64,000 nt of DNA. Origin: Kofleriaceae bacterium. Lineage in GTDB: Bacteria > Myxococcota_A > Polyangia > Haliangiales > Haliangiaceae. Position numbers and translations under genes: made by a program. The notes under the pieces were generated by a model. That model was not told the DNA's origin and did not search any database. It worked only from the letters and a program-made list of their open reading frames with translations. The stretch lies in the NCBI GenBank assembly GCA_051952595.1, contig JBQCJR010000598.1, positions 13,384 through 77,383 of the forward strand, in the 5' to 3' direction. Positions within the stretch are counted from its first letter, which is position 1. Every line of letters starts with the position of its first letter. This document shows, one piece after another, positions 1 to 64,000 of this stretch.

Positions 1-700
1 CGTTGGGGAGGGTTGGGATGGAACTGGGCGCCGCCCCCCACTGGCGGATCATGGCCATCGCGCGCGCATCGGGGGCCAGCATCGGCAGCCGGCGACGTGC
101 GACGACGAGCACCTGCTTGAAGGGCTCGAAGTACGGATCCGGAAAGCGGAAGCAGTGGAGGTCCTCGAAGTGCGTGGCCAGCGTCGCCGCACTGTGCTCG
201 AGCGCGTAGTACGGCACCAGGAACAGGAGGGCCCCGCCCACGGCGGTCGCAGGACCGAAGCGGCGCAGCCAGCGTTCCTCCAACCGCCCCATCTCGTGGT
301 CCGTGTCGTAGGGCGGGTTCAGCCACTGCACCGTGGCGCCGGCGCGAGCGCCATACTCCCCGCCCTCCCACTGGATCATGAAGGCGTCGCCCTTGAGGAG
401 CCGGCGCTTGCTGGTGTCCATGCTCGCCCAGAGCGCGCGCTCCAGCTTCTGTGCGCGCGTCTCCTCGAGTTCGGCGACGTACAGCCGGAAGTCGCCGGTG
501 ATGTGCTCGTTGGGAACGCGGCGGCCCATCCAGCGACGCACCATCTCCAGGATGGCCTCGCCCTCTCCGGCACAGGCGTCGAGGAAGGCGTGCTCGCCAT
601 CGCCCGTCCTGTCCACTTCCACGAGCGCCGCGATCGACGGCAGAAGCTCCGGCCACGTCGCGTAGAAACCGCCTACCTGAACCGATCCAAGCCTTGCCAC
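1..700 (-). CDS. N6-adenine DNA methyltransferase-like protein (NPPY type); N-terminal part only, ORF runs off left edge
   Basis: Not in the ORF track (no stop in window). Hand translation from GTG 700..698 (GGAGG 5 nt upstream) stays open to position 2. Contains FLDACAGEGEAILEM (SAM motif I-like) and VQWLNPPYDTD (motif IV). Confidence 0.75.
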   Translation of the reverse strand, partial: MARLGSVQVGGFYATWPELLPSIAALVEVDRTGDGEHAFLDACAGEGEAILEMVRRWMGRRVPNEHITGDFRLYVAELEETRAQKLERALWASMDTSKRRLLKGDAFMIQWEGGEYGARAGATVQWLNPPYDTDHEMGRLEERWLRRFGPATAVGGALLFLVPYYALEHSAATLATHFEDLHCFRFPDPYFEPFKQVLVVARRRLPMLAPDARAMAMIRQWGAAPSSIPTLPN

Positions 701-702
701 CG

Positions 703-1509
703 CTACCTCCGTGCCTTGTTGAAGATCTTCGTCTGCTCGGCCACCACCAGCGCGATCTCGTCGTGCTTCGCCATGAACGCTACGCCCGGCGCGAGCTTCA
801 CCCGGTCGGTCCCCCACTCGTAGAAGCCAAGCCGCGGGTGCTCCCCGAACGCGCAGCCCCGGTTCAGGTGCTGGTGCGCGCTGACGCTTGCGCAGCCGTG
901 GTGGAGCATCGCGACGAAGAGCCGCGCCTGGAACCGCATGTCGGGCAGGATCGGCAGATCGATGCGCCGAACCAGCGCGCCGCAGAACAGCGCCGCCAGC
1001 GCTGGAAAGACGACGCGCAGCGTCTCGCCCACGCGCACGTCCCACCCCATCTGTTCCCCGAACGCCTCGGCGTGTCGCAGCATCATCGCGCCCGGCAGCC
1101 GCGCGCTCTCCTGCTCGAGACGCGCCCGTGGCGGGAGGACCACGAACGAAGCGCCCCGCGGCTCGACAAGGCCCGGGTCGAAGACCAGCAGCTTTGGGAG
1201 GTGCGCGGTGATCACCGTGCCTGCCGCGAAGCGTTGGCTCCGGAAGATGTACCCGCCGGACTTGAGGATCTCGACGGGATCGCCCTTCGCGAGGCAGCCG
1301 TTCCCCAACATCTTCGCCTTGCAGCCGCTCTGCAGGTTCGCGAGGAACGGCTTCGCCTCCTGATCGCTGCAGGCCACCTGCAGGAAGACCGGGCGCAAGA
1401 CGTCGCCGCGCCCGCCTTCCCACAGAGCATCCGCGCGTGCGAACGCGAGCACGTGCGCGTTGAAGGCGCGCCCCTTCCCGCTCTCGCTCGCGATGGTGAG
1501 CGTCCTCAT
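703..1509 (-). CDS. hypothetical protein (268 aa)
   Basis: Track ORF with ATG 1509 and balanced composition. Its stop TAG 705..703 lies 2 nt before the GTG of the downstream methylase ORF. No motif recognised. Confidence 0.65.
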   Translation of the reverse strand: MRTLTIASESGKGRAFNAHVLAFARADALWEGGRGDVLRPVFLQVACSDQEAKPFLANLQSGCKAKMLGNGCLAKGDPVEILKSGGYIFRSQRFAAGTVITAHLPKLLVFDPGLVEPRGASFVVLPPRARLEQESARLPGAMMLRHAEAFGEQMGWDVRVGETLRVVFPALAALFCGALVRRIDLPILPDMRFQARLFVAMLHHGCASVSAHQHLNRGCAFGEHPRLGFYEWGTDRVKLAPGVAFMAKHDEIALVVAEQTKIFNKARR

Positions 1510-1583
1510 CTTCTCCGTCCTTTGCTGCGCGGCTTCAGCAGCCGCAACGACATGGTGCGCACGGCCCTCACAGTGTCAACCGC

Positions 1584-2384
1584 CTACCGCGCCATGAACC
1601 GCTGGAACACTTCGCGCGCGGTCTGCGGGTTCCGCTCGGTGGTCGCCACATCGAAGCGGCCCTCGACGAAGAAGCGGCCGACGCGGACCTGGTTCGCCGT
1701 CAGGCCCGGCCGAAGGATGAACAGCCGGGTGTCCGTGGTGCCGGGCTTCTTCTCGGTGACGAGGACGGCGACCTCCTGCCATCGCGGGATGACGCCCTCG
1801 GTCCACGTGTCGTGGCGGTTGGCGCCGGCGAGTTCGCCAGGGTAGCGCACCCGGAAGCTCAGCCCGGGCCTGGAGCCGTGCCTCACCCGGAGCCCGTCGA
1901 CGCAAGGCGCGGCCTCGGCGGTGTCGGCGAGCGCGGCGCGCGCTGCCCGAGCGCCCCTGTACGCTTCGACGGAGTTCGGGTCGCACAGCAGTTCGCCGGT
2001 GCCCCAGTCGGCCACGATGCGGCCCTCGTGCACGAGCGCGGCCACCTGGGGCGCCGTCATGCCAAGACGAGCGGCGGCGAGCTCCACCGGCATGGTGCAG
2101 CGTCGCGGTGACGGGCCCGGCCCGCCGGCGGTCGCTTGCGCACGGGCGAGAAGATCCAGCAGTGCACGGAAGAGGGGGTGGTCGTAGACGGCTTCCGTGA
2201 CGCGCGGAGCTTCGTCTTCCCTTCCGGCCTCGGCGAGCAGGGGGTTCGTCCGGCCGTAGATCGCACGCGCAAGCTCCGTAGGGTCAGACAGGGCTCGCGC
2301 GCGCTCGAGGAAGTCCGCCTGGTCGTCGTCCAGCCGGAGATGCTCCTGACGCCCGTCGCGCATCGTGTAGGTGAGGTAGCGCAT
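1584..2384 (-). CDS. hypothetical protein with excisionase/MerR-type HTH segment
   Basis: Track ORF 1584..2657 trimmed to ATG 2384 (GGAGG 9 nt upstream). HTH-like segment: MPVELAAARLGMTAPQVAALVHEGRI. Confidence 0.65.
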   Translation of the reverse strand: MRYLTYTMRDGRQEHLRLDDDQADFLERARALSDPTELARAIYGRTNPLLAEAGREDEAPRVTEAVYDHPLFRALLDLLARAQATAGGPGPSPRRCTMPVELAAARLGMTAPQVAALVHEGRIVADWGTGELLCDPNSVEAYRGARAARAALADTAEAAPCVDGLRVRHGSRPGLSFRVRYPGELAGANRHDTWTEGVIPRWQEVAVLVTEKKPGTTDTRLFILRPGLTANQVRVGRFFVEGRFDVATTERNPQTAREVFQRFMAR

Positions 2385-2520
2385 GCTGATGGTCCTCCAT
2401 GGTAGCGAGTTCGCCGTCTCGCGGTGCAGCACCACGCGGCGCGCTCCATCCGTGCCTGGCGCGGCGCGTGCCCCGCACGCGACGTAACAGGCAGCCGCCG
2501 CCCGATGGCGGCCGCGGTGG

Positions 2521-2632
2521 CCCCTGCGGGAGTCGAACCCGCCCCGGTCATGATGCGCAGGATCTTCGTGCCGGCGCACCCGAACGTGATCACCACCGAT
2601 CGCTCGAGGCCATGTCCCCCCTCCCGCAGGGG
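2521..2632. repeat. Perfect 12-bp inverted repeat (CCCCTGCGGGAG / CTCCCGCAGGGG) enclosing 88 bp; one arm is part of a tRNA 3'-end-like segment
   Basis: Arms 2521..2532 and 2621..2632 are exact reverse complements. On the minus strand, 2542..2518 reads GCGGG-TTCGACT-CCCGC-AGGGGCC-A, i.e. T-arm plus acceptor 3' strand. Confidence 0.6.
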
Positions 2633-2660
2633 GCCGGGCGTCCGGCCCCCCTCCCACACG

Positions 2661-3062
2661 TCAGGCCGCGCCCACGCCCGCGGGCACCTCACCCGTGCGC
2701 AGCGTGTCCGGGCACTCCTCGATGGAGATGTCGTACACGCGCGTGCGGGGCTTCATCACCTCCGCGTGCGCACCCACCCGCACGAAGATCGTCTCCTGCA
2801 CGAACAGCGTGCAGGCGAAGTCCACGACGTCGCGAATGAGCGCCGCGTCGGCGACGCTCTCCAGCGCGATGGTGTAGAGGTCCGACACGTCATGGAAGAC
2901 CGTGCCGCTAGCGTTCCGCCACGCACCATGCACGGCGCCGGCCTCGCGGGAGAATCCGCCGAACGTGTCGAGCAGGAGCCGCTCGAACGCGGTGCTGTAC
3001 TCCGCCGAGAAGCGCACGCCGTTGTTGTCGTGCGTGGGCGCAAAGAACTGGATCATGAGCAT
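2661..3062 (-). CDS. hypothetical protein (133 aa)
   Basis: Track ORF 2661..3179 trimmed to ATG 3062 (GGAGG 5 nt upstream). Protein-like composition: MLMIQFFAPTHDNNGVRFSAEY... Confidence 0.65.
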   Translation of the reverse strand: MLMIQFFAPTHDNNGVRFSAEYSTAFERLLLDTFGGFSREAGAVHGAWRNASGTVFHDVSDLYTIALESVADAALIRDVVDFACTLFVQETIFVRVGAHAEVMKPRTRVYDISIEECPDTLRTGEVPAGVGAA

Positions 3063-3195
3063 GGGAACCTCCGGTTCGTCCCGGTCCACCCCGGGCGGGC
3101 ACCTCGTTGGCCACGAGGTAAGAACAGCATAACACCCGCCGCGTCCACCGCCACTGCGTACGACGATGCGTATGGACACTATCTGTCCTAGCGCA

Positions 3196-3249
3196 GGCGC
3201 GGCCTCGCGCCATCGCTTGGTCGTCCCGGTCCATGCGCGAGGCCGCGCC
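3196..3249 (-). terminator. Long perfect hairpin (15-bp stem, 24-nt loop) abutting the stop of 3249..4304
   Basis: GGCGCGGCCTCGCGC (3196..3210) is the exact reverse complement of GCGCGAGGCCGCGCC (3235..3249). No U-tract follows, so terminator function is uncertain. Confidence 0.4.
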
Positions 3250-4304
3250 TAGGACCCCTTCAACAGCTGGTCAAAGAGCCCGGGCTGCAGCGGTCTCTCT
3301 CGGGCCGGTCCAAGCAGCCCCGCTTCCTTGGCGCGGCGAAGGACGGTCCCCACGCCGAGGGCCATGACGACCGCGTTCTCGCGTGCGTCCGCCGCATCGT
3401 GTTCGCGCGCTCCGAACTGCGCTTGCAGCAGGGTCAACGCGCGCGGTTGACCGGCCGGGCCGTTGGTGCGGCCCACCATCGCCGGGATGGGGTTCGAGTC
3501 GCAGGAGATGGCCGCGCCGGGCGCGAGGCGGCGCACCACGTTCACCAACTCGTTGAACCTTGCCCCGCGAGGCCCGAGCCCGAGGAAGTGCACCGCCGGC
3601 GGGCGGATGGCTATCAGGTAGCGCTCGAGGTCATCCACCGGCATGGCGTCCTTGTTCGACGGGATCCCTCGGATGAAGTCGGCGAAGCCCAGCGCCCTGG
3701 CGGCTGCCCGATCGAACGCGGCCTGCGGCATCGCGCCGCGCTGGATCGGAACCACGATGCGAGCGCCGCGGCGACGGACCTCCATCATCACGTGCCGCCA
3801 GCGTCGCATTCTGCGCAGCGTCTCCGCCTGGTCGCCCACGCAGTCGGGCGCGACGGCGTAGATCTGGCGCGCAAGCTGGTCGCCCCAGTGAACCCGGCGA
3901 CGACGGCGGGAGGGGCCTCGGCGCAGGGTGCGGGCCCGCCGGTGACGCGCGAGTTCGAGGAGAAGCGCCATCCGCTCGCCCCAGCTTCGCTCATCGATCG
4001 GTCTGGCCACGACGATCCCGGCCTCGGTCTCCTCCACCTCGCCGAAGGCGCCCGTGTCGACGAAGATGGGCAGCGGAACCGCCCTCGGTTCGGCGCCGGG
4101 TCGCTCGATCAGCGGCATCGTCCACCCGGCCAGATCCTTCAGTGCACGAACGGACTGCGCGCCGAGTTCGGGCAGGCACACCCCTAGCGGATGGGCGACG
4201 CGGGCCAGCCCGCGGAGATCGCCGAGCGCGCTGGCGCCGCTGGCAAAGTAGATGATCCCCCAGAGCGGCTCTTGGCTTGCGGCGGGCCAGCGCAGGACCG
4301 TCAT
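3249..4304 (-). CDS. TGT-superfamily / DpdA-like putative DNA (7-deazaguanine) transglycosylase
   Basis: Track ORF trimmed to ATG 4304 (ATGA overlap with the upstream stop). Three motifs in TGT order: PIFVDTGAFGEV (cf. DSGGFQ), VHFLGLGPRG (cf. GxGxP), AISCDSNP (cf. FDCVxP). No Zn-site Cys cluster seen. Confidence 0.45.
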   Translation of the reverse strand: MTVLRWPAASQEPLWGIIYFASGASALGDLRGLARVAHPLGVCLPELGAQSVRALKDLAGWTMPLIERPGAEPRAVPLPIFVDTGAFGEVEETEAGIVVARPIDERSWGERMALLLELARHRRARTLRRGPSRRRRRVHWGDQLARQIYAVAPDCVGDQAETLRRMRRWRHVMMEVRRRGARIVVPIQRGAMPQAAFDRAAARALGFADFIRGIPSNKDAMPVDDLERYLIAIRPPAVHFLGLGPRGARFNELVNVVRRLAPGAAISCDSNPIPAMVGRTNGPAGQPRALTLLQAQFGAREHDAADARENAVVMALGVGTVLRRAKEAGLLGPARERPLQPGLFDQLLKGS

Positions 4305-4783
4305 GGCTTCCTGCTCAGGACGGCGCGCGCGAACCCTCGGAGCGCGTCGAGTTCCTCCCCCGGCTCTGGTGGCATCCACGGCGTACCTCGCGGACCGCGG
4401 ACGGCCACATCCACGCGCCCATTGAGCAGGCGGACCCACGCTTGGAGAGGGCGATGCCCGGCTCGGCCGCCTTCAGCTTCGCCGACCCACTCGCAGGCTT
4501 CCTTGGGGTGCAGTTCCTCGGGGGAGCGCTCGGCCTGCGCTTCGGGAACCGAACGGCGGCGAAGATCACGCACCTCGTCCAGCGCATCCTCCACCGTCGT
4601 GGCTTCGCGGCCGAGCGTGCGCGCAAGCGCGTCGAGCAACTCGCGACCGCCCACACCTTCCGAGGTGAGCGTGGCGCGGGCCGCGGCGCACTTGATGGTC
4701 AAGCGGACCACTTCGCCCCTGAGCCAGTCGTTCTCACGATGCACAGCGACTGCGCGCATCACACGCTGGACGAAGCCGCGCAC
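4301..4783 (-). CDS. hypothetical protein (160 aa)
   Basis: GTG 4783 lies 3 nt after the TAA of the upstream gene. Its stop TGA overlaps ATG 4304 of the next gene. Confidence 0.6.
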   Translation of the reverse strand: MRGFVQRVMRAVAVHRENDWLRGEVVRLTIKCAAARATLTSEGVGGRELLDALARTLGREATTVEDALDEVRDLRRRSVPEAQAERSPEELHPKEACEWVGEAEGGRAGHRPLQAWVRLLNGRVDVAVRGPRGTPWMPPEPGEELDALRGFARAVLSRKP

Positions 4784-4786
4784 GGC

Positions 4787-5065
4787 TTACGTCTTCTCCG
4801 TCAGCTGCACGCCCGCCTCGCTCAGCTTCTCGAGCTTCGCCACCTGCTTCTTGAGCGCGGCGATCTTGGCACGGATCATCTGGTCCGCCTTGGCGCGCGC
4901 CACCTCTTCGGTGGGCCACCAGTCGTGGCGGCCGAAGATCCGCGTCCCGCCGGGCCACAACACGTGCGCGTACCCTCTGTCGGTGAAGTTGATCACCTTG
5001 CAGGCGATGATGCCTTCCGTGAGCGCGTACTTCGTCACGTAGACCTTCGTGGGCTTCTGGCTCAT
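4787..5065 (-). CDS. hypothetical protein (92 aa)
   Basis: Track ORF 4787..5230 trimmed to ATG 5065 (GGAGAAGGA upstream). Sequence: MSQKPTKVYVTKYALTEGIIACKV... with a coiled-coil tail. Confidence 0.65.
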   Translation of the reverse strand: MSQKPTKVYVTKYALTEGIIACKVINFTDRGYAHVLWPGGTRIFGRHDWWPTEEVARAKADQMIRAKIAALKKQVAKLEKLSEAGVQLTEKT

Positions 5066-5124
5066 GATCCTTCTCCGCGCTTCTGCTTTGATGTTGCAGG
5101 GGCTGCTCGCCCCGCTTCCGGTCA

Positions 5125-5711
5125 TCACGGACTGGTTTCGATCTTCTGCAGCAGCACGGACGCGCGCGACACGCTGCGGAGTGCCTCGAGGAGCGGGTCC
5201 CAGGCCATCCGATCCGGCGCGCGTACGCATCCATCGACGGACGGGTAGCGGCCCCGTTCAGGCTGAGCGCATCCATCAGGTCGAGGCACAGGTGCCCACG
5301 GTAGCGGTCGGTCACGTCGCTGTGCCAGAGCCACCGCGCGCGAGGAACGCCGGCCTCCATGGCCGCCGCCTGCGCGACCGGCAGGTCGAAGCCCCGGATG
5401 TTCCAGCCTGCCAGCGTGTAGGTTGGCTGAGCGCCGCCCGCCGCCCACACGTCGAGGAAGCTGTCCAGGATCGCCCGCTCGTCCGTCTGCCCTTGCGCCA
5501 GGAGCTTGACGAGCGACATCCGGTCTTCCGGGGGCTCGCCCTCCTTGAGACGCGCGCTCTCATCGGGCGTGGACAGCGAGAGGCGGATGCACGCGCCGGC
5601 GACGACGCGATGATGCGGAGCCGCGGGGCAGCGTTCATCGTCGGCGCTGAGCAGCGACACGTTCGCCGGGTGGCGGACCGTCTCGAGGTCGAAGACGAAG
5701 TAGTGGCGCAT
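5125..5711 (-). pseudogene. PolB-exo2-type (DEDD) 3'-5' exonuclease with an apparent 1-nt frameshift
   Basis: From ATG 5711 the protein reads MRHYFVFDLETV...GWNIRGFDLPV...HLCLDLMD...RIGWPG, and then the frame degenerates into R/C-rich sequence that overlaps real genes. A plausible C-terminus (DPLLEALRSVSRASVLLQKIETSP*) continues in another frame to TGA 5127..5125. The switch lies at C-run 5199..5201. Confidence 0.6.
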
Positions 5712-5959
5712 CACCAGCCGCCCTTCTGCTCGCGCGCATGCCGCAGCGAAAAGTCCTTGGCCTGCTGTCGGCACGCCAGCGCAAAGAGCAGCGCGTGCAG
5801 CGCGTGGCCGGACGCGCGGTCCGCCTCGTGGATGCGGCCGGCGCCGCGCTCCTCCTCGGCGTAGTCGCGCAGCTCGCGCGCATACGTCAACTGCTGCCTG
5901 AACTGCGCGTGTGCCTCGACGGCGAGCTCCCCGTAGGTTGGTCCGCTCAGCAGGGACAT
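5711..5959 (-). CDS. hypothetical protein (82 aa)
   Basis: Track ORF with ATG 5959 and GGAGG 5 nt upstream. Its stop forms a TGATG overlap with exonuclease ATG 5711. Confidence 0.7.
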   Translation of the reverse strand: MSLLSGPTYGELAVEAHAQFRQQLTYARELRDYAEEERGAGRIHEADRASGHALHALLFALACRQQAKDFSLRHAREQKGGW

Positions 5960-6003
5960 CCGAACCTCCTCTGTTGCTGACGCTCAGCGCGCCAGTGACG
6001 AGC

Positions 6004-6032
6004 AGCCTACCTCCATCCGCACCGCGTCGCAA
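6004..6032 (-). promoter_or_regulatory. Putative sigma70-type promoter TTGCGA-N17-TAGGCT
   Basis: The -35 is at 6032..6027 and the -10 at 6009..6004 on the minus strand, with 17-nt spacing. The leader contains CGCTGAGCG (5989..5981) before the GGAGG of 5711..5959. Confidence 0.4.
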
Positions 6033-6061
6033 CGCCTGCGCGTGGCGCGCGGCCAGCCCTC

Positions 6062-7633
6062 TCATGCAGCGCCTTGGATGTTGGCGCGTACCAGCGCCTC
6101 GGCCACCGGAGGGCAGACACTGTTGCCGGCCTTCGCGGTCTGCTCCGTCTTGGAGAGCGGCCGGCCATTGAACTCCGGCTCGATCTCGTAGTCGGCCGGA
6201 AACCCCTGGGCGGCGAACAGCTCGCGGGGCGTGAGCATCCGCATCCCGATGTCCACGATCTGCCAGGGCTCGCCGTGGAGCATCACCAGGCCGAACCGAT
6301 CGTGCGCGGTGACCGTGCCGAGAGGCAGCCCGAGCTGCTGCCCCTGCGGTCGGCCCGCGGAGCCGTAGTACTTGATCAGGAACGCGCGGACCTCGGCGAG
6401 GTGTCCGCCCCCTCGCCCTCCTCCGCTCGTGACCGTGGGCAGGGGGAGTTGCACCGCCGAGCCCGTGGAGGTCCCGTAGAACTTGGAGACGAACGCCGCG
6501 CAGAGCCCGTTGTGGTCCTTTGCAGTCACCGTGCCCAGCGGATGGCGCGCGTCCGCCCCTGGTGTCTGATGCCCCTGCGGGCCGCCGTAATGCTTCGCGA
6601 TGAAGGGCACCACCAGGTGCTTGTCATTCGTCGCGCACACCGTCGCGATGGGCGCGCGGAGGCTCTGCCCTCGGAACGTCCCCGCGCCGCAGCCGTCGCG
6701 GAGGCCGGCGCCCGTGATCGTCGAGTAGTGCCCGTGTCGGACCACGAAGGGCTCGACCAGCGCCAGCTCGCCGCGGTGCGCGCCGGTGACGGTCCGCACG
6801 GGCTCCTGGATGTCGTGGACCCTGGCGTCGCCGTGGTGGGTGACAGGGATGATGAACGGGTCGCCGTTCTCGACCACGTACCTCCGGATCCCGGTCGCGA
6901 TCCGGCGCAGCGTCGCCTCGGCGAGGGGCTTGCGCCGGCCGAAGATCGAGGGGCACGGGATCGTCCAGTCGATCACCTCCGCAGCCGGGCGCCACGCATG
7001 CGGGCGGCCCTTCCCGTGGGTGGGCTCCGGCCACACGATCGGCGCCCGGTCGATGCGGGCGATCAGGTAGAGCCGCTTCCGGGTGGTGGGGGTGCCGTAG
7101 TCCGCGGCGACCAGCGATCGGTGCTCGACCGTGTAGCCGCAGTCGACGAGCGCGGCGCGCCACGCGCGAAAGCTCTCCCCCTCCTGCGCCTTGATCGGGA
7201 ACCCTCGCTCGTCGAGCGGGCCCCACTTCAGCCACTCCTCGACGTTCTCCAGCAGGATGACCTTGGGTTTGACGGTGCGCGCCCAGCGCAGGATCGCGTC
7301 CGCGAGCACGCGCTTGCCCTGCGCGCGCGGCTTAGAGCCCTTGGCCCGACTGTGATCAGTGCAATCGGGACTGGCCCACAGTACGGCCACCGAACGCGAC
7401 CCGCACGCTTCGCGAGGATCCACGGCCCAGATATCCTCGATGAAGTGCCGCGTCTCCGGATGGTTGGCCTTGTGCATCGCGATCGCCGCCGGGTCATGGT
7501 TGATCGCGATGTCCACCGGCCGCCGCAGCGCGGCTTCGAGCCCGGTACTCGCGCCTCCTCCACCGGCGAAGAGATCGACGACCAGCTCGCCCGGGAAGGC
7601 GAAGGACGCCGTGATGACGGGCCGACGACTCAT
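6062..7633 (-). CDS. DNA (cytosine-5) methyltransferase
   Basis: Track ORF trimmed to ATG 7633 (ATGA overlap with the upstream stop). Motifs: VVDLFAGGGGAS (I), ASPDCTDHS (IV, catalytic Cys), ILLENV (VI), TPRELFAAQGFP (IX), GNSVCPPV (X). Confidence 0.9.
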   Translation of the reverse strand: MSRRPVITASFAFPGELVVDLFAGGGGASTGLEAALRRPVDIAINHDPAAIAMHKANHPETRHFIEDIWAVDPREACGSRSVAVLWASPDCTDHSRAKGSKPRAQGKRVLADAILRWARTVKPKVILLENVEEWLKWGPLDERGFPIKAQEGESFRAWRAALVDCGYTVEHRSLVAADYGTPTTRKRLYLIARIDRAPIVWPEPTHGKGRPHAWRPAAEVIDWTIPCPSIFGRRKPLAEATLRRIATGIRRYVVENGDPFIIPVTHHGDARVHDIQEPVRTVTGAHRGELALVEPFVVRHGHYSTITGAGLRDGCGAGTFRGQSLRAPIATVCATNDKHLVVPFIAKHYGGPQGHQTPGADARHPLGTVTAKDHNGLCAAFVSKFYGTSTGSAVQLPLPTVTSGGGRGGGHLAEVRAFLIKYYGSAGRPQGQQLGLPLGTVTAHDRFGLVMLHGEPWQIVDIGMRMLTPRELFAAQGFPADYEIEPEFNGRPLSKTEQTAKAGNSVCPPVAEALVRANIQGAA

Positions 7634-8253
7634 CGCGGCGCTCCATGCTGTTCGCGCTGCAACAACGCGCGTCCCTTGTCCGTGAGGCGCCCGTTCTCGA
7701 TGAGCCCATGCCGCTGCAGAACTGTGCCGACCTCGAGCATCGCGATGTAGTGGCCCTCGGTGACATCGCCGGACCACATGTCCCATGCACGCACCACCAA
7801 CGCCAGACACGAACGCGCGTCCATCCGCGCGGGGTAGATGCAGCCGGTGAGGAGCACCCGGATCGCGTATAGGTTGGCGGTCCGCGTCTTCGCGTCGTGC
7901 AACGGGTCGTTCTCATTAAAATCGAGCGTGTCATCGAGCAACACGTCGATGAGGGACGCGGCCTCCGTTGGCGTCGGCAGCGCGCGGTGCTGGATGGCCT
8001 CTCTCACGAGCTCGGTGCCGAGGCGCCGTCGGTAGGCTCCATCCCCGCGGGCCTCGCAGCCCTTCCAGATGCTGCTGAGCGCCGCCATGACCGCCTCGGT
8101 CGCCGGCGCGGGCGGCGCAAGGACCTCCTCGAGGACGTCTGCTGCGGCCTCAAGTGCCAGGCTGCGCATGGCGCGCAGTTCGCCGATGATGACGTTGTGC
8201 ATGGCGCGCGACATGCTGCGCCATCTGTCCGCCGTGCTCTTGGTGAGTCCCAT
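7630..8253 (-). CDS. hypothetical protein (207 aa)
   Basis: Track ORF 7630..8310 trimmed to ATG 8253 (GAGG upstream). Its stop overlaps the methylase start (ATGA). Confidence 0.6.
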   Translation of the reverse strand: MGLTKSTADRWRSMSRAMHNVIIGELRAMRSLALEAAADVLEEVLAPPAPATEAVMAALSSIWKGCEARGDGAYRRRLGTELVREAIQHRALPTPTEAASLIDVLLDDTLDFNENDPLHDAKTRTANLYAIRVLLTGCIYPARMDARSCLALVVRAWDMWSGDVTEGHYIAMLEVGTVLQRHGLIENGRLTDKGRALLQREQHGAPR

Positions 8254-8282
8254 ATGCCTCGTGTTGGTCCGAAGGTGAACGC

Positions 8283-8594
8283 TCAGTGCCCGGTTTCTGC
8301 GGCGGCGCACGCCGCGGCGACATCATCCTTGGTCAAGCCCAAGGCCGCCGCGGCGCTGGCGATCTCGAGCGCGAGCAGCACCACGCACCCACCACGGCGC
8401 GCAGCGATCTGACGCCCAAGGTCCTCCACGTAGCGCCGGCGTTCATCAGTAGCGGCGTCGGGCTCTCCGGGCATCGCGTGGACGAGCGGCGCGGCGCCGA
8501 GCCAGTGAGCGTCAAGGGCAGCGCCCGCCGGGCACTCTGCCGCCGCCGCGCCCTCGGCGCGCGCTGCCTCGGGTGGCAGGATGCCGCGCGTCAT
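8283..8594 (-). CDS. hypothetical protein (103 aa)
   Basis: Track ORF trimmed to ATG 8594, which forms an ATGA overlap with the stop of 8591..9076. Confidence 0.55.
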   Translation of the reverse strand: MTRGILPPEAARAEGAAAAECPAGAALDAHWLGAAPLVHAMPGEPDAATDERRRYVEDLGRQIAARRGGCVVLLALEIASAAAALGLTKDDVAAACAAAETGH

Positions 8595-9076
8595 CGGGCA
8601 CCTTCCGCTGGCCGCCGCGCATCGAACGGCACCAACCCCTTCGCACGGATGAACTCGCGCCACGGGGTGAAGGCGCCGGTAGCCCGGCACCAGAAGCCCC
8701 ATTCCTTGGTGCGCGAACCCGTCAGGAACAGCGTCCAACACTCGCCGTCGAGGAGTTCGACGCGGTGGAATGTGTCGCCGTGGATGACGTTCACCGCCCC
8801 GGGGCCGACGTCGCGGACCTCGACGCGCCCGCCCTCACCCCGCCGCTCCTCGCGGTAGCCGCCGGCGAGAATGAGCCCCACTGCCCACCGCCACGGGTGG
8901 TTGTGAAGCTCCGGGTCCTCGTCGGAGCGGTGGAAGCGGTGCAGGTAGACGCGCGGCCACCGCCACCCGATGTCGAGCAGCGTCCAGCGCGAGAGGTACG
9001 GCGAGCCGTCCGCGCCGGTGATGACCCGGCGCGACGGGAGGCGACGCGCGGCCACGGCGAGCAGACGGCGGATCAC
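8591..9076 (-). CDS. hypothetical protein with HNHPW motif
   Basis: GTG 9076 forms a GTGA overlap with the stop of 9073..9459; the track start 9094 is also possible. Sequence: YLSRWTLL...YLHRFHRSDEDPELHNHPW... Confidence 0.6.
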   Translation of the reverse strand: MIRRLLAVAARRLPSRRVITGADGSPYLSRWTLLDIGWRWPRVYLHRFHRSDEDPELHNHPWRWAVGLILAGGYREERRGEGGRVEVRDVGPGAVNVIHGDTFHRVELLDGECWTLFLTGSRTKEWGFWCRATGAFTPWREFIRAKGLVPFDARRPAEGAR

Positions 9077-9459
9077 CGCGCACCTCCGCGGCATGACCTG
9101 CGCGCGCAGAAGTCGACGAGGGCGCGCTCATCTTCGCTCGCCGTGCCAGCGCTGACCCTCCGCTCCGTGGACCCGATGGAGTACGGGGGCCAGTAGGTCG
9201 AGTGCTCCTCGTCGCGCTCGCAGGCGGCCAGATCCGCAGCGTCGCGCTCGAGCCCTTCCAACATCGCCTGGCGCAGCGTGCCCTCCGGCGGGCAGCGCGA
9301 GCAGACGCGCAGTTCCATCTGCAGGCGCGTGGTCTCTTGGCCGTAGCCGACATCGGATCCGCACCAGCACGAGGTGAGCACCGGGCAGACGGCGGCGGAG
9401 AACGCCGGAAGCGCCGCTGTCCCATCGCCCATCGGCGGCCAGGCCGGAGCCGCTGTCAT
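9073..9459 (-). CDS. Cys-rich hypothetical protein (128 aa)
   Basis: Track ORF trimmed to ATG 9459 (ATGA overlap with the stop of 9456..10349). Confidence 0.55.
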   Translation of the reverse strand: MTAAPAWPPMGDGTAALPAFSAAVCPVLTSCWCGSDVGYGQETTRLQMELRVCSRCPPEGTLRQAMLEGLERDAADLAACERDEEHSTYWPPYSIGSTERRVSAGTASEDERALVDFCARRSCRGGAR

Positions 9460-10349
9460 CGCCCGAGCTCCGTTGCCAGGTTGGCGAGGGCGTCGAGCCG
9501 TCGGGTGATCACCTTCAGCCGATCGATCACCTGCGGCTTCGCGCCAGTGGCGTGCGCCTCGAGTTCGCTGCTCAGGGTGCGGATCACGTGCACGGGGTCC
9601 AGTTCGCGTACCGCCTCGCGCGTGCTGCAGGCGGTGGACGTCTCGATCGTCCAGGCGTTGGCCGTCCACCCCTGCTTCAGGACGCAGCGCAGGAGCGAAC
9701 CGTCGTCCAGGAGATAGTAGGCGGGCCCGTCCTCGCTGTTGCCCGTCCAGAGGCGCACGCCACGCACCGAGAGGTACTCCGCATCGCTCGGCCGCTTCTT
9801 GGCCGGGATGCGCGAGCACATCGCCAGCAGCGCGGGCCTGATCAGGGCGATCACGCCGTCGAGAAGCCGCGCGGCCGCGTCCCTCCGCTCCTCTTCGGCA
9901 GCAGACCCCTTTGCGTGCACGCTTGCGACCATGGGCGCGAGCACGCTCATCTGGTGGATGAGCGCCATCATCTCGGCGGCGCCCGCGTCCTCCCCTGCAT
10001 CCTTCGGTCCCTGCATCTGCTCTCGTCCTCCTCGCAGCGCATGCAGCGCCGGCCCGAACCGGCGCATCAATTCCGCCATCGTGGCGTCTACCAGATCGTG
10101 CACCGGGAGGCGAACCGTCACGTACGGGCTCACTTCCATCGTGTCGCCCGCAAAGCCCTCGTCGGTGTACCCGAAGGCGCGGGCGATCTTGTGCACGACT
10201 TCCGGCGGCGGGCGCGAAGGTCCTTCGCCCCGGAGAAGCCTGGCGGTGTACCCGTGGCTCAGGGAGGCCGCGTCATCCAACCATGCGGGCGGCAGCATCT
10301 TCCGACGTAGGAGCCCGTTCACGCGCACGCGCAGTTCTTCACCTGTCAC
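9456..10349 (-). CDS. hypothetical protein with N-terminal XRE-like HTH
   Basis: Track ORF of 297 aa. HTH-like segment: SLSHGYTARLLRGEGPSRPPPEVVHKIARAFG. Confidence 0.65.
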   Translation of the reverse strand: MTGEELRVRVNGLLRRKMLPPAWLDDAASLSHGYTARLLRGEGPSRPPPEVVHKIARAFGYTDEGFAGDTMEVSPYVTVRLPVHDLVDATMAELMRRFGPALHALRGGREQMQGPKDAGEDAGAAEMMALIHQMSVLAPMVASVHAKGSAAEEERRDAAARLLDGVIALIRPALLAMCSRIPAKKRPSDAEYLSVRGVRLWTGNSEDGPAYYLLDDGSLLRCVLKQGWTANAWTIETSTACSTREAVRELDPVHVIRTLSSELEAHATGAKPQVIDRLKVITRRLDALANLATELGR

Positions 10350-10671
10350 ACGACCCCCTCTCCGTACCCGAGTGCCGCTTCCGCTGCCCGGGCAGAGTCA
10401 CGCGGATGGCGTCGCGCCGCACCACCGCGAGCACCTCACCCTCGCCGCGCAGGTGCGCTACGCACATGGACACCACGCCTCCCGGCAGTTCGATCCGGTC
10501 ACCGTCGTTCAGGTGCTGGAGCAACTGCGCGCGGAGTTGCTCGGAGCGGCGGCGCAGCCGGCGCGCTTCGACCTCTACCTGAACGAGCTCGGCCGCGAGG
10601 TCCTCGCGTACGGTCTCCCAGGCGCGATCGATCTCCGCCATGTCGTCGCACGGCCTCGACGCTGTGCTCAC
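10339..10671 (-). CDS. hypothetical protein (110 aa)
   Basis: GTG 10671 forms a GTGA overlap with the stop of 10668..11021. An internal ATG at 10641 is an alternative start. Confidence 0.55.
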   Translation of the reverse strand: MSTASRPCDDMAEIDRAWETVREDLAAELVQVEVEARRLRRRSEQLRAQLLQHLNDGDRIELPGGVVSMCVAHLRGEGEVLAVVRRDAIRVTLPGQRKRHSGTERGSCDR

Positions 10672-11021
10672 GCGGACCTTTGGGTGGGCTCGGGCTCCTG
10701 GTCATCCTCCAGCGAGGTCGCCGTGCGCTCGAGGTCTTCCTGCGCCGAGGACGTGCCCGAGGTCATCTCACCCGCGTCCGCCTCCGCGTTCGGCGTGTCG
10801 AGCCAGGACGCCGGTTCCGACTCCGACTCCGGCTCGACGACGGCCGAGGCATATGCGCTCGCCTGAAGCAGGCTCGTGCCCAGCTCCAGCGCGATGGCGC
10901 GCGTCCGGGCGTTCCTCGACGTGGCCGCGGCCCGCAGCCAGCGCGCGGCCTCCTTGGCGCCCATGGCCGCCGCCGTGTAGGCCGCGTCGAAGTCGATGTC
11001 CGGTGGGAGCGACGCGCTCAT
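10668..11021 (-). CDS. acidic hypothetical protein (117 aa)
   Basis: Track ORF trimmed to ATG 11021 (ATGA overlap with the stop of 11018..11467). Confidence 0.6.
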   Translation of the reverse strand: MSASLPPDIDFDAAYTAAAMGAKEAARWLRAAATSRNARTRAIALELGTSLLQASAYASAVVEPESESEPASWLDTPNAEADAGEMTSGTSSAQEDLERTATSLEDDQEPEPTQRSA

Positions 11022-11467
11022 GACTCGCTCACCGACGCTGCGGCGCGAGCGCGCGCACGGTCCATGGCGGTCACGAAAGGAACCGGGCTTGGCGCCGAGT
11101 AGGCGAGGAGCGCGTAGCCACCCCCGGCGGAGCGCTGGACGACGGCGAGGCCGTGGGCGCGCGAGGCGATGGCCGCACGGCGCTGCCGGGCCACGTCGGC
11201 GCTCACCCGCTCCTGCCAGCACTCGCCGGCCTTGGTGATGCCCGCTGCAGCCAACGCAGCCTCCGCCTGGGCGATCGCCGTCTGCGCCATGCGCAATGCC
11301 TGCCCGGCCGCGTTGTAGCCCGGCAGCGGGATCCACATCGCCATCGTCCGCATGGCCGCGAAGGTCGTGATCGCTGCCGCGTGGGTTGCAATCATCGCGT
11401 TGATAGCCTCGGGAGGACACGTCGCGCCCGTACCCATGGCGACCTTGAGGTCGAAGAACCCGCTCAT
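11018..11467 (-). CDS. hypothetical protein (149 aa)
   Basis: Track ORF with ATG 11467 and AAGGAG upstream. It is the first gene after promoter module A. Confidence 0.65.
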   Translation of the reverse strand: MSGFFDLKVAMGTGATCPPEAINAMIATHAAAITTFAAMRTMAMWIPLPGYNAAGQALRMAQTAIAQAEAALAAAGITKAGECWQERVSADVARQRRAAIASRAHGLAVVQRSAGGGYALLAYSAPSPVPFVTAMDRARARAAASVSES

Positions 11468-11484
11468 CGTCGCACTCCTTGCTG

Positions 11485-11546
11485 GTCGACCTCAGCGGCC
11501 GACATGGAGAACGTATCCTGTGCTCTAACGCTTGTCAACGTTACAG
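11485..11546 (-). promoter_or_regulatory. Promoter/operator/5'-hairpin module A
   Basis: All elements are read on the minus strand:
- Promoter: TTGACA (11538..11533), 17-nt spacer, TACGTT (11515..11510).
- Operator-like inverted repeat: CTCTAACG (11523..11530) / CGTTACAG (11539..11546), flanking the -35.
- Leader hairpin: GTCGGCC-GCTGA-GGTCGAC (11503..11485). Confidence 0.6.
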
Positions 11547-11590
11547 GCTCGCGTGCCCTCCTTCCAGCGTCGCTGCGCCATCCGGCGCCA

Positions 11591-12178
11591 TCACCTTGCG
11601 CGGCGCACGACCCCTTCGGGGACGGTCGGCGGCATCCGCTCCACCTCCGCCGCGAGCACAGCGTCTGCTGCGATGTCGCGGATGATACCGGCGAGCCGTT
11701 CGGCGAACTGCTCTGCCGCATCGTCCGGGCCCTCGAAGGCGCACCATGCCTCCCCCGAGGGAGGACAGACGAAGACCGCGGCACCGTCGTCCAGGTACTC
11801 CACGCGCACCGGCTCCACATGGGGGCGCTCGAGCTCCCGGGTGTGGCTGTCGCGCGGCGCCCCATCCGCCTCGCGAACGCGGCGGAGGACATCGACGGCC
11901 CACCGAAACGAGACGGCGCAGACCTGCACGAGTTCGTGGAAGAGGTGCTCGTCGTCCGTTGCCGCAACCGCCTCTGCGGTCTCCTCGCCGAGCACCGACG
12001 CCCACGTCTCGCGGCCTGCCAGCCGGTCGCTTTCCGCTCTGGCGGCCAGCTCCCACCTTTCTGCGATGACGCCCCCGGTACCGTCGCCACCGGGCGGGCG
12101 CGGACCGTGGAGGCGTCGCGCGCGCCGCGCCTCCTGAAGCACCGACCACATCACCATTCCCATCGCCCACAGCTTCAT
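11591..12178 (-). CDS. hypothetical protein (195 aa), possibly MazG-like
   Basis: This is the most protein-like of three overlapping track ORFs. ATG 12178 forms an ATGA overlap with the upstream stop. The segment LGEETAEAVAA...HELVQVCAVSFRW is weakly MazG-like. Confidence 0.55.
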   Translation of the reverse strand: MKLWAMGMVMWSVLQEARRARRLHGPRPPGGDGTGGVIAERWELAARAESDRLAGRETWASVLGEETAEAVAATDDEHLFHELVQVCAVSFRWAVDVLRRVREADGAPRDSHTRELERPHVEPVRVEYLDDGAAVFVCPPSGEAWCAFEGPDDAAEQFAERLAGIIRDIAADAVLAAEVERMPPTVPEGVVRRAR

Positions 12179-12633
12179 ACGCCTCCGAGCCAGCGCCTGG
12201 CGCTTGCGTTCGTGATCAGCCCATCATCCGTTCGGACGAGGACGCCGGCAAGAACGTGTTGCCGCACCCGCGCCTCGCCCACGCTTCCCAAGGCCGCCGC
12301 CTGGGACGGCGTCAGCGGTCGACCTTCGTTCAGCGCCTGCCGCCCCGCAGCCGCGGTCGCGAGGAGACGAAGCGTCGGGTGGATCTTCAGCGGCTGTTCC
12401 ACCAGGAACATCAGCGCCTTCAGGTCCCTTTCACCCATCACCGCCTGCTCGCCCTTCGCGTACCGCAGCAGTTCGTCAAGCTTTGCGCGGATGCGACCGC
12501 GAACGACAGGAGCCTTGCTCCCCCAGCGCTTCGTCTCCTCGAGCATTTGGTGAATGACCTCGGCCACGTGCGGGGCAAGGAGAGCGCTCGTTAGCCGCTG
12601 GAGGCGCGGCTCTTCTGTTGTGTTCCTGGGCAT
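12175..12633 (-). CDS. hypothetical protein (152 aa)
   Basis: Track ORF with ATG 12633 and GGAGG 3 nt upstream. Confidence 0.65.
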   Translation of the reverse strand: MPRNTTEEPRLQRLTSALLAPHVAEVIHQMLEETKRWGSKAPVVRGRIRAKLDELLRYAKGEQAVMGERDLKALMFLVEQPLKIHPTLRLLATAAAGRQALNEGRPLTPSQAAALGSVGEARVRQHVLAGVLVRTDDGLITNASARRWLGGV

Positions 12634-12640
12634 CGTCCTC

Positions 12641-12802
12641 CTACGCTGCGGCGCGCGAACGCGACGCCCGCCTCATGTCGACCCGGCGCCACCCACGCGC
12701 CATCACGGCGCGGCGCCTCCGGCGAGCCTCGCGGCGGTCCGCATGGCGATCCGCCATCTGATGGGGCTCCGGGTGACGCTCGACTCCGTTCGCGGTTTTC
12801 AT
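12641..12802 (-). CDS. small basic protein (53 aa), not in ORF track
   Basis: Hand translation from ATG 12802 (GGAGAAG upstream): MKTANGVERHPEPHQMADRHADRREARRRRRAVMARGWRRVDMRRASRSRAAA*. It lies immediately downstream of hairpin copy C. Confidence 0.4.
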   Translation of the reverse strand: MKTANGVERHPEPHQMADRHADRREARRRRRAVMARGWRRVDMRRASRSRAAA

Positions 12803-12818
12803 TGTTCTTCTCCTGCTG

Positions 12819-12837
12819 CTCGACCTCAGCGGCCGAG
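12819..12837 (-). repeat. Third copy of the leader hairpin, with a compensatory stem change
   Basis: The minus strand reads CTCGGCC-GCTGA-GGTCGAG. The outer pair is C-G here where copies A and B have G-C. Confidence 0.6.
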
Positions 12838-12936
12838 GTACTTGCGTCCAGTCTTGTCGCTACGCTCGGGCCGCAGCGCCCACCACGTCATGAAGATAAT
12901 GGTGGCGGTCCACCCCAGATGATCCCAGTCGGGCAT
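12826..12936 (-). CDS. small hydrophobic protein (36 aa), not in ORF track
   Basis: ATG 12936 lies 2 nt after the stop of 12939..13166. Sequence: MPDWDHLGWTATIIFMTWWALRPERSDKTGRKYLGR*. Its stop lies inside hairpin copy C. No SD seen. Confidence 0.35.
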   Translation of the reverse strand: MPDWDHLGWTATIIFMTWWALRPERSDKTGRKYLGR

Positions 12937-12938
12937 GC

Positions 12939-13166
12939 TCACGCGGCTTCTTGCACGCGCTGGATGAGCACAGCCTCGGCGCGCGCGAGCACGCGGGGGA
13001 AGCGCACCTCCTGGCCGGCGAACAGCACGCGCTCCACGAGCACGCCATCCCGGCTCACATCCGCTTCCACATTGAACCGCGCCGTCGCCGAGTCCGCAGG
13101 CAACCCAGCCAGAGCGTCCGCCTCGGCGTCCGTGAGGTCCATGTCCATGGGGAAAGTGGTCTTCAT
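12939..13166 (-). CDS. hypothetical protein (75 aa)
   Basis: Track ORF with ATG 13166 and AAGGAG upstream. It is the first gene after promoter module B. Confidence 0.65.
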   Translation of the reverse strand: MKTTFPMDMDLTDAEADALAGLPADSATARFNVEADVSRDGVLVERVLFAGQEVRFPRVLARAEAVLIQRVQEAA

Positions 13167-13179
13167 CTGGCGCTCCTTG

Positions 13180-13242
13180 GTCGACCTCAGCGGCCGACAC
13201 AGAAGAGTCTACGCAGCGCTCTAACGCTCGTCAACGTTAGAG
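13180..13242 (-). promoter_or_regulatory. Promoter/operator/5'-hairpin module B
   Basis: All elements are read on the minus strand:
- Promoter: TTGACG (13234..13229), 17-nt spacer, TAGACT (13211..13206).
- Operator-like perfect inverted repeat: CTCTAACG (13219..13226) / CGTTAGAG (13235..13242).
- Leader hairpin: GTCGGCC-GCTGA-GGTCGAC (13198..13180).
The module overlaps the last codons of 13221..13910. Confidence 0.6.
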
Positions 13243-13910
13243 CCGACCCGTTCTGTCGATTTCTGGGGCGGACCCCGAAACGCGATGGCCACCTCCCCGG
13301 GCTCGCACTTGGCAAGCGTCATGCCGGACGCCCGCAGGTGGTCCGCACACGCCGCACAGTGCTGCGTGGACGTTGGCCAGCCGCAAGCGCAGCGCCGGAT
13401 AGGAGGTGGCTCCGGCTCCGTAGCCGTTGGGTGGAGCTCTCCCCCGTCGATAGCGCCCAAGGCGGGGAGGATGACCGACCGGAGAAGTCCCCTGTGACAG
13501 TGCTCGGGGTTGGTGCAAAAGCACACGAGCACCACCCGTGGGCGCCGGAGGAGCCTGAGCCACGCCTGACGGTGCTGCACCCACGAGGCGCGCATCTCGC
13601 GGACGAAAGCGGGCTGGTACGCCTCCCACGCGGCGGCCTCGATGTCCTCGGCCTGACGCTGGTAGACGAAGGGGTCGAAGGTGGGGATGTCGCTGGCGCC
13701 TTCGGCCTCGAGGAGGCGCTTGCACTCGGCCATCACCGCGTCGGCGCGCCGGCGGGCCTTCAGCGCCGGGCTGAGAACGGCCCACGACGGCGCGAACGGC
13801 GCACCAGGCGACTCCTCCCCGCGCGCGAGTTGCTTGTCGGCTGTGGCCCGAGTGATGTCGAAGCGGTCGGGGCCCGGGTAGGTGAGGCGCGCGGAGTAGA
13901 CCAGGGTCAT
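13221..13910 (-). CDS. hypothetical protein, possibly DUF488-like
   Basis: Track ORF of 229 aa with ATGA overlap at 13910. The segment VVLVCFCTNPEHCHRGLL resembles the C-terminal CHR motif of DUF488. Confidence 0.6.
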   Translation of the reverse strand: MTLVYSARLTYPGPDRFDITRATADKQLARGEESPGAPFAPSWAVLSPALKARRRADAVMAECKRLLEAEGASDIPTFDPFVYQRQAEDIEAAAWEAYQPAFVREMRASWVQHRQAWLRLLRRPRVVLVCFCTNPEHCHRGLLRSVILPALGAIDGGELHPTATEPEPPPIRRCACGWPTSTQHCAACADHLRASGMTLAKCEPGEVAIAFRGPPQKSTERVGSNVDER

Positions 13911-14788
13911 GGCTCCTCGCCGCGCAGAGATTCCTCGTCCTTGAGCAGAAACTCGAGAGGGATGGCTGCCTCGATGCGCTCCATCGTGTCCTCCACGCGG
14001 GTGAGCAACGGGTCGTCGTCATCGAGCTTGATGGCCGAGAGAACTTGGTGGCACTCCCGGAGCAGTTCCCAGAACTGCACGCCGCGCGGAACCAACTGCC
14101 CATGCTGGGCGAGCGCGGCCTTGATGACGTGGATCTCTTCGGTGAGCGTGCCTTTCTCCCGCACCAGTGCGGCGCGCTCGCGCGCTGCGCTGCGGGCCGC
14201 CGGGCCACGCTCCCTCGAGAGTCGTGTCAGGACCGCCAGACGACCGTCGATGGCGGTGAGCCGCGCGCCCATCTCGCGCCGACGTCGCTGAAGCGCCTCC
14301 GGGTCCATCCCGACGAGTGCCGCCTCCGTCACCGTGGCCGAGGGGATGGCTGGCGCCGGGCGCTCGGCACTCGGTCTGGCGGGTGGAAGAGGCAGAAGCC
14401 TCTGGACCGCCGCGGTCATCGCCACCTCGACCTCAAAGAGCGCGCGTTCGATGACGGTCATGGCGGGCGCGTTCGAGCGGGGCGGCGGCTCAATGGGCCC
14501 GCCCGTCAGCGCGGTCACCTGTCGGAGGCCAGCGATCCATCGTCCGCGCGCGAAGGCGGTTGCATCCCAGAGGATCTCGACGCTCGCGTCGCGCCGTACC
14601 AGCACGCCCAGATGCGACACCCCAAGCCCGGCGTTGCGCACGGGGATCGACCCATGCACAGCGCCGTCGCTTCGAGCAACAGAAGCGTGCACACCGCGCT
14701 CCGGGAATGCCGCTTGGCTCGGTGCGGCTCTGGGTCTGGAACCATCGACGCGCGTGGCGGGCTCTTGCCGCCGCCGAACGATCAGCAT
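13907..14788 (-). CDS. hypothetical protein (293 aa; start uncertain)
   Basis: Track ORF with ATG 14788 and GGAGG 11 nt upstream. It overlaps the upstream stop by 7 nt. The C-terminal half looks coiled-coil. Confidence 0.55.
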   Translation of the reverse strand: MLIVRRRQEPATRVDGSRPRAAPSQAAFPERGVHASVARSDGAVHGSIPVRNAGLGVSHLGVLVRRDASVEILWDATAFARGRWIAGLRQVTALTGGPIEPPPRSNAPAMTVIERALFEVEVAMTAAVQRLLPLPPARPSAERPAPAIPSATVTEAALVGMDPEALQRRRREMGARLTAIDGRLAVLTRLSRERGPAARSAARERAALVREKGTLTEEIHVIKAALAQHGQLVPRGVQFWELLRECHQVLSAIKLDDDDPLLTRVEDTMERIEAAIPLEFLLKDEESLRGEEP

Positions 14789-15447
14789 CCTTGTCGGTCC
14801 TCCGCGCTGACGGATGATGGTGTGGCCCCGGACCCATCGCAGATGTCGATCCCCGCGCCGACTTTCATGTGCCGTGGGAACACGAGGTCAGCGATCAGCA
14901 TGTGGCGATGTCGACAGAACGGGCAGATGGCCTCGCGGGAGCCGCCCTTGGGGCGCAGCGCGTCGATCACGACGTCAAGCGACACGTGGTAGATCTTCTG
15001 CCGTCCCGCGACCCTGATGGGCTGCAACGGGATCGCTCTGGCGATCTCGAAGGCGAACCGTCCAGGCTCGTAGAACCAGGCTCGCTCCTCATCTTCCGGC
15101 AAGAGGGGTCGGCACGCGCTGAACTGAACGAGCGCCATCGTCACACCCTGCCGGTCGGTCAGCTCGATGACGGCGCGCGGCAGACGATGCGCAGCCTTGC
15201 CCAGTCGCTCGAACCCCTCAGCGCTCTTTTTCTGCGCCGAACAGATGAGCACCGGCGTGTTCTCCGTAGCCCAGCGCTCAGGCATCTTCCACGCGCGCGT
15301 CTCGATGTCCTTTACGCCCGCATCGGCGCCAGGCAACACGGCGGCGGTCAGGCCGGCGTAGGGCTGGTGGAGCGACATCGCCGGGACGCGATCGCCCATG
15401 CGGCGCACCATGGCGCCCAGCAGGATCGGGTCGATGACCTGCCTCAT
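14782..15447 (-). CDS. ASCH-domain protein with C-terminal Cys/His segment
   Basis: Track ORF trimmed to ATG 15447 (ATGA overlap). Sequence: MSLHQPYAGL...VKDIETRAWKMP... followed by CPFCRHRH. Confidence 0.65.
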   Translation of the reverse strand: MRQVIDPILLGAMVRRMGDRVPAMSLHQPYAGLTAAVLPGADAGVKDIETRAWKMPERWATENTPVLICSAQKKSAEGFERLGKAAHRLPRAVIELTDRQGVTMALVQFSACRPLLPEDEERAWFYEPGRFAFEIARAIPLQPIRVAGRQKIYHVSLDVVIDALRPKGGSREAICPFCRHRHMLIADLVFPRHMKVGAGIDICDGSGATPSSVSAEDRQGC

Positions 15448-16469
15448 CGCGCATCCCCGAGTAGATGCACGCGCGCCGGCGGCCAGCCGTTGTCCGAGGC
15501 GCGCTCGTCCTCCTGGTGCTGGAGGAGCTTCTGGATGAAGAGCGCCTCGCCCGCCGTGAGTGGCTGGTCGACGCCCGCCGCCCTGAAGCTGATGGTCCCG
15601 TTGCGCTTCGGATCTACCGCCACACGGCAGCGCCGCCCGGTTGGCAACGTGCCCTCCATCTCGTAGTAGCCCTCGGTGTTCCTGTTCTTCACGCGAAAGA
15701 TGTCCGGCACGCGGAACATGGGCTTCGGCGTCACGTGGTCCGGCACGCGGTGGAGACCGCGCGCCATGGGGTGCTTGGGGTCGCCATCTTGCGTCGTCCC
15801 GAGCACCCACGGGAGCACGCCCGCCTCGGCAATGAGGATCTCGAGCACGCGGGCCGTACGCTGCTCGCTCCACTTCCGAAGCGGCGCTCCCCACGCACAC
15901 ACGACGATCTCGGCCAGCTGCGCGACTTGCAAGAGGAAGGCGTCGTTCTTGGGCCCCACCGGGTCGTCGACCTTCTGCAGGTGCTCCGGGTGCGGCGAGC
16001 GCCTGGCGTACTTGTTCGCGATGAGCACCGCGCCGAACCCCCAGCGTTCGGTCCAGCCCTTGATGCGAAGGACGGTCGGGTCGTTCACCTCCCGGCCACG
16101 CGCATCCACGCCGCTGGCTGTGCTCGGGTTCAGCATGATGAAGCCCACGGTGCGATCCACCGCGCTCACGCGCCGCCCGAGCAGGTAGCGGAACTCCTCC
16201 TCGGCCACCTCCCACGCCGCGGGCTGCGCCGCGTTCGCGAGCGCGCGCAGGCAGTCAGGACAGTCCGGCGTTCCGGGCCGGGCCGAGCCGGTGACCTTGA
16301 CCCTCGTGCACAGCGACTCGGCCAGCACGCAGTTGTAGAAGTCGCCGTTGCAGTGCGTGGCGACGGCGTGGTGGAGGATGCCATGGGGCATCGTCCATAC
16401 GTCGCCCGGTTTCTTCTGCGCCTCGGCCTCAGCCACCACGCGCAACCAGTCCACTTGCTTCGCGTTCAT
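15444..16469 (-). CDS. DUF1643-domain protein
   Basis: Track ORF trimmed to ATG 16469 (TGATG overlap). DUF1643-like segments: GFIMLNPSTA...NDPTVLRI...GAVLIANKYARRSPHP...GPKNDAFL...VVCAWG. Confidence 0.7.
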   Translation of the reverse strand: MNAKQVDWLRVVAEAEAQKKPGDVWTMPHGILHHAVATHCNGDFYNCVLAESLCTRVKVTGSARPGTPDCPDCLRALANAAQPAAWEVAEEEFRYLLGRRVSAVDRTVGFIMLNPSTASGVDARGREVNDPTVLRIKGWTERWGFGAVLIANKYARRSPHPEHLQKVDDPVGPKNDAFLLQVAQLAEIVVCAWGAPLRKWSEQRTARVLEILIAEAGVLPWVLGTTQDGDPKHPMARGLHRVPDHVTPKPMFRVPDIFRVKNRNTEGYYEMEGTLPTGRRCRVAVDPKRNGTISFRAAGVDQPLTAGEALFIQKLLQHQEDERASDNGWPPARVHLLGDAR

Positions 16470-17440
16470 CACAGCCACCCCGCCGCGCGCGCGCGCTCTT
16501 GGAGCCCCGCCGGCATGGGCGCCTTCTGGTACCAGTCCACCTCGCCGGCGAGGGTGTGGAGCCCCCGTTCCGTGTAGAAGGCGCGGATCCACTCCGGGTC
16601 GCCCCAGCCCACCCGGCACGCCGCGATGGAAGCCTCCACGGGAACGTCGCACCGGAGCTCCACGAGCTTGCGGCTCAGGCGCGCGGCCTCTGCGCCGAGT
16701 TCGAGGCGGCGGCGCACCCGCTTGTTCTCCAGGATGGCGGTCTTCAAGACAGCATCCAGAGACCCGCGGCGGCTGATCAGCGCGCCGGCGGTCTCCACGC
16801 CGATCCCGTCAACGCCTGGGATTCCGTCGCTACCATCGCCCACGAGGGCGAAGAAGTCGGCCAGCTGGTCCGGGTCTACTCCCCAACGGCGCACGACCTC
16901 CATTCGGCCCACGGTCTCGTGCGAGGCGCCATCCCAGAGCGCGGCGCGCCCACGCAGCGGTGTCGGAAGGGCGGCTGTGCGCGGGCCCGGCGTGCTCCCC
17001 ACGAGTTGCATCAGGTCCTTGTCCCTGGCGAGGATCACCACCTGGAGCCCGGCCGCGGCGCCCATGTCGGCGATCGTGGCGATCACGTCGTCCGCCTCGA
17101 ACCAAGGGACGCCGAGCACCGGGATGTGATGCAGCCGCAGAAGATTTTTGGCCGCCGCGGCCAGCTCGTGGACGCCGGCCGGGTGCGGGGGACGGTGCGC
17201 CTTGTACTTGGGGTAGAGCACGTGCCTCCACGTCGGCGGCTTCGAGTCCACCGCGGCGATGAGGAAGGCCGGCTCGCGCAAGAGGAGCTTTACCAGCTTC
17301 TTCGCGATGACCTCGACGGGCTTGTGCTTCTCGCCGAACTCCACCTCCTGCGCGGTCGCGTGATAGACCGCGTGCACCCACATGGCCAGGTCGAGGATGT
17401 AGAGGGCGTCGGGTGCTCCACGCCGCGGAAGCTCAGCCAT
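16469..17440 (-). CDS. 5'-3' exonuclease / flap endonuclease (Pol I 5'-nuclease family)
   Basis: Track ORF trimmed to ATG 17440. Motifs: YILDLAMWVH, FEADDVIATIA, ILARDKDLMQLV, ALVGDGSDGIPGVDGIGVETAGALI. Confidence 0.85.
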   Translation of the reverse strand: MAELPRRGAPDALYILDLAMWVHAVYHATAQEVEFGEKHKPVEVIAKKLVKLLLREPAFLIAAVDSKPPTWRHVLYPKYKAHRPPHPAGVHELAAAAKNLLRLHHIPVLGVPWFEADDVIATIADMGAAAGLQVVILARDKDLMQLVGSTPGPRTAALPTPLRGRAALWDGASHETVGRMEVVRRWGVDPDQLADFFALVGDGSDGIPGVDGIGVETAGALISRRGSLDAVLKTAILENKRVRRRLELGAEAARLSRKLVELRCDVPVEASIAACRVGWGDPEWIRAFYTERGLHTLAGEVDWYQKAPMPAGLQERARAAGWL

Positions 17441-18005
17441 CGAAGCGCCCCTCTTCCTTTGCGAGCAGCGCCCGGAGCCGCCGCACCTCCACGATGAGGC
17501 GCTGCATGTCGGTGCGCGCGTGTTCGATGAACCGAGCGTCGGCCTCGCGGATCTGGATGTCGGGCACGCGGTCGCGCGGATGAACCGTCGCACAGGCTAC
17601 ATCGCCGTCTCCACCTGTAACGTCGCTTGAAAGGCGCCGCTGGCTGTTCGAGGTCCACCAGCGCCATGGTCCCGGCGTTGCCGCGCGCTCGCGCGCCTCC
17701 ATGGCGCAGAGGTCCGCATCGTCGATCGGCGTCGGTTCCAGGACGGGGTCCATGCGCCGCGCCGCGGCCAGCGCGGCCTCCAGATCGAGGATGTCCGCGG
17801 GGCGCTTGGTCTTGTAGATGCCCGCGATGTGCCGCTCCGTCGCGGCGTTCAGGTTCGCCAGCACGCTCCGAAGCTCCGCATTGGCCCGGCGCAGCGCGCT
17901 CGTCACCTGCCGCATCGCCTTCAGGTCCGCCGCGTGCGAGGCCACGGCTTGCTGCTCCTGCTCGAGGAGACGTCGCAGTTCGTGGGGAGTGTGCTCGTCG
18001 CTCAC
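17433..18005 (-). CDS. ead/Ea22-like phage protein
   Basis: GTG 18005 forms a GTGA overlap with the upstream stop. N-terminal coiled coil, then a C-terminal PGPWRWW...READARFIEHARTDMQRLIVEV pattern. Confidence 0.55.
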   Translation of the reverse strand: MSDEHTPHELRRLLEQEQQAVASHAADLKAMRQVTSALRRANAELRSVLANLNAATERHIAGIYKTKRPADILDLEAALAAARRMDPVLEPTPIDDADLCAMEARERAATPGPWRWWTSNSQRRLSSDVTGGDGDVACATVHPRDRVPDIQIREADARFIEHARTDMQRLIVEVRRLRALLAKEEGRFDG

Positions 18006-18262
18006 GCCGCACCGCCTTGCGCCAGAGGGACCACCTGTCCGCACAGGCAGGACAGCACGTTTGTGACGACGTGGCTCAGCGCACGCGGCAGGCGCGCGCC
18101 GTCCACCAGTACCTCGACGACGGGCGCGCGTCCACGCGGCCCGGTGAGCATCTCGACCGTGGCTGACACCTGATCCATGGAGCAGCCGAGCTTCGACGCC
18201 ACGCCCGCCTCGACAAGCACCGCGATTGTCTCCAGCGCGTCCCGTTCCTCGCTCGACGTCAT
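18002..18262 (-). CDS. hypothetical protein (86 aa)
   Basis: Track ORF with ATGA overlap at 18262..18259. Confidence 0.6.
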   Translation of the reverse strand: MTSSEERDALETIAVLVEAGVASKLGCSMDQVSATVEMLTGPRGRAPVVEVLVDGARLPRALSHVVTNVLSCLCGQVVPLAQGGAA

Positions 18263-18777
18263 CGCGCCTTCCTCCTCAACGCTTGGATGTTCTTGAGAGC
18301 CACGCCGGCGGCGAGATCGCCTACCGGCAACGCCTTGACCGCCTCCAGTGCCTCGGGCGTCAGCGTGTGCCCTCCCCAGCCGCTGCGGCGCTCGGCACCG
18401 TCCCGGAGTCTGAACTGACGTCCACAGGCATCGACTGCCAGCGTCTCCGTGCGACGAACAATCTCGATCGTGTCTCGCCGTCCGCTTTGCGCGTGCGTGG
18501 CGCTGACCTCCAAGCCGCGCGGGCGACGTTCTTCCGCCACGTCGGCACGAATATTCAGCGCGCGCGCGCCCAGCCTCTGCCTGATTCCCTCAAGGCGCTC
18601 GGCCACATGAGCCAAAAGTCGCTTTCTTTCTTCGTCGTCCTCCGCTGAGAGGAGCAGCTCCGCCACCTCGTTGCGGAGCGGCGCGAGCGCGGGTGGTGGC
18701 CTCATGATGGAGGCCCGGGCAAATGAGGCCACTTTTGCGGCAGCCCCAAACGAGGCCACCACCTCCAGTTCATCCAT
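18259..18777 (-). CDS. hypothetical protein (172 aa)
   Basis: Track ORF trimmed to ATG 18777 (GGAGGAG upstream). It overlaps the exonuclease stop by 8 nt. Confidence 0.6.
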   Translation of the reverse strand: MDELEVVASFGAAAKVASFARASIMRPPPALAPLRNEVAELLLSAEDDEERKRLLAHVAERLEGIRQRLGARALNIRADVAEERRPRGLEVSATHAQSGRRDTIEIVRRTETLAVDACGRQFRLRDGAERRSGWGGHTLTPEALEAVKALPVGDLAAGVALKNIQALRRKAR

Positions 18778-20128
18778 CGCCGGTCTCCTCCTCCGCGCCA
18801 TCTTCGGAGCCATCGTCCGCTGCGGCCGCCTGAAAATAGGCGCTCCACCGTTGCCTGACTTCCTCGGTCAGCCCGTCACGCGCGGCGAGTTCGGCGGTGA
18901 GCTTCATCATCGACGCCTTGATCCCGCGCCTCCGCCCTGCGAGTGCAAGAGCCTTACGGATGCTCTCCACGATCGCCGTGTTCGACGTCCGGAAGGCTTC
19001 GTCCGCGAGTCGTTCTGCCTCCTCGATTGGCACGAAGTCGAGGAGCACCTGGACGAGCGCCTCGTAGGTCGGCCTCGTCCTGTACCGTCGTTCGTTCTGC
19101 TCGCGCGGCCCCCACAGACGCCCATCCGCCAGCGTGATGGGCCCGTGCTCCTCCACGTAGGCGCGCAACACGTGCTTCATGCGTTCCACCAGTCCGGTCA
19201 TCCGCACGAGAATCCCGGCCGCCTTGGACGCCGTGTCCCGATCGAGCGCGCCCGCGAACGACGGCACGCCGTGAACGAGCGCGTGGACCTCCCCAGCCTG
19301 CGCAGGGCAGGCGGCGCGCGCCGGACACCACGCGCAGTGGGGCCCGGTCCGCAGCGAGAGCTTCCCGGATCCATGGCTGGCGTAGATGTCCACCTGCTCG
19401 CGGGCGACGGCTGCCATCCGGCGGATCTGCGCCTCGGCGCGCGCATGGTCCTCGGGGCGAAGCGGGACCGCGCGACCGTTGACATCCTGCGGGGTCTCCC
19501 AGCGTCCGGCCGCGTTCCCGAAGCCGGTGAAGACGATGGCCGGCACCACAAGCTCGGCGCCAGTCCAGCGAGCGATCATCAGCGACCCACCGATCAGCTG
19601 GAGGTTCTGCTCCACGGGCGGCACGTGCTCGTCCCGGCCCCACTTCAGATCCGCGCACCAGGCGACGGTTCCGGGCGGCGCCGCGGCATGCAGAACTCGA
19701 CCGCTGGCATCGCGCTCGACGCGGATGGGCTCGGGCTCGGTCCACACCACGTCGGGCGTGCCGGCGAAGATCGTCCCTTCGGGCACCTCGTAGGCGCCAC
19801 GCCCGCCCTCCACGGGAACGACGGAGCCGTCCTCGAGGAAGGCGAGCGGCTGCTCGCAGATGGCTCCCTTCGGGATCGGCGGATTGAACGCGCGCGCTCG
19901 GCGGCGGAACTCGTCCTCGGCCTCGGGAGAGAGCCCCCAGTGGCGGGCGATGGCCGGGGCCGCTTCCTCGGCGGCATCGCGACCATCGGTGAGCAGGACC
20001 TGCGTGTACTCGTGACCCGCGTTGCCGCCTCCGGCTGCCGCGCTGGCGCTCGCGTACCTGGGAAGCGCCACGGAGCCAGGGCAGATCGCAGCGAGGTTGA
20101 GGCCCGAGAGGGTGAGGAGCGCGCGCAT
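18770..20128 (-). CDS. PD-(D/E)XK exonuclease with Cas4-like Fe-S cysteines (RecT partner)
   Basis: This is the part of track ORF 18770..21019 from ATG 20128, which lies 5 nt after the recT stop. Motifs: WCADLKWGRDEHVPPVEQNLQL (DxK core), an N-terminal Cys (AICPGS), and CAWCPARAAC (CxxCx5C). Confidence 0.75.
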   Translation of the reverse strand: MRALLTLSGLNLAAICPGSVALPRYASASAAAGGGNAGHEYTQVLLTDGRDAAEEAAPAIARHWGLSPEAEDEFRRRARAFNPPIPKGAICEQPLAFLEDGSVVPVEGGRGAYEVPEGTIFAGTPDVVWTEPEPIRVERDASGRVLHAAAPPGTVAWCADLKWGRDEHVPPVEQNLQLIGGSLMIARWTGAELVVPAIVFTGFGNAAGRWETPQDVNGRAVPLRPEDHARAEAQIRRMAAVAREQVDIYASHGSGKLSLRTGPHCAWCPARAACPAQAGEVHALVHGVPSFAGALDRDTASKAAGILVRMTGLVERMKHVLRAYVEEHGPITLADGRLWGPREQNERRYRTRPTYEALVQVLLDFVPIEEAERLADEAFRTSNTAIVESIRKALALAGRRRGIKASMMKLTAELAARDGLTEEVRQRWSAYFQAAAADDGSEDGAEEETGDG

Positions 20129-20133
20129 CGTGG

Positions 20134-21159
20134 TCAGGTCCCCTGAGTGGATGGCGGCGCGTTGATGGGAGCAGACGCGCCTCCGTCGCGTTGGGCCGGC
20201 ACCGCCGCGCGGTCCTGCTCGTCGCCGATATCGCCCAGCATGTCCCGCGCGGTCGGCACGCGCCCGCCCTCCTCGAGTTGGTTGGACGTCGAGACGGTGA
20301 TGATGTCTTTGGACAGCCCCACCGGGTAGGCGCCGTCCTCGTCCTCGAGGAGCGCCTCGTTCAGCATGTAGTCGCGCGGAACCTGCTTCATGCCGCGCTT
20401 GATGGCGCGCACGATCGCCATCATGTCCGGCCACTCGAACCACGGCCCGGTCCCGGCCCTGGACGACATCCGGATGCGGTCGATCTCCTCGAAGGTCAGG
20501 ACCGCGACCTTCGGTTGCGCGGTCGGCTCCTTCAGGTTCTCGATGAGCGCGTACGCGAACCGGATGGAGCGATAGATCTCGTTGTTGTAGTCGAGCTTCG
20601 CCTGGCGGTCGGCGTTGAACTCTCCGGTGAGGTTGGGCGCCTGCGGCATGCGCCCGCGCTCGGCCTTTTTGTGGTGCACGAACCTCTTGCTTCCCAGCGC
20701 GTAGTCGAACTCGTCGCCCGGGAGCACGACCTCGGCCGACACCTCGTAGCCGCTGCGCTTGGCGATGTTGATGAGCCCACCGGGCCCGGGGATCATCTGC
20801 ACCATCCCCTTGTACGGCACGAGGTACGCCTGATCGCCGATCGGCTCGATCCCCATCCGCGCCGCCTCGAGCACCGCTTCCACCAGCGACTCCAGGTTGA
20901 TCGGCGCCGCGGGCTCGCCGCGGCGCTCGTAGCGCTGCGCGTCGAGCTTGCGGAACTGCTGGCACGCGATCGCCGCCAGCCTGTTCACCATGTGCTGCGC
21001 CGCGGCGCGATCCTTCCACTGGAACAGCGCCTCGAACTCCTTGAAGCGGCCCTTATAGAAAATCCGCTTGAGCTTCTCCTCCTCAGACGGGGCCCGCTCC
21101 TGCGGCTGTGCCTGCGTCTGCGGACGGCCTTCCTGGCCGCGTTGCTGCTGACTGCGCAT
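20134..21159 (-). CDS. recT: RecT-family single-strand annealing protein
   Basis: Track ORF trimmed to ATG 21159 (GGAGG 5 nt upstream). RecT-like segments: GIEPIGDQAYLVPYKGMVQMIPGPGGLINIAKRSGY...GPWFEWPDMMAIVRAIKRGMKQVP. Confidence 0.85.
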   Translation of the reverse strand: MRSQQQRGQEGRPQTQAQPQERAPSEEEKLKRIFYKGRFKEFEALFQWKDRAAAQHMVNRLAAIACQQFRKLDAQRYERRGEPAAPINLESLVEAVLEAARMGIEPIGDQAYLVPYKGMVQMIPGPGGLINIAKRSGYEVSAEVVLPGDEFDYALGSKRFVHHKKAERGRMPQAPNLTGEFNADRQAKLDYNNEIYRSIRFAYALIENLKEPTAQPKVAVLTFEEIDRIRMSSRAGTGPWFEWPDMMAIVRAIKRGMKQVPRDYMLNEALLEDEDGAYPVGLSKDIITVSTSNQLEEGGRVPTARDMLGDIGDEQDRAAVPAQRDGGASAPINAPPSTQGT

Positions 21160-21229
21160 CAAACCTCCATGCTGCTCGCGGTTCTGCACCGCGGATGTCG
21201 TTCGCGCGGCGTCACCCGCGGTGAGATGG

Positions 21230-21258
21230 ACCCTACCGGCTCGCCGCCCGTCTGGCAA
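21230..21258 (-). promoter_or_regulatory. Putative leftward promoter TTGCCA-N17-TAGGGT (recT operon)
   Basis: The -35 is at 21258..21253 and the -10 at 21235..21230 on the minus strand, inside the 193-bp divergent intergenic region. Confidence 0.4.
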
Positions 21259-21314
21259 GTCCATACAGAGCACGAGGTTTCACCTTTGGAACCAGATGGA
21301 TAAAACGTGATCCG

Positions 21315-21344
21315 TTGACAAGCCGCGTCTCGTCGGTCCATCGT
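21315..21344 (+). promoter_or_regulatory. Possible rightward promoter (TTGACA with a weak -10) for the repressor gene
   Basis: TTGACA lies at 21315..21320. The best -10 candidates (CCATCG / CATCGT at 21338..21344) are poor. The GTG start at 21353 would make the mRNA nearly leaderless. Confidence 0.3.
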
Positions 21345-21352
21345 CCATCCTC

Positions 21353-21706
21353 GTGGCACCTAAGTCTCAACCGACGCAACGGCGTCCGTACACACGCCGA
21401 CCGCCGCTCCGGCGCATCTCGCTGGGCAGTTACCTGCTCCGGCAGTTGATGAAGCACGACGGACTGACGGTGAAGTCACTGATGGAGCAGACCGGCGTCT
21501 CGAAGGGCACGCTCTCCGAGATGCACTCCGGGCAACGGCTGACCGTCTCCCTCGACACGGCCGCGGCGGTGATGGCGTACGCCAGGATCCCCGCATGGGC
21601 GTGGGCGCAGCGGACGATCAGGCCGATCGCCACACACGCACGACGACACGCGAACTGGCGCAAGCTCCTCGCGAGCAAGCGCGAGGTCGCTCTTTTGACA
21701 CGGTAA
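21353..21706 (+). CDS. XRE-family HTH transcriptional regulator (repressor-like)
   Basis: Track ORF with GTG 21353. HTH segment: LGSYLLRQLMKHDGLTVKSLMEQTGVSKGTLSEMHSGQR. It is the first gene of the rightward block. Confidence 0.75.
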   Translation: MAPKSQPTQRRPYTRRPPLRRISLGSYLLRQLMKHDGLTVKSLMEQTGVSKGTLSEMHSGQRLTVSLDTAAAVMAYARIPAWAWAQRTIRPIATHARRHANWRKLLASKREVALLTR

Positions 21707-21714
21707 GGAGGCAC

Positions 21715-23088
21715 ATGCCCAGACGAACGAGCAAGAAGACCGATGATCCGAGACCGCCGATCGACATCGCGGCGGTGCTGAAGGACCACGTGACCATCGA
21801 GCAGCACATCCTGCGGCTGCTGCGCGACCACCCCGGGATGTACATCTCCGATGTCGAGGACGAGCTGCTCACGTCGCTGGCCGCTGGCACGGAGTTGCCT
21901 ACGGACGACGCCGAGCGGGTTCGCTCCAAGATCCAGGAGCGCTTCCAGCTCCTGCGGGGCGCCTTGGCGCTCGAGGTGGTCGAGGGCCCCGCCGGCGACT
22001 GCGCCTACCTGCCCAGCGCGCAGACCGTGCTCGTGCACCTCTTCCCCAAAGACCTCGTGGCCGAGGGCGAGGTGGAGGACCTCCTCGCCGAGCTGCTGAG
22101 CGCCTGGGTGGTGCGCGGGAACGATCTCCGCGAGGAGGACGCGAAGTTGCTCGAGGAGCGGGGCGCGCTCGCCGTGGTCAGGGCGCGCCTGCCCGGCGCG
22201 TTCCAGGCGGGCCAGCTCGCCACCGTGAACGGCCAGGTCGGCAAGAACAACGCGCGCATCGAGGAGGCCGCCGTCGCCGCGCAGGACGAGCAGGACGCGC
22301 CGCAGGATGGCGGCGCGAGCGAGGGAGCCGCACCGGCGGATGCACCGACCGCCGATCCTGTCGGCGCGATGCTGCTCAAGCTCCTTGACAACAACCCGCG
22401 CGGCTTCGCTGCGGTCGCGGTGCTGCCACTGCTGCCGCTCGTGGACGGCAAGCCGGTGTCGCTCGACGTCGTGGTCCAGCGCCTCGACGCCCTCGCTTCC
22501 GGTGATGCTCCCAGAGCGCGTCGCATCGAGGAGGATGGCGGCGAGGTGCGCTACCAGCCGATCACCGCCCCGGCCCAGGGCACCTGGGCTCAGGCCGTCG
22601 AGGCATGCCAGAAGCAGGCGGCCTCGGAGGTGCACAAGCTCGGCCCCGACCGCGTGCGCTTCAAGCGTCGCCGTCAGGTCACCCATGCCGAGCTCGACGA
22701 GCGCGTCGGCGCGCACCTCGACGCGCTGAAGACGATCGATCGCATCGAGGAGGAGCGGAAGTCCGCGAACAAGTCGTTCAACGAGGCCCGCGAGCAGGCC
22801 GAGGCCCGCGAGCGTGACCTGCGGGCCGAGGTGGAACTCGCGCGCACCGGCACCGTCGAGGTCGAGGTCTGGGCGCGTGCCGAGATCCGCGGGTCCACCG
22901 TGTACCTGTTCGACGCCGAGACGAACGAACTGCTCCAGGAACGCGCCGCCACGCCCGAAGAACTGCAGATGACCCTGCCCGGACACGAGAATGTCGGGAC
23001 GAAGCCGGACGCCGCGGCGGGTGGCAAGAAGGCGAAGAAGAGCGGGCGGAAGAGGGGCGGCGACGCCGACCAGCCGCCCGCCGGGTAA
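21715..23088 (+). CDS. hypothetical protein (457 aa), coiled-coil C-terminal half and basic tail
   Basis: Track ORF trimmed to ATG 21715, with AAGGAGG immediately upstream, 8 nt after the repressor stop. Confidence 0.65.
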   Translation: MPRRTSKKTDDPRPPIDIAAVLKDHVTIEQHILRLLRDHPGMYISDVEDELLTSLAAGTELPTDDAERVRSKIQERFQLLRGALALEVVEGPAGDCAYLPSAQTVLVHLFPKDLVAEGEVEDLLAELLSAWVVRGNDLREEDAKLLEERGALAVVRARLPGAFQAGQLATVNGQVGKNNARIEEAAVAAQDEQDAPQDGGASEGAAPADAPTADPVGAMLLKLLDNNPRGFAAVAVLPLLPLVDGKPVSLDVVVQRLDALASGDAPRARRIEEDGGEVRYQPITAPAQGTWAQAVEACQKQAASEVHKLGPDRVRFKRRRQVTHAELDERVGAHLDALKTIDRIEEERKSANKSFNEAREQAEARERDLRAEVELARTGTVEVEVWARAEIRGSTVYLFDAETNELLQERAATPEELQMTLPGHENVGTKPDAAAGGKKAKKSGRKRGGDADQPPAG

Positions 23089-23290
23089 GAAGTTCTGGAT
23101 CGACGCAGATCCACCAGATGCTCCGGTCGGGGGCTAGGGTGGGCTTTCGACGATCCAGACGGGCAAGCCCGCGTAATCGTGGTGTTTCTTGGCTGCGCCT
23201 CGGAGCGACTCGTTGTGTAGTTGCGCCCGAGGCGCACAGCGTTTCTATGGCGAGGTGGAGGATGACGTCCCAGCGACAGGAGCCGGCCTG

Positions 23291-24508
23291 ATGGCGCGGT
23301 GGATTCCGATGTACCGCGACCTGCTGCGAGGCGCGAAGCGGGGCATCCCGCGCGCTGTCCGGTTCATCTTCCTCGAACTCTGCCACGAGGCTGCAGACGG
23401 CGGCGGCGTGCTGTCGCTCCCGGTGGGGATGAGCGATGTGGATGCGCTGCACGACTTGCTCGGCGGCGACCGCGGGGAGATACAGCAGGCCCTGCGGATC
23501 CTCTTCATTGCACTTCCCGGCGACGATGACGGGCTGCCGATGGCACGCCTGCTCGGCGAGGAGGGCGGGCGCCGCGTCGAGATCGTTCAGTGGCGGCGCT
23601 GGGCTCTCCTCGACGACGCGGCCGGGGACAACACCTCGGCCCGCCCGGCTCCGGACGCACGGCCGTGCGCCTCCTGCGCCAAGCGACGCGCCCGCGACGG
23701 TCGCACGACCTGCGGCAGGTGCTCCACGGCCCGTCGGGGACCGGACGCCACGTCCGCGCCCAACGGCGGCCACGACACCGGCCCCGAGGCGGACACGCCT
23801 GCGGCCACGGGGGCGGCCTCGAGGCCGATCGGCACCGGCCACGGACCGGCCACGGGAGCGGACACGGACCGGCTACAGACCGGACACGGCACCGGCCTCG
23901 AGGCCGGTCACGACCGGCCACAGCACCGGACACGGACCGGACACGGACCGGACACGGTACCGGCCTCGAGGCCGGTCACGACCGGACACGGACTGCGCAC
24001 GGTCACTCCGCGCAACGACCCCCGGAGCCTCTCCGAGATCTCCTGGCCGGAGGAGACGGCCGGTGCTCCGGATGCGGTTTCTGCCGCGGACATTCTTGGC
24101 TGGCTGAGTGCGCAGCCGGCCCTGCGTCTGCTTGTAGCCGATGCGACGGAGGCTGACGCCTTGGCCGAGAACTGGGCGGCCGCCGCGGTGACGGCGGGGG
24201 CGCGCAGGAGCGACGTGCGCGACGCGATCACGTCCTTCGTCGCGAAAGAGGGGCATTCGGCGCGGACGATGAGCCGTGAGCAGCTGGTCCGTCGTCTGGG
24301 CGGCTTCCTGGTCAGGGGCAAGGCGATCGGAGAGCGCTCGCGCGCCGAGGAGGCGGCACGGTCAGGAACAGGCCGCCAGGCCCCGCCCCCGCCGGCGCAC
24401 CGCTGGGAGATGGCGCCCAGCATCGGGGACGTGGTGAGCCCCGAGGAGTGCGCCGAGGCCGAGCGTCAGCTCGTGGAGCTCGAAGCCGCGCGAGGGCGGG
24501 TCGCGTGA
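23291..24508 (+). CDS. replisome-organizer-like replication initiator
   Basis: Track ORF trimmed to ATG 23291 (AGGAG 10 nt upstream). The N-terminus WIPMYRDLLRGAKRGIPRAVRFIFLELCHEAADGGGVLSL resembles a phage replisome organizer N-domain. It sits directly upstream of the DnaC-like and DnaB genes and contains the repeat array. Confidence 0.55.
   Translation: MARWIPMYRDLLRGAKRGIPRAVRFIFLELCHEAADGGGVLSLPVGMSDVDALHDLLGGDRGEIQQALRILFIALPGDDDGLPMARLLGEEGGRRVEIVQWRRWALLDDAAGDNTSARPAPDARPCASCAKRRARDGRTTCGRCSTARRGPDATSAPNGGHDTGPEADTPAATGAASRPIGTGHGPATGADTDRLQTGHGTGLEAGHDRPQHRTRTGHGPDTVPASRPVTTGHGLRTVTPRNDPRSLSEISWPEETAGAPDAVSAADILGWLSAQPALRLLVADATEADALAENWAAAAVTAGARRSDVRDAITSFVAKEGHSARTMSREQLVRRLGGFLVRGKAIGERSRAEEAARSGTGRQAPPPPAHRWEMAPSIGDVVSPEECAEAERQLVELEAARGRVA
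23814..23992. repeat. 11-bp repeat array CCGG(A/C)CAC(G/A)G(N) interspersed with ACCGGCCTCGAGGCCGGT palindromes (candidate origin)
   Basis: About 10 copies of the 11-mer, including exact tandem CCGGACACGGA at 23926 and 23937 (plus 23948 ending in T). A 27-bp exact direct repeat ACCGGCCTCGAGGCCGGTCACGACCGG lies at 23891..23917 and 23959..23985. A partial palindrome lies at 23815..23826. Confidence 0.7.
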
Positions 24509-25272
24509 GGCGCGGGATGGTCTCCCCGGTGCTGTCCGCCGAACTGCCGGCGCGGCGGTACACCTGCGAACGGTGCGGCGCCGAACTCGCCAACAGGCAG
24601 GCGTGGCTCGACTCGGGGCTCTGCGCGGAGTGCATCAAGAAGCGCGCGCTCGAGGAGCGTGCTGCGCGGCATGCGGCGGCGCTGGCCACGGTCCCAGCGG
24701 CCTTCCGCGGCTTGCGGCTCCTGTCTGAAACGCTGCTCGAGCGGCTGCCGGACCGCGCGGTTCACCAGCAGGTCGCCGCCAGGCTCCGCCGGGCCAAGGT
24801 GATGACGGTCTACGGCCCCTCCGGCACGTGCAAGACGAGCCTGGCGGCCGCGGCGTTCAACACGCTGTTCGCCTTCGCGCGCCGAGGGGACTTGGACGCG
24901 CTGAAGCTCGCGCAGAACGCGCTGTTCGTGGAAGCGTGGGCCGTTGGGGAGGCGCGGCGGCGTCACAAGCTCGGCGATGGCGAGGCCCCGCTCATCCAGT
25001 CCGCCATGACGGCGAGTTTCCTCGTCATCGACGACCTTGGCAAGGCGGGCCGCAACGAAGCCTCGCGCAAGGCTGAGGCGGACATCTTACAGGCCAGGTT
25101 CTCGCAGGGCCTGCCCATCATGGTCACGACCGAGTTCACCTCGCGCGAGCAACTGGAGGCCGCCTACACCACCGACACCAGCAACGGCGAGTACATCGCG
25201 CGGCGGCTGCTCGGGAAGAAGGGCGACGACGAACTCCTGCTGGTCCCCCTTGGACTGGGGCGCAGCCGATGA
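24505..25272 (+). CDS. DnaC/IstB-like AAA+ helicase loader with N-terminal Zn ribbon
   Basis: GTG 24505 forms a GTGA overlap with the upstream stop; ATG 24517 is an alternative. Motifs: CERCG...CAEC, Walker A GPSGTCKTS, Walker B FLVIDDLG. Confidence 0.8.
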   Translation: MRRGMVSPVLSAELPARRYTCERCGAELANRQAWLDSGLCAECIKKRALEERAARHAAALATVPAAFRGLRLLSETLLERLPDRAVHQQVAARLRRAKVMTVYGPSGTCKTSLAAAAFNTLFAFARRGDLDALKLAQNALFVEAWAVGEARRRHKLGDGEAPLIQSAMTASFLVIDDLGKAGRNEASRKAEADILQARFSQGLPIMVTTEFTSREQLEAAYTTDTSNGEYIARRLLGKKGDDELLLVPLGLGRSR

Positions 25273-26771
25273 GGAGCCAGGGGATGTCGCACGCCCGGCT
25301 CGAACGACCGCGTGAGCCCCCGGTGGTTCACGGGCGCGTACCGCCGCACAACATGGATGCCGAGGCCGCCGTGCTATCGGCTGTCCTGCTTGACCGGGAC
25401 GCGCTGGATCGGGTGCTGGAGATCCTCAAGCCCGAGCACTTCTACAGCGACGCGCACGGCAAGATCTACGAGGCGTCGCAGGAACTCGCGCTCGCGGGAA
25501 CGCCCATCGACATCATCTCGGTGGCCTCGTGGCTCCGGGATCGAGAGCGCCTGCAGCAGGTGGGCGGCGCGGCCTACCTGGCGCAACTCGCCGACGCCAC
25601 GCCGGCGGTCGCCCACGTGGGCGCGCACGCGCGCGTGGTCTACGAGAAGTGGCGCCTCCGGCAACTCATAGCCACCTGCCAGCGCGTCGCCGCCGAGGGT
25701 TACGGGGACGTCGGCGAGGTGCAGGCGTTCGTCGACGGCGCCGAGGCATCGGTGACCGCGCTGGCGCGTGTACGCGAGCGCTCACCGATACGCAGGATCG
25801 ACACGATGCTCCACGCGGCTCTGGATCGCATCGACCGACGCCGCGCCGGCGACGTCGCCGTGGGCGGGGTCCTCACGGGCTACCAGCGCATCGACAAGAA
25901 GATGGGCGGCTGGCGTGACGGTAACGTCTATGTGATCGGGGCGCGACCTGGCCAAGGCAAGACGAGCCTGGTCCTCGACATCACGGCCAACGTGGCGGCG
26001 CCCCGCGCGACCGCGGATGGTCATCTTCAGCCAGGCGACGGCGTGGTGTTCTTCTCACTGGAGATGCCGCACGAGCAACTCGTCGAGCGCGCGCTCGCGT
26101 CAGAGGCGCGCGTGCCGTTCGAGTTCGTGCGCGATGGCTTTCTGCAGGACTACCACCGGAGCAAACTCGCCGAGGCAGCCAGTTACCTCAGCGGCCTCCC
26201 CATCTGGATCGACGACACGCCGGGCATCACGCTCCAAGAACTGCGTGCCAAGGTCCGTCGCTGCCAAGCTGAGTACGACCAAGAGCCGGTCGTCGAGGTC
26301 GACGCGCAGACGGGCGTGGAGACGGTGACGAAGCCAGGGCGCCGCATTCGGATGGTGGTCATCGACTACCTTCAGCTCATGCGGCACCCTGGCGCCGAGA
26401 GCCAAGAACAAGAGGTGTCGGCGATCAGCAAGGGGCTGAAAGAACTCGCGAAGGAACTGCAGGTGGTGTTCGTGCCCCTTGCTCAGCTCAACCGCGCTGT
26501 TGAGACGCGCCCAGGAAAGGACAAGAGGCCGCAGCTCTCTGACTTGAGAAGCAGCGGAGGACTAGAGCAAGACGCCGACGCGGTGCTGTTCATCTACCGC
26601 GACGAGTACTACAACCCGGAGACCACCAACGCGCGTGGGATCGCCGAGTTGATCATCGGCAAGCACCGCCACGGGAGTACGGGCAAGGTCCTCCTGCGGT
26701 TCGATGGATCCTGCATGCGCTTCGACAATCTGGCAGACCAAGAGCTGCCGGACGGCTACGATGAAGAGTGA
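25269..26771 (+). CDS. dnaB: replicative DNA helicase DnaB
   Basis: ATGA overlap at 25269. Motifs: PPHNMDAEAAVLSAVLLD, GARPGQGKTSLVLDI, LIVIDYLQLM-like VVIDYLQLM, RDEYYNPE. Confidence 0.9.
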   Translation: MRSQGMSHARLERPREPPVVHGRVPPHNMDAEAAVLSAVLLDRDALDRVLEILKPEHFYSDAHGKIYEASQELALAGTPIDIISVASWLRDRERLQQVGGAAYLAQLADATPAVAHVGAHARVVYEKWRLRQLIATCQRVAAEGYGDVGEVQAFVDGAEASVTALARVRERSPIRRIDTMLHAALDRIDRRRAGDVAVGGVLTGYQRIDKKMGGWRDGNVYVIGARPGQGKTSLVLDITANVAAPRATADGHLQPGDGVVFFSLEMPHEQLVERALASEARVPFEFVRDGFLQDYHRSKLAEAASYLSGLPIWIDDTPGITLQELRAKVRRCQAEYDQEPVVEVDAQTGVETVTKPGRRIRMVVIDYLQLMRHPGAESQEQEVSAISKGLKELAKELQVVFVPLAQLNRAVETRPGKDKRPQLSDLRSSGGLEQDADAVLFIYRDEYYNPETTNARGIAELIIGKHRHGSTGKVLLRFDGSCMRFDNLADQELPDGYDEE

Positions 26772-26810
26772 TCGTCGGCGCTGAGCCGACGCAGCAGAAA
26801 GGAAGACGCG

Positions 26811-27923
26811 ATGACCGTTCAAGGAACGAAGCGGCACCTGACGACCGTCGTCAACGTGCCGAGCATCAAGGACCCGATCAAGCGCTCGCCAGGCTTCGAG
26901 AAGAAGGACCTGGCGACCTACAAACTCGACGTCATGGGCCGGTGCGACTTCTCCTGCACCTACTGCTCGAGCGACTGGGGCAACTACCTGCGCATCAACC
27001 GGGAGAAGTTCGCGCAGGCGATCCAGGAGCAGACGGGCCGCGCCGTGAAGCACACGGACGATCACCGGATCACGTTTGTGTGGCCCGATGTCATCGAGCG
27101 GCTGGATGACCAGCTGCGGTCGAAGCCGCGTGGGTGGGGCGCTGGCGAGGTGCTCGTGGTCTCGCAGCTCACGGACGCCTTCAGCCCCGAGCCGCTGAGG
27201 TCCGGGAAGACCGAGACGGCGCTCCGCATGGTGCTGGAGCGGACGAGCTTCAGGATCCGGATCCTGACGAAGAACTCGTGCGTGGGCCTGTCCACGAGGT
27301 GGCGGGACCTCTTCGCGGCGCACCGGGACCGCTTCGTCGTGGGGCTCTCCTGCGGGACTACGGACGACGCATGGGCGAAGCGGGTGGAGATCGGTACGCC
27401 TTCCCCGAGCGCGCGGATCCGCGCCACCAAGGAGCTGCAGGCGGCGGGCGTCCCGACCTTCGCGATGCTCTGCCCCGTGTTCCCGAACATGCTGGAAGGC
27501 GACGCGCTCGAGGTGCTCCTCGATGCGCTCAACCCCAAGGCCGTCGAGACCGTGTGGTTCGAGCCGTACAACGACAGGCAGAACGCGCTCGCGGTCCGCG
27601 CCGGGTACGACGAGGGGTCGTGGTGGTGGAACTGGATGACGCACGTCTACGTGGGCGGCGCGCGTGCGAAGTGGAGCGCGTACGCGGCCGAGCTCTACGA
27701 GCGGGTGCGGCTCATGGCCAAGGCCCAGGGCTGGGCGCACAAGCTGAAGTACCTCCTCTACGAGGACGACATCCAGCCAGAGCACGCTGGCGTCTTCGCT
27801 GGGCTGGAGGGCGTGCTCCTCCAGAGCAAGCCCGGCGCCGATGGCCTGAGCCGGAACAGCGCGATGGCCGCTCTGCAGCGCGAGGCGGGCGCGTCCCGGA
27901 TGGGGAAGGTGGACGATGCCTGA
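26811..27923 (+). CDS. radical SAM protein (COG1533 / SplB-like layout)
   Basis: Track ORF of 370 aa with AAGGAAG upstream. CxxxCxxC motif: C45-DFS-C49-TY-C52. Confidence 0.75.
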   Translation: MTVQGTKRHLTTVVNVPSIKDPIKRSPGFEKKDLATYKLDVMGRCDFSCTYCSSDWGNYLRINREKFAQAIQEQTGRAVKHTDDHRITFVWPDVIERLDDQLRSKPRGWGAGEVLVVSQLTDAFSPEPLRSGKTETALRMVLERTSFRIRILTKNSCVGLSTRWRDLFAAHRDRFVVGLSCGTTDDAWAKRVEIGTPSPSARIRATKELQAAGVPTFAMLCPVFPNMLEGDALEVLLDALNPKAVETVWFEPYNDRQNALAVRAGYDEGSWWWNWMTHVYVGGARAKWSAYAAELYERVRLMAKAQGWAHKLKYLLYEDDIQPEHAGVFAGLEGVLLQSKPGADGLSRNSAMAALQREAGASRMGKVDDA

Positions 27924-28824
27924 GCAAGAGCCGTTGGGGCCGCGCCGCGGCGCCATCTCCATCTACCAGAGCCGGGTGAGCGTCGCTGAGCCGACCGTGG
28001 ACGAGCCCGCGATGCTCCGCGTGCTGCAGGCGTTCGTGAAGCACCTGGACGACCGCGGGTTCTTCACCCAGCGCGACCCGTCCGTCGAGAAGCGGTTCCC
28101 CATCATCGCCGACAGCCACTGGCTGGCGCGTCGCGGCGATCTGGAGGCAACGCTGGAGACCGGAGGGCGGATCGCCCACGTGGAGTTCTTCCAGAAGACC
28201 ACGAACGCTCAGCAGCAGGGCGGCCGGTACGACTTCCGAAAGTTCGACGCGATGCCGGCGCCGATGAAGCGCGCGTGCGTGGTCGAGATGGCCGGTCTCG
28301 TGCGTCTCTTGCGCAGCCTCGGGTACGGCTTCCCGCCATGTGCCGCCGATGGGAAGGACCTGCTCCTCAGCATCCTGCGTCTCGCCGAGGAGAGGCAGCC
28401 CGACGACCCGCTCGAGCGCTTCAACGCGCACTGGGGCGCCAACAGGTTCCGGCGCGATGCGACCGGGTGGCCCACGGCCGCCGAGCTTGGCACGTGGCTC
28501 GATGGGGATGGGGCCGAGATCCTGAACGGGTCGGTTCGGTACTTCGTGCACCACGGCCGCCTGCAGTGCAGCACGGTGCACGGCAACATGAACGGCATGT
28601 GGATGATCCTCACCGGAGACGGGTTGCGCTACGTGCAGGGGGAGGAACTCTTCAGCAGTCCCGACGTCTGGCGCGGTCGGCGCCATCAGGATCAGCCTCG
28701 ACGCCTCATGCGCGAACTGGACAAGGAGACGAAGGCCGGGCGGTGGGGCAGGGTTGCCGCCATCGCCAAGGTCCTGGATCGGCTCGCCAGCAAGGCGCAG
28801 CAGGAGGAGGTGCCCCATGGCTGA
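27916..28824 (+). CDS. hypothetical protein (302 aa), middle gene of the rSAM cassette
   Basis: Track ORF with 8-nt overlaps to both neighbours. No motif recognised. Confidence 0.65.
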   Translation: MPEQEPLGPRRGAISIYQSRVSVAEPTVDEPAMLRVLQAFVKHLDDRGFFTQRDPSVEKRFPIIADSHWLARRGDLEATLETGGRIAHVEFFQKTTNAQQQGGRYDFRKFDAMPAPMKRACVVEMAGLVRLLRSLGYGFPPCAADGKDLLLSILRLAEERQPDDPLERFNAHWGANRFRRDATGWPTAAELGTWLDGDGAEILNGSVRYFVHHGRLQCSTVHGNMNGMWMILTGDGLRYVQGEELFSSPDVWRGRRHQDQPRRLMRELDKETKAGRWGRVAAIAKVLDRLASKAQQEEVPHG

Positions 28825-29791
28825 GCATCGGCAGGTCCCGGAGCCGCTCGCCCACCATCACTTCACACCGTGGTGGCACAGCGGCGAGATGCGGTTGCCT
28901 CGCGCTGAGAGCGGATGGCTCAAGCCAGAGCGCTGGTTCCGCGCGGCGGTGAAGGCCGGCGAGAGGCGGCGGGTGTTCTGCTCCTCGCAGGCGGACGTGT
29001 TCGAGGACCGACGCGACCTCGACGAGCACCGGACCAGGCTGTGGGAGCTGATCGACAACACGGCAGCGGGCTTCTGCGGCCCTGGCCGTGACGTGCTCGT
29101 GGCTCGCCCGGGCCCTGACCGGCCCGGCCTCGACTGGCTGCTGCTGACCACGCGGCCCGAGCGCATCCTCGAACTCATCCCAGAGCGGTGGCGCGCTGGC
29201 CTGCCGCCGAACGTCTGGGTGGGGGCCAGCGTCGAGAACCAGGAGGCCGCCGACGAGCGTATCGAGCACCTCCAGCGCGTGCCGGCGCGGGTTCGATTCC
29301 TGTCGGTGGAGCCGCTACTCGGGCCCGTGAACGTCGGGGAGTGGGTTAGCCCGCTGCAGGTGTGCCCTGCTTGCACCACCGAGTACAGGACGGCCGAGCC
29401 ACGCTCGTGCTGCGGCGACGACTTGGAGGTTGAGTACGGCGTGGCCATGCGCACGTCGCCGCCGATCCACTGGCTGATCATCGGCGGCGAGAGCGGCCCC
29501 AAAGCGCGCCCGTGCGATGTCGCCTGGATCCGCAACCTTGTGCGGCAGGGGCGCGACGCCGACGTGCCGGTGTTCGTGAAGCAGCTGGGCGCCTACCCGC
29601 TGGGCGTCCCCGACTGCTCCGGCTGCGAGGGCGTCGAGTTCGATGGGGCCATCTGCAGCCGTTGCGGGCGCGCAGCGGTGGTGGATGACGACGGGCGGCG
29701 CGTGCTCGTGCTGGCTGACCGCAATGGCCGCGACCCAGCCGAGTGGCCAGAGGACCTTCGCGTTCAGGCGCTCCCACGAGGTGCCCGGTGA
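28817..29791 (+). CDS. Gp37/Gp68-family (DUF5131, PF07505) protein lacking the N-terminal Cys-rich segment
   Basis: Track ORF trimmed to ATG 28817 (GGAGGAGG upstream). Family motifs: RRVFCSSQADVFED, LLLTTRPERI, NVWVGASVENQ, RFLSVEPLLGP, WLIIGGESGPKARP, VFVKQLG. Confidence 0.75.
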   Translation: MAEHRQVPEPLAHHHFTPWWHSGEMRLPRAESGWLKPERWFRAAVKAGERRRVFCSSQADVFEDRRDLDEHRTRLWELIDNTAAGFCGPGRDVLVARPGPDRPGLDWLLLTTRPERILELIPERWRAGLPPNVWVGASVENQEAADERIEHLQRVPARVRFLSVEPLLGPVNVGEWVSPLQVCPACTTEYRTAEPRSCCGDDLEVEYGVAMRTSPPIHWLIIGGESGPKARPCDVAWIRNLVRQGRDADVPVFVKQLGAYPLGVPDCSGCEGVEFDGAICSRCGRAAVVDDDGRRVLVLADRNGRDPAEWPEDLRVQALPRGAR

Positions 29792-29949
29792 GTGCCACCT
29801 CGCACCGACGCCCGACCGACCGCCGCGGCTGCTGTAGCGCAAGCGTCGTGCCAGACACGATCCAGAAGCTCGTGCGCACGCCTGATGGGCATCTTCACGT
29901 GAGACGATCGCCGCAAATCCGACGGGGGCAAGTCGGAGGCGTTTCAGTC

Positions 29950-31197
29950 ATGAGCCATCACGCCGCCAGCACCATCGACTTCTTGGCCGCGCCGTCGATC
30001 ACCGCTGAGCCGCCGGGCCTGGCGCATGGGCTGGTGGCGCCCTTCCCCTACTTCGGCGGCAAGAGACGCGCGGCCGCGCTCGTCTGGGAACGCTTCGGCG
30101 ACGTCACCAACTACTGCGAGCCGTTCGCCGGCAGCCTCGCCGTGCTGCTGGCGCGCCCAACGCATCACCGTGCCCGCGTGGAGACCGTCAACGACATGGA
30201 CGGGCTCATCGTCAACGTGTGGCGCGCGATCGCCGCGGACCCGGAGGCGGTGGCGCGCGGATGCGACTGGCCCGTGCTGGAGCTCGACCTTCACGCCAGG
30301 CACCGCGCGCTCATCGCCGCACGCGCCGACCTTGCAAAGAAGCTCGATGCTGACCCTCGGTGGCATGACCCAGAGCTTGCGGCGTGGTGGGTCTGGGGCG
30401 CGTCGTGCTGGATCGGCGCAGGCTGGTGCGACGATCATCATCGGAACGCACGAGGGCGTCAGCGGCCGGCGCTCAGCGGCGGGCAGGAGAGTCCAAAGGC
30501 GGGCACCGGCGTGCATGCCGGCACGCAACGCGAGCCGACGCGAAAGCTGCCGATCCTGATCGGCGGAAACAGCGGGCCGAGCCCGCAATACGGCAAGGGC
30601 GTCCGCGCAAGCACGCAGAGGGAGACGAGCCCGGTCCCAGAGCGCCGGCAGCTCCCAGCCATCGGCGGTTCTTTCACCGCGTCGCGCGACGACGCGGCCT
30701 ACGCGAACTACGGCAAGGGCGTGCACAGCGCCACGGTCCGCACCGCGCTGTACGACACGTTCGAGCGCTTGGCCGCCAGGCTGCGCTACGTGCGCGTCAC
30801 CTGCGGGGACTGGGCGAGGATCTGCACGCCTGCCGTGACATGGAAGCACGGACTCACGGGCGTGCTGCTTGATCCGCCCTACAGCGACCCGGCCCGCACC
30901 GCCAAGCTCTACGCGCGCGACTCGATGACCGTGGCCACCGACGTCCGGGCGTGGGCTCTGAACGCGGGGCAGCGCGAGGACATGCGGATCGCGCTCTGCG
31001 GCTACGAGGGAGAGCACGACGAGCTTCTCTCGGCCGGCTGGAGCGTCGTCGCTTGGAAGGCACATGGCGGATACGGCGTGCAGGCAGATGGCGCAGGCCG
31101 GGAGAACGCGGCCCGCGAGCGCATCTGGTTCTCCCCTCACTGCCTGAGCGGCCATGAGGATGCTCCGCGGCAGCGCGCGCTGTTCAGCGGCTTCTGA
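29950..31197 (+). CDS. Dam-class (D12) N6-adenine DNA methyltransferase with a large internal insertion
   Basis: Track ORF trimmed to ATG 29950 (GGAGG upstream). Motifs: PFPYFGGKRRAA, EPFAGSLAV, VLLDPPY. A roughly 130-aa insert carries three GKGV-type repeats. Confidence 0.8.
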   Translation: MSHHAASTIDFLAAPSITAEPPGLAHGLVAPFPYFGGKRRAAALVWERFGDVTNYCEPFAGSLAVLLARPTHHRARVETVNDMDGLIVNVWRAIAADPEAVARGCDWPVLELDLHARHRALIAARADLAKKLDADPRWHDPELAAWWVWGASCWIGAGWCDDHHRNARGRQRPALSGGQESPKAGTGVHAGTQREPTRKLPILIGGNSGPSPQYGKGVRASTQRETSPVPERRQLPAIGGSFTASRDDAAYANYGKGVHSATVRTALYDTFERLAARLRYVRVTCGDWARICTPAVTWKHGLTGVLLDPPYSDPARTAKLYARDSMTVATDVRAWALNAGQREDMRIALCGYEGEHDELLSAGWSVVAWKAHGGYGVQADGAGRENAARERIWFSPHCLSGHEDAPRQRALFSGF

Positions 31198-31282
31198 GCA
31201 TCGCGGAAGACGCGCATCGCGATGGACTTGACGAGGGACCGTTCCATCAGCACCATCCATCGCGGCCGAGGAGGTCAGCAGC

Positions 31283-32143
31283 TTGGAAACCACGGTCGAG
31301 CAGCGATGGCGTGATCGCGTCGGCGTGTACCGCTCCGTTCGGGAGTTCTTCGACCCGCGCGCGTACGAGGCCGACGAGATCCTCGACGACACGCCGGCGA
31401 AGGCGTTCGTCAACGCCCACCACTACTCCGGGACGTACCCGGCGGCCATGCGCCGCTTCGGGTTGTTCGAGCGGTACAGCAGGCGCTTGGTGGGTGTCGC
31501 CGTCTTCTCCTACCCCGTCAACGACGCGGTGTTCTCATGGCTGCCCGGTGAGAAGGACCAGAGCCTGGAGCTCGGCAGGCTGGTGCTGCTCGACGAGGTG
31601 CTGGCGAACGCGGAGACGTGGTTCATCGCACGCTGCTTCGATGTGCTCGTCTCCCACGGCGTGACCGGCGTAGTGAGCTTCGCTGACCCGGAGAAGCGCG
31701 TGGACGCCGACGGGCGGGTCGTGATGCCCGGACACATCAAGACCACCTACCAAGCCAAGGGCGCGGTGTACGCTGGGCGTGGGACGCCTCGAACGCTGCG
31801 ATTGCTGCCCGATGGCACCGTGCTCAACGATCGGGCGAAGCAGAAGATCCGCGGCCGTGAGCGCGGGCACGAGCACGTCGAAGAACGGCTCATCCGCTCT
31901 GGTAGAGCGCAGGGCATCGCCATCCCCGAACTGCGCGCCACGGCGAGCCGGGAGGAAGCTCGGCGCTGGCTCGCCACGTGGGCCCCGCTGTTGACGCGGC
32001 GGCAGCGACATCCGGGCAACCATCGCTACCTGTTCGGGCTGACGAAGGAAGCGCGCCGGCGCATCCCGCAGATGCTCGATGGCTGCGGGGTCCCACGGCT
32101 GCCCTACCCGAAGTTCACCTACGCTGGCGTCGTGTTTCGATGA
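31283..32143 (+). CDS. Mom-like (GNAT-fold) putative DNA-modification acyltransferase
   Basis: TTG 31283 with GGAGG 8 nt upstream. The pattern AKAFVNAHHYSGTYP...FGLF...LVGVAVFSYP...LELGRLVLLD...VVSFADP...GHIKTTYQAKGAVYAG matches the HHY / ELxRL / SxAD / GHxGxxYQA pattern as I recall it for the Mom family. Confidence 0.5.
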   Translation: METTVEQRWRDRVGVYRSVREFFDPRAYEADEILDDTPAKAFVNAHHYSGTYPAAMRRFGLFERYSRRLVGVAVFSYPVNDAVFSWLPGEKDQSLELGRLVLLDEVLANAETWFIARCFDVLVSHGVTGVVSFADPEKRVDADGRVVMPGHIKTTYQAKGAVYAGRGTPRTLRLLPDGTVLNDRAKQKIRGRERGHEHVEERLIRSGRAQGIAIPELRATASREEARRWLATWAPLLTRRQRHPGNHRYLFGLTKEARRRIPQMLDGCGVPRLPYPKFTYAGVVFR

Positions 32144-32155
32144 GAGGAGGCGCGG

Positions 32156-32245
32156 ATGTCGATCTGGGAGCAGTGGGCAGTCCTGCGGGTGGCGACGTGG
32201 TGGTGCGCGGCGCAGATGCGCGCCGGGAAGGTGGGTCGGGCATGA
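32156..32245 (+). CDS. small Trp-rich protein (29 aa), not in ORF track
   Basis: ATG 32156 with GAGAGGAGG upstream. Sequence: MSIWEQWAVLRVATWWCAAQMRAGKVGRA*. Its stop overlaps the next start (ATGA at 32242). Confidence 0.45.
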   Translation: MSIWEQWAVLRVATWWCAAQMRAGKVGRA

Positions 32246-32841
32246 GCGTGACGAAGGAGCAGAGGGAGCGGTGGGCGGCGCTGGCGAAGCGGGTTGATGC
32301 CGCACGCGCACGGCTTGCGCTGGCCGCAGCGAACGCAAGGCTCACACGAGCCTTCGACAGCGCCATGCGGGTCTTGCGCGTTATCGACGAGCGGCCGATC
32401 GCGTGCGGACACAGGGTCAAGGACCTAATCAGCGGCACGGACCCGTCGACGGGCCGCAAGCTGGTGACGAAGTGCGGGGCATGCCTCGCTGAGCAGCCGA
32501 AGATGTCGCACGCTGGCCCGTCGCCTGCGCCAGAGCAAGAGCGGCTCGCTGCGCTGAGCGAGCGGCAGACCCAACGGCTCGGGCGGATGCTGGCCCAGGT
32601 CAGCAGGCAGCGGGACGCGCTCGCGGTGGCGCTCGGCAACATGCTCGCGATCTGCGACGGCGAGTTCGCCGTGGCTGGCGGTGCGCTGGAGGACCTCGAG
32701 CCCGAGGACCAGGCGGCCGTCCACGCCGCGCGGCAGATCCATGAGGCCCACAAGGCTGGCACACTGGGCGCGCTGCTCGACCGCTGGGACGCCGAGGAGA
32801 AGCAGGAGGCCACGGCCGCTGCCCGGCAGGCAGCGTCATGA
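32242..32841 (+). CDS. hypothetical protein (199 aa)
   Basis: Track ORF 31978..32841 trimmed to ATG 32242. Coiled-coil-like, with a CGH...CGAC pair. Confidence 0.6.
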   Translation: MSVTKEQRERWAALAKRVDAARARLALAAANARLTRAFDSAMRVLRVIDERPIACGHRVKDLISGTDPSTGRKLVTKCGACLAEQPKMSHAGPSPAPEQERLAALSERQTQRLGRMLAQVSRQRDALAVALGNMLAICDGEFAVAGGALEDLEPEDQAAVHAARQIHEAHKAGTLGALLDRWDAEEKQEATAAARQAAS

Positions 32842-33590
32842 AGCACCAACCCTACATCGGCGTGAGCGGCTTCATGACGCGCGCGGAGGTGCAGGCCGCG
32901 CTCGGCGCCTTCCCCGACTGCGGCCGCAAGCTCATGGTCGGCGTGCTGGTCTCGGCCAAGACGCTGCGGGGCGAGACGAACAGCTACCCCAGGCGCTACC
33001 CGCGTCCGGAGGACATCGCCGGGATCTTCGTGGACGACCCGCGCTGCCTGAACATGGTCCACTTCGCGAGCGACGAGCCGCCTGACGTCGAGACGCTGAT
33101 CCGCCTCGTCGATGTCGGTGGGCCATGCTGCCACGGGGTTCAGTTCAACGTGTCGTGGCCCCGTCCGGACAGCATTCTGGCGATGCGGACCGCCTGCTAC
33201 GCCGGCAAGCGCGAGCCGCGGCTCGTGTTCCAGGTGAACGATCTCACTCGCCCCGTGCGTGCCTGGCGGGCCATCGCGGAGCGGTACAACGGTGTCGTCA
33301 CCGACGTCCTGCTGGACGGGTCCTGGGGGCGCGGCGTGACGCTCAAGCCATGGGTGGTCGCCGCGGCGGCAGCGGCTGTCCGCGCCGGATGGCGTGGCGT
33401 TGGTCTCGGCGTCGCTGGCGGACTGTGCGCCGAAGCGCTTCCGTCGGTCGCCCGCCTGCTGAGAGACGGCGTGTCCATCGACGCGGAGGGGCGCCTGCGC
33501 GATGACGCGCCGGGCGGCGGCAACCTCGACCTCGGCAAGGTGCGCGCGTACCTGCAGGCTGCCGGAGCGCTGCTCCAGGAGGGCGCATGA
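32838..33590 (+). CDS. TrpF (phosphoribosylanthranilate isomerase)-like TIM-barrel protein
   Basis: ATGA overlap at 32838. By-eye alignment to TrpF: YIGVSGF (cf. KICGIT), HGVQFN (cf. VQLHG), VLLDGSWGRG (cf. LLDxxxGGSG), GVAGGL...VSIDAEGRLRDDAPGGGNLDLGKVRAYL (cf. SGGL...VDVSSGVE..PG.KD..KI..F). Confidence 0.5.
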   Translation: MKHQPYIGVSGFMTRAEVQAALGAFPDCGRKLMVGVLVSAKTLRGETNSYPRRYPRPEDIAGIFVDDPRCLNMVHFASDEPPDVETLIRLVDVGGPCCHGVQFNVSWPRPDSILAMRTACYAGKREPRLVFQVNDLTRPVRAWRAIAERYNGVVTDVLLDGSWGRGVTLKPWVVAAAAAAVRAGWRGVGLGVAGGLCAEALPSVARLLRDGVSIDAEGRLRDDAPGGGNLDLGKVRAYLQAAGALLQEGA

Positions 33591-34198
33591 TCCGCAGGCT
33601 GTTGAACTGGGCGCTCGCCCGCGTCGCTGCGCCGGCCGAGGTGGGCCCGGACCCGCGTCTCGTCGCGATGGTCGGCGAGATGGAGCGCGACATGCTGGAA
33701 CTGGTGCAGGAGCGCGACGCGGCCATCGCCGCCTGGCGCGAGCATGAGCGCGCGCATCAGGCAGACCGCGCGGCGATCTCCACGGCGCTCGCCAGGGCGG
33801 GCGCGTCGTGGACGAACAGCGATCTCGTTGCCGCCGTGGAGGACCTCGCGGCGCAGCGCGATACGGCGCTCGCGAGGGCGGTGCCGCAGGACCTGAGCGC
33901 GGCCACCGCGGAGGATCTGGTGGTAGCGCTCGGGGCGCGCGGGCTCGACCGCCAGGCGCTGGGGTTCGTACTGCAAGCCATCGAAGCGGCGTCGTGCCCG
34001 GGAACCCGTATCCGCGCCCGTGCTGAGGAGGCGACGACCGACCCGGCGAACACGTGCACCCACCCGAACCCGGACGATGATGCCCCGCTGTCGGGCGACG
34101 ACTGGGTCTGCGGAAACTGCGGAGCCTACGTGGACCACCGGCGCGGGGGTGGGGCCAAGAGCGGCGCGGCGGTTCCGTGTGGGGTGCCGTCGGAGTGA
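33587..34198 (+). CDS. hypothetical protein (203 aa)
   Basis: Track ORF with ATGA overlap at 33587. C-terminal CGNCG segment. Confidence 0.6.
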   Translation: MIRRLLNWALARVAAPAEVGPDPRLVAMVGEMERDMLELVQERDAAIAAWREHERAHQADRAAISTALARAGASWTNSDLVAAVEDLAAQRDTALARAVPQDLSAATAEDLVVALGARGLDRQALGFVLQAIEAASCPGTRIRARAEEATTDPANTCTHPNPDDDAPLSGDDWVCGNCGAYVDHRRGGGAKSGAAVPCGVPSE

Positions 34199-34279
34199 CT
34201 GCAGCTGGGCTCCGGCCCGGCCCCGGCGGCGCTCGCTGCGCCTCGGGGGCTGCGCCATGGGTGCGGCAAGGAGGACACG

Positions 34280-34720
34280 ATGGAGATGTCGAAGCAGCAC
34301 CCCTGCGATGGGTGCGTGACGTGCGCCTGCGCGGCCGAGCCCAAGGTGGACGAGGACGGGCTCTGCCTCGCCTGTGGTGGGACGCCCGTCATCATCGCGG
34401 AGCAGGTGAGCGTGGAGGAGCCCCACGTCGGCTCAGATGCAGAGGGCGAGGACGTCACCCGCATCGTCAAGATGCTGCTGCAGCGCAATCCGGGGCGCGG
34501 GAAGGTGCGGCAGAAGCTCGCGACGACGTTGGGGCTCCCCCCCGAGGACGCGACCGCCGTGCACATCGCGCGGGCGCTGCTCGCCGACCTCAACCCGGAC
34601 GAGCAGGGCGGTGCCGCGTCGTTCCTGCAGCTGATCACCTACGTCTGCCGGAGCCTCGCCGACGCCGCCTCCGAGCGCGGGAACAACGCCACCACCGCAC
34701 GGCCGGACGGGCACCCGTGA
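34280..34720 (+). CDS. Cys-rich hypothetical protein (146 aa)
   Basis: Track ORF with AAGGAGG upstream. N-terminal CDGCVTCAC...CLACGG. Confidence 0.6.
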   Translation: MEMSKQHPCDGCVTCACAAEPKVDEDGLCLACGGTPVIIAEQVSVEEPHVGSDAEGEDVTRIVKMLLQRNPGRGKVRQKLATTLGLPPEDATAVHIARALLADLNPDEQGGAASFLQLITYVCRSLADAASERGNNATTARPDGHP

Positions 34721-35634
34721 CCGCGGTGGCGCATCCGGGCGAGCCCCGGCCGCCGCTGAAGTGGGTGGGTGGTAAGGGAGAGTTCCTGGACCGCCACGCC
34801 GGACTGTTGCCCAGCCCCGACGAGGTGACCGGCTACCGCGAGGTCTTCTGCGGCGGCGGAGCGGTGTTCTTCCGGCGCTTCAGCGGCGTGCGGCCGGCGC
34901 GGCTCAGCGACACGAACGCGCTGCTCATCGACACCTACACGGCCGTGCGCGATCATGCGGAGGAGCTTCTCAAGGCGCTCGAGCGTGAGCAGCCCTTCTA
35001 CGGACGGGACGCCTTCTTGGAGCGACGCGCGTCGCTGCGCCACCCCAAGCGGCTCTCGCTCGTGCAGCGCGCCGTGGCTGTCTTCGTCATCAACAAGTGG
35101 GGCTACAACGGGCTATGGCGCGTGAACGCCGCCGGCGGCGTCAACGTGCCCTTCGGGCGCCCCTCCGGGAAGGAGCCACCACGCCTCTACGACCCGGAGA
35201 ACATCCGAGCGTGTTCCGCCGCGCTCCAGGGCGTCGAGCTGCGATGCTGCGACTTCGAGGAGGCGCTCGCCGACGTGGCGCCCGGGGAGTTCGTCTACAT
35301 GGACCCGCCCTACGCGCCCGTCTCCCCCACGGCGAGCTTTACGAGCTACACCGCGGAGGGGTTCAGCTACGGGACCACCCCCCAAAGCGCGCTTTTCGAG
35401 AGCGAGCGTCGCGAGACCGATCAAGAGCGGCTCCAGCGCGTGTTGCTCCACGTCGACGCCCGTGGCGCGCTGTTCGCTCTCTCGAACAGCAACGCGCGGG
35501 TGCTCGCGCCGCTGCGGGCTGCATGGAAGGCGAAGACGCTCCTGTCCAGCCGCTCCATCAACTGCGATGGCAACGGCCGTGGCGCGGTGACCGAGGTGCT
35601 CCTGCGGAACTACACGAGGACCCGCCGCACATGA
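34717..35634 (+). CDS. dam: Dam-class (D12) N6-adenine DNA methyltransferase
   Basis: GTG 34717 forms a GTGA overlap with the upstream stop. Motifs: PLKWVGGKGEF, EVFCGGGAVFF, VYMDPPYAP. Confidence 0.85.
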   Translation: MTAVAHPGEPRPPLKWVGGKGEFLDRHAGLLPSPDEVTGYREVFCGGGAVFFRRFSGVRPARLSDTNALLIDTYTAVRDHAEELLKALEREQPFYGRDAFLERRASLRHPKRLSLVQRAVAVFVINKWGYNGLWRVNAAGGVNVPFGRPSGKEPPRLYDPENIRACSAALQGVELRCCDFEEALADVAPGEFVYMDPPYAPVSPTASFTSYTAEGFSYGTTPQSALFESERRETDQERLQRVLLHVDARGALFALSNSNARVLAPLRAAWKAKTLLSSRSINCDGNGRGAVTEVLLRNYTRTRRT

Positions 35635-36152
35635 GCGAGCACGCGACAGCGCATCAGGAGATCCTAGCGCTTCTCGGGCCGGGCGGTCTGAGCGAGGACG
35701 CGATCGGGAAGCGCGTGAGGCTCGGGCGCCGCCTCACCATCGAGCTCCAGGCCATGGCCTCGATGGGCCTGCTCCACACCGCGCCCGGCCCGCTCGGGCG
35801 CCTCTTCTACGGGCGCACCATGGCGGCTGCCGTGGCCGCAGCCCGGGCCACCTTCGACGCGGAGGTCGCCAAGGAGAAGGAGGCCATCAGGAGCACCGGG
35901 AAGCTCGTCATCCGCGACGAGCGGGTGCAGCGGCAGTTGGGGCCGCTCACCGTGCCCATCTGCGCGCCCACGCTCTGCCGGATGGGGTGCGGGCGCCATG
36001 TGCCTCCGGTCGCCACCATCTGCACCTGGTGCGCGATGGACCTGAAGAAGGGTGGGGAGTGGACGCCGGGCGACGCGACGCGCGGGCTTGCCTCGGCGGG
36101 TGGGCCCCCAGCCACCATGCAGCGCGGCGGCGCTGGAACGAGGAGCCGGTGA
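35631..36152 (+). CDS. winged-helix-like protein with C-terminal Zn ribbon
   Basis: ATGA overlap at 35631. Segments: HQEILALLGPGGLSEDAIGKRV... and CRMGCG...CTWC. Confidence 0.6.
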   Translation: MSEHATAHQEILALLGPGGLSEDAIGKRVRLGRRLTIELQAMASMGLLHTAPGPLGRLFYGRTMAAAVAAARATFDAEVAKEKEAIRSTGKLVIRDERVQRQLGPLTVPICAPTLCRMGCGRHVPPVATICTWCAMDLKKGGEWTPGDATRGLASAGGPPATMQRGGAGTRSR

Positions 36153-36853
36153 TGCTGAAGGTCCTCGGTATCGACCCCGGCGCGAAGGAGTGCACTGCGT
36201 CGCTGCTCATCGTGTCGCCCACCGGCGCTGCGACGCGGGAGCGCAGTTTCACCTTCGCGGCAGAGTGCCCGCACGTGGCCCGCGCCATCCCGAGCGACAT
36301 CAACCTGGTCGCGGTCGAGATGCCCGAGGGCTTCGCCTACGCGACCTACCGCGTGCCCCATCTCCTCAAGGCGACCGCGGCCGCCGCTCGGGCCGAAATG
36401 CTGGCCTACCTGCAAGGGATCCGCTGCATCCAGAAACCCGCCGAGTGGTGGCGCGGGATCCTCTGTCGGAAGCCCAACGCGAGCGATGCGCACGTGCGGG
36501 CGGTGCTCAAAGCGCTCGTGAGCGGAGCCGGGGGCAGCGTCCACGCGCATGATGGCAGCGGGATCGCGCTGGCTGCCGCGTGGGAGTTCCTCCAGATCTC
36601 GCCTGGCCGCCGCCCGCAGCCAAGCGCCGAGGCCGAGCGGGAGATCTTCGGCATCCTGGCGAGCGAGGCGCAGAAGAAGAGCCAGAAGCGCGCTGCCACC
36701 ATCGCGAAGCGTCAGGCACAGGCCGTTTGCGTGGGCGGCGCCTTCGGGAGTTCCACCCGCTGCTTGCAACATGCAGGCGCGGACATCGGCGCAGATGGTG
36801 TGTGCGCCGGCGCCAAGGTCGCCCAGCGAGCAAGGCGGGCCAGGACGCGGTAG
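36152..36853 (+). CDS. RuvC-like Holliday-junction resolvase
   Basis: TGATG overlap at 36152. Motifs: MLKVLGIDPGAKE, VAVEMPEG, HAHDGSGIALAAAW. Confidence 0.7.
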   Translation: MLKVLGIDPGAKECTASLLIVSPTGAATRERSFTFAAECPHVARAIPSDINLVAVEMPEGFAYATYRVPHLLKATAAAARAEMLAYLQGIRCIQKPAEWWRGILCRKPNASDAHVRAVLKALVSGAGGSVHAHDGSGIALAAAWEFLQISPGRRPQPSAEAEREIFGILASEAQKKSQKRAATIAKRQAQAVCVGGAFGSSTRCLQHAGADIGADGVCAGAKVAQRARRARTR

Positions 36854-36863
36854 CATCAGGCCC

Positions 36864-37502
36864 ATGGCCGCCGATTCCGAGCTGCGCTTCAACGACGTCG
36901 ACTTCTTCCAAGAGGACCTCAAGAACCCGCGCACGCGGACGGAGGACGACGTGATCGCCTTCGCCAAGGCCATCGCTGAGTTCGGCTTCCGCATCCCCCT
37001 CCTCGCGCTGAGCAGCGGCGCGCTCAAGGACGGGCACTTCCGCGTCCAGACGGTGCGCTGGATGCGTGAGCACATGCCTGACGCCTACCGGGCGAAGGGG
37101 CTCGATCGCCTCATGTGGCTGTGCGTCGACGATCTGAGCGAGGCCCAGATCCTGGCGCTCTCCGTCTCGGTGAACCGGCAGGCTGAGCGGAGCCGATGGC
37201 ATACCGACCTTCTCGGGGAGCGCCTCGAGCTCATCGACGCGGCCGGCATCGTTCCCCTCGGCGAAGAGGGGCCGATCGGGTTCGGGCTGGGCGATGTGTC
37301 AGAGCGCGACACCGAGGAGGAGAAGGGGTGGGACCTCGACGCGCGCACCGAGGACGTCGCGCAGATATCGGTCCGCGTTCGCGTCCCACGGAGCTTCGAC
37401 GTGCGGCGCGCGGTCGAAGAGGCGCTCGCCGGGCACGACGTCGAGAAGGTGGAAGTCTCCGTGATCCAGCGCAGTGCCCGAGGCGTCGAGGACCTCGCGT
37501 GA
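36864..37502 (+). CDS. ParB-like nuclease-domain protein
   Basis: Track ORF trimmed to ATG 36864. Motif: NPRTRTEDDVIAFAKAIAEFGFRIPLLAL...LKDGHFRVQTV. Confidence 0.65.
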   Translation: MAADSELRFNDVDFFQEDLKNPRTRTEDDVIAFAKAIAEFGFRIPLLALSSGALKDGHFRVQTVRWMREHMPDAYRAKGLDRLMWLCVDDLSEAQILALSVSVNRQAERSRWHTDLLGERLELIDAAGIVPLGEEGPIGFGLGDVSERDTEEEKGWDLDARTEDVAQISVRVRVPRSFDVRRAVEEALAGHDVEKVEVSVIQRSARGVEDLA

Positions 37503-38179
37503 GCGCCAAGCGGAAGCGCATCGCTGGTCTCGGCGACGGTCGCACGCGCGAGAGCCACACGAACACAGCGCTCTCCACCAAGGTGGACCTGCGCCACTGG
37601 TTACTCGAGCAACTCGCCGCACGCGGTGTCGCCGCCCCACGGATCCTCGACTGCTTCTGCGCCGGCGGCCAGATGTGGGCGCGCGCCTACGGAAGGCCAG
37701 CGCAGGATCGCTACTTGGGCATCGACCTGGATCTGTACCGGGACGAGCGCCGCACCATCGTCGCCGACAGCGCGCGCTTCCTTCGCGACGTCGAGTTCCG
37801 GGCGGGCGAGTGGGACGTCTACGACCTCGACGCCTTCGGCACCCCGTTCGAGCACTTGGCGGTGCTCGGCCGCCGCCTCGGCGAGGCCGAGATCGACCCC
37901 GGCCGCGCCTTCGGCTTCGTGCTGACGGACGGCACCGGGTTCGCCTCGAGGATGAGCAACATGAGCCGCGGCCTGCTGCGCTATGTCGGGGTCGCGCAGC
38001 ACGCCTGCACGTCCTTTCAGCAAGACAACCGGATCGCCATCGAGCAGATGGCTATCCGTCGCGCGATGACGGAGGCCGGGCTCGACGTCGTTGAACACCG
38101 GGTCATGGCCCACAAAGGGCGTCGACCCTCAGCGGAAATGCGGTATATCGCACTTGTCGCACTCAAGCGGCCCGGTTGA
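37499..38179 (+). CDS. SAM-dependent methyltransferase-like protein (ParB-linked)
   Basis: GTG 37499 forms a GTGA overlap. Motifs: ILDCFCAGGQMW (motif I-like) and VYDLDAFGTP (cf. the D-x-D-P-F-G of TRM1-type enzymes). Confidence 0.55.
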   Translation: MSAKRKRIAGLGDGRTRESHTNTALSTKVDLRHWLLEQLAARGVAAPRILDCFCAGGQMWARAYGRPAQDRYLGIDLDLYRDERRTIVADSARFLRDVEFRAGEWDVYDLDAFGTPFEHLAVLGRRLGEAEIDPGRAFGFVLTDGTGFASRMSNMSRGLLRYVGVAQHACTSFQQDNRIAIEQMAIRRAMTEAGLDVVEHRVMAHKGRRPSAEMRYIALVALKRPG

Positions 38180-38208
38180 CCTGGGCCGCATCATCCGAGG
38201 AGAACATC

Positions 38209-38817
38209 ATGCCGTCGAACATCGATCCGCAGACGTCCGCCACGATGGCGGGCGGCGTCGCCGGGGTCGTGCGCGGGCTCTCGCCCGAGCAGATCCACAC
38301 CCTCGTGCTCCGCGCCCCCGATCACGTCGTCGCCCAGCTGGGCGCGAACTTCCTGCACACGCCCGCCGAGGGCGAGGCGGGCGCGGCCGCGCCGGTCACC
38401 ACCACGCGGGGGGCCGGGCGGCGGACCATCAAGCGGATGGCGCGCGCCGGGGCCCGGGGCGCCCGCGTGGCCGGGCGGGCGGGCGGCCGCACGGGGGGCG
38501 CGATCAAGGGGCGGGCCGCCGGGGGGCGCGCGCAGCGCGGTGCGCAGCAGAAGATCACCATCAACGAGGGCGACGGGAAGCTCTTCTGGGACGCGCTGAA
38601 CGCCGGCGGCGCCACGATCAGCGAGTTGCAGAAGAAGCTCGGCTGGGGGCGCAGCCGCGTCTACGACACCGCCGCGGCGCTCAAGGACGTGCAGAAGGCG
38701 AAGATGGGCCGCGCCACCGTCTACGGCCGCACCAAGGAGGCCGTGCAGAAGCGCATCGGCGAGGGCAACACCAAGCCCGCCCGCCGGGCGCGCAAGACCG
38801 CCGTCGCCCAAGCCTGA
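38209..38817 (+). CDS. hypothetical basic protein with C-terminal HTH-like segment
   Basis: Track ORF trimmed to ATG 38209 (GAGGAGAA upstream). HTH-like segment: ATISELQKKLGWGRSRVYDTAAAL. Confidence 0.6.
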   Translation: MPSNIDPQTSATMAGGVAGVVRGLSPEQIHTLVLRAPDHVVAQLGANFLHTPAEGEAGAAAPVTTTRGAGRRTIKRMARAGARGARVAGRAGGRTGGAIKGRAAGGRAQRGAQQKITINEGDGKLFWDALNAGGATISELQKKLGWGRSRVYDTAAALKDVQKAKMGRATVYGRTKEAVQKRIGEGNTKPARRARKTAVAQA

Positions 38818-38985
38818 CCCGCCGCAACTCCGAGTCGCCGGCCGACGACGCAACGACGCGGCTGGCCGGCGGTTCCGCCACACAGCGAACAGCCCTACGC
38901 ACAGGGGCCGAACCGACAATCCCGACGCCGGGCGTTGTTCGGGTTCGGGCATCAGCGCACCTTCTCGTGTTGGGAGGTCGCGGCG

Positions 38986-40221
38986 ATGGGGCAACACGGC
39001 GGTGAGCATGGGCACGAGACGGCGGAGGAGACAGAGACCGGGCCCGATGCAGGACGGCTCGCGGGTCTCATCGCACGGCTGGACGCGGAGCTCGACGAGG
39101 AGATCGCCCGGCGGCGCGCGGCCGCGCAGTCGCTGAGCGACATCTCGTCGCCCGGCGGCGCTGACGTCGAGGTGGTGCGCGCGCTTCACGCGCAGAGCGA
39201 GTCCGGGCTCTGGCGAGGGCTGATCCAGGGCATCGTGATCCTGGCGCACGATGCGGCCCGGGCGTTTGGCGGCGAGCCCCAGAAGATGGTGGTGCAGCCC
39301 CCGCGGGAGTACTCGTTCGACGGGCCTCAGCCGGCGCTCGGCTTCCTCCTGCTCAACGAGACGCAACTCGGCGGCGGGACGGTGACGCTCGGCCGCAACG
39401 ACGGCGGCGAGCGGGAGGAGACCGCCGTCGAGCGGGCGTTGGGGGATCACCTCGGCATCTCCTACACGCCGGTCTCGAGCCGAAGCTCGGCTGGCCCGGC
39501 CGACACGAGCGGCTCTGCGCGTGGGCAGCGCACCGTCGAGCTTCGCGTTGAGGTGAGCCGTGCGCTCGCCGCAGCCAAGCTGGGCGTGGTCGACCTCCAG
39601 ATGCTCGCCCTGGCCGACGTGGGCGTGCAGAAGGCGTCCGAGAAGGGAGAGGCCATGGCGCTGGAGGCGTACATCCGCCGCGCCATCCAGCGCTCTTGCT
39701 ACGAGCACGGTCAGCTGTCCTGGCCGCTACTCGCGCCCTTCGCGGCACGCATCGGCGCCAACGCCCTCCACCTGCAGCGCTTCGCCGAGGGCAAGACGCA
39801 GATCGAGCCCGCCATCATCGCCGCGTTCGCGGCACAGTTCCCCCGCGGGCACGCGGAGCTCGTGGAGATCGCGGTCGCGGACGCCGCCGCGCGGCCGAAC
39901 ATCGAGGTGCTCGAGAAGCCGGGGCAGTTCGTGCGGAAGCCCATCGGCCAGGTGACGTACCGGCGCCTGCGGCCTCTGGAGATCGCGGCGCGGATGGTGT
40001 TCGCGCTCGGCCACGAGCCGGTCTCGGCCGCCGCCGTGGGGAAGCGGATCGCGAAGAGCCGGCGGACGTTCGCGGAGAAGCTCGCTGGGCGCTTCCTGAT
40101 CCCGCCGACGCGGCCCAGGGATGAGCCCAAGCCACCTCCGCAGCGCACCACGCATGAGGTCCCGCCTCGGCCTCGCGTCTTTGACGTGAGGGAGCACCTC
40201 GGCGGGAGGAACTCCGGATGA
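38986..40221 (+). CDS. hypothetical protein (411 aa)
   Basis: Track ORF trimmed to ATG 38986 (GGGAGG upstream). Confidence 0.6.
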   Translation: MGQHGGEHGHETAEETETGPDAGRLAGLIARLDAELDEEIARRRAAAQSLSDISSPGGADVEVVRALHAQSESGLWRGLIQGIVILAHDAARAFGGEPQKMVVQPPREYSFDGPQPALGFLLLNETQLGGGTVTLGRNDGGEREETAVERALGDHLGISYTPVSSRSSAGPADTSGSARGQRTVELRVEVSRALAAAKLGVVDLQMLALADVGVQKASEKGEAMALEAYIRRAIQRSCYEHGQLSWPLLAPFAARIGANALHLQRFAEGKTQIEPAIIAAFAAQFPRGHAELVEIAVADAAARPNIEVLEKPGQFVRKPIGQVTYRRLRPLEIAARMVFALGHEPVSAAAVGKRIAKSRRTFAEKLAGRFLIPPTRPRDEPKPPPQRTTHEVPPRPRVFDVREHLGGRNSG

Positions 40222-40565
40222 GCGGGGCGGCGGCCGAGGAGAAGAAGGTCTTCCAGGGGCTGAAGGAGATCGCCGCCTACTTGGGGAAGAGCCAGCGCTG
40301 GCTTCAGCGCATGATCGCGACCCCACCCGCCGATCTCCCGCGTGTGCCGGTGCGACACAACGTGACCGGGTACTACGCCACGCGGGTGGATCTGGACTAC
40401 TGGATCTCGAGCACCGATCAGCCGGCCCACGAGCGCGTGGAACTGCTCCGCCTTCGCCGTGTCGTTGCCGGCATGGGGACGGTGGTGCACGCGGAGCTGG
40501 TCTCGCCGGCGCCCGCCGTCACGCGCCAGGCCACGGCCCTTCTCTCCATGCACGACGGGGGATGA
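40218..40565 (+). CDS. excisionase/AlpA-like HTH DNA-binding protein
   Basis: ATGA overlap at 40218. Segment: LKEIAAYLGKSQRWLQRMI...VPVRHNVTGYYATRVDLDYWI. It lies two genes upstream of the integrase. Confidence 0.6.
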   Translation: MSGAAAEEKKVFQGLKEIAAYLGKSQRWLQRMIATPPADLPRVPVRHNVTGYYATRVDLDYWISSTDQPAHERVELLRLRRVVAGMGTVVHAELVSPAPAVTRQATALLSMHDGG

Positions 40566-40579
40566 AGCGCGGGCGCTTC
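40564..40579 (+). terminator. Short GC hairpin overlapping the stop of 40218..40565
   Basis: GAAGCGC (40564..40570) and GCGCTTC (40573..40579) are complementary, so the effective structure is a 6-bp stem with a 4-nt loop. No T-tract. Confidence 0.3.
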
Positions 40580-40838
40580 GCGCCGCGGTCCGACGTGGCG
40601 TGTCGCCAGTTGGCGTGTGCAGGCGCGAAACCGCGGCGAACACGCTGCAGGAAATCCACTCCGCGTCGCCTTACGTCATCTCCACAACCCCCCGGTCGCG
40701 GTGCATGCTCGGGCCATCCTCGGACGTGGACCGGGTGACGCGCCCTCAGCCGTTGCGCAAGACGCGGCGCCGGTCCCCGCGCTCCCGTCCGAGGAGTCTT
40801 CTTCCCTCTCCGCGCGCTGGCGCGGCAGGAGCTGCACC

Positions 40839-41165
40839 GTGCCCACCTCCCCCCGCGCTTCCGTCATCGTCGCGTCGTCGGACGTGTCCCAGGAGCTTGT
40901 CGACATCCTTACCGAGCTCCTCGCGCACGCGCAGAGGGGCGAGGTGCGCTCGGTCGCTTTTGTGGCTCGTGGCCCCGACCTCTCCATCACGCAGTTCTTC
41001 CCCGCCGAGGGCGAGGATCCGGCCGCGCTCCTCGGCGAGGTTCACATCCTCGCGACGAGGGCAACCATGGAGATGGCGGAGGACGACCACGTGCGCGAGG
41101 TCGCCGCCGAGGTGGAGGAGCGCATCGGGCTCCGCCGCCCGCCCGGCTCCGATCAGCCCTCCTGA
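40839..41165 (+). CDS. hypothetical protein (108 aa)
   Basis: Protein-like part of track ORF 40617..41165, from GTG 40839 (AGGAG 9 nt upstream): VPTSPRASVIVASSDVSQELVDILTELLAHAQRGEV... Confidence 0.5.
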   Translation: MPTSPRASVIVASSDVSQELVDILTELLAHAQRGEVRSVAFVARGPDLSITQFFPAEGEDPAALLGEVHILATRATMEMAEDDHVREVAAEVEERIGLRRPPGSDQPS

Positions 41166-41215
41166 GAGCCACGGCGCCTCCAGCCGGCGGAAGTATGACC
41201 GGTCCGCGGGACCCG

Positions 41216-41372
41216 CCGACCACGGCCGGCGACCAGCCGGACCATGGCGATCAGTCCGACCAGTCCGACCATCAACAGGACGAGAAACCCTTCGTTCGCC
41301 GCTGTTTCTGACACGGCTGAGAAGGGCAGATTCTCGGCCCTATCCGACCAGGGGTCCGACCATGACCGACCA
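41216..41372 (+). repeat. Cluster of same-orientation (T)CCGACCA repeats flanking a lower-GC segment; candidate integrase arm sites / attP
   Basis: TCCGACCA at 41255, 41264, 41343 and 41355. CCGACCA at 41216 and 41366. Degenerate copies GCGACCA at 41229 and CGGACCA at 41238. Inverted repeat AGAAAC (41283..41288) / GTTTCT (41304..41309) lies between the two groups. The int ATG (41362) lies inside the last group. Confidence 0.6.
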
Positions 41373-42897
41373 TGCCAAAAAGCCAGCGAATCCGGAGAGA
41401 TCCGCGGCCGGCTCGAAGGCGTGGGCGACTAGGCGCGCCCGGGCCGCTGCGGCGGCCTCGCCCGCCGAGATCTCAACGTCGACCATCAAGGCCGAGATCG
41501 CCCCGCCGCAGGCCGCGGCCAGCGCCCCCGCCGCCCCTCCGGCGCGGCTCGAGCAGACGGACCCATTCGGGGTGGCCGCCCTCCCGGGCGGTGTCCCGGT
41601 GGTGATCGACCTCGCCGATCCCGAGGCGCTGGCGCGGGCTGCCCAGATCGCAGCGAAGCTGGCTCAGGGTGGGATGGCCGGCCAGGGGCACCTGCAGTCG
41701 CTCCTCGCCAAGAGCGGGGCGCCGCTCGCGCCTGGACAGATCAGCGCCTTCCCGCCGCGGCCTGGCGCGCTCGGCGGCGACCTCCCCCCGCTCCTGCCTG
41801 TCGAGCAGGTCGACCTGGAGCAGATCACCTTCCTCGCGGCGCCAGCGCCGGCCACGATCCAGATCGGACGGCATCCGGTGCCTGCGCCTGCCCCCGTGGT
41901 CGCGCCCCGGCCAGGGCCCCGCGCCGTGGCAGCGCCGCATGGGCGCGCGGCGCTCGCCAAGGCGCCCAGCCTCACCGAGCTCAACGTCGACGCCGCCGCC
42001 TTCGCCGAGGCCGGGACCTCGCCGGCGACTCGCCGCGCCTACCACGTCGAGTGGGTCAAGTTCCACGCGTGGTGCGATCGCCACGGGCGCCGGCTCCTCC
42101 CCACCGAGCCCGCCGACCTCGCGCGCTACATCACCGAGCTGGCCAAGAACGGCTCGGCTGTCGCCACGATCGAGAAGTCCCTCGCGGCGATCAGCCGGGC
42201 CAACACGATGCAGGGGTACCCGTCGCCCCGACACGACCCGATCGTGCGCGACGTGCGCCGCGGCATCCGCCGCGAGATGGGGCGCCCCGCCCGGCAGAAG
42301 GCCCCCATCCGCGTGGCTGCCCTGCGGATGATGGTCGCCACCTTCAAGCCGGACACCCTCGACGGCCTGCGCAACAGGGCCATCCTCCTGGTGGGGTGGG
42401 CCGGCGCGATGCGCCGCAGCGAGATCGTGGGCATCACCATCGCCCAGATCGAGTGGCAGGAGGAGGGGGTGGTGATCACCCTCGGCCGCTCGAAGACTGA
42501 CCAGGAGGGCAAGGGGCAGATCGTCGCCATCGCGCGCGGGAAGCGCCCCGAGACTTGCCCGGTGCGCGCGCTCCAGCTCTGGATCGCCGCGGCCAAGATC
42601 ATGAGCGGCCCCGTCTTCCGAGCGCTCGGGCGCAGCAACGTCGTCAGCGCCGAGGCGATCGGGCCCCGCGAGGTCGCCCGCATCGTGAAGCTCGCCGCGG
42701 CCCGCGCCGGGCTCGACCCCAAGGCGGTCGCCGGGCACTCGCTCCGGTCGGGCCACGCCACCGAGGCATCTCGGCAAGGGCGGAGCGACAAGGACATCCA
42801 GGCGCAGCTCCGGCACGCGAAGATGGAGACCACCCAGCGCTACATCCGGCGCGCGAAGGCCATCGACACCACCACGTCGAAGGGCATCGGCCTCTGA
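41362..42897 (+). CDS. int: tyrosine recombinase / phage integrase with long N-terminal extension
   Basis: Track ORF 40459..42897 trimmed to ATG 41362. Catalytic-domain motifs: GAMRRSEI, HSLRSGHAT, LRHAKMETTQRY. Confidence 0.85.
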   Translation: MTDHAKKPANPERSAAGSKAWATRRARAAAAASPAEISTSTIKAEIAPPQAAASAPAAPPARLEQTDPFGVAALPGGVPVVIDLADPEALARAAQIAAKLAQGGMAGQGHLQSLLAKSGAPLAPGQISAFPPRPGALGGDLPPLLPVEQVDLEQITFLAAPAPATIQIGRHPVPAPAPVVAPRPGPRAVAAPHGRAALAKAPSLTELNVDAAAFAEAGTSPATRRAYHVEWVKFHAWCDRHGRRLLPTEPADLARYITELAKNGSAVATIEKSLAAISRANTMQGYPSPRHDPIVRDVRRGIRREMGRPARQKAPIRVAALRMMVATFKPDTLDGLRNRAILLVGWAGAMRRSEIVGITIAQIEWQEEGVVITLGRSKTDQEGKGQIVAIARGKRPETCPVRALQLWIAAAKIMSGPVFRALGRSNVVSAEAIGPREVARIVKLAAARAGLDPKAVAGHSLRSGHATEASRQGRSDKDIQAQLRHAKMETTQRYIRRAKAIDTTTSKGIGL

Positions 42898-43074
42898 TCG
42901 GGGCGCCTACGCCATGAACAGTCCGCGACCGACGCCGCCGAGATCGGGAAGCGCGGCGGCACCTCGAAGAAGACGCCTGACACTGTGGCAGGCTCGAGGC
43001 GCCACCCCGCTCCCCGATCTTCTGGCCGTGGCCGATCGCGCCGGATCTCGCTCGCTGACTAGGAGGGAGCAACC

Positions 43075-43518
43075 ATGGAGATCACGAAGCTCGACGAGTT
43101 CGTGTTCAAAGCGAAGCGTGCGGTCTGCCATGCCGAGGAGCGGTTGCAGTGCGCCAAGGCGGCGCGAGCCACCGTGCTGATGGTGCGCGAGAAGTACCCC
43201 GACGCGGAGCCGTTCGGCCACTGGTCCTCCGCGGATCCCGCCATCCCGATCTTGTGGGCGTCGACGAGCGTGCGCGGGAGCAAGGTCGACATCCAGCGGC
43301 TGGTGTGGGGCTGGAACGGCGGACGCTCGCCCGGCGGCTCGGCCGTGTCCCACGTGCTCTACGACGAGTTCATTTACGACGGCGAAGTGGTCCGCATCTA
43401 CTCGCCGGACGAGGTGGACGTGCTGCGGGCCTTCGCGAACTTCAACGCCGGGCGGCAGGATCTGGTGGCCGCCATGCGGACGTCGGCGAAGCGGGCCACG
43501 AACTCGCCGGTCGCCTGA
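43075..43518 (+). CDS. hypothetical protein (147 aa)
   Basis: Track ORF with AGGAGGGAG upstream. It sits in the accessory position just after int. Confidence 0.65.
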   Translation: MEITKLDEFVFKAKRAVCHAEERLQCAKAARATVLMVREKYPDAEPFGHWSSADPAIPILWASTSVRGSKVDIQRLVWGWNGGRSPGGSAVSHVLYDEFIYDGEVVRIYSPDEVDVLRAFANFNAGRQDLVAAMRTSAKRATNSPVA

Positions 43519-43531
43519 GCAGGCGCGACTT

Positions 43532-43852
43532 CTACGGATCGCTGCAGCCAGAGTACCCATGGTTCCTGCACGGGGTCTCGCCTCTGACGTAGTGCGCGAA
43601 CGTGCAGTTGCGGCACCGCCCAGCGGCCTCACACCGACCGGGCAGCCGGCAGTCATCGTCGTCCAGGCGGCGAGTCGTTGGGGCCGGAGCATCTTTCAGC
43701 ATGGCCCTGCCCAGTTGGGTGGGGTTCCGGTTCACGTCGAGCAGCCCAGCCTCTTGAAGCTCTGCGGCCATGGCCAGCCACTTGGCCAGCATCATGGATG
43801 CGCGCTTGCCCCCGGGAGCGCCCACGTTCGGCAGTCGACGCTTCGTGGTCAC
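43532..43852 (-). CDS. Cys-rich hypothetical protein (106 aa)
   Basis: Track ORF trimmed to GTG 43852 (GAGG 7 nt upstream). C-terminal CRLPGRCEAAGRCRNC...C...C. Confidence 0.5.
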   Translation of the reverse strand: MTTKRRLPNVGAPGGKRASMMLAKWLAMAAELQEAGLLDVNRNPTQLGRAMLKDAPAPTTRRLDDDDCRLPGRCEAAGRCRNCTFAHYVRGETPCRNHGYSGCSDP

Positions 43853-43880
43853 GCAACACCTCTGGCAACTTGCAACGACG

Positions 43881-44216
43881 CTACCCCCTGGCTGCCCGAG
43901 CCGCCATCTTCTCCACCCAGCGCTTCGCGCGCCACCGTTGGCCGAACGTCGCCTCCACATCGGCTCCGTCAGTACCAGCGGCCCGCACGTACGCGGTCCA
44001 GAGTCCACCCGCTTCGTACTGCATGACGCCGCCCACCCACCGCCCGTGCCGGTACAGCGCGTAGCGGTGCTTCCGCGGCTTGTCGCGGTCGCGCCCACCC
44101 GCCCAGCCATGCTGGGGCCTCGGTGCGTCGTACGCGCTCGCCCTGTCCGGGAACCGCCAGAACCTTTTGCCCTGCGTCCAGCGGCGCGCGTGCACGCCGC
44201 GTTGAGTCGCCTTCAT
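43881..44216 (-). CDS. basic hypothetical protein (111 aa)
   Basis: Track ORF trimmed to ATG 44216 (GAGGAG upstream; ATGA overlap with the upstream stop). Confidence 0.6.
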   Translation of the reverse strand: MKATQRGVHARRWTQGKRFWRFPDRASAYDAPRPQHGWAGGRDRDKPRKHRYALYRHGRWVGGVMQYEAGGLWTAYVRAAGTDGADVEATFGQRWRAKRWVEKMAARAARG

Positions 44217-44617
44217 GTTCTGCTCCTCGCGTGCCCTACGGGTTCTTCGTGAGCCCACCCGGGCTCGAGCAACTCCGCCGGTGCCCCCGTCCACCCGAGG
44301 GCCGTCGCCAGTGCACCCATGGTAAACTGTCGCCCGACCCGGCGTACACCGCCCCGCCGCCAGATGGCGTGCTGGTAGAAGCGGACGACGAAGGTGCCGG
44401 CGCCCTCTACCTCAACGACGGCGAACGTGATGATGTCCCCATCGCGCTTGAAGCGGATGCCGGGCAACACCGACAGGTGCCGTGCCTGGAACTCGCCAGC
44501 GGCCTCCTCGGGCGAAGCGGCGTCGACGTTGTACCACGCGGACACCTCGGGCCGCGTCGTGCGGCAGCGGTAGATGCTCATCGCGTCCACCCCAGCGGGA
44601 GCAGCCTCAGCGCTCAT
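44213..44617 (-). CDS. hypothetical protein (134 aa; start 44617 or 44581)
   Basis: Protein-like part of track ORF 44213..44785. Confidence 0.5.
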   Translation of the reverse strand: MSAEAAPAGVDAMSIYRCRTTRPEVSAWYNVDAASPEEAAGEFQARHLSVLPGIRFKRDGDIITFAVVEVEGAGTFVVRFYQHAIWRRGGVRRVGRQFTMGALATALGWTGAPAELLEPGWAHEEPVGHARSRT

Positions 44618-45296
44618 CGAAGCACGCGACGATGAGGTTAAGTCGGAGCGCCTCGATGATGTCCTGGCGGAGCACCCCCTTCGCCCAGAGCTGCTCGTAG
44701 CCACAGGAAGCACCGTTCTTGGTGACCTCGGCGAGGTGGGCTCGGACCAGGCGCACCGACTCAGGGTCGGTCGCACGGGCTTCACGACCGAGATGCAGCG
44801 TCGCGCGATTGACCACGTTCAAGGCGTTGAGCAACCGCCTGTTTGCCGTCGCCATGCAGAGCGCGACGTGCGCCGCACAGCTCATCAGGACCGCGCAGGT
44901 CTTCGCCGCGCGATGCGCCGTGCGGAACCGGCCGGCGGCCTCCAGGTGGTGCAGCGCCCCGGCGATGTCGGTGGGAGCGTCTGACGGCAGCGCGTCGCGG
45001 CCGACAAGCTCCTCCACAAGCCGGCGCGCCGCATGGGGCGAGCCGCCGATCTCCTCCTGCAGCCAGCGGCGCATGGCCATCACGGTGTCGGCCGGGCCGC
45101 AGTTCACGAGCTTCACGTTGAACAGCCGTGTGTCTCCGCGCACCGGTGGCATCTTCGGCCGGAACCGCCTGTAGTCCACCGCGGGCACCTCGTGTCCGGG
45201 CTCCGGCATGCCATCGAAGGTAAGCGTCCACTCCGGGCGCCAGACGCCGAGGAACTTCCCGCTCCAGTCGAGCACGTGGATGATGCGCGCGGTCAT
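44607..45296 (-). CDS. hypothetical protein (229 aa)
   Basis: Track ORF with balanced composition. Its start lies 2 nt after the upstream stop. Confidence 0.65.
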   Translation of the reverse strand: MTARIIHVLDWSGKFLGVWRPEWTLTFDGMPEPGHEVPAVDYRRFRPKMPPVRGDTRLFNVKLVNCGPADTVMAMRRWLQEEIGGSPHAARRLVEELVGRDALPSDAPTDIAGALHHLEAAGRFRTAHRAAKTCAVLMSCAAHVALCMATANRRLLNALNVVNRATLHLGREARATDPESVRLVRAHLAEVTKNGASCGYEQLWAKGVLRQDIIEALRLNLIVACFDER

Positions 45297-45298
45297 CT

Positions 45299-45691
45299 TC
45301 AGCGACCCTCGAGCACGAGGTCAGCGAGAACCTCTCGCACGTCGTCCTGGCTGGCGCCCACGATGGTCGCGATCACGTCGATCGCGGGCAGGCTCCCGCT
45401 CTTGGGCCACGCCTCGCAGAGCGCGACGATACGCCCGCGAAGCTCGGCGGAAGGGGCGCGCAGCTCGGCCAACGCCCGCCGCCACGCGCTCGTGAAGGTG
45501 TCCAGCCGGGCCGGCGACAGCCACCCGAGCTTCTCGACCTCGGAGACAATGTTGAAGATTGTGAGGTCCGCCCGACTGGCGAACCCGATGCGCTCCGGGC
45601 GTAGGCCGAGCAGAGCGACCAGTCGGCGCGACTGCTCCTCGGTCTTCACCACCGCGCCGGCCTCGGCGCGCAACTCCTGCTTGCAGGGCAT
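45299..45691 (-). CDS. hypothetical protein (130 aa)
   Basis: Track ORF trimmed to ATG 45691 (GGAGGAGGG upstream). Confidence 0.6.
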   Translation of the reverse strand: MPCKQELRAEAGAVVKTEEQSRRLVALLGLRPERIGFASRADLTIFNIVSEVEKLGWLSPARLDTFTSAWRRALAELRAPSAELRGRIVALCEAWPKSGSLPAIDVIATIVGASQDDVREVLADLVLEGR

Positions 45692-45772
45692 CGTCGTCAC
45701 CCTCCTCCGCGCCGCCATGGCGCGCCCTTCGGCTCCTGCGAGGAACCAGAGGGCGGGCCACGCCCGCGCAAC

Positions 45773-45940
45773 TCAAGGCACCTGCCGCACGCCCAACACG
45801 TTTTTGGTGCCGAAGATGCGCTTCGCGGCGCGCTCGGCGTCGGCTTGGCTTGCGCCGTAGTACGCCCACTCCCACCACATGCCTTTGGGCGTGCTGCGGA
45901 CGGTGACGAGGAAGTCGAACTTCTGGGTCTGCTGCTCCAT
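45773..45940 (-). CDS. small protein (55 aa), not in ORF track
   Basis: ATG 45940 with GGAG upstream. Sequence: MEQQTQKFDFLVTVRSTPKGMWWEWAYYGASQADAERAAKRIFGTKNVLGVRQVP*. Preferred over the 95-aa track ORF 45697..45984 in another frame. Confidence 0.5.
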   Translation of the reverse strand: MEQQTQKFDFLVTVRSTPKGMWWEWAYYGASQADAERAAKRIFGTKNVLGVRQVP

Positions 45941-45982
45941 GACCGTCTCCTCTTCTGCGCCAGCTCAGCGCCGGCAACAGGC

Positions 45983-46010
45983 ACTATATCTTCTGGCGAA
46001 TAGTTGTCAA
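45983..46010 (-). promoter_or_regulatory. Near-consensus sigma70-type promoter TTGACA-N16-TATAGT
   Basis: The -35 is at 46010..46005 and the -10 at 45988..45983 on the minus strand. The leader contains GCGCTGAGC before the GGAG of 45773..45940. Confidence 0.55.
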
Positions 46011-46157
46011 GCCGTCGACGGTCGGTGCCGGATCCGCGCCTACAAGCGTGTCGCTCCCCGCGATGATCTCGTCGCGGCCGCCGCAGTCCTTACAGGGGAC
46101 TTCGCGTCCGCCACGCCCTTCGCCACGACCGTCACAGCGACGGCACGTGCTCCACAC
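45984..46157 (-). CDS. small DnaJ-type zinc-finger protein (57 aa), not in ORF track
   Basis: Hand translation from GTG 46157: VWSTCRRCDGRGEGRGGREVPCKDCGGRDEII...RQKI*. It has two CxxCxGxG-type motifs. Its 3' end carries the promoter at 45983..46010. Confidence 0.45.
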   Translation of the reverse strand: MWSTCRRCDGRGEGRGGREVPCKDCGGRDEIIAGSDTLVGADPAPTVDGLTTIRQKI

Positions 46158-46195
46158 CCAACCGCCTTCGTTCCTCGTGAGAGGCAGCGTAGCCG

Positions 46196-46738
46196 GTGAA
46201 CGCCGACAAGGACGACATGATGACCAGGTGCTCGTGGATGCTGCGCCAGCGACATGGATCCAGCGCGTACCAGTTCCGCACCTGGCACGCGGAGAACCTC
46301 GTCGTGGGCACGGTGCTGCTCGGTGTCCTCTGGGCGACCGGCGGCGGCGTGGCGGATGTTATCGCTGCCGCTGCCGTCTTCGCTGGCTTCTGCCACGCCT
46401 CCATCGCTGAGCGCCTCCGGGAGCGTGAGGCTGCGCGCCCCGTGCCCGCCGTCGAGTGCCACCGGATGCAGGAGGTCTTCTGGATCCTGAAGGAACTCGG
46501 CTGGCTGGCGTTCTTCGTGCTCACCCATGCCTGGCCCGCGCTGGCCGGCTGCCTCCTCTTCCTCCTCTACCCCGCGTGGCGCCGCTTCTGGCGCCGGCGG
46601 CCCCCCCTCGCCGAGGTCCCCCATGCCGAGGTCTCCTGCGCCGTGTGCGGTCAGCGCGTCGAAGGCCAAGCGATCGTCGTCGCCGCGCTCGTCCACCAAA
46701 GGCTCTGCTGGCGCCGGCGCGGTCTTCTCCGCGGCTGA
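46196..46738 (+). CDS. membrane protein with C-terminal Cys pairs (start 46196 GTG or 46217 ATG)
   Basis: Track ORF with hydrophobic spans VVGTVLLGVLWATGGGVADVIAAAAVFAGF and LGWLAFFVLTHAWPALAGCLLFLLY, then CAVCG...C. Confidence 0.6.
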   Translation: MNADKDDMMTRCSWMLRQRHGSSAYQFRTWHAENLVVGTVLLGVLWATGGGVADVIAAAAVFAGFCHASIAERLREREAARPVPAVECHRMQEVFWILKELGWLAFFVLTHAWPALAGCLLFLLYPAWRRFWRRRPPLAEVPHAEVSCAVCGQRVEGQAIVVAALVHQRLCWRRRGLLRG

Positions 46739-47552
46739 CGTCGAGATCTACGGGGGCGACAACCTCGTCGGCATGTGGAGCCTGGCCCGCGCAGGGCGTC
46801 GGTTCCGCCTGATCTACCTCGACCCGCCCTTCCACACCGGCCGGAGGTTCTGCACCGCCGCCGGCGAGCTCGCCTTCGACGATCGCTGGCCGAGCCTCGA
46901 CTCGTACGTCGCCTGGATCCGCTGCAGGCTGGTCGCCGCCCGTGAGCTGCTCGAGCGCGACGGCAGCTTGGTGGTCCACGTTGACCCCAGCGTCTCCCAC
47001 CACGTGCGCATCGTCCTCGACGAGGTGTTCGGGCGCGAGTCCTTCGCCAGCGAGATCGTCTGGCGCTACCGGCGCTGGCCCACGAAGGGGACCAACTTCC
47101 AGAAGGTCCACGACGTGCTCCTCCGGTACGTGCGTGACCCGAAGGTCGCCCCCTGCTGGAACCAACTCCACGAGCCGCTCGCTCCAAGCACCGTGAGGAC
47201 GTGGGGCGATCGTCGGCAGGAGGCGGTGCTCGACGCCTGCGGCAAGCGGCGGCGCTCCGCGAGGAGCGAGGCCCGGTCGCCTGGCGCCCTCCTCGGGGAC
47301 GTCTGGGAGATCCCGATCGTCGCGCCGGTGGCCAAGGAGCGCACCGGCTACCCCACGCAGAAGCCGGAGAAGCTCCTCGCGCGCCTCATCGAGGCGTGCA
47401 CCAACGCCGGCGACTCCGTGCTCGACCCTTGCTGCGGCAGCGGCACCACCCTGGCAGCAGCCCGGGCGTTGGGCCGGCGCGCGGTGGGCATCGACGAGAG
47501 CCCTGTCGCGCTGCGCGTCGCGCGCGCTCGGCTCAAGGGCAGAGCGACATGA
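46623..47552 (+). CDS. beta-class N4/N6 DNA methyltransferase (PF01555-like); start uncertain
   Basis: Motif IV LIYLDPPFHTG precedes motif I SVLDPCCGSGTTLAAA. The only in-frame starts are ATG 46623 (116-nt overlap with the upstream ORF) or ATG 46773. Confidence 0.8.
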   Translation: MPRSPAPCAVSASKAKRSSSPRSSTKGSAGAGAVFSAADVEIYGGDNLVGMWSLARAGRRFRLIYLDPPFHTGRRFCTAAGELAFDDRWPSLDSYVAWIRCRLVAARELLERDGSLVVHVDPSVSHHVRIVLDEVFGRESFASEIVWRYRRWPTKGTNFQKVHDVLLRYVRDPKVAPCWNQLHEPLAPSTVRTWGDRRQEAVLDACGKRRRSARSEARSPGALLGDVWEIPIVAPVAKERTGYPTQKPEKLLARLIEACTNAGDSVLDPCCGSGTTLAAARALGRRAVGIDESPVALRVARARLKGRAT

Positions 47553-47764
47553 GCCACGACACCGCGTCCACAGTCCCAGCCTCTGGCCCGTCGCCCTGCT
47601 GCGGCGTGGAGAGGCGAGGGGTCGCGCCTGGCAGTCCGTGTCCGTGCGACCCGCGCTTCGACCTGCGTACCGTGGCTGGGTATGGCCGCTGGCGTGAGGC
47701 TGGCGGGCTCTGGGCCGATGAGGGCTCCGGCAGCAGCCGGCGCAGGTGTATACAGGCGGCATGA
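47549..47764 (+). CDS. small Cys-containing protein (71 aa)
   Basis: ATGA overlaps at both ends (47549 and 47761). It is the tail of track ORF 47201..47764. Confidence 0.4.
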   Translation: MSHDTASTVPASGPSPCCGVERRGVAPGSPCPCDPRFDLRTVAGYGRWREAGGLWADEGSGSSRRRCIQAA

Positions 47765-48213
47765 CCAAGACCTCACACCTGAGCAGCGTGACCTACGAGC
47801 CGACGACGGGCGGAGCCAGCGCGGCCATCGCCGAGAATGCCACCCTCACCACGACCGATGACGTTGACACGCGCCTGTACGAGTTCGACCTGAAGAAGTG
47901 GCTGGACGACGCCGGCCTCGTCGCGTTCGACGTGCGTGGCGTTCTCGACGTGGAGGTGCACGCCTCCCGCCCCTCCGATGGGCAGACGCGCATCCGCACC
48001 TACAGGGTGGGGGTGAAGACGTGGGGTGGAGCCCTCTTCTTGCTGGGCGTGCCCACCCCCGAGATCGATCACGCCGACCCGCTCTCCGCGGGCTGGTTGG
48101 CGACCCTCGCGACGAACGGCTACACGTTCAGCATCGAGGTGTGCGGGGCCCCGGGCGGGCAGGTGCAGTGGCTGGCCGACGTCCAGTGGCGCCTGAACAC
48201 GTTCGCCCCATGA
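47761..48213 (+). CDS. hypothetical protein (150 aa)
   Basis: Track ORF trimmed to ATG 47761. Beta-strand-rich composition. Confidence 0.6.
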   Translation: MTKTSHLSSVTYEPTTGGASAAIAENATLTTTDDVDTRLYEFDLKKWLDDAGLVAFDVRGVLDVEVHASRPSDGQTRIRTYRVGVKTWGGALFLLGVPTPEIDHADPLSAGWLATLATNGYTFSIEVCGAPGGQVQWLADVQWRLNTFAP

Positions 48214-48218
48214 ACCGG

Positions 48219-48770
48219 CTACAGCACCGTAGGCGCCAGCGCCGATAAGGAGATGTAGTCCGGGCTGGCGCCAGACGGGATGTAGCTCCTCATCCTCACC
48301 TCCCATGGGACGGACGCACAGGCGGTTGGCGTATCGAGAACTGCCAGAGCCGTGACTGCCGGCGCCAGCACCTCGTCCACGCCAAACGACAGCGCGATGC
48401 CTGTGCAGAGGGCAGCGGAGACGACCAGCTCCGTTGGGACGACAATCTCCTGAGAGTATGCTTCCAAGGCTGCTCCATGCCAGTCCGCTAGTACAACTTC
48501 AACGAACTGCGTCGACGGGACCACACGCCCACCATACCATGATGCCGTGAGAGCGCGTCCCGGCGAGGTGGTGTGGATGCGTCTCATGCCAAGCATCATC
48601 GCGCATCGATAGACGTATGCCATGTTGAGTGTGAATCCAGGGATACCGAGGCGTTCGGCCTCGGCGGCCAAGTAGTGCTGCTCGTCCTCCATCGCCTGCA
48701 TGCGCGCAAACACAGCGGCGGCGCGAGTCGATGTCGTTGTATCGATGTTACCACCGTAATTGATAGCCAT
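48219..48770 (-). CDS. hypothetical protein (183 aa) in a lower-GC, opposite-strand insertion
   Basis: Track ORF trimmed to ATG 48770 (GGAGG 5 nt upstream). It is the lone minus-strand gene between plus-strand genes. Confidence 0.65.
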   Translation of the reverse strand: MAINYGGNIDTTTSTRAAAVFARMQAMEDEQHYLAAEAERLGIPGFTLNMAYVYRCAMMLGMRRIHTTSPGRALTASWYGGRVVPSTQFVEVVLADWHGAALEAYSQEIVVPTELVVSAALCTGIALSFGVDEVLAPAVTALAVLDTPTACASVPWEVRMRSYIPSGASPDYISLSALAPTVL

Positions 48771-48876
48771 AGCTGCCTCCATCCAGTTTGGGCACACGCC
48801 GCGGTGGTCATCATAGCAGCGTGGTGAACCCGACGCCCTAGATGGCAGCCGATGCCACGCGTTCGTAGGAGAGTCC

Positions 48877-50232
48877 ATGATCGTCGACGCCATGAAGCAC
48901 ATCGCCGCGCTCGGCGATCCCGAGAAGACCGTGAACTCCGACGACGACCTCCACGTGGTGCTGTGCAACGTGGAATTGGCGCCATGCGCGGTCGCGATGG
49001 AGAGCCCGCGGTTCACCTTCGAGACGCTCGCGGGTCGTGGTTGGCTGGTCCGGCTGCGCTTCGAGCGGCCCGATCGCGACACCGGCGAGGTCCGCACCGG
49101 CACCAGCCGCGCCGAGTTCGTCGCCAAGGGTGCGACCGAGAGCAGCGTGGTGAAGACCGCGTGGCTCCTGCTCGAGCTGACGACGAGGCACGAGCTGATG
49201 GAAGGCTTCCTCTACAATGGCGCCCGGATCTTCGACCCGCACCACACGGTGGACGCTCTGGCCCTCCCGAGCAGGATCGCCAAGGCAGTGGGAGACAAGG
49301 AAGCCGCAAGGAACTCGGGCAGGACCGCCGTGGATGTCGGTGGGTCGCACGCGCGCCCCGACGCGACACTCCAGGCGGGGCTCCAACGGATGCTCGCGGG
49401 CGAGACGGTGACCTTCACCTTCCCCGCGCCGGCCCCGGCCACTACCCACAGGCGGCGCTCGGCCGTCGACTTCGCCCAAGGTCTGCTCGCCACCACCGGC
49501 GACTGGCTCTGGGAAGGGCAGCGCGACGTCCTCGCCGCGATCGACGCGCACCCCCTCGTCGCGGCTCGATGCGGCCACAAGACCGGGCGCACGTTCATCG
49601 GCGCCATGGCGGCGCTCTGGTGGGCGTCGGAGCCCAAGCACTGGGCGATCTTCATCTCGGCACGCGGGACTCGGGCAGCGCAAGCGATCGCGTGGCCCGC
49701 ACTCGTCAACCTGGCGCGCCGTCTGCCGCCGACGATGGAGTGCCGCTACGCATCGCCGCTCAACCAGGTGCTGGAGTTCGCCCAGTGCCTGAGGGGACCT
49801 ACCGAAAGCGGCGTCATCGTGACCAACCCGGAGCGCGACTGGTTGGCAGAGCAGGACGCGCGCAACCTCCTCATCGTGGTCGACGATGCCGAGCAACTCG
49901 AACAGAGCTTCGCCGCCATCATCGACCTGGCACGGCAGGGCGCACGGGTCCTCTTCCTCGGCCTGGCGCTCGGGAGAGGCGATACACCGGACGACCACTT
50001 CGCTGAGGTGAACCACCAGATCCTCGGCCATGCGTCATGCGCCGCGTGCGACCTCGGGTGCTTCAACCTCGTGCACCTCGACGGCGAGCGGTGCCCTGGC
50101 GCGCGCAGCGACGAGGTGGATGGGATCCAAGGCCTCTCCACCCCGGAGTGGCGCGCCGAGATGGCTGCCCAGCACGGCCGCAACTCGGTCATCTACCAGA
50201 ACCGCGTGCGCGGCGAGTTCTCCGGGCGCTGA
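48877..50232 (+). CDS. P-loop protein with terminase-large-subunit-like ATPase domain and an unrelated N-terminal domain
   Basis: Track ORF of 451 aa with AGGAGAG upstream. Segments: WLWEGQRDVLAAI...ARCGHKTGRTF (Walker A-like), LLIVVDDAE (Walker B), ...NRVRGEF tail. No nuclease domain recognised. Confidence 0.35.
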   Translation: MIVDAMKHIAALGDPEKTVNSDDDLHVVLCNVELAPCAVAMESPRFTFETLAGRGWLVRLRFERPDRDTGEVRTGTSRAEFVAKGATESSVVKTAWLLLELTTRHELMEGFLYNGARIFDPHHTVDALALPSRIAKAVGDKEAARNSGRTAVDVGGSHARPDATLQAGLQRMLAGETVTFTFPAPAPATTHRRRSAVDFAQGLLATTGDWLWEGQRDVLAAIDAHPLVAARCGHKTGRTFIGAMAALWWASEPKHWAIFISARGTRAAQAIAWPALVNLARRLPPTMECRYASPLNQVLEFAQCLRGPTESGVIVTNPERDWLAEQDARNLLIVVDDAEQLEQSFAAIIDLARQGARVLFLGLALGRGDTPDDHFAEVNHQILGHASCAACDLGCFNLVHLDGERCPGARSDEVDGIQGLSTPEWRAEMAAQHGRNSVIYQNRVRGEFSGR

Positions 50233-50235
50233 ACC

Positions 50236-50436
50236 ATGCTCGCGCCCGACCTGAGCCCGGAAGAACGCCAGCGTCAGCGCGCCGCCTTCTTCGCCGAGGC
50301 CGCACGCTACCCGGACCCGCCGACGCCGGCCGGCATCATCATCCCGCTGTCCGCGACCCGCTGGCCCGCAGGGCAGAAGTTCATCCGCGAGGCCGACGTG
50401 CTCGGCATCCCCGTCACCATCGAGAGGCCCACGTGA
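50236..50436 (+). CDS. hypothetical protein (66 aa)
   Basis: Track ORF starting 3 nt after the upstream stop. Its stop overlaps the next GTG (GTGA). Confidence 0.55.
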   Translation: MLAPDLSPEERQRQRAAFFAEAARYPDPPTPAGIIIPLSATRWPAGQKFIREADVLGIPVTIERPT

Positions 50437-51506
50437 GCAACTCCGCCCTGTTCGTGCCCAACGACTTCGCCGCCCTGAACCAGGCCGCGCGCCACATCGC
50501 GCAGGAGAAGGACCATATCCACGTGTTCCGGCGGCCCAAGGGCGCGATCCACACCCTCGTGGAAGAGACGGACCACGACGGGATCGTGCGCACCAGCCTG
50601 GGAGACACGCTCGTGTTCGGCGCCACCCTCAGCGCCGGCGTGCACCTGTGGGTGATCCGCCAGATGCCTCCTGACACCTACCCCCCGTTCTGGGCCAGGA
50701 GCGGCCTGCACCACAAGGGACTCGGCCCGGAAGCGAAGGGGGCCTTCACGCCGCCCCTCCAGATCAACGCCTGGGGCAAGTACGTCATCGACCTCTACGC
50801 GCTCCCCAACGACTTCGGCAAGGTCGAGCCGAGCCATCGCGTGGCCTCGGTCGCCATCGAGGTCTCCTCCAGGTCCGGGGTGCGAGATGCCGTCGCCGCC
50901 GAGGGCACGCCGTTCAGCTGGGAGCGCGCTCATCAGGACGCGCTCGAGAACCTGCGCAGGCTCGACGAGGTGATCCTCAAGGCGCGCGAGTGGGAGGAGC
51001 GGCTCGCCGCGGTCGAGAGGCCGGCCCCGTCCCCGTCCCCGCTCCCGTCGCGCGCCGAGGGGATGGGGCTGACCCAGGCCGACGAGGAGCGCATCCGCGC
51101 CTTCAGCGCCGCCCACAAGGACCGCATTGAGGCGTGGACCGGGAAGCCGCTCGCCGACGTGTCCACGACCGAGATTTTCTCGTGGGCCTTCCTGGCCGGG
51201 CGTGGCGAACAGATCAAGGCGGCGCTGGACGACCATGGGCGGCCCGGCGAGGTGGCGAAAGCCAGCGCGGACGAGGAGCAGCAGCCGTCCAACGATGCGC
51301 CGCTGCCCGACGATGCCGACACGACCGACGAGACGCCGGGCATGCGGATCGAGGACCTCCGCAAGCGCATCGAAGACCTCCGGATCCGCCGCCTGGCGCA
51401 CCTGGTGGAACGCGCGGAGCACTGCGCGCACTGGCAGAACATGACCGGCATCGATGAGTGTCTGGACGCGGCGCTGAAGCTCGTCAACCAGCTCCGCTAC
51501 TCATGA
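50433..51506 (+). CDS. hypothetical protein (357 aa)
   Basis: Track ORF 50037..51506 trimmed to GTG 50433 (GTGA overlap). Confidence 0.6.
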   Translation: MSNSALFVPNDFAALNQAARHIAQEKDHIHVFRRPKGAIHTLVEETDHDGIVRTSLGDTLVFGATLSAGVHLWVIRQMPPDTYPPFWARSGLHHKGLGPEAKGAFTPPLQINAWGKYVIDLYALPNDFGKVEPSHRVASVAIEVSSRSGVRDAVAAEGTPFSWERAHQDALENLRRLDEVILKAREWEERLAAVERPAPSPSPLPSRAEGMGLTQADEERIRAFSAAHKDRIEAWTGKPLADVSTTEIFSWAFLAGRGEQIKAALDDHGRPGEVAKASADEEQQPSNDAPLPDDADTTDETPGMRIEDLRKRIEDLRIRRLAHLVERAEHCAHWQNMTGIDECLDAALKLVNQLRYS

Positions 51507-51805
51507 GCACCAGCAACGTCACCATCACCATCGGCGAGGCGATCCGGGATCCGGATCACCCCAACCGCATCCGGGTCAAGCTGAACGGCACCGGATGGCT
51601 GCTGCGGTGGGCGATCGAGGAATGCTCGCAGCCCGCCAGCATCTACCACCACATCGCCAAGCGCGTGCCGCAGGTCATCCCCGCGCTGGCCGTGGTGCTC
51701 GGGCTGCTCGCCACCGTCGTGCTCGGCATCTTCGGGCCCTCGTGGGCGTGCGGCCTCGCCATCCTGGTCACGTTCGCGGCGCTGCGCGTCATCGAGCGGT
51801 ACTAG
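51503..51805 (+). CDS. membrane protein (100 aa)
   Basis: ATGA overlap at 51503. C-terminal hydrophobic spans: VIPALAVVLGLLATVVLGIFGPSWACGLAILVTFAAL. Confidence 0.6.
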   Translation: MSTSNVTITIGEAIRDPDHPNRIRVKLNGTGWLLRWAIEECSQPASIYHHIAKRVPQVIPALAVVLGLLATVVLGIFGPSWACGLAILVTFAALRVIERY

Positions 51806-51900
51806 CGGCTGGCGTGCTCCTGATCACCACCGCCTTGACCACGGGGGGCGATGGAGCGACCCTGCATGGTGCCCGCCGCAGAGGTGGGTCAGGAGGTTCC

Positions 51901-52503
51901 ATGGAGCACGCAGCGCGCATCCCGGGTGCCGACCGCAGCAGGGGCGGCCCGGCCAACGACATCGACGAGGACGAGCTCGAGACGGCGTTCTTCGAACGCA
52001 CCAAGATCTCTCCCACGCCGCCGCGGCCGGACGCTGCTCCCGCGCCGGCGCCTTCCGCGTCCAAGCCGGGGCCGCAGCCGATGCCCAGCGGCCCGCCGGT
52101 CATCATCACCATCAAGATGCCGGAGCCGCTCTGCAAGAGCACTGCGGCCGAGTACCAGCGCGTTGCCTCCTTCTACGACGAGATGACGTGCAAGAAGCTC
52201 CGCGCGCAAGGCTTCCCGGCCGCGGTGCTCGTCCACCCGCACTACCTCAAGGTGGAGGTGCACGGCGCGGTCAACGCCCCCATGGCCGCGGAGGACGCCG
52301 AGCCGGCGAGCGACGACCCGCAGCCGATCCCGTGGCTCGCCCACCTGGATCGCGTCCCCTTCCTCGTGTGGATCATCGCGGTCATCACCTGCGCCAGCGT
52401 GGCGATCACCCTCGCCCGACTCGGCGCCCACCCCCTGTGGGCCATGCTTTTCCTGGCCCTGCTCTCGCTCATCGTCCCGTTCATCAGGAGCGCGATTCGA
52501 TGA
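51901..52503 (+). CDS. C-terminally membrane-anchored protein (200 aa)
   Basis: Track ORF trimmed to ATG 51901 (AGGAGG upstream). C-terminal spans: VPFLVWIIAVITCASVAITL and LWAMLFLALLSLIVPFI. Confidence 0.6.
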   Translation: MEHAARIPGADRSRGGPANDIDEDELETAFFERTKISPTPPRPDAAPAPAPSASKPGPQPMPSGPPVIITIKMPEPLCKSTAAEYQRVASFYDEMTCKKLRAQGFPAAVLVHPHYLKVEVHGAVNAPMAAEDAEPASDDPQPIPWLAHLDRVPFLVWIIAVITCASVAITLARLGAHPLWAMLFLALLSLIVPFIRSAIR

Positions 52504-52754
52504 AGAAGACCGACACCATCGGCGGCTGCATCGCCACCCTGGGCACGTCCCTCGGCGTCTACCTGATGCTCAACTGGTGGCTGTTCGAGAAGGACATCAC
52601 CATCGCCCACCCGCGGCGCCCGATGCAGCTCGCCCTCGTCGCCGGCGGCACCGCCGCGCTGCTGGCATCCACCGCGGTCGCGGCACCCTTCGTCGTGGCC
52701 GGCAAGGTCCTCGACGCGGCGGAGAAGCGGCTCGCCGGGCGCGCGCGCACCTGA
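52500..52754 (+). CDS. small two-TM membrane protein (84 aa), holin-like topology
   Basis: ATGA overlap at 52500. TM spans: IGGCIATLGTSLGVYLMLNWWLF and LALVAGGTAALLASTAVAAPFVVAG. Confidence 0.55.
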   Translation: MKKTDTIGGCIATLGTSLGVYLMLNWWLFEKDITIAHPRRPMQLALVAGGTAALLASTAVAAPFVVAGKVLDAAEKRLAGRART

Positions 52755-52804
52755 ACGACGCCGGCTGGACACGAAGTTCCAGTCGGTGTACACCCACATC
52801 ACGC

Positions 52805-52878
52805 AGCGCGGTGGAGCAGGCTGGAAGCTCGGCGGGCTCATAACCTGTAGGTCGCAGGTTCAAATCCTGCCCGCGCTA
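52805..52878 (+). tRNA. tRNA-Met(CAT) (elongator Met, or Ile2 if lysidine-modified)
   Basis: 74-nt cloverleaf:
- Acceptor AGCGCGG/CCGCGCT, discriminator A, no encoded CCA.
- D stem GAGC/GCTC.
- Anticodon stem GCGGG/CCTGT, loop CTCATAA.
- T arm GCAGG-TTCAAAT-CCTGC. Confidence 0.85.
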
Positions 52879-53035
52879 CTGGGGGTCCGGGAACCGGGAT
52901 GACCGGCCGGCGGAAAGGAGACGGAGAGGGTTCTTGCTCCCGTCCGCCCCCGCAATCTTCGAGGCCCAACAGAGCGAGATGGGCGCCGCTCACGGCGCTC
53001 GCCGGCTCATCACTGGCGGGCCCGTCGTCTTTCCT

Positions 53036-53119
53036 GCGCCGCTGGCGAAACTGGCAGACGCGCCGGCCTCAACCCCCGGTGCCCTGATGGGCGTGGTGGT
53101 TCAACTCCACCGCGGCGCA
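53036..53119 (+). tRNA. tRNA-Leu(CAA), type II, with atypical anticodon loop
   Basis: 84-nt type II structure:
- Acceptor GCGCCGC/GCGGCGC.
- D stem GCG/CGC.
- Anticodon arm CCGGC-CTCAACC-CCCGG, with a C-C mismatch at 31-39 and C at position 37.
- Variable arm GCCC-TGAT-GGGC.
- T arm GGTGG-TTCAACT-CCACC. Confidence 0.75.
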
Positions 53120-53124
53120 CCGCA

Positions 53125-53196
53125 CGAGTTCATGCCACAAGGCGTGGCGCCGGCTTTGGGTGCCGGAGACGCCGGGTTCGATTCCCGGGAACTCGA
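53125..53196 (+). tRNA. tRNA-Pro(TGG)
   Basis: 72-nt cloverleaf:
- Acceptor CGAGTTC/GAACTCG.
- D stem GCCA/TGGC.
- Anticodon arm CCGGC-TTTGGGT-GCCGG.
- T arm CCGGG-TTCGATT-CCCGG. Confidence 0.85.
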
Positions 53197-53266
53197 CCGA
53201 CACAGCCTATCCCGCGCGCACTGGCGTGCGGCAGCCTCGTTCCGACATCATGGTACGGTGCCCACC

Positions 53267-53560
53267 ATGAGCGGAGCCGTCATCGCCATCGTCGAGCACG
53301 CGCCCGGGCAGCGGAGACGCTTCTACGTAGGCGCCACCAAGCCCGCAGACGTGCGCCGCATCCTCAGCGCGCACTTCCACATCATGGACCAGAGCGAGCA
53401 GTTCTCGGTCGTCAGCCTCACGCCGACGGCACCGCTCGAAGGTGCGGAGGATGGCGAGGTTCGAGACCTCGAACCGAACAGCGCGCAGGAACGGCCGGAC
53501 CGTTCACCAGCATCGGTGCGTTCCACCAAGCGGGGCGCCAAGCACAAGCGCCGAGCATGA
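53267..53560 (+). CDS. hypothetical protein (97 aa)
   Basis: Track ORF 52934..53560 trimmed to ATG 53267; the upstream part of that ORF is tRNA DNA. Confidence 0.55.
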   Translation: MSGAVIAIVEHAPGQRRRFYVGATKPADVRRILSAHFHIMDQSEQFSVVSLTPTAPLEGAEDGEVRDLEPNSAQERPDRSPASVRSTKRGAKHKRRA

Positions 53561-53596
53561 CCACAGCGGGCACCAGCCCGGCCAAGGAGATCCTTC

Positions 53597-54187
53597 ATGT
53601 CGCAGACTTCCCAGCCCCAGGCCGGGGCGCCGAGCTCCGTGCTCGGTCGGCTCGCCACCTCGCGCAAGGCCATCGCCGCCGCGCTCGTCATCGTCGCCGC
53701 CGTCGCGCTCGCAGCGCTGGGCGCCATCTCCGGTCAGGAGGCCCTCGCCGCCATCACTGCCGCGGCCGGCGTCTTCATGGGCGCCACGGCGTACGAGGAT
53801 GGGCGCCGCGCGAGCGTCGGTCAGCCGATGACGTCGCTGACGTCGGAGGGCGACGGCCGAATGGGGCGGCTGCAGACCCTGCTCGAGGCGAACCGCCGGG
53901 CGGTGGAGCGAGCCATGAACAGCACGCTGAAGGTGGAGGTCATCGGCGCTCCGCCGGGAACTCCGCTCAGCGATGCGGCGACCCGCGGCGACTACTTCGA
54001 CCGGGAAGGGAACTGGAAGCCCGGCGCCCTATCCAAGCGCGTGCGCAGCGCCATCGGTCAAGGTGAAGAGACGCTCGGCGCCCTGCAGCAGGTCCAGATG
54101 ACGCGGCGCGAGGTCGCCTCGTGCAAGGACGTCGACGCGACTGCCGCCGCCAACGACGCGGAGAAGCCGTCCGCGGAGGAGGGGTGA
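53597..54187 (+). CDS. membrane protein (196 aa)
   Basis: Track ORF with AAGGAGA upstream. TM span: AIAAALVIVAAVALAALGAI. Confidence 0.65.
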   Translation: MSQTSQPQAGAPSSVLGRLATSRKAIAAALVIVAAVALAALGAISGQEALAAITAAAGVFMGATAYEDGRRASVGQPMTSLTSEGDGRMGRLQTLLEANRRAVERAMNSTLKVEVIGAPPGTPLSDAATRGDYFDREGNWKPGALSKRVRSAIGQGEETLGALQQVQMTRREVASCKDVDATAAANDAEKPSAEEG

Positions 54188-54657
54188 TGCGCCTCCTCAA
54201 CCTCGCCAGTTCCGCCAGCCTCGGGCTCGCCGTCCTGCTCGGCGCCTGCTCCACGAACTGCGCGGGGGCTCGGGCTGCCGTTCCCGACCTCTTCGACGCG
54301 GCGGAGGCGGCCATCCTGGCGGAGCTCGGCACCAACCCCGACGCTGCGTGCCCTGCGGGCCGCCCCGCAACGCCCGCCCAGGAGGCGCTCGTCGCCCTGG
54401 CCGAGGCCCGGCGGGGTGAGAGCGCCGCTGCGGCCGCGCGCGAGCAGGCCGCCAAGGTCGCCGCCGAGGCCGCCGAGCATCGTGCGACTCCGGAGGACAT
54501 CGCCCAGGCGACCGCCCTCGAGGCCGAGGCCGGCGAGCAGGCCGCGAAGGCGCGCGCTTTCCTGGCTGCTGCCCTGCGGCGGCTCGGTGCCAAGGCGACG
54601 CCGGAGGTGTCCCAGCCGCAGCCATCGCTCACCATGCCGGCGCCGGAGGGGCAGTGA
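54187..54657 (+). CDS. lipoprotein (156 aa)
   Basis: TGATG overlap at 54187. Signal peptide with lipobox: MRLLNLASSASLGLAVLLGAC. The mature part is Ala/Glu-rich. Confidence 0.65.
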   Translation: MRLLNLASSASLGLAVLLGACSTNCAGARAAVPDLFDAAEAAILAELGTNPDAACPAGRPATPAQEALVALAEARRGESAAAAAREQAAKVAAEAAEHRATPEDIAQATALEAEAGEQAAKARAFLAAALRRLGAKATPEVSQPQPSLTMPAPEGQ

Positions 54658-54965
54658 TCCTGCCCCGTGGCGCTCCCGACGCAGAGCCGCTCCCGACGCC
54701 GGCCGCGCGGCTCCTCCCCGTCGAGGATCCCGAAGCGCAGTCGCAGAAGGTGGCGGTCTGGGTTCATCACGTGCAGGCGATGCTCACCAGCACCGACATC
54801 CACGAAGCGCTCGCGCACGCTGATGCCGTGCGGGCGACCCTGAACGAGATGATCGGCGCGCTGCCCGGGCGCCTGGAGCACCTCCGCGAGCAGCAGGACC
54901 GGCAGCAGCGCGGATCGCCGAGCCACGTCATGATCGACGGCGGCTACCACCGGCGGGGGCTGTGA
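54654..54965 (+). CDS. hypothetical protein (103 aa)
   Basis: GTG 54654 forms a GTGA overlap with the upstream stop. Confidence 0.55.
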   Translation: MILPRGAPDAEPLPTPAARLLPVEDPEAQSQKVAVWVHHVQAMLTSTDIHEALAHADAVRATLNEMIGALPGRLEHLREQQDRQQRGSPSHVMIDGGYHRRGL

Positions 54966-55608
54966 CCTTGCGGCTCTCGCCGACCCCCGCCTTGCCGGGC
55001 TGGTGGGAGGACCCCGTGTTGCCGGTGCTTGCGGCCTTCGTCGCAGCCATTGGAGCCATGGTCTTCGGCGCCTGCGGCTGACGCCTCGCCGCCCGCGTGG
55101 CGGCATCCCTGCAGCGTCGCGAGCAGAACTTCGGGATCACGCCCCGCTCGGGCGGCTTGATGACGGCGCCGCAGGCGCATGTCGCCGCCGCCGCAGCCCG
55201 CGCCCGTTGCGTCCGGGCCCCGTCACCCGACCGGTGCGCCTCGCGCTGCGGAGCCAACACGGCCTCCCGATAGGCAGGGTCGCTCCGGTAGCGTTCGCGG
55301 CGTTGCGCGTTCACCCTCGGCGCGATGGTGTCCTTGTGCTTCGCCCATCGCTCCCTCGCCGCCGCGGCCAGCTCTACGGCCTTGGCACGCTGCCTCGCCC
55401 GCCGCTCCTCCAGCTTCCCAGGGCGCCTCGCGTACGCGCGGGCGTACGCCCTGCAGTGCTCCCTGTGAGCCTCGCGCCAGGCTTGCCGCCCATCCGTGCG
55501 ATCCGAGAAGATCGTCAGCCCTTCAGCGACGAGCCGGCGCTCGCCGAACCACTGCGCCTCCTCGAACTCGCCGAGGATCTCCTCGAGCAGCGATCCCGCC
55601 CAGCTCAT
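54928..55608 (-). CDS. basic hypothetical protein with CxC...CxxC tail (226 aa)
   Basis: Track ORF trimmed to ATG 55608 (ATGA overlap). It converges on and overlaps 54654..54965 by 38 nt. Confidence 0.55.
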   Translation of the reverse strand: MSWAGSLLEEILGEFEEAQWFGERRLVAEGLTIFSDRTDGRQAWREAHREHCRAYARAYARRPGKLEERRARQRAKAVELAAAARERWAKHKDTIAPRVNAQRRERYRSDPAYREAVLAPQREAHRSGDGARTQRARAAAAATCACGAVIKPPERGVIPKFCSRRCRDAATRAARRQPQAPKTMAPMAATKAASTGNTGSSHQPGKAGVGESRKVTAPAGGSRRRS

Positions 55609-55985
55609 CCAGGGCTTCCCCCGGGCAGCGCCTTCGCCTTCACCAGCTCGGCGCAGAGCCTGCTGAAGAGGGGCTCGATGATGACGGCCTTCCTCGGCGG
55701 CAGGTCCTCGATCGCCTCCGACAGCCGCCGCACCGCCTCTTCGACACCGCTCGGCGCATCGCCCTGCTGGCTCTGGCCGACGAACCACGGCCATGCGCCG
55801 ATCGTCTCCATGGCGATCCTGACGTAGCGCGGCTCGGAGATGCCCAGAGCGCGCGCCACGGCGGAGAGGTTCCCCTCGTGCGCGGCCAGCACCCTGCGGA
55901 GCGCCGCGCGCATCGCGATGAGGACCCGCACGTCGGTGGCGAGCAGGGCCAGGAAGACCTTGGCCCCGGTGCGCTCACCGCTCAT
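55605..55985 (-). CDS. Fis-type HTH DNA-binding protein
   Basis: ATG 55985 (ATGA overlap). HTH segment: RAALRRVLAAHEGNLSAVARALGISEPRYVRIAMETIG. Confidence 0.6.
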   Translation of the reverse strand: MSGERTGAKVFLALLATDVRVLIAMRAALRRVLAAHEGNLSAVARALGISEPRYVRIAMETIGAWPWFVGQSQQGDAPSGVEEAVRRLSEAIEDLPPRKAVIIEPLFSRLCAELVKAKALPGGSPG

Positions 55986-56833
55986 TGGCGCCACCTACTT
56001 CGGATGTACGGATGGACAGCACCAACTCCGCGATGAGAAGGCGTGCGCGCAGCACAGCTGGTGGAAGTATGGTCGCCACGCGACGAGTACGCCTCCGGTA
56101 GTCGAGCGCATCCGCGTGGAGTTGTTCTGTGGGCATCGCCAGGGGTCTGGCCACGCTCCTCCACCGCGCGGGCGATGGCCAGCACGCGAGCAACCCCATC
56201 GTAGGCGCGGCGGGCCTGAGTTCCCATGCGCGCGTCCGTCGCCTCACGCTCCGCGGCCGCGGCGACCATCAGCGCCTGGAGCAGCGCATCACGCAGCACT
56301 TCCGCCAAGCGCTGTGCCCCGGCCCCCGTGAGGTTCAGCCAGGTCGCGACGGGGGCCGCCGTCTCATCGATGGCGCGCCTGTTCAGCCGGGCAGCGTCGG
56401 AGTCCACCCACCGGCAGACGTAGACGGCGACCTCTTCGTCGCCATCTACGTCGAGGTCTCCCACCTCCAGGGTGAGGACTTTCCCGCCGTCGTCGCTCTC
56501 AATCTCGCAGTTGCAGGTTTGTCGTCGCGCTTCTCCGGCCGCGGGCGCAGGCGCAGAACTCGGGGGCAGATGACGCCACGTGGCTTCGAGCAGGGTAGCG
56601 CCATCGCGCATCTGGATACGATCCATGATGCGGAACTCCCCACGCGCGGCGCGCTCGCGCAGAGACGTCATCGCCGCCGTCTCCCTCGGGGTCAGCGCCA
56701 CCAGCGCCGCGTCGAGCGCGTCCTGCACCACCAGCCGGTCGTGCCCGTCCTCGAACACCAGCGTGTACGACACCGGCGCGCCGATGATCTTCAGCGCGGC
56801 GTGCACCTTTTCGCGGACCTCTTTCTTGTTCAT
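55982..56833 (-). CDS. hypothetical protein (283 aa)
   Basis: Track ORF with ATG 56833. It is the first gene downstream of the C11 tract. Confidence 0.6.
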   Translation of the reverse strand: MNKKEVREKVHAALKIIGAPVSYTLVFEDGHDRLVVQDALDAALVALTPRETAAMTSLRERAARGEFRIMDRIQMRDGATLLEATWRHLPPSSAPAPAAGEARRQTCNCEIESDDGGKVLTLEVGDLDVDGDEEVAVYVCRWVDSDAARLNRRAIDETAAPVATWLNLTGAGAQRLAEVLRDALLQALMVAAAAEREATDARMGTQARRAYDGVARVLAIARAVEERGQTPGDAHRTTPRGCARLPEAYSSRGDHTSTSCAARTPSHRGVGAVHPYIRSRWRQ

Positions 56834-56869
56834 CGAGACATCCTCTGCTTGCCTACGCGGGCGAGCATC

Positions 56870-56880
56870 GGGGGGGGGGG
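56870..56880. repeat. G11 homopolymer (C11 on the coding strand of the adjacent operon)
   Basis: Read directly: catcGGGGGGGGGGGttgggg. It lies in the 65-nt spacer between 56899..57180 and 55982..56833, 36 nt upstream of ATG 56833. Confidence 0.9.
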
Positions 56881-56898
56881 TTGGGGATCGCCCTCACG

Positions 56899-57180
56899 TT
56901 ACTCGTCCTCCCACGCCACCTGAGCCACAAGGAGCCCAGCCCGCAGCGCTTGGGCGACGTGCCGCGAGGAGATCCCAGCCCGCTGGAACGCACGGAGCTG
57001 CGGGGGCTGGCTGCCGCCGTAGCAGATGGTTACCGCGAAGAACCGAGCGTCGGACATCTCCGCGCTGTCGTCGTCGGTCACCTCCCGACCCGGGATGAAG
57101 CGGGTCTTTTGGATCGTCTCGATGGCCTCAGCCACCTCGAGCGAGTCGTCCGTCACAGCAGGCGCAGCCTTGGGCATCAT
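56899..57180 (-). CDS. hypothetical protein (93 aa)
   Basis: Track ORF trimmed to ATG 57180 (GGAGG 3 nt upstream). Confidence 0.6.
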   Translation of the reverse strand: MMPKAAPAVTDDSLEVAEAIETIQKTRFIPGREVTDDDSAEMSDARFFAVTICYGGSQPPQLRAFQRAGISSRHVAQALRAGLLVAQVAWEDE

Positions 57181-57261
57181 GTACCTCCAACGCCCCAAGC
57201 CCCGGGCCGGCGCTTCCCGCCAGACACCGAGGCCAGAGCGAACGCTGAACCAAAGACCTCC

Positions 57262-57876
57262 TCACGCGCCAGGCGTGGCCATGCGGTCGACCCAGGCGTC
57301 GTGCTCGAGGATGTACTTCTGCTCGGCCGCATCTGCCTTGGCGGCCGCGGCCGACTCGTTGACGTTGTACTCCGTCTCCGTCGGGTACTCAGGCTGGATG
57401 TTGTGCTTCCAGTCGTCCTGAAGCGCGCTGCAAATCTCGCCGGCCCTGAATGTGTGGCGCCCGCGGCATGGTCCCTCTCCGCCCCACGACAGGTAGAACC
57501 ATAGGGACGGGTAGCGCATGGACGCCCGCTGCAGCGCTTTGACCGGAGGTCCCCACGCGCAGGTGAAGATGTAGGTCACCCGCGTGCCGTTGGTCGACAG
57601 AACCGGCTCGGCGGCATCATAGGCGCCCCACTTCACGCTCCAGCCATCAGCCTCCATGTGGTAGCCCACATCGGAGTACGAGCCGCGGGCGTAGGCGTCG
57701 CTCAACGGCGCGATCAGGTGGAAGCACAGAGGTTCCACAATGAGCTTTTCGCGGTGGTTGAGCGTCCCGTGCTTGTCGCCAGTGGCCGGCGCCGCGCCCC
57801 TGGCTGTAGCGACGAACGCCTCGATGTCGTTCTTGCTCCCGCACACCGTCAGCTTCTGCTTCACATTGTTCGGCAT
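57262..57876 (-). CDS. Api92-like / DUF1281-like protein
   Basis: Track ORF trimmed to ATG 57876 (AGGAAG upstream). Segments: MPNNVKQKLTVCGSKNDIEAF...WSVKWGAYD...YIFTCAWGPPVKAL...YPSLWFYLSWGGEG. Confidence 0.5.
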   Translation of the reverse strand: MPNNVKQKLTVCGSKNDIEAFVATARGAAPATGDKHGTLNHREKLIVEPLCFHLIAPLSDAYARGSYSDVGYHMEADGWSVKWGAYDAAEPVLSTNGTRVTYIFTCAWGPPVKALQRASMRYPSLWFYLSWGGEGPCRGRHTFRAGEICSALQDDWKHNIQPEYPTETEYNVNESAAAAKADAAEQKYILEHDAWVDRMATPGA

Positions 57877-57947
57877 GGTGTCTTCCTGACGGCTCAAGCC
57901 GGGGGCTCGAAGCCTACCCGGCCTGCAATTTGAACGCACCCCAGCGG

Positions 57948-58461
57948 TCACTTCAGCCGCTTGGAGGACACCCTGTTGTTCTTCACGGTGATCTGCCCGC
58001 GGTCGTCCATGTGCTCGCCCTGCCACGTCACCTTGCCGTTGAGTGTATAGCCCCACGGCTTCAGGTAGGTCGTGATGAGGTACTCCAGCCACGGGATGTA
58101 CTCATAGAACTTCTCGTTCTGGTCCCACAGGAGCGCCGAACCATCGGCGTTCGGCACCCACTGGCACCATAGTCCTGGCAGGCCGGGCGGCGGCCGGTTC
58201 GAGTCCAGCACCCCGCCTTCACCCTCCGCCTTCACCCTCCGAGTCCTGGCCACAATACTCGGTGCTGCCCACGTAGTGGTCCCCGTTGGGTCCCACGGGC
58301 AGCCCCGCCGCCTCGCGAACCGGGTCAGACATCTTCCCCGCCTCCTGCGGGTCGCGCTTCATATGGCGCACCTCATCGAACTTCGCCAAGTACGCCCGAT
58401 GCTCCGGTTTGAGCGTCGGAGTGATCGCGAACTCTCCATCGAACTCGGTCGTGTAACCCAT
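57948..58461 (-). pseudogene. Conserved-looking gene split into two ORFs by a 13-bp tandem duplication
   Basis: Track ORFs 58219..58461 (MGYTTEFDGEF...CGQDSEGEGGG*) and 57948..58253 (...AEGEGGVLDSNRPPPGLPGLWCQW...) are in different frames. Removing one 13-bp unit joins them as ...GQDSEGEGGVLDSNRPPPG... Confidence 0.75.
58214..58239. repeat. Perfect 13-bp tandem duplication CGCCTTCACCCTC x2
   Basis: 58214..58226 and 58227..58239 are identical, read directly. The premature TGA (58221..58219) lies in the first unit. Confidence 0.95.
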
Positions 58462-58541
58462 CAGTCGTCTCCTCTCGGCCGTCGGTCACGTCCGACGCGG
58501 GGGCCGCGGCCGCGCCGCGTGCACAGTTCCGTCGCAGTGCC

Positions 58542-59111
58542 TCACGCCAGCCCGCTCTTCCTGATGTCGGACTCAATCTCCTTCCAGACCGCCTCGGTCA
58601 GGTCGAAGGCGAAGTCGACATCCTGGAAGAAGCAGCGGTCGTGATAGTCGGTCTGGCTGTCCGAGCGGTCGTAGTTGTACGGCGTGACGATCGCGGTCGC
58701 CGCGTCGAGGATCCTCTGGCCCCGCTCCGAGTAGCGCTTGAGGCCGCTGAACCTGTGCGGGTTGCGCAGGTACGCCTCGATGAAGCGCGGGTTGAGGATG
58801 GGCATGCCGCGGTCGGGGACGCTGGTGATGCGCACGTCGATCGCGGCGCTGTGGGTGGCGTAGCGCGCCCGCACCGAGATCGCGCAGCCGAACAGCGCGT
58901 GCTTCGGATCCTTCGTCGCCGCGCGCAGCTCCTGCCGGATGAGCTTGGCGGTCTCGGAGTTCTTCCGCTTGGGGTCGCACTTCGAGCCCTTCCAGGGCTC
59001 CTCGGCCACCTTGGCCATGCGCTGTTCTTCGGCGTTCCGAGCGCGGTCAGCCTGAGCGTCGGCCACGTTCGTGTTCGCTGGCGCAACAACCATTTCGGTG
59101 CAGTCGAGCAT
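58542..59111 (-). CDS. hypothetical protein (189 aa), possibly LPD29-type domain
   Basis: Track ORF 58542..59882 trimmed to ATG 59111 (GGAGAAGGA upstream). The segment SETAKLIRQELRAATKDP...CAISVRARYATHSAAIDVRITSVP resembles polyvalent-protein-associated domain proteins, from memory only. Confidence 0.5.
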   Translation of the reverse strand: MLDCTEMVVAPANTNVADAQADRARNAEEQRMAKVAEEPWKGSKCDPKRKNSETAKLIRQELRAATKDPKHALFGCAISVRARYATHSAAIDVRITSVPDRGMPILNPRFIEAYLRNPHRFSGLKRYSERGQRILDAATAIVTPYNYDRSDSQTDYHDRCFFQDVDFAFDLTEAVWKEIESDIRKSGLA

Positions 59112-59130
59112 CGTCCTTCTCCTGCGGCAC

Positions 59131-59183
59131 CTCAGCGGCGCCGTCGACGCTGAGACTATGGCACCCGTGCCACGGTCTGTCAA
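59131..59183 (-). promoter_or_regulatory. Putative promoter TTGACA-N17-CATAGT plus leader hairpin
   Basis: The -35 is at 59183..59178 and the -10 at 59160..59155 on the minus strand. Inverted repeat CTCAGCG (59131..59137) / CGCTGAG (59148..59154). The leader contains GCCGCTGAGGT, as in modules A to C. Confidence 0.45.
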
Positions 59184-59255
59184 CGGGTCATCGACGCTTC
59201 TCTCAACCAGCGGCAGCGCCAGCCGGCGCCACCCCATCCCACCAGGAGCAACAGC

Positions 59256-59948
59256 ATGCAGGCCACCTCCGTTCCCTTCCGCACCGCCGCGTCCGCCATC
59301 GGGCCGCTGCCGCATCTCGCCGGCACGAACATCTACCGCACCTTGGCGCGCATCCTCGAGCAGCAGGGCGGGTGCGGCGCTCACGCGACGGCCATCGTGC
59401 ACGCCGTCAGGCAGGACATGCCGGGGCCGATGTCGCGTGACGACGTGTACCAGTCCGAGGTGTCCGATGACCTCTCGGAGGAAGCGCTGGACGAGGCCTG
59501 GGCGAAGGCGCAGCGTGAGACCGCCGCCATCGCCGCGCTCGAGGAGAAGCTGGCGAAGGCCAGCCGCTCTCCGTGGTGGATGGCCGCGATGATCCTGGCC
59601 GACATGCCGCCCCCGCGGGTGCGCCTCCGGCTCCACCACCGCTACGGCCGCTCCGAGTACGTCGAGGTGGACACCGACGCGCCGTGCAACCGGCACGTGC
59701 GCAGGGCGCTGTACGCGAAGCGCGGCCGCGGCGTGGTGGCGGTCCTCTCTGGCAACGACACCTCCCCCACCAGCCGCACGGAGGCCGCCTCCGCGGACGC
59801 CTTCGACGGCAAGAAGGCGGACGAGCGTCAGTCCTTCAGCCCCGAGCCCGTCCTCTTCTCTGCCACCGCGGACGCGCGGCACCTCGTCGAGATGCGCAGC
59901 GACGGCTCGGTGCGCTACGGGGATGATGACGAGGCGGTGCTGACGTGA
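59256..59948 (+). CDS. hypothetical protein (230 aa)
   Basis: Track ORF with GGAG 7 nt upstream. Confidence 0.6.
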   Translation: MQATSVPFRTAASAIGPLPHLAGTNIYRTLARILEQQGGCGAHATAIVHAVRQDMPGPMSRDDVYQSEVSDDLSEEALDEAWAKAQRETAAIAALEEKLAKASRSPWWMAAMILADMPPPRVRLRLHHRYGRSEYVEVDTDAPCNRHVRRALYAKRGRGVVAVLSGNDTSPTSRTEAASADAFDGKKADERQSFSPEPVLFSATADARHLVEMRSDGSVRYGDDDEAVLT

Positions 59949-60571
59949 AGCTCTCTCCCGCGATGCTGTGCGCCGCAGCGCTGGAGGTGCTGGAGAGCCT
60001 GCCGCCGGAGCAGGTCGTCTGGGCGCCGATGAGCGCGCGCTTCACCGCGAAGCAGATGATGGTGGAGATCGCCAATCGCACGACGGATGGTGTGCACTAC
60101 GCGAACACCCTCTTCCGCATCGCTTCGGCGTGGGCACAGAGGGCTGGTGATGTGGATGCCCGCGCGCGGGACCTCGCCGAGCGCGTTCGCCGGCTCGAGG
60201 TGGTCATCCTGCGCGCCGGCCTCCCCCTCCCGGATCGCACCCCCGACGTGGAGCCGATCGAGGCTCTGGCCGCGGATGCCAGCGCCGGCGCCGCCGCTCG
60301 CGCTGAGGCCGTGCAACTCCGCGAGGAGCGTGCAGCGTTCCAGGCCGCGATCGGCTGGACGGGCGATGTCTCGTGGGTGGAGCCTGAGCACGTGGCCGCG
60401 CTTCTGGCGCATCACCGCCGGCGCGCCGACGAGGCCGAGCGCAAGCTGGCGGCGATGAACGCCGCGCCCGCTCCGGCGACGGATCGTCCGGTGACGCCCA
60501 CCCCGCCGTCCGCGACCACGCCGCAGCCCAAGAGACCGCAGCTCCGCGTGGTGCCTCGCGCGCGCACGTAG
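59945..60571 (+). CDS. hypothetical protein (208 aa)
   Basis: GTG 59945 forms a GTGA overlap with the upstream stop. Confidence 0.6.
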   Translation: MKLSPAMLCAAALEVLESLPPEQVVWAPMSARFTAKQMMVEIANRTTDGVHYANTLFRIASAWAQRAGDVDARARDLAERVRRLEVVILRAGLPLPDRTPDVEPIEALAADASAGAAARAEAVQLREERAAFQAAIGWTGDVSWVEPEHVAALLAHHRRRADEAERKLAAMNAAPAPATDRPVTPTPPSATTPQPKRPQLRVVPRART

Positions 60572-60604
60572 CTGTCCAACGTCGTACGCGGTACCATCTC
60601 CTCC

Positions 60605-62164
60605 ATGGCGGAACCTACACGGCTCGGAACGGTGCTCGCGCAGATGCAACACGACACGATAGCGACCAGCGTCGACGTCGGTGCGTACGCCGGCTTCCCG
60701 GTGGCTACGGTGGTGGACAAGGACGGGCACGTGAGGCTCGCCAAGCAGATCCATCCGCGGCCGGAGAAGCTCAACGACGACATGGCGAGCCCGATGGCTG
60801 CAGAGCCGCCGCATGGTGCAACGCTGCTCGAACTGTTTCGCTCCTCCCCCGACGAGCCGTCGGTGTTCGCCTTCGATGTTCTTCCCGATGGCGATCTGGT
60901 GGTGATGACGCAGGACGGGCAGCGGCATGTGAGCCGACGCCGGCTGCACGCGATGCTGAAGGCTCGCGCTGCCTTGGAGAACCTCTCTGGAGAGTGCTTC
61001 ACCGCCTTCGGTCCCGCGTCACGGTATGGGGAGATGGCCAAGGCGAACGCGGGCGCCGTCATGGGCACGCGCGACCAGCCGATGGAGCGGTACTTCTCCG
61101 TCCTATGGGGTCGCGCCCGCGCGGCCGACTGGCGCGCCTTGGCGAAGCGCACTGACGTGGAGCTGGTGCGGGCGACGGCGCTCGCCGCTGCTGATGCGCT
61201 TGACGAACTGGGTGATGTTCTCTCGGATGACGCCGACGTCCAGACGATGACGGACACCGCGCACTCATCCGCCACGCCGAACGCAGTCCCGCTCAAGAAC
61301 AAGGAGTTCGCTATGCACATCGCGCCCGCGCTGACGGATGAGGAGTGCGCTTTGGTCAGGCCGCTCATGCGCGTTGGCGGTGTCCATGAGATCGCGCGCC
61401 GGATGCGACCGGACGGGACCCTGGAAGTCACCGCTCGCGGAGGCCGCAGCGGCGAAGACGGTCTCTGCTTCATGCTGCCCGACGACTCGGCAGATCACTC
61501 ATGCGGACAGCCTGTGTGGTTCGACCGGTGCTCCGGTCACTACTACACCGGGACCGGGTACGTCGTCCGGGTCGTCAGCTGGCCGATAAAGGCGGAGGGG
61601 GAGCGGTGGTTCGAGGAGGCCGCCGAGTGCGCAGCCATCTTGCTCAAAGCTCCGCGCTACATCGAGGCATCACTCGCGGCTCGGCGTCGCGCGCTCGAGG
61701 CGATGCTGACCTCAGGCCCCGCCCCCATCACGGCTGCCGTGCTGGAACACCGTCGACGCCATGGTCTGGTCGATAGGGATTCGGACGCCTTGGTGTGCAA
61801 GGCGATGTGGATGGGGTTGACGCCAGGCCAGGCGACTGTCGAGCACCACCCGCCTGCCTCCATGGAAAAGGGCATCTTCTCGCCCGTCGAGGTGCGCGCC
61901 TGGAACAACAGGATGGGCGCCAGCGCGCTCGAACTGCCCAACGTCCCTCGCGTGGTCCTTGAGATGGGCTGCCGACGTGGGCCGGCATGGGAGCGCTACC
62001 GCCGGGAGGTGCTGGCGCTTGCCGACGAGGCCAACTGCCGTCCCGAGCCGGTGCGCTTGGCCATCACCGACTTCACCCGGCTCGCGGCCCTGCTGGACGG
62101 GGAGGAGCGCGCGCATGTCGTGGTACTCCGACTGCTTGCGGAGGCCGTCCGTATCGTGTGGTGA
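60605..62164 (+). CDS. hypothetical protein (519 aa)
   Basis: Track ORF with balanced composition. No motif recognised. Confidence 0.6.
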   Translation: MAEPTRLGTVLAQMQHDTIATSVDVGAYAGFPVATVVDKDGHVRLAKQIHPRPEKLNDDMASPMAAEPPHGATLLELFRSSPDEPSVFAFDVLPDGDLVVMTQDGQRHVSRRRLHAMLKARAALENLSGECFTAFGPASRYGEMAKANAGAVMGTRDQPMERYFSVLWGRARAADWRALAKRTDVELVRATALAAADALDELGDVLSDDADVQTMTDTAHSSATPNAVPLKNKEFAMHIAPALTDEECALVRPLMRVGGVHEIARRMRPDGTLEVTARGGRSGEDGLCFMLPDDSADHSCGQPVWFDRCSGHYYTGTGYVVRVVSWPIKAEGERWFEEAAECAAILLKAPRYIEASLAARRRALEAMLTSGPAPITAAVLEHRRRHGLVDRDSDALVCKAMWMGLTPGQATVEHHPPASMEKGIFSPVEVRAWNNRMGASALELPNVPRVVLEMGCRRGPAWERYRREVLALADEANCRPEPVRLAITDFTRLAALLDGEERAHVVVLRLLAEAVRIVW

Positions 62165-62226
62165 CCGACGTCAGTCCAACCAACGCCACACAAAGGTGAT
62201 ACCGACTCTCTAGGGCACCTCCGCTC

Positions 62227-62838
62227 ATGCCGTGCTACGCAGGGCGCATGAGCACGATCTTCTCCGTCGCCTTCACCGCGATCCTCTCCTTGGCCCGGGC
62301 GCCCGCTGTCAACGTTGACGCCGAGCGACCGCGCCTGGAGGAGCTTGCGCGCAGCATCGCTCACGCCGTCGAGATCCGCGCAGACCTCGACGCCTACCTG
62401 CCGGGCAGCGTCACGCCCATCCCGTTCAAGGGCCCCGAGGCGCGCTCGGCTGCGGCGCTCGCCTTGGTGGCCATCGCCTTCCACGAGAGCGCGTTCCGAG
62501 CCGACGTGGCCACCTGCAAGCGCGTCGGCAACCCGGACCCGAGCATCACGCTCTTCCAGCTGAACGGTGCCTACGGCCGAGGGCCCTACAGCCAAGCCGA
62601 GCTCTGCGCGTCGAACAAGCTCGCGGCCGAGCGCGCTCTCTACATCTTCGCCCACCACGGCAGCCGGTGCGGCACCCCCGCGGGCTGGTTCCGTGGGTAC
62701 GCCGCCGGGAACTGCGGTCGGGTCTCCGGCGCAGCTCGCCGGCAGTGCGCCATCTGGGAGCGGCTGGCCAAGCGAGCCGGGCTCAGGGCGTCCTGCGACG
62801 TGGCCACCGTCCGGCGCGAGGAGCCGTCAGCTACCTGA
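62227..62838 (+). CDS. SLT-domain lytic transglycosylase (lysin-like) with signal peptide
   Basis: Track ORF; ATG 62248 is an alternative start. Segments: MSTIFSVAFTAILSLARAPA, then AIAFHESAFRADV (catalytic E-S) and TLFQLNG. Confidence 0.7.
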   Translation: MPCYAGRMSTIFSVAFTAILSLARAPAVNVDAERPRLEELARSIAHAVEIRADLDAYLPGSVTPIPFKGPEARSAAALALVAIAFHESAFRADVATCKRVGNPDPSITLFQLNGAYGRGPYSQAELCASNKLAAERALYIFAHHGSRCGTPAGWFRGYAAGNCGRVSGAARRQCAIWERLAKRAGLRASCDVATVRREEPSAT

Positions 62839-63369
62839 CCGGGCGTGCTCCTCCTCGAGCACGGCTTCCTCGAGCGCCGCGTCTTCCTCCCCATCCACCG
62901 CGATGCGGAGCTTCACCGCGACCTCGCGCAGATCCCCCCTGATGCGCGCGCCGGAGACGGAGCCGCCCAGGCGGATGCCATCGAGCCCCGGGTTCCGCTT
63001 CCCAGCGCGGTGCATGCGCCGCACGTACGCCTTCTCCGCGTCCAGCAGCGCCCGCCAGTCCTCCTTGGAGCCGCCGGGTGTTGGGTCGAAGCCATCCCAG
63101 TAGACAGAGTGCCCTCCGGGCCAGAGACCACGAACGACGATGGTTGCGGCGTACGAGATCGACCGCCGCGGGAGCCGCTTGCTGTACTCCTCGAGCGCCT
63201 CGTCCTGGTCGTCGGTGATGAAAACGCACCTCCACATGTCGCCCCGCCGACCCGAGTGCCGCATCACGTAGAAGCGATCGTGGAGTCGCTCGTCGGTTCC
63301 GGCCATCGCGCGCGTGATGGCGTCGACGTCCTCCCTGCTGAGCTGAGAGCGTCGGGGCATCAGCGGCAT
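62827..63369 (-). CDS. hypothetical protein (180 aa) coupled to the sigma factor gene
   Basis: ATG 63369 forms a TGATG overlap with the sigma stop; ATG 63378 in the same frame is also possible. Confidence 0.6.
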   Translation of the reverse strand: MPLMPRRSQLSREDVDAITRAMAGTDERLHDRFYVMRHSGRRGDMWRCVFITDDQDEALEEYSKRLPRRSISYAATIVVRGLWPGGHSVYWDGFDPTPGGSKEDWRALLDAEKAYVRRMHRAGKRNPGLDGIRLGGSVSGARIRGDLREVAVKLRIAVDGEEDAALEEAVLEEEHARSGS

Positions 63370-63379
63370 CAGCGGCATC
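63356..63379. repeat. 9-bp tandem repeat GGCATCAGC x2 plus partial third unit at the gene junction
   Basis: Units at 63356..63364, 63365..63373 and 63374..63379. On the minus strand this reads ATGCCGCTG ATGCCGCTG ATGCC, giving MPLMPLMP and containing the sigma factor stop codon. Confidence 0.9.
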
Positions 63380-63953
63380 GGTAAGGCGCCAGCGCGCGAG
63401 CAAGGGAACTCAGGGCCCGCTTCCTCACCTTCCACAGCGTGCACTCGGGCCGGTTCATGAGGATGCTGACGTCGTGCATCTCCACCTCGTCGAGGTCATG
63501 CCGTACGAGCACCTCGCGCTCCTCTGGCTGCAGCCGCATCATGGCCGCGCGCAGCGCACGAAGTTGCACATCAGTGGTCAGCGCGTCTTCCACGTCGACC
63601 TCGTGCGCTCCGAGCTTCACCCTCGCGCGCGGGCGGTCACGCCGCACCGCGGCCCGCTCCTCGTGCTTCAGCTTCTGGTACCGGGTGATGGCGTGCAGCC
63701 ATGACCGCGCGTCGGTGAGGACCGGAGCGTAGGTGTCGAAGCTCTTGAAGGCGCCGAGGAGGACTTCCTGGCTGACATCATCCACGGCGGACTCCTCCAA
63801 GCCCAGCCTGCGCAGCCACCGCTTCACCTCGGCGGGCCTCGCCGGGCTGAAGAGGTACGCCCGGGCCTTGGCCTTGGTGTTGACGGGGCGGCTTCGCTTC
63901 CGGCGAGCGCGCTCCGCTGACTCGGGCTTCCGCTCTCGCTTCTGGGCGCTCAT
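63369..63953 (-). CDS. ECF-type sigma-70 family sigma factor
   Basis: Track ORF of 194 aa with GGAGG upstream of ATG 63953. Region 2-like: VDDVSQEVLLGAFKSFDTY...SWLHAITRY. Region 4-like: LQPEEREVLVRHDLDEVEMHDVSILMNRPECTLWKVRKRAL. Confidence 0.8.
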   Translation of the reverse strand: MSAQKRERKPESAERARRKRSRPVNTKAKARAYLFSPARPAEVKRWLRRLGLEESAVDDVSQEVLLGAFKSFDTYAPVLTDARSWLHAITRYQKLKHEERAAVRRDRPRARVKLGAHEVDVEDALTTDVQLRALRAAMMRLQPEEREVLVRHDLDEVEMHDVSILMNRPECTLWKVRKRALSSLARALAPYRCR

Positions 63954-64000
63954 CGGCCGCGCCCTCCGGTGCGAGGTGAGCGCAGGGCGGCGCTGTCGGG

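Follow-up and report, generated by a model that had tools for sequence, protein, structure and literature searches.

The window analysed here is a stretch of 64,000 nucleotides on a contig (C598) from a high-GC metagenome bin. The contig, 88 kb long, comes from a temperate tailed phage whose genome is at least that size; it has 70% GC and three tRNA genes. Phage hallmarks (terminase, Mu-type portal and S78 prohead protease) are encoded on it, and its replication, recombination and lysogeny genes include RecT, DUF2800, a 5'-3' exonuclease, DnaB and an integrase. The element is called temperate because of the tyrosine integrase listed below, and the window most likely represents the early, replication and lysogeny part of the genome. 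All the genes named in the original prediction, which had described an unusually dense DNA-modification arsenal, were found in place, in reading frames with high GC3. The relevant features are:

2..700, minus strand, DUF6094 (NPPY, gamma-like) methylase domain (PF19587, E 3e-11)
3249..4304, minus strand, TGT-like TIM-barrel protein of an unannotated phage family (AF2 model, pLDDT 91)
6062..7633, minus strand, C5 cytosine DNA methyltransferase (PF00145, E 6e-30)
13221..13910, minus strand, DUF488-N3a protein (PF22751, E 4e-11)
26811..27923, plus strand, candidate radical-SAM protein of SplB / PA0069 / Rv2578c type, first of three cassette genes (CDFSCTYC, CxxxCxxC motif)
27916..28824, plus strand, second cassette gene (phrog_7674, E 2e-24)
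28817..29791, plus strand, third cassette gene, DUF5131 (phage Gp37/Gp68) protein (PF07505, E 1.5e-42; phrog_2045, E 7e-49)
29950..31197, plus strand, D12-class (Dam-like) adenine methylase with a long internal insert (PF02086, E 2e-6)
31283..32143, plus strand, Mom-family GNAT, predicted tRNA-dependent adenine N6 modifier (PF25680, E 8e-22)
32838..33590, plus strand, candidate TrpF-like phosphate-binding barrel (profile against PDB, PRAI 4aaj, E 0.01)
34717..35634, plus strand, D12-class (Dam-like) adenine methylase (PF02086, E 4e-34; GGK, FCGGG, DPPY)
36864..37502, plus strand, ParB N-terminal (CTPase-fold) domain protein (phrog_620, phrog_498, phrog_15396, E about 1e-12)
37499..38179, plus strand, class-I SAM methyltransferase-fold protein with a Trm1-like DLDAFGTP motif (AF2 and Foldseek)
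41362..42897, plus strand, tyrosine integrase (PF00589, E 7e-15; also PF02899)
46623..47552, plus strand, beta-class N4-cytosine / N6-adenine DNA methylase (PF01555, E 9e-42)

The five methylases first recognised by their motifs (NPPY, C5, two Dam-class and beta-class) all match Pfam families and have their motifs in place. The C5 enzyme displays motifs I (FAGGGG), IV (SPDC), VI (ENV) and X (GNSV), and in the beta-class enzyme, whose gene lies beside the lysogeny region, DPPF precedes DPCCGSG. The PF02086 match of the D12-class protein at 29950..31197 is confined to its N-terminal 69 positions; this protein also matches TIGR00571 and phrog_56, carries GGK, EPFAGS and DPPY, and has full-length homologues in Mycobacterium prophages annotated as 'DNA adenine methylase' (41% identity, 90% coverage, E 2e-52). 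The DUF6094 domain, with DACAGEG and NPPY, belongs to a 1291-aa protein that combines a methylase with a ResIII/DEAD helicase and is encoded by a gene extending past the window start (C598 10208-14083), the window holding only the first 233 aa. A full-length homologue (41% identity) is present in a 485-kb uncultured phage. Judging by its domain make-up, an N6-adenine-type methylase plus a superfamily-2 helicase, this protein presumably resembles the DarB-type antirestriction protein of P1. By sequence, the five genes belong to DNA-methylase families with three predicted chemistries (m5C, m6A, and m4C or m6A). In a survey of gut phages 34% carried any methylase and 72% of those carried only one (PMC10477858); the term 'unusually dense' is thus apt against the average phage, although precedents exist.

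The sixth methylase-like gene, 37499..38179, has no match in Pfam, NCBIfam or PHROG, and is counted here by its modelled fold. In a Foldseek search its AF2 model (pLDDT 76) hits class-I SAM methyltransferases with an E of about 1e-5; the best structural matches are small-molecule and tRNA methylases, and the profile match of the protein to Trm1 (2dul) is weak. Across its family LDCFCAxG and DLDAFGxP are invariant. The ParB_N gene overlaps it by 4 nt, is translationally coupled to it, and stands directly upstream of it in three of three contigs (this phage, L047 and L048). Phages commonly encode ParB-methylase fusions (bioRxiv 10.1101/2025.10.10.680097; phrog_498), and the pair shares with them the order of a ParB N-terminal domain followed by a SAM-methylase fold. 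In contrast to these fusions, the two parts are encoded by distinct, overlapping genes in each of the three contigs, and the methylase matches neither N6_N4_Mtase nor Methyltransf_23 and carries the Trm1-like DLDAFG motif. Of the six methylase-like genes, four belong to Pfam families dedicated to DNA methylases; for the DUF6094 and ParB-linked proteins the substrate could be a molecule other than DNA.

The assignment of 31283..32143 as a Mom-like gene is confirmed by a PF25680 match over nearly the whole model (positions 8-202 of 202), and its homologues carry Mom-like annotation. Mom of phage Mu, the prototype, uses glycine from Gly-tRNA to modify adenine N6, giving N6-carbamoylmethyl-adenine (PMC13219725). 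The protein described here is approximately 30% identical to Mu Mom. Of the catalytic residues (PMC13219725), it keeps H58, Y59, R111, D149 and Y159 in the alignment, whereas Ser124 is replaced by Thr and R151 is unaligned, so that its activity is not assured. It also has a longer C-terminal part than Mu Mom, and the SFAD motif is followed by a 13-aa insert.

The protein at 3249..4304, labelled TGT/DpdA-like in the original prediction, is confidently modelled as a TIM barrel, and its similarity to TGT is weak. No match was obtained in Pfam, NCBIfam or PDB sequences; in particular, the protein fails the Pfam TGT model PF01702, which gives scores of about 480 bits to the two TGT genes that the host bin itself carries. 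Foldseek against the PDB places TGT among the top folds (E 4e-5, TM about 0.4), intermingled with sugar-epimerase barrels, and against BFVD the model matches an ART-PolyVal protein (E 1e-16) as well as a protein of an Arthrobacter phage labelled 'queuine tRNA-ribosyltransferase' (E 1e-5). An hhalign comparison with 30 TGTs gave an E of 0.01. D83, D154, Q188, G242, G244 and D269 are invariant, and the motifs DSGAF, PD, PIQxG, HLLGxG and (C/L)DS are collinear with TGT D102, D156, Q203, G230 and D280. No 7-deazaguanine synthesis genes are found near the gene; the host bin encodes QueC. The family comprises about 1,175 representative clusters and has no tblastn match among 50,697 GenBank phage records. 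The giant polyvalent proteins P0261 and P0317 carry the TGT-like domain in one chain with C5 methylase domains, and a DUF488-N3a gene adjoins the TGT-like gene in two other phage contigs (L004 and L010). DpdA, a DNA guanine transglycosylase that 76 phages encode alone (PMC6884629), is likewise a TIM barrel located in the phage replication module, but the present family differs from it in having no PF01702 match and no Zn-binding Cys/His cluster, and in occurring also as a domain of giant polyvalent proteins. We regard the protein as a candidate nucleic-acid base-exchange or glycosyl-bond enzyme, and its family is the one new lead from this phage.

Several of these genes recur together. Contig L014 holds, in one operon, a D12 gene, two unknown genes, Mom (49% identity), C5 and the TGT-like gene; L016 holds C5 (36%), the TGT-like gene, a PAPS reductase and Mom (42%); L007 holds DUF5131, the TGT-like gene, C5, D12 and DnaB; and in C70, from the same bin as the phage, C5 adjoins Mom.

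Two further components had been proposed, a radical-SAM cassette and a TrpF-like barrel. The radical-SAM Pfam score of 26811..27923 (PF04055, E 9e-6, 26.4 bits) falls under the 29.5-bit cut-off; the protein also gives partial NCBIfam matches to SplB-like families, as well as phrog_13321. The middle gene overlaps each of its neighbours by 8 nt. The DUF5131 assignment is solid, the radical-SAM call is weak but plausible, and the TrpF-like call, which comes solely from the profile match to 4aaj, is marginal. The latter gene is the middle of a conserved three-gene block (32197-34198), found also in L008, and more than 316 homologues of it lack Pfam matches. Both components are at most candidate members of the DNA-modification set. 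It could be argued that the ParB-linked, DUF6094, TGT-like, TrpF-like and radical-SAM proteins have RNA, nucleotides or small molecules as substrates, which would leave four methylases and Mom as the DNA-directed set. We consider this unlikely as a whole, though a serious possibility. TGT enzymes classically act on tRNA, the TGT-like protein fails PF01702, the ParB-linked protein is structurally closest to small-molecule and tRNA methylases, and the TrpF-like and radical-SAM calls are weak. On the other hand, SplB-type radical-SAM enzymes act on DNA. Furthermore, DNA methylases and Mom repeatedly surround the TGT-like gene, which also occurs fused to C5 domains, and phage DNA methylases that combine a ParB fold with a methylase are already known (bioRxiv 10.1101/2025.10.10.680097).

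The methylases could also serve mainly phage physiology, namely the timing of replication or packaging, epigenetic reprogramming of the lysogen, or expression control of the kind that Dam exerts on mom in Mu. Here, in a departure from the Mu arrangement, a Dam-class gene immediately precedes Mom (29950-32143); in L014, too, D12 and Mom lie near each other, and the beta-class methylase adjoins the integrase and immunity region, the usual place of prophage-expressed genes. Nevertheless, six enzymes of three chemistries surpass any regulatory need known to us. Instead, the presence of Mom and the occurrence of the TGT-like domain in polyvalent proteins suggest a conflict with host defences (PMC13219725). 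Improbable as the main function, a physiological role would be compatible with protection against restriction.

The statement that the methylases have no restriction endonuclease partner is borne out within the reach of Pfam, PHROGs and PADLOC: none was recognised among ten flanking proteins searched against these libraries, although HMM libraries cannot exclude restriction endonucleases, which are too diverse. Restriction nucleases are often missed by HMM detection, and unannotated genes do flank the methylases (for example 7630-8310 and 38935-40221). Two such reading frames are tightly linked to a methylase: 7630-8310 overlaps the C5 gene start by 4 nt and is translationally coupled to it, and 34280-34720 overlaps the D12 gene 34717..35634. 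At least one methylase might be paired with a nuclease encoded by an unannotated neighbour, the two making up a restriction-modification or exclusion system of the phage that attacks host or competing phage DNA besides protecting its own, and Mom domains of jumbo phages have been reported fused to REase-fold nucleases (PMC7824862). We judge this very improbable given that the ten flanking proteins match nothing in the three libraries, that the Mom gene here is devoid of a nuclease domain in Pfam, and that related contigs carry these methylases but not the neighbours in question.

The explanation we favour, with a probability of roughly 75%, is that the phage has gathered stand-alone DNA-modifying enzymes that would mark its own DNA against cutting by host restriction systems. 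The orphan, anti-restriction or epigenetic role first suggested is in line with a temperate phage, with four of six methylases in dedicated families, with Mom and with the lack of a recognised nuclease, although the idea is already in the literature. The accompanying notion of layered hypermodification is a hypothesis drawn from gene content. GATC, GGCC, CCGG, GCGC and CGCG, all GC-rich 4-mer palindromes, are not depleted in the contig, which fits protection via modification rather than site loss; some 6-mers (ACGCGT and others) are strongly avoided, indicating that modification is not the sole strategy of the phage. The modifying enzymes would be made alongside the replication and recombination genes that surround them and would act on fresh phage DNA at differing sequence motifs, each covering a separate class of host restriction system. 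A DarB-like action on incoming DNA is possible for the 1291-aa methylase-helicase, as is expression from the prophage for the beta-class methylase gene next to the integrase. The TGT-like barrel is most likely part of this functional guild too, with a nucleic-acid base or glycosidic bond as its target.

Phages with several modification systems at once have already been described (PMC7824862, PMC11946311), and the present one is most likely a rich example of a known anti-restriction strategy. Pseudomonas phage vB_PaeM_PA5oct, with five Mom enzymes and a deazaguanine system (PMC7824862), similarly combines DNA-modifying enzymes of several unrelated kinds, Mom-family GNATs and a TGT-superfamily member among them, and its set is likewise read as cover against several host restriction systems. 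Unlike that jumbo phage, ours is temperate, with approximately 88 kb and 70% GC; it carries a single Mom against five or six methylases, no 7-deazaguanine synthesis genes, and a TGT-like protein that is not a recognisable DpdA. Cellulophaga phage phi18:1 encodes four DNA methylases in 39.2 kb (PMC11946311), which are also stand-alone, scattered in the replication module and devoid of an endonuclease partner; to such a set the phage described here adds non-methyl chemistry (Mom, possibly the TGT-like and radical-SAM proteins) and a giant methylase-helicase protein.

The window is 70% G+C and holds 86 genes, many of them joined by overlaps of 4 or 8 nt. Reading frames were picked by third-position GC, and the gene coordinates of the original prediction agree with this call. 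The stretch covers bases 13384-77383 of contig C598, which at 87,993 bp is the longest of the 1,089 contigs in its metagenome bin (8.3 Mb, 71% GC, 94% complete). Its gene content marks the contig as a tailed phage: a large terminase, a Mu-type portal (E 4e-66) and an S78 prohead protease lie just outside the window, and RecT, a DUF2800 nuclease, a 5'-3' exonuclease and DnaB with a loader-like ATPase lie within it, as do a tyrosine integrase and three tRNA genes. These last and other features of the window are as follows.

40218-42897, + strand: tyrosine integrase with an HTH_17 gene (excisionase-like, weak) directly upstream, from family matches
52805-53198, + strand: cluster of tRNA-Met(CAT), tRNA-Leu(CAA) and tRNA-Pro(TGG), from ARAGORN
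5130-5711, - strand: PolB-type 3'-5' exonuclease (PF10108, E 8e-13, model positions 9-135 of 213 only)
13221-13910, - strand: DUF488-N3a protein in the recombination arm, from Pfam
15444-16478, - strand: DUF1643 protein in the recombination arm, from a family match

No host flanking genes are visible across the 88-kb contig. No overlap was found between its ends, and a circular or terminally redundant contig was rejected on that ground. Megablast with 24 kb of the contig returned no relatives among GenBank phages and PLSDB plasmids, and its portal shares no more than 29% identity with those of GenBank phages. As a carrier of a modification arsenal, the contig offers a clean and gene-dense case out of a high-GC lineage of uncultured phages. 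Past the residues RRIGWPG the frame of the PolB-type exonuclease becomes Arg/Pro-rich and non-coding in appearance, and GC3 moves to another frame (4787-5128), a break that may stem from frameshift, truncation or misassembly.

Six methylase-like genes and a Mom-like acyltransferase had been predicted in this stretch. Four of the six methylase-like genes belong to dedicated DNA-methylase families in Pfam, one of them by a partial match, and a fifth matches DUF6094; the sixth, next to a ParB-like gene, is recognized by its fold and has no family match. The genes with family matches are as follows.

2-700, - strand: NPPY methylase (DUF6094, PF19587, 43 bits against a 22.8-bit cut-off, model positions 222-331 of 344 only)
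6062-7633, - strand: C5 cytosine methylase (PF00145, E 6e-30, 105 bits against a 22-bit cut-off)
29950-31197, + strand: second D12 methylase (PF02086, model positions 1-69 only, 27.9 bits against a 22-bit cut-off)
31283-32143, + strand: Mom (PF25680, E 8e-22, 78 bits against a 27-bit cut-off, model positions 8-202 of 202)
34717-35634, + strand: D12 adenine methylase (PF02086, E 4e-34, model positions 1-209 of 253)
46623-47552, + strand: beta-class N4/N6 methylase (PF01555, E 9e-42, model positions 2-219 of 221)

The C5 methylase is a member of its family by the motifs DLFAGGGG (I), SPDCTDHS (IV), ENV (VI) and GNSV (X), with motif IV reading P-D-C instead of P-C. Membership is likewise clear for the D12 methylase at 34717-35634, where GGK, FxGxG and DPPY can all be read, and for the beta-class methylase, where DPPF stands ahead of DPCCGSG. 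In the probable second D12 methylase the Pfam match is limited to the N-terminal 69 positions because a long low-complexity insert splits the gene; GGK, EPFAGS and DPPY (the last by eye) are retained, the TIGR00571 score falls under its cut-off, and Mycobacterium prophages carry full-length homologues annotated as DNA adenine methylase (41% identity, 90% coverage). The NPPY methylase carries DACAGEG and NPPY and falls within DUF6094, an uncharacterised family, so that DNA is no more than a presumed target. It forms the N-terminal domain of a 1291-aa protein with a ResIII/DEAD helicase in the middle, and a full-length homologue, 41% identical, is encoded by a 485-kb uncultured phage. Recent copying of the methylases from host genes was rejected, as the identity to their closest counterparts elsewhere in the bin is no higher than 31-37%.

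The ParB-linked gene (37499-38179) gave no family match in Pfam, NCBIfam or PHROG. Only six homologues were found, among which LDCFCAxG and DLDAFGxP...TDG are invariant, and these motifs align weakly with DLDPFGSP...TDG of the tRNA methylase Trm1 (profile search, E about 1). Structural comparison of the AF2 model (pLDDT 76) points to class-I SAM methyltransferases (E about 1e-5). Its upstream partner is a ParB N-terminal domain gene (PHROG matches, E about 1e-12), and this order of the two genes is kept in all three contigs examined (the window, L047 and L048). Phages are known to encode fusions of a ParB fold with a methylase (bioRxiv 10.1101/2025.10.10.680097); the pairing takes the form of two separate genes here. 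On this evidence we regard the gene as encoding a putative methylase fold.

The Mom model was matched end to end, over the whole GNAT core, in agreement with the label first given to this gene, and tblastn relatives of the protein are annotated as 'Mom-like DNA modification protein'. Mu Mom moves glycine from Gly-tRNA onto adenine N6, with R111, S124 and R151 being essential (PMC13219725). When the window protein was aligned with Mu Mom and the HGTV-1 homologue, it was found to share H58, Y59, R111, D149 and Y159 with the Mu enzyme, whereas S124 is replaced by Thr in both the window protein and HGTV-1, and R151 is unaligned in either. Considering that metaviromes hold more than 8,000 Mom homologues, and that two chosen at random were active (PMC13219725), the window protein is plausibly an active member without novelty. 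A second C5-Mom pair (37% and 45% identity, respectively, about 280 bp apart) is present in the same bin on another contig (C70:3462-6597), and would belong to a further prophage or to a momylation locus of the host.

No endonuclease partner had been recognised in the stretch, and this stands: ten proteins encoded beside the methylases drew no match from Pfam, PHROGs or PADLOC, so that no nuclease could be named among them, although restriction nucleases are highly diverse and one may have escaped these searches. From gene content alone, an orphan or anti-restriction role would be the best available reading. GC-rich palindromic 4-mers are undepleted in the phage (observed/expected: GATC 0.87, GGCC 0.94, CCGG 1.09, GCGC 1.10). 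ACGCGT is strongly avoided in the contig, with 2 sites observed and 36 expected (0.06, and 1.11 in the host), as are AGGCCT (0.19), ACCGGT (0.23) and TTCGAA (0.10), unlike in the rest of the bin. The phage appears to rely both on modification and on the selective avoidance of sites, and the scarcity of these 6-mers in the phage but not in the rest of the bin suggests that the corresponding host specificities are met by site loss rather than by methylation.

Upstream of the window (L001:6373-8252, on the same contig) an IbrA-like PAPS-reductase/DUF3440 protein (E 1.5e-37) adjoins a weak IbrB-like ParB_N protein. This is a further candidate nucleic-acid-modification pair, lying outside the range covered by the original prediction.

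A radical-SAM cassette and a TrpF-like barrel had also been counted among the modification genes. The radical-SAM protein has the CxxxCxxC motif (C45, C49, C52); it scores 26.4 bits with PF04055, below the 29.5-bit cut-off, matches NCBIfam rSAM_PA0069 in part (E 5e-12, far under the cut-off) and shows a partial likeness to SplB-type families. Overlaps of 8 nt chain its gene to a phrog_7674 gene and a solid DUF5131 gene, and no related loci were found in IMG/VR for the middle protein of the cassette. The TrpF-like gene has no Pfam match, and its more than 316 homologues are unannotated; its one tie to TrpF comes from a 30-homologue profile, which matches the PRAI 4aaj at E 0.01 over 73 positions, in the phosphate-binding region. 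It is the middle gene of a three-gene block (32197-34198, + strand), and a 77.7-kb phage contig from ENA, with no Mom or D12 gene nearby, begins with the same block kept as a unit (36%, 72% and 69% identity). This barrel also has homologues in Sorangium genomes, a hint that phages of this group may infect myxobacteria. Both the cassette and the TrpF-like gene are linked to DNA modification by position alone.

The label of the gene at 3249-4304 (- strand), originally described as TGT/DpdA-like, holds in part. The gene has no match in Pfam (E up to 0.01), NCBIfam or PDB sequences, and a profile of 37 homologues likewise found no PDB chain; single-sequence PDB searches were also empty for the DUF1643, DUF488, Mom-like, ParB-linked and TrpF-like proteins. 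A search of the bin with PF01702 recovered only two genuine host tgt genes (about 480 bits) and left out the TGT-like gene. For the latter, AF2 predicts a TIM barrel with confidence (pLDDT 91). Foldseek against the PDB placed bacterial TGTs among the best matches (E 4e-5), interleaved with equally good sugar epimerases at a TM of about 0.4. Among viral models (BFVD) the top match is to one domain of a phage protein of 877 aa labelled 'ART-PolyVal-like' (E 1e-16, 30% identity, rmsd 2.6 Å), followed by an Arthrobacter phage 'queuine tRNA-ribosyltransferase' (E 1e-5).

Comparison of the family profile with 30 bacterial TGTs by hhalign gave E 0.01 (0.01-0.02 over runs) against 0.3-0.5 for two control profiles, pairing VFVDSGAF with ILTDSGGFQ and PIQxG with GIVQGG; with three TGTs the alignment lengthens to include HLLGxG with YLMGVG and SCD with FDC. 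By these pairings the invariant D83, D154, Q188, G242/G244 and D269 are collinear with the TGT active-site set, with weak statistics. The zinc site (CxCxxC...H) is absent from the family, with no Cys cluster in the sequence or among the invariant columns. We place the barrel in the TGT superfamily with a probability of roughly 60%, and an actual role in DNA base exchange is less probable than that. The TrpF-like barrel was rejected as a second copy of this family (hhalign E 0.3).

The TGT-like family comprises 1,175 representative clusters (50% identity, E up to 1e-3) and gave no tblastn match in 50,697 GenBank phage records. A phage 7-deazaguanine system would have preQ0 genes beside dpdA or draw on those of the host; no FolE, QueD, QueE or QueC was found among the scanned ORFs of the contig or in nine neighbourhoods of TGT-like homologues. 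QueC is present elsewhere in the bin, so that supply by the host is possible, and 76 phages that encode DpdA alone may draw on host preQ0 (PMC6884629). Given such phages and the QueC of the bin, it is possible that the TGT-like protein is a divergent DpdA.

The neighbourhoods of the family are rich in modification genes. One overlapping operon (contig L014) holds a D12 gene, two small genes, a Mom 49% identical to that of the window, a C5 methylase of 810 aa and the TGT-like gene; contig L016 has a C5 (36%), the TGT-like gene, a PAPS reductase, an integrase and a Mom (42%), and contig L007 has DUF5131, the TGT-like gene, C5, D12 and DnaB. In two unrelated phage contigs (L004 and L010) a DUF488-N3a gene directly adjoins the TGT-like gene, which suggests a functional pair; nothing useful on DUF488 function was found in the literature. 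Many members are internal domains of polyvalent-type phage proteins of 900-2,400 aa (P0208, P0234, P0261, P0264, P0317 and others). P0261 and P0317 combine the TGT-like domain with a C5 domain that aligns with the window C5, and in P0264 the barrel is fused to a GNAT domain weakly like Mom (12 bits). Motif reading by eye suggests a PP-loop in P0234, which may be a PAPS-reductase-like domain, and a putative class-I methylase in P0212; phmmer found no match between P0234 and the IbrA-like protein of the contig.

Operon linkage and domain fusion, the latter with C5 domains in injected polyvalent proteins, thus tie the barrel to a DNA-modification guild, whatever its reaction. Tentatively, and with the odds against it, we propose that the family consists of phage base-exchange or glycosyl-bond enzymes of nucleic acids apart from DpdA, which would make or process a DNA modification with no need of 7-deazaguanine synthesis genes. 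If this were true, phage DNA would bear an undescribed modification chemistry. The family and its recurrent Mom/C5/D12 company are a more valuable result than the arsenal itself and the part worth experimental follow-up, as they could lead to a DNA modification or an anti-defence activity that is new.

The observation of a dense modification arsenal was largely right. Phages that stack several DNA modifications are a natural source of new nucleic-acid chemistry and of tools, for shielding DNA from nucleases and for host-range prediction. In a set of 8,848 gut phages, methylases of any kind were present in 34%, and 72% of these phages had a single one (PMC10477858), which puts five to six methylases per genome far in the tail. 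The arsenal described here is an added instance of a known strategy and introduces no new principle: four methylases are encoded within 39 kb by Cellulophaga phage phi18:1 (PMC11946311), and the jumbo phage PA5oct combines five Mom enzymes with a deazaguanine system, a multiplicity that according to that study helps to beat several restriction systems (PMC7824862).

Follow-up and report, generated by a model that had tools for sequence, protein, structure and literature searches.

Stem-loops at the 5' ends of mRNAs, such as the hairpin in the 5' untranslated region of E. coli ompA and the Bacillus 5' stem-loops that protect against RNase J, stabilize the messages that they precede and act by structure alone, with no conserved loop known. 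Models for translational operators are provided by the MS2 and PP7 coat proteins, T4 RegA, and Mu Com. Among T4-type phages, RB49 and phi1 carry promoter-early stem-loop (PeSL) cassettes (Arbiol et al. 2010, PMC2839356), i.e., sequence-conserved units of ~100 bp that mark gene gain and loss between related phages (PMC2839356). Cluster K mycobacteriophages carry the start-associated sequences SAS and ESAS (Pope et al. 2011, PMC3203893). Phages of the Polyangiaceae (Sorangium-type myxobacteria) are almost unstudied. Here, we describe an RNA leader that is present in 13 copies on a single contig from this family, 10 of them within the analyzed window (i.e., the whole stretch of 64,000 nucleotides).

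Source contig and phage setting

The window is part of a Polyangiaceae metagenome-assembled genome (8.3 Mb in total, with 8.2 Mb outside the contig), and its contig (GC content, ~70%) is an 88-kb phage or prophage. The family set used for comparisons consisted of 138 genomes (i.e., this genome and 137 others). The best identity of the contig terminase was ≤53% among 5.8 billion proteins and 34% against any isolated phage, and no close relatives of this protein were found. The recurrent hairpin leader was not seen at the six loci of the best terminase relatives. Neither viral contigs nor the order contained a relative of RecT, a search for dnaB homologs led only to chromosomal helicases of the host lineage, and no homologs of a 195-aa neighboring protein were found. 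A DNA similarity search of the family genomes and a phage database yielded no match.

Thirteen copies of one leader hairpin

A preliminary description of the window had reported two minus-strand modules (A and B), each with a promoter, an inverted repeat, and a hairpin, and a third hairpin copy (C). All of these elements lie on the minus strand at the positions then given. The 19-nt hairpin is identical in the two modules, 6 nt (A) and 7 nt (B) past the -10, and the outer pair of copy C is indeed changed from G-C to C-G. The 17-nt hairpin core has three exact copies in the window and no further exact copy in the 8.3-Mb genome; with up to three mismatches allowed, the window contains five matches versus 1.0 expected, and no shuffle gave five. 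Scanning the complete contig raised the number of copies of the proposed leader element from 3 to 13: a search for any stem around GCTGA retrieved 8 hairpins in the window and 11 across the contig, to which 2 GCAGA variants were added (i.e., 11 GCUGA-loop and 2 GCAGA-loop hairpins in total). Near-identical copies are limited to A, B, and C. A CGCTGAG core had also been proposed to be shared with the leaders of three further promoter-like sites. It does occur at all three, although not as a linear motif: at each site, it forms the loop and closing pair of a complete 7-bp hairpin whose stem sequence differs, and the 7-mer alone is at chance level (32 observed versus 28.8 expected). The copies in the window and their associated promoters are as follows.

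1528..1579, minus strand: TTGACA (1579..1574), a weak -10, hairpin UGCGGCU-GCUGA-AGCCGCG (1546..1528), CA, SD, and ATG at 1509 (268-aa ORF)
5977..6032, minus strand: promoter-like TTGCGA-17-TAGGCT (6032..6004), hairpin CUGGCGC-GCUGA-GCGUCAG (5995..5977), CA, SD, and ATG at 5959 (82-aa ORF)
11510..11538, minus strand: module A promoter-like site TTGACA-17-TACGTT
11485..11503, minus strand: leader hairpin A, same sequence as B, then CAGCAAGGAG and ATG at 11467 (149-aa ORF)
12819..12837, minus strand: leader hairpin C, CUCGGCC-GCUGA-GGUCGAG, between genes and without a promoter, then CAGCAGGAG and ATG at 12802
13206..13234, minus strand: module B promoter-like site TTGACG-17-TAGACT
13180..13198, minus strand: leader hairpin B, GUCGGCC-GCUGA-GGUCGAC, then CAAGGAG and ATG at 13166 (75-aa ORF)
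21176..21194, minus strand: recT leader, a looser variant CCGCGGU-GCAGA-ACCGCGA (6/7 pairs) ~35 nt past a putative -10, then GCAGCAUGGAGG and ATG at 21159
26773..26791, plus strand: CGUCGGC-GCUGA-GCCGACG between genes, 1 nt past the dnaB stop codon, then CA, SD, and ATG at 26811 (370-aa ORF; PHROG phrog_13321, function unknown)
45958..46010, minus strand: promoter-like TTGACA-16-TATAGT (46010..45983), hairpin UGCCGGC-GCUGA-GCUGGCG (45976..45958), CA, SD, and ATG at 45940 (55-aa ORF)
51871..51889, plus strand: variant GCCCGCC-GCAGA-GGUGGGU (7 pairs), then CAGGAGG and ATG at 51901 (200-aa ORF); promoter uncertain
59125..59183, minus strand: promoter-like TTGACA-17-CATAGT (59183..59155), hairpin CGGCGCC-GCUGA-GGUGCCG (59143..59125), CAGGAG, and ATG at 59111 (189-aa ORF)

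Each copy consists of a 7-nt arm, a GC(U/A)GA loop, and a second 7-nt arm, followed by CA and an SD; the 19-nt hairpin ends 2 to 6 nt before the SD, and the start codon lies 11 to 19 nt past the stem. All 13 copies are sense oriented relative to the downstream gene. CA directly follows the stem in all 11 GCUGA copies and in one GCAGA copy, and it is shifted by one base in the recT variant. Neither Pfam families nor candidate RNA-binding domains were found in the genes behind the hairpins. The loop of hairpin C contains the stop codon of a 36-aa ORF (12936..12826). A general role of the loop UGA as a stop for upstream mini-ORFs was rejected, with the triplet being in frame only in copy C and missing from the GCAGA variants.

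Position relative to promoters

Nine copies begin 5 to 11 nt past a sigma-70-like -10 and are followed by an SD and a start codon, and the hairpin would therefore occupy the transcript 5' end. Conversely, the contig has 11 TTGAC-N16-18-nAnnnT sites, and 7 of them, among them all of the strong ones, have a hairpin at +5 to +11. Judged from the distance to the -10, the first transcribed base would be the first base of the stem or lie just upstream of it, which would place the hairpin at the extreme 5' end of the RNA. The outer pair is a mismatch or wobble in four of the six copies with the -10 at 5 to 7 nt, and it is C-G in all five copies that lie 8 to 11 nt past the -10 or between genes; transcription starting at the stem edge would be expected to produce this pattern. 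Two copies are intergenic, and two to four lack an adjoining promoter. The leader offers a ready map of phage early transcription units (i.e., nine promoters, each tagged by the same hairpin).

Modules A and B have a further element in common, a 24-bp palindrome over the -35 that is found in these two modules only.

13219..13242, minus strand: module B palindrome CTCTAACG-TTGACGAG-CGTTAGAG (N8 spacer), centered on the -35 and overlapping the 3'-terminal codons of the upstream DUF488 gene; candidate operator
11523..11546, minus strand: module A palindrome CTGTAACG-TTGACAAG-CGTTAGAG (N8 spacer), centered on the -35, intergenic, with one left-arm mismatch; candidate operator

The inverted repeat had been described previously, and it is present in both modules; the module A mismatch was misplaced in that description and sits in the left arm rather than the right. 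A 21-nt palindrome occurs in two copies versus none expected, with none elsewhere in the genome. Between A and B, 22 of the 24 palindrome bases are kept, in contrast to the ~20 nt separating palindrome from hairpin, which have diverged and are about half identical. This conservation pattern fits an operator, which is a plausible reading of the sequence, and the palindrome would most likely bind a dimeric repressor that would coregulate both tandem promoters. The operator reading is drawn from two copies, which are possibly of recent shared ancestry.

Covariation, loop, and fold

The hairpin is an RNA element under selection on structure, as had been argued from the compensated outer pair of copy C: double (compensatory) changes are found at all seven stem pairs. 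The 13 copies have 12 distinct 5' arms, with a mean identity of 0.47 at stem positions. On the sense strand, 88 of 91 positions pair (75 Watson-Crick pairs, 13 G-U pairs, and 3 mismatches), and the antisense strand has 15 mismatches, since G-U pairs become mismatches there. Overall, 97.6% of cells pair, versus 30 to 45% in controls with the partner slid by one to three columns, in a comparison of copies inside one genome, some of which were found by searching for a stem. The covariation is drawn from this one genome because no homologous element with the motif turned up.

The loop is conserved in sequence, with four of its five bases invariant in 13/13 copies, and the CA is invariant in the 12 aligned copies. 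No other conserved bases were found in the aligned flanks (2 nt upstream and 4 nt downstream). Hairpin energies lie between -9.5 and -12.9 kcal/mol. Folding predictions give the hairpin in 12 of the 13 leaders, and for module A they point to competition from pairing with the coding region. The stem is kept as structure only and the loop and CA are kept as sequence, which points to a specific RNA reader. Conservation of stem structure and of loop sequence, which are usually confounded in repeated phage cassettes, is separated in this leader.

Specificity to this contig

The signals had been proposed to be specific to the genetic element that carries them, and for the hairpin the genome-wide searches agree: the exact core occurs nowhere else in the genome, and the top 11 genome hits of a covariance model all lie in the contig. 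GCTGA sites with 7/7 pairs are enriched in the contig (9 of 274) compared with the rest of the genome (43 of 21,061; Fisher p = 2e-8). In a stem-blind test, 33 sites outside the contig matched GCTGA-N7-CA with an SD and a start codon, and none of the 33 had ≥6 pairs. GC-rich coding look-alikes exist (e.g., GCC GCC GAG CTG GCG CAG), and outside the contig none has an SD and start-codon context. Neither the remaining 8.2 Mb of the genome nor the other 137 family genomes contain a hairpin in this context. Across the 138 family genomes, the covariance model gave scattered single matches within coding regions only, and a 15-mer search gave coding look-alikes only.

Searches beyond the family yielded similar results. 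The exact hairpin-plus-SD pattern led only to unrelated coding matches in viral, genome, and metagenome collections, and a degenerate pattern (loop, CAG, SD, and ATG) in viral contigs gave nothing convincing among the matches listed (118 stretches). At the Rfam gathering threshold, only tRNAs were detected in the window, with no match to the hairpins at E ≤ 10. No candidate was found for a small RNA carrying a complementary UCAGC loop.

Proposed role and alternative readings

On balance, we lean toward a phage-specific signal at the RNA level, in which the 5'-leader hairpin acts on mRNA stability or translation and its loop is read by a factor. The hairpin would cap early transcripts against 5'-end-dependent decay (RNase E or RNase J type), and it may provide all first genes with a uniform, unstructured setting for ribosome binding. 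A sequence-specific factor, of phage or host origin, could read the fixed loop and CA and thereby adjust stability or translation, and the loop may adopt a GNRA-tetraloop-like fold with its third base flipped out. Since two to four copies have no adjoining promoter, 5'-end capping alone would be insufficient, unless the RNA is processed at these sites. The 60- to 70-bp part comprising the promoter, leader, and SD is also a possible expression cassette for myxobacteria, which are hard to engineer.

A possible, although less probable, reading is that the hairpin is a translational operator, which a phage protein binds to switch translation of the 13 genes in concert, either by obstructing the 30S subunit near the SD or by recruiting it, with any effect on stability being secondary. 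Drifting stems around an invariant loop and 3' CA are consistent with such a binding site, the hairpin end 2 to 6 nt before the SD falls within the ribosome footprint, and the between-gene copies keep the same geometry without a promoter. However, the SD and the start codon lie outside the hairpin, none of the phage proteins scanned had a recognizable RNA-binding domain, and the tight link to the -10 (5 to 11 nt in nine copies) is not required by this model.

We consider it improbable that the hairpins are nut-like sites for processive antitermination of the N/boxB type, in which the pentaloop would be bound by an arginine-rich peptide that rides with RNA polymerase through the terminators of long early operons. 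The peptide would be encoded by the following ORF.

12641..12802, minus strand: arginine-rich 53-aa ORF (16 Arg, pI 12) immediately downstream of hairpin C; a speculative candidate hairpin-binding factor

This ORF contains RRRRRAVMARGW and begins 16 nt past hairpin C, the hairpins are in leaders that closely follow early promoters, and the GC(U/A)GA loop varies at its third base only, matching the P22 boxB GACAA fold (PMC12550061). On the other hand, the ORF matches no N peptide or other PDB chain and has no homolog among 1.84 billion representative proteins, and small arginine-rich ORFs are not rare in the contig (5 of 119). No boxA-like element was seen in the aligned flanks, and, with a transcript that would begin at the stem, most copies have no room for an upstream boxA. 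There are 13 sites rather than 2, all linked to an SD, and the stems have 7 bp rather than 5 bp. Terminator-like sites in the early region are not above chance (10 versus 5.8 ± 2.7). The broader speculation that the hairpins represent the RNA partner in an N/boxB-like pair that arose outside lambdoid phages, with the 53-residue peptide binding the pentaloop on 13 leaders and leading to antitermination or translation gating of all early operons, is likewise a long shot.

It is very unlikely that the units are PeSL-like mobile cassettes, i.e., portable combinations of promoter, stem-loop, and SD that serve as recombination sites for shuffling orphan genes, or read-through terminators, in which the hairpin itself would have no specific RNA function. 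The layout matches that of PeSLs (PMC2839356), with a strong sigma-70-like promoter leading into a stem-loop, an SD, and the start codons of genes that mostly lack known relatives, and the near-identical copies A, B, and C flank a 1.7-kb block of small ORFs. Outside these three copies, however, a stem identity of 47% is too low for homologous exchange. The hairpin always lies past the -10, so that as a terminator it would halt its own transcripts, and a U-tract after the stem is absent. The covariation, the strand-specific G-U pairs, and the constancy of the loop show that selection acts on the RNA. No related phage turned up with which cassette borders could be compared.

It is highly improbable that the hairpin is a DNA-level palindrome, in which the 7-5-7 inverted repeat would be an operator for a DNA-binding protein at +1 to +20. 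The repeat does lie just past the -10 in nine copies, but its arms are unconserved and its asymmetric spacer is conserved, which is the reverse of a protein operator; moreover, the 13 G-U pairs turn into mismatches on the other strand, all 13 copies are sense oriented, and two of them have no promoter. Finally, chance palindromes or neutral duplication relics are barely credible as an explanation. GC-rich coding DNA does yield scattered look-alikes, but those outside the contig lack the SD and start-codon context, and the enrichment (p = 2e-8) and the compensatory changes at all seven stem pairs also speak against this reading.

Comparison with known systems

Like PeSL cassettes, the leader follows a repeated strong host-type early promoter with a stem-loop, SD, and start codon behind it (nine such units in the contig), precedes many nonstructural genes mostly without known relatives, and is phage specific. 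The two differ in placement, in that PeSL stem-loops are variably located, mostly inside or upstream of the promoter, whereas the hairpin of the contig lies past the -10 and would always be transcribed. PeSL stems are built from G-tracts and C-tracts and were shown to terminate transcription; the contig hairpin, judged at the sequence level, has no U-tract and lies downstream of its own -10. In addition, the PeSL sequence is conserved for recombination, whereas the contig stems are free to vary (47% identity), with pairing kept and the loop and 3' CA invariant.

The SAS and ESAS of Cluster K mycobacteriophages are likewise phage-specific repeats (11 to 19 copies) located a few bases before the start codons of nonstructural genes, in a single orientation and essentially absent from the host, and a role in translation initiation is suspected. 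Unlike the contig element, the SAS is a linear 13-nt motif, GGGATAGGAGCCC, that contains the SD; it is absent before the contig start codons, which are preceded by the hairpin, CA, and a variable SD. The ESAS has inverted repeats without covariation, which its authors read as DNA-binding sites, whereas the RNA hairpin of the contig does covary and precedes the SD.

The boxB elements of nut sites (lambda, P22, and phi21) are also short hairpins in early leaders, with a pentaloop that has G first and A last. By sequence comparison, the contig loop GC(U/A)GA is compatible with the GNRA-like fold of P22 GACAA, in which base 3 is looped out (PMC12550061), and a small arginine-rich ORF adjoins one contig copy, resembling N in composition only. 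The contig differs from the N/nut systems in having no boxA, 13 SD-linked sites, 7-bp stems, and an ORF unrelated to N by sequence; intrinsic-terminator-like sites are not above chance in the early region, and the host is a myxobacterium rather than an enterobacterium.

The predicted geometry fits 5'-terminal mRNA stabilizers, namely, a stable hairpin with few or no unpaired 5' bases just upstream of the ribosome-binding site, as the -10 elements 5 to 11 nt upstream of nine copies suggest. The contig hairpin departs from these stabilizers in its invariant loop and flanking CA and in the presence of some transcript-internal copies. The leader signal is real and phage specific, and other phages have already provided examples of its kind.

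Modules A and B and the hairpin family

An RNA hairpin whose loop is sequence specific, and whose place with respect to promoters and ribosome-binding sites is fixed, occurs in one phage only. The preliminary description had drawn two of its copies as minus-strand units of a promoter, a palindrome over the -35 element, and the hairpin (modules A and B), and a third copy as differing in its outer pair (copy C). Our minus-strand reading matches this architecture and the outer-pair change:

13242..13219, minus strand: module B palindrome CTCTAACG-TTGACGAG-CGTTAGAG, read from the sequence
to 13206, minus strand: module B promoter (TTGACG as -35, 17-nt spacer, TAGACT)
13198..13180, minus strand: module B hairpin GTCGGCC-GCTGA-GGTCGAC, 7 nt past the -10, then cAAGGAG and ATG 13166
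11546..11523, minus strand: module A palindrome CTGTAACG-TTGACAAG-CGTTAGAG, then TACGTT to 11510
11503..11485, minus strand: module A hairpin, identical to that of module B, 6 nt past TACGTT, then cagcAAGGAG and ATG 11467
12837..12819, minus strand: copy C hairpin, outer pair G-C changed to C-G

The 17-nt hairpin core has three exact occurrences in the window and the 21-nt palindrome has two (0 expected); neither occurs elsewhere in the 8.3-Mb genome. The module A palindrome has a single mismatch, in its left arm. Modules A and B are identical at 22 of 24 palindrome bases and at all 19 hairpin bases, whereas the ~20 bases separating these elements are only about half identical; such a pattern would not result from a recent duplication alone. 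The module B palindrome overlaps the final codons of the upstream gene; that of module A is intergenic. The simplest reading of these sites (n = 2 copies only) is a candidate operator, at which a dimeric repressor would occlude the -35. The same site was not found in the divergent XRE/recT control region. Two other palindromes were read by eye at hairpin promoters, namely, CCGTCGACGG (46011-46025, minus strand), directly upstream of the -35 at 46010, and ACCCGT-N14-ACGGGT (59160-59190, minus strand), across the -35 and spacer at 59183; either may be an operator with a different specificity.

A search for any stem flanking GCTGA identified eight hairpins in the window, each with exactly seven pairs and each followed, in the reading direction of the gene downstream, by CA, a Shine-Dalgarno (SD) sequence, and a start codon. 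The window spans bases 13384-77383 of an 87,993-bp contig. The full contig contains 11 GCUGA copies, to which allowing one loop change added two GCAGA copies (one at window position 51871 and a looser match at 21194, within the recT leader). All 13 copies are in the sense orientation, with 11 to 19 nt between the stem end and the start codon. The leaders downstream of three other promoter-like sites (6004..6032, 45983..46010, and 59155..59183) had been linked to the modules by a CGCTGAG motif; their hairpins belong to the eight found in the window and have different stems, but the 7-mer by itself occurs at chance level (32 observed versus 28.8 expected). The 5' arms are distinct in 12 of the 13 copies (mean identity at stem positions, 47%), while four of the five loop bases are invariant in all 13, as is the CA in the 12 aligned copies.

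Hairpin energies range from -9.5 to -12.9 kcal/mol. Formation is predicted in 12 of the 13 leaders, and in 8 leaders the SD sequence is predicted to be mostly unpaired (unpaired probability of at least 0.56). The one exception is the module A leader, where the canonical hairpin is predicted with a probability of only 0.02; the coding start of this module (about 11441-11457, minus strand; UUCGACCUCAAGGUCGCC) is able to pair with the 3' arm. In the 59143 leader alone, CUCAGCG (59148-59154, minus strand), located just past the -10, exactly complements the loop and closing pair (CGCUGAG) and offers an alternative pairing.

Selection on the sense-strand RNA

GCTGA is the commonest loop among contig pentaloop hairpins with at least seven pairs (nine copies; the next loop has four) and ranks 227th among those in the rest of the genome. 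In the contig, 9 of the 274 GCTGA occurrences have all seven pairs, versus 43 of 21,061 in the remaining genome (Fisher p = 2e-8), and 0.46 would be expected in the contig from its length. When sites were selected blind to the stem, by the context GCTGA-N7-CA plus SD and start codon only, 8 of the 10 flagged in the contig had six or seven pairs, and none of the 33 outside it exceeded five.

The earlier proposal of selection on structure is borne out by the alignment of 12 copies, in which covariation was measured among copies within one genome: pairing is found in 97.6% of cells, with changes on both sides at all seven pairs, and a control in which the partner was slid by one to three columns gave 30 to 45% pairing. 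On the sense strand, 75 Watson-Crick and 13 G-U pairs stand against 3 mismatches; read from the opposite strand, the mismatches would number 15. Selection therefore acts on the sense-strand RNA rather than on a DNA palindrome.

In a genome scan with a covariance model, the 11 best matches were all in this contig, and the next matches were in coding DNA without an SD sequence. Across the 138 genomes of the family (this one included), look-alikes were scattered, single, and all inside genes. No Rfam family matches the hairpin, and no related element carrying it was found in the viral, genome, and metagenome collections searched, in part among the matches listed. Searches that started from RecT, the terminase, and the 195-aa early protein likewise led to no motif-carrying element.

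Promoters and transcript position

Seven of the 11 TTGAC-N16-18-nAnnnT sites in the contig, among them each of the four that combine TTGACA with a -10 score of 4 or more, have a hairpin 5 to 11 nt past the -10; two further copies lie behind TTGCGA-17-TAGGCT and TTGAGG-17-CACAAT. If RNA starts about 7 nt past the -10, as we assumed, the 5' end would fall between about 7 nt ahead of the stem and its second base, leaving at most three unpaired 5' bases in most copies. Six copies have the -10 at 5 to 7 nt, and in four of these the outermost pair is mismatched or a wobble; it is C-G in all five copies that have the -10 at 8 to 11 nt or lie between genes. With numbers this small, the trend is no more than suggestive.

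Two copies lie between genes: copy C and one located 1 nt past the dnaB stop codon. A 36-aa ORF (12826-12936, minus strand) whose core is hydrophobic (MPDWDHLGWTATIIFMTWWAL...) begins 2 nt past the stop of a 75-aa ORF and ends at a UGA within the loop of hairpin C, so that a terminating ribosome would melt this hairpin.

The phage and its host

The contig is a phage or prophage encoding RecT, an exonuclease, DnaB, DNA methylases, a Mom-like protein, and an integrase, with terminase, portal, and capsid genes at 78 to 86 kb. Other features are as follows:

52805-53198, plus strand: tRNA cluster (Met-CAT, Leu-CAA, Pro-TGG)
63369-63953, minus strand, and contig 77333-77803, the latter just past the window end: sigma-factor unit

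Within its unit, the gene for the ECF-type sigma factor (Sigma70_r2, E = 2e-6) comes second, after a gene (156 aa) led by a hairpin. The late structural genes begin about 80 nt from this unit on the other strand, and the sigma factor may drive them. The host can be placed in Polyangiaceae from the phage DnaB (25269-26771, plus strand), which is ~62% identical to the chromosomal DnaB of Sorangium, Chondromyces, and Polyangium; the phage gene looks like a capture from the host lineage. The best terminase match (genes at 78490-86320 of the contig, beyond the window end) among 5.8 billion proteins was metagenomic, at 53% identity, and no terminase of an isolated phage exceeded 34%. For the 195-aa early protein and the 53-aa ORF considered below, no homologues were found. 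By these comparisons, the phage represents a lineage without described relatives.

Possible function and comparison with known systems

The most likely role of the 5'-leader hairpin would be to shield the mRNAs of first genes and to make the region where their translation starts uniform; a factor would recognize the loop and CA. The GC(U/A)GA loop varies at base 3 only, as a GNRA-like fold would allow if this base were flipped out, the fold solved for P22 boxB GACAA (PMC12550061). A 53-aa ORF with 16 arginines begins 16 nt past hairpin C, and its role as the reader is speculative. An N/boxB-like recognition, in which an arginine-rich peptide reads the hairpin loop, would suit both the compatibility of GC(U/A)GA with the P22 boxB-type fold and the position of this ORF directly behind hairpin C. 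However, searches with this ORF gave neither a homologue nor a structural match, and arginine-rich ORFs of this kind are not rare in 70% GC DNA; moreover, no boxA was found in the aligned hairpin flanks, and scanning of the early region detected no set of terminators. We therefore consider an N/boxB-like mechanism quite improbable.

The hairpin leader has parallels in other phages. The PeSL cassettes of T4-type phages, like the modules described here, place a promoter, a stem-loop, and an SD sequence ahead of genes without known relatives; however, PeSL stem-loops act as terminators and vary in position, and what is conserved in the cassettes is their sequence (PMC2839356). The SAS/ESAS elements of Cluster K phages are similarly start associated, phage specific, and distributed outside the structural genes, but the SAS motif is linear, and no covariation is seen in the ESAS repeats (PMC3203893). 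Given these parallels, the kind of element is already known; what is new here is the combination of a free stem with an invariant, putatively GNRA-like loop, in an uncharted myxobacterial phage.
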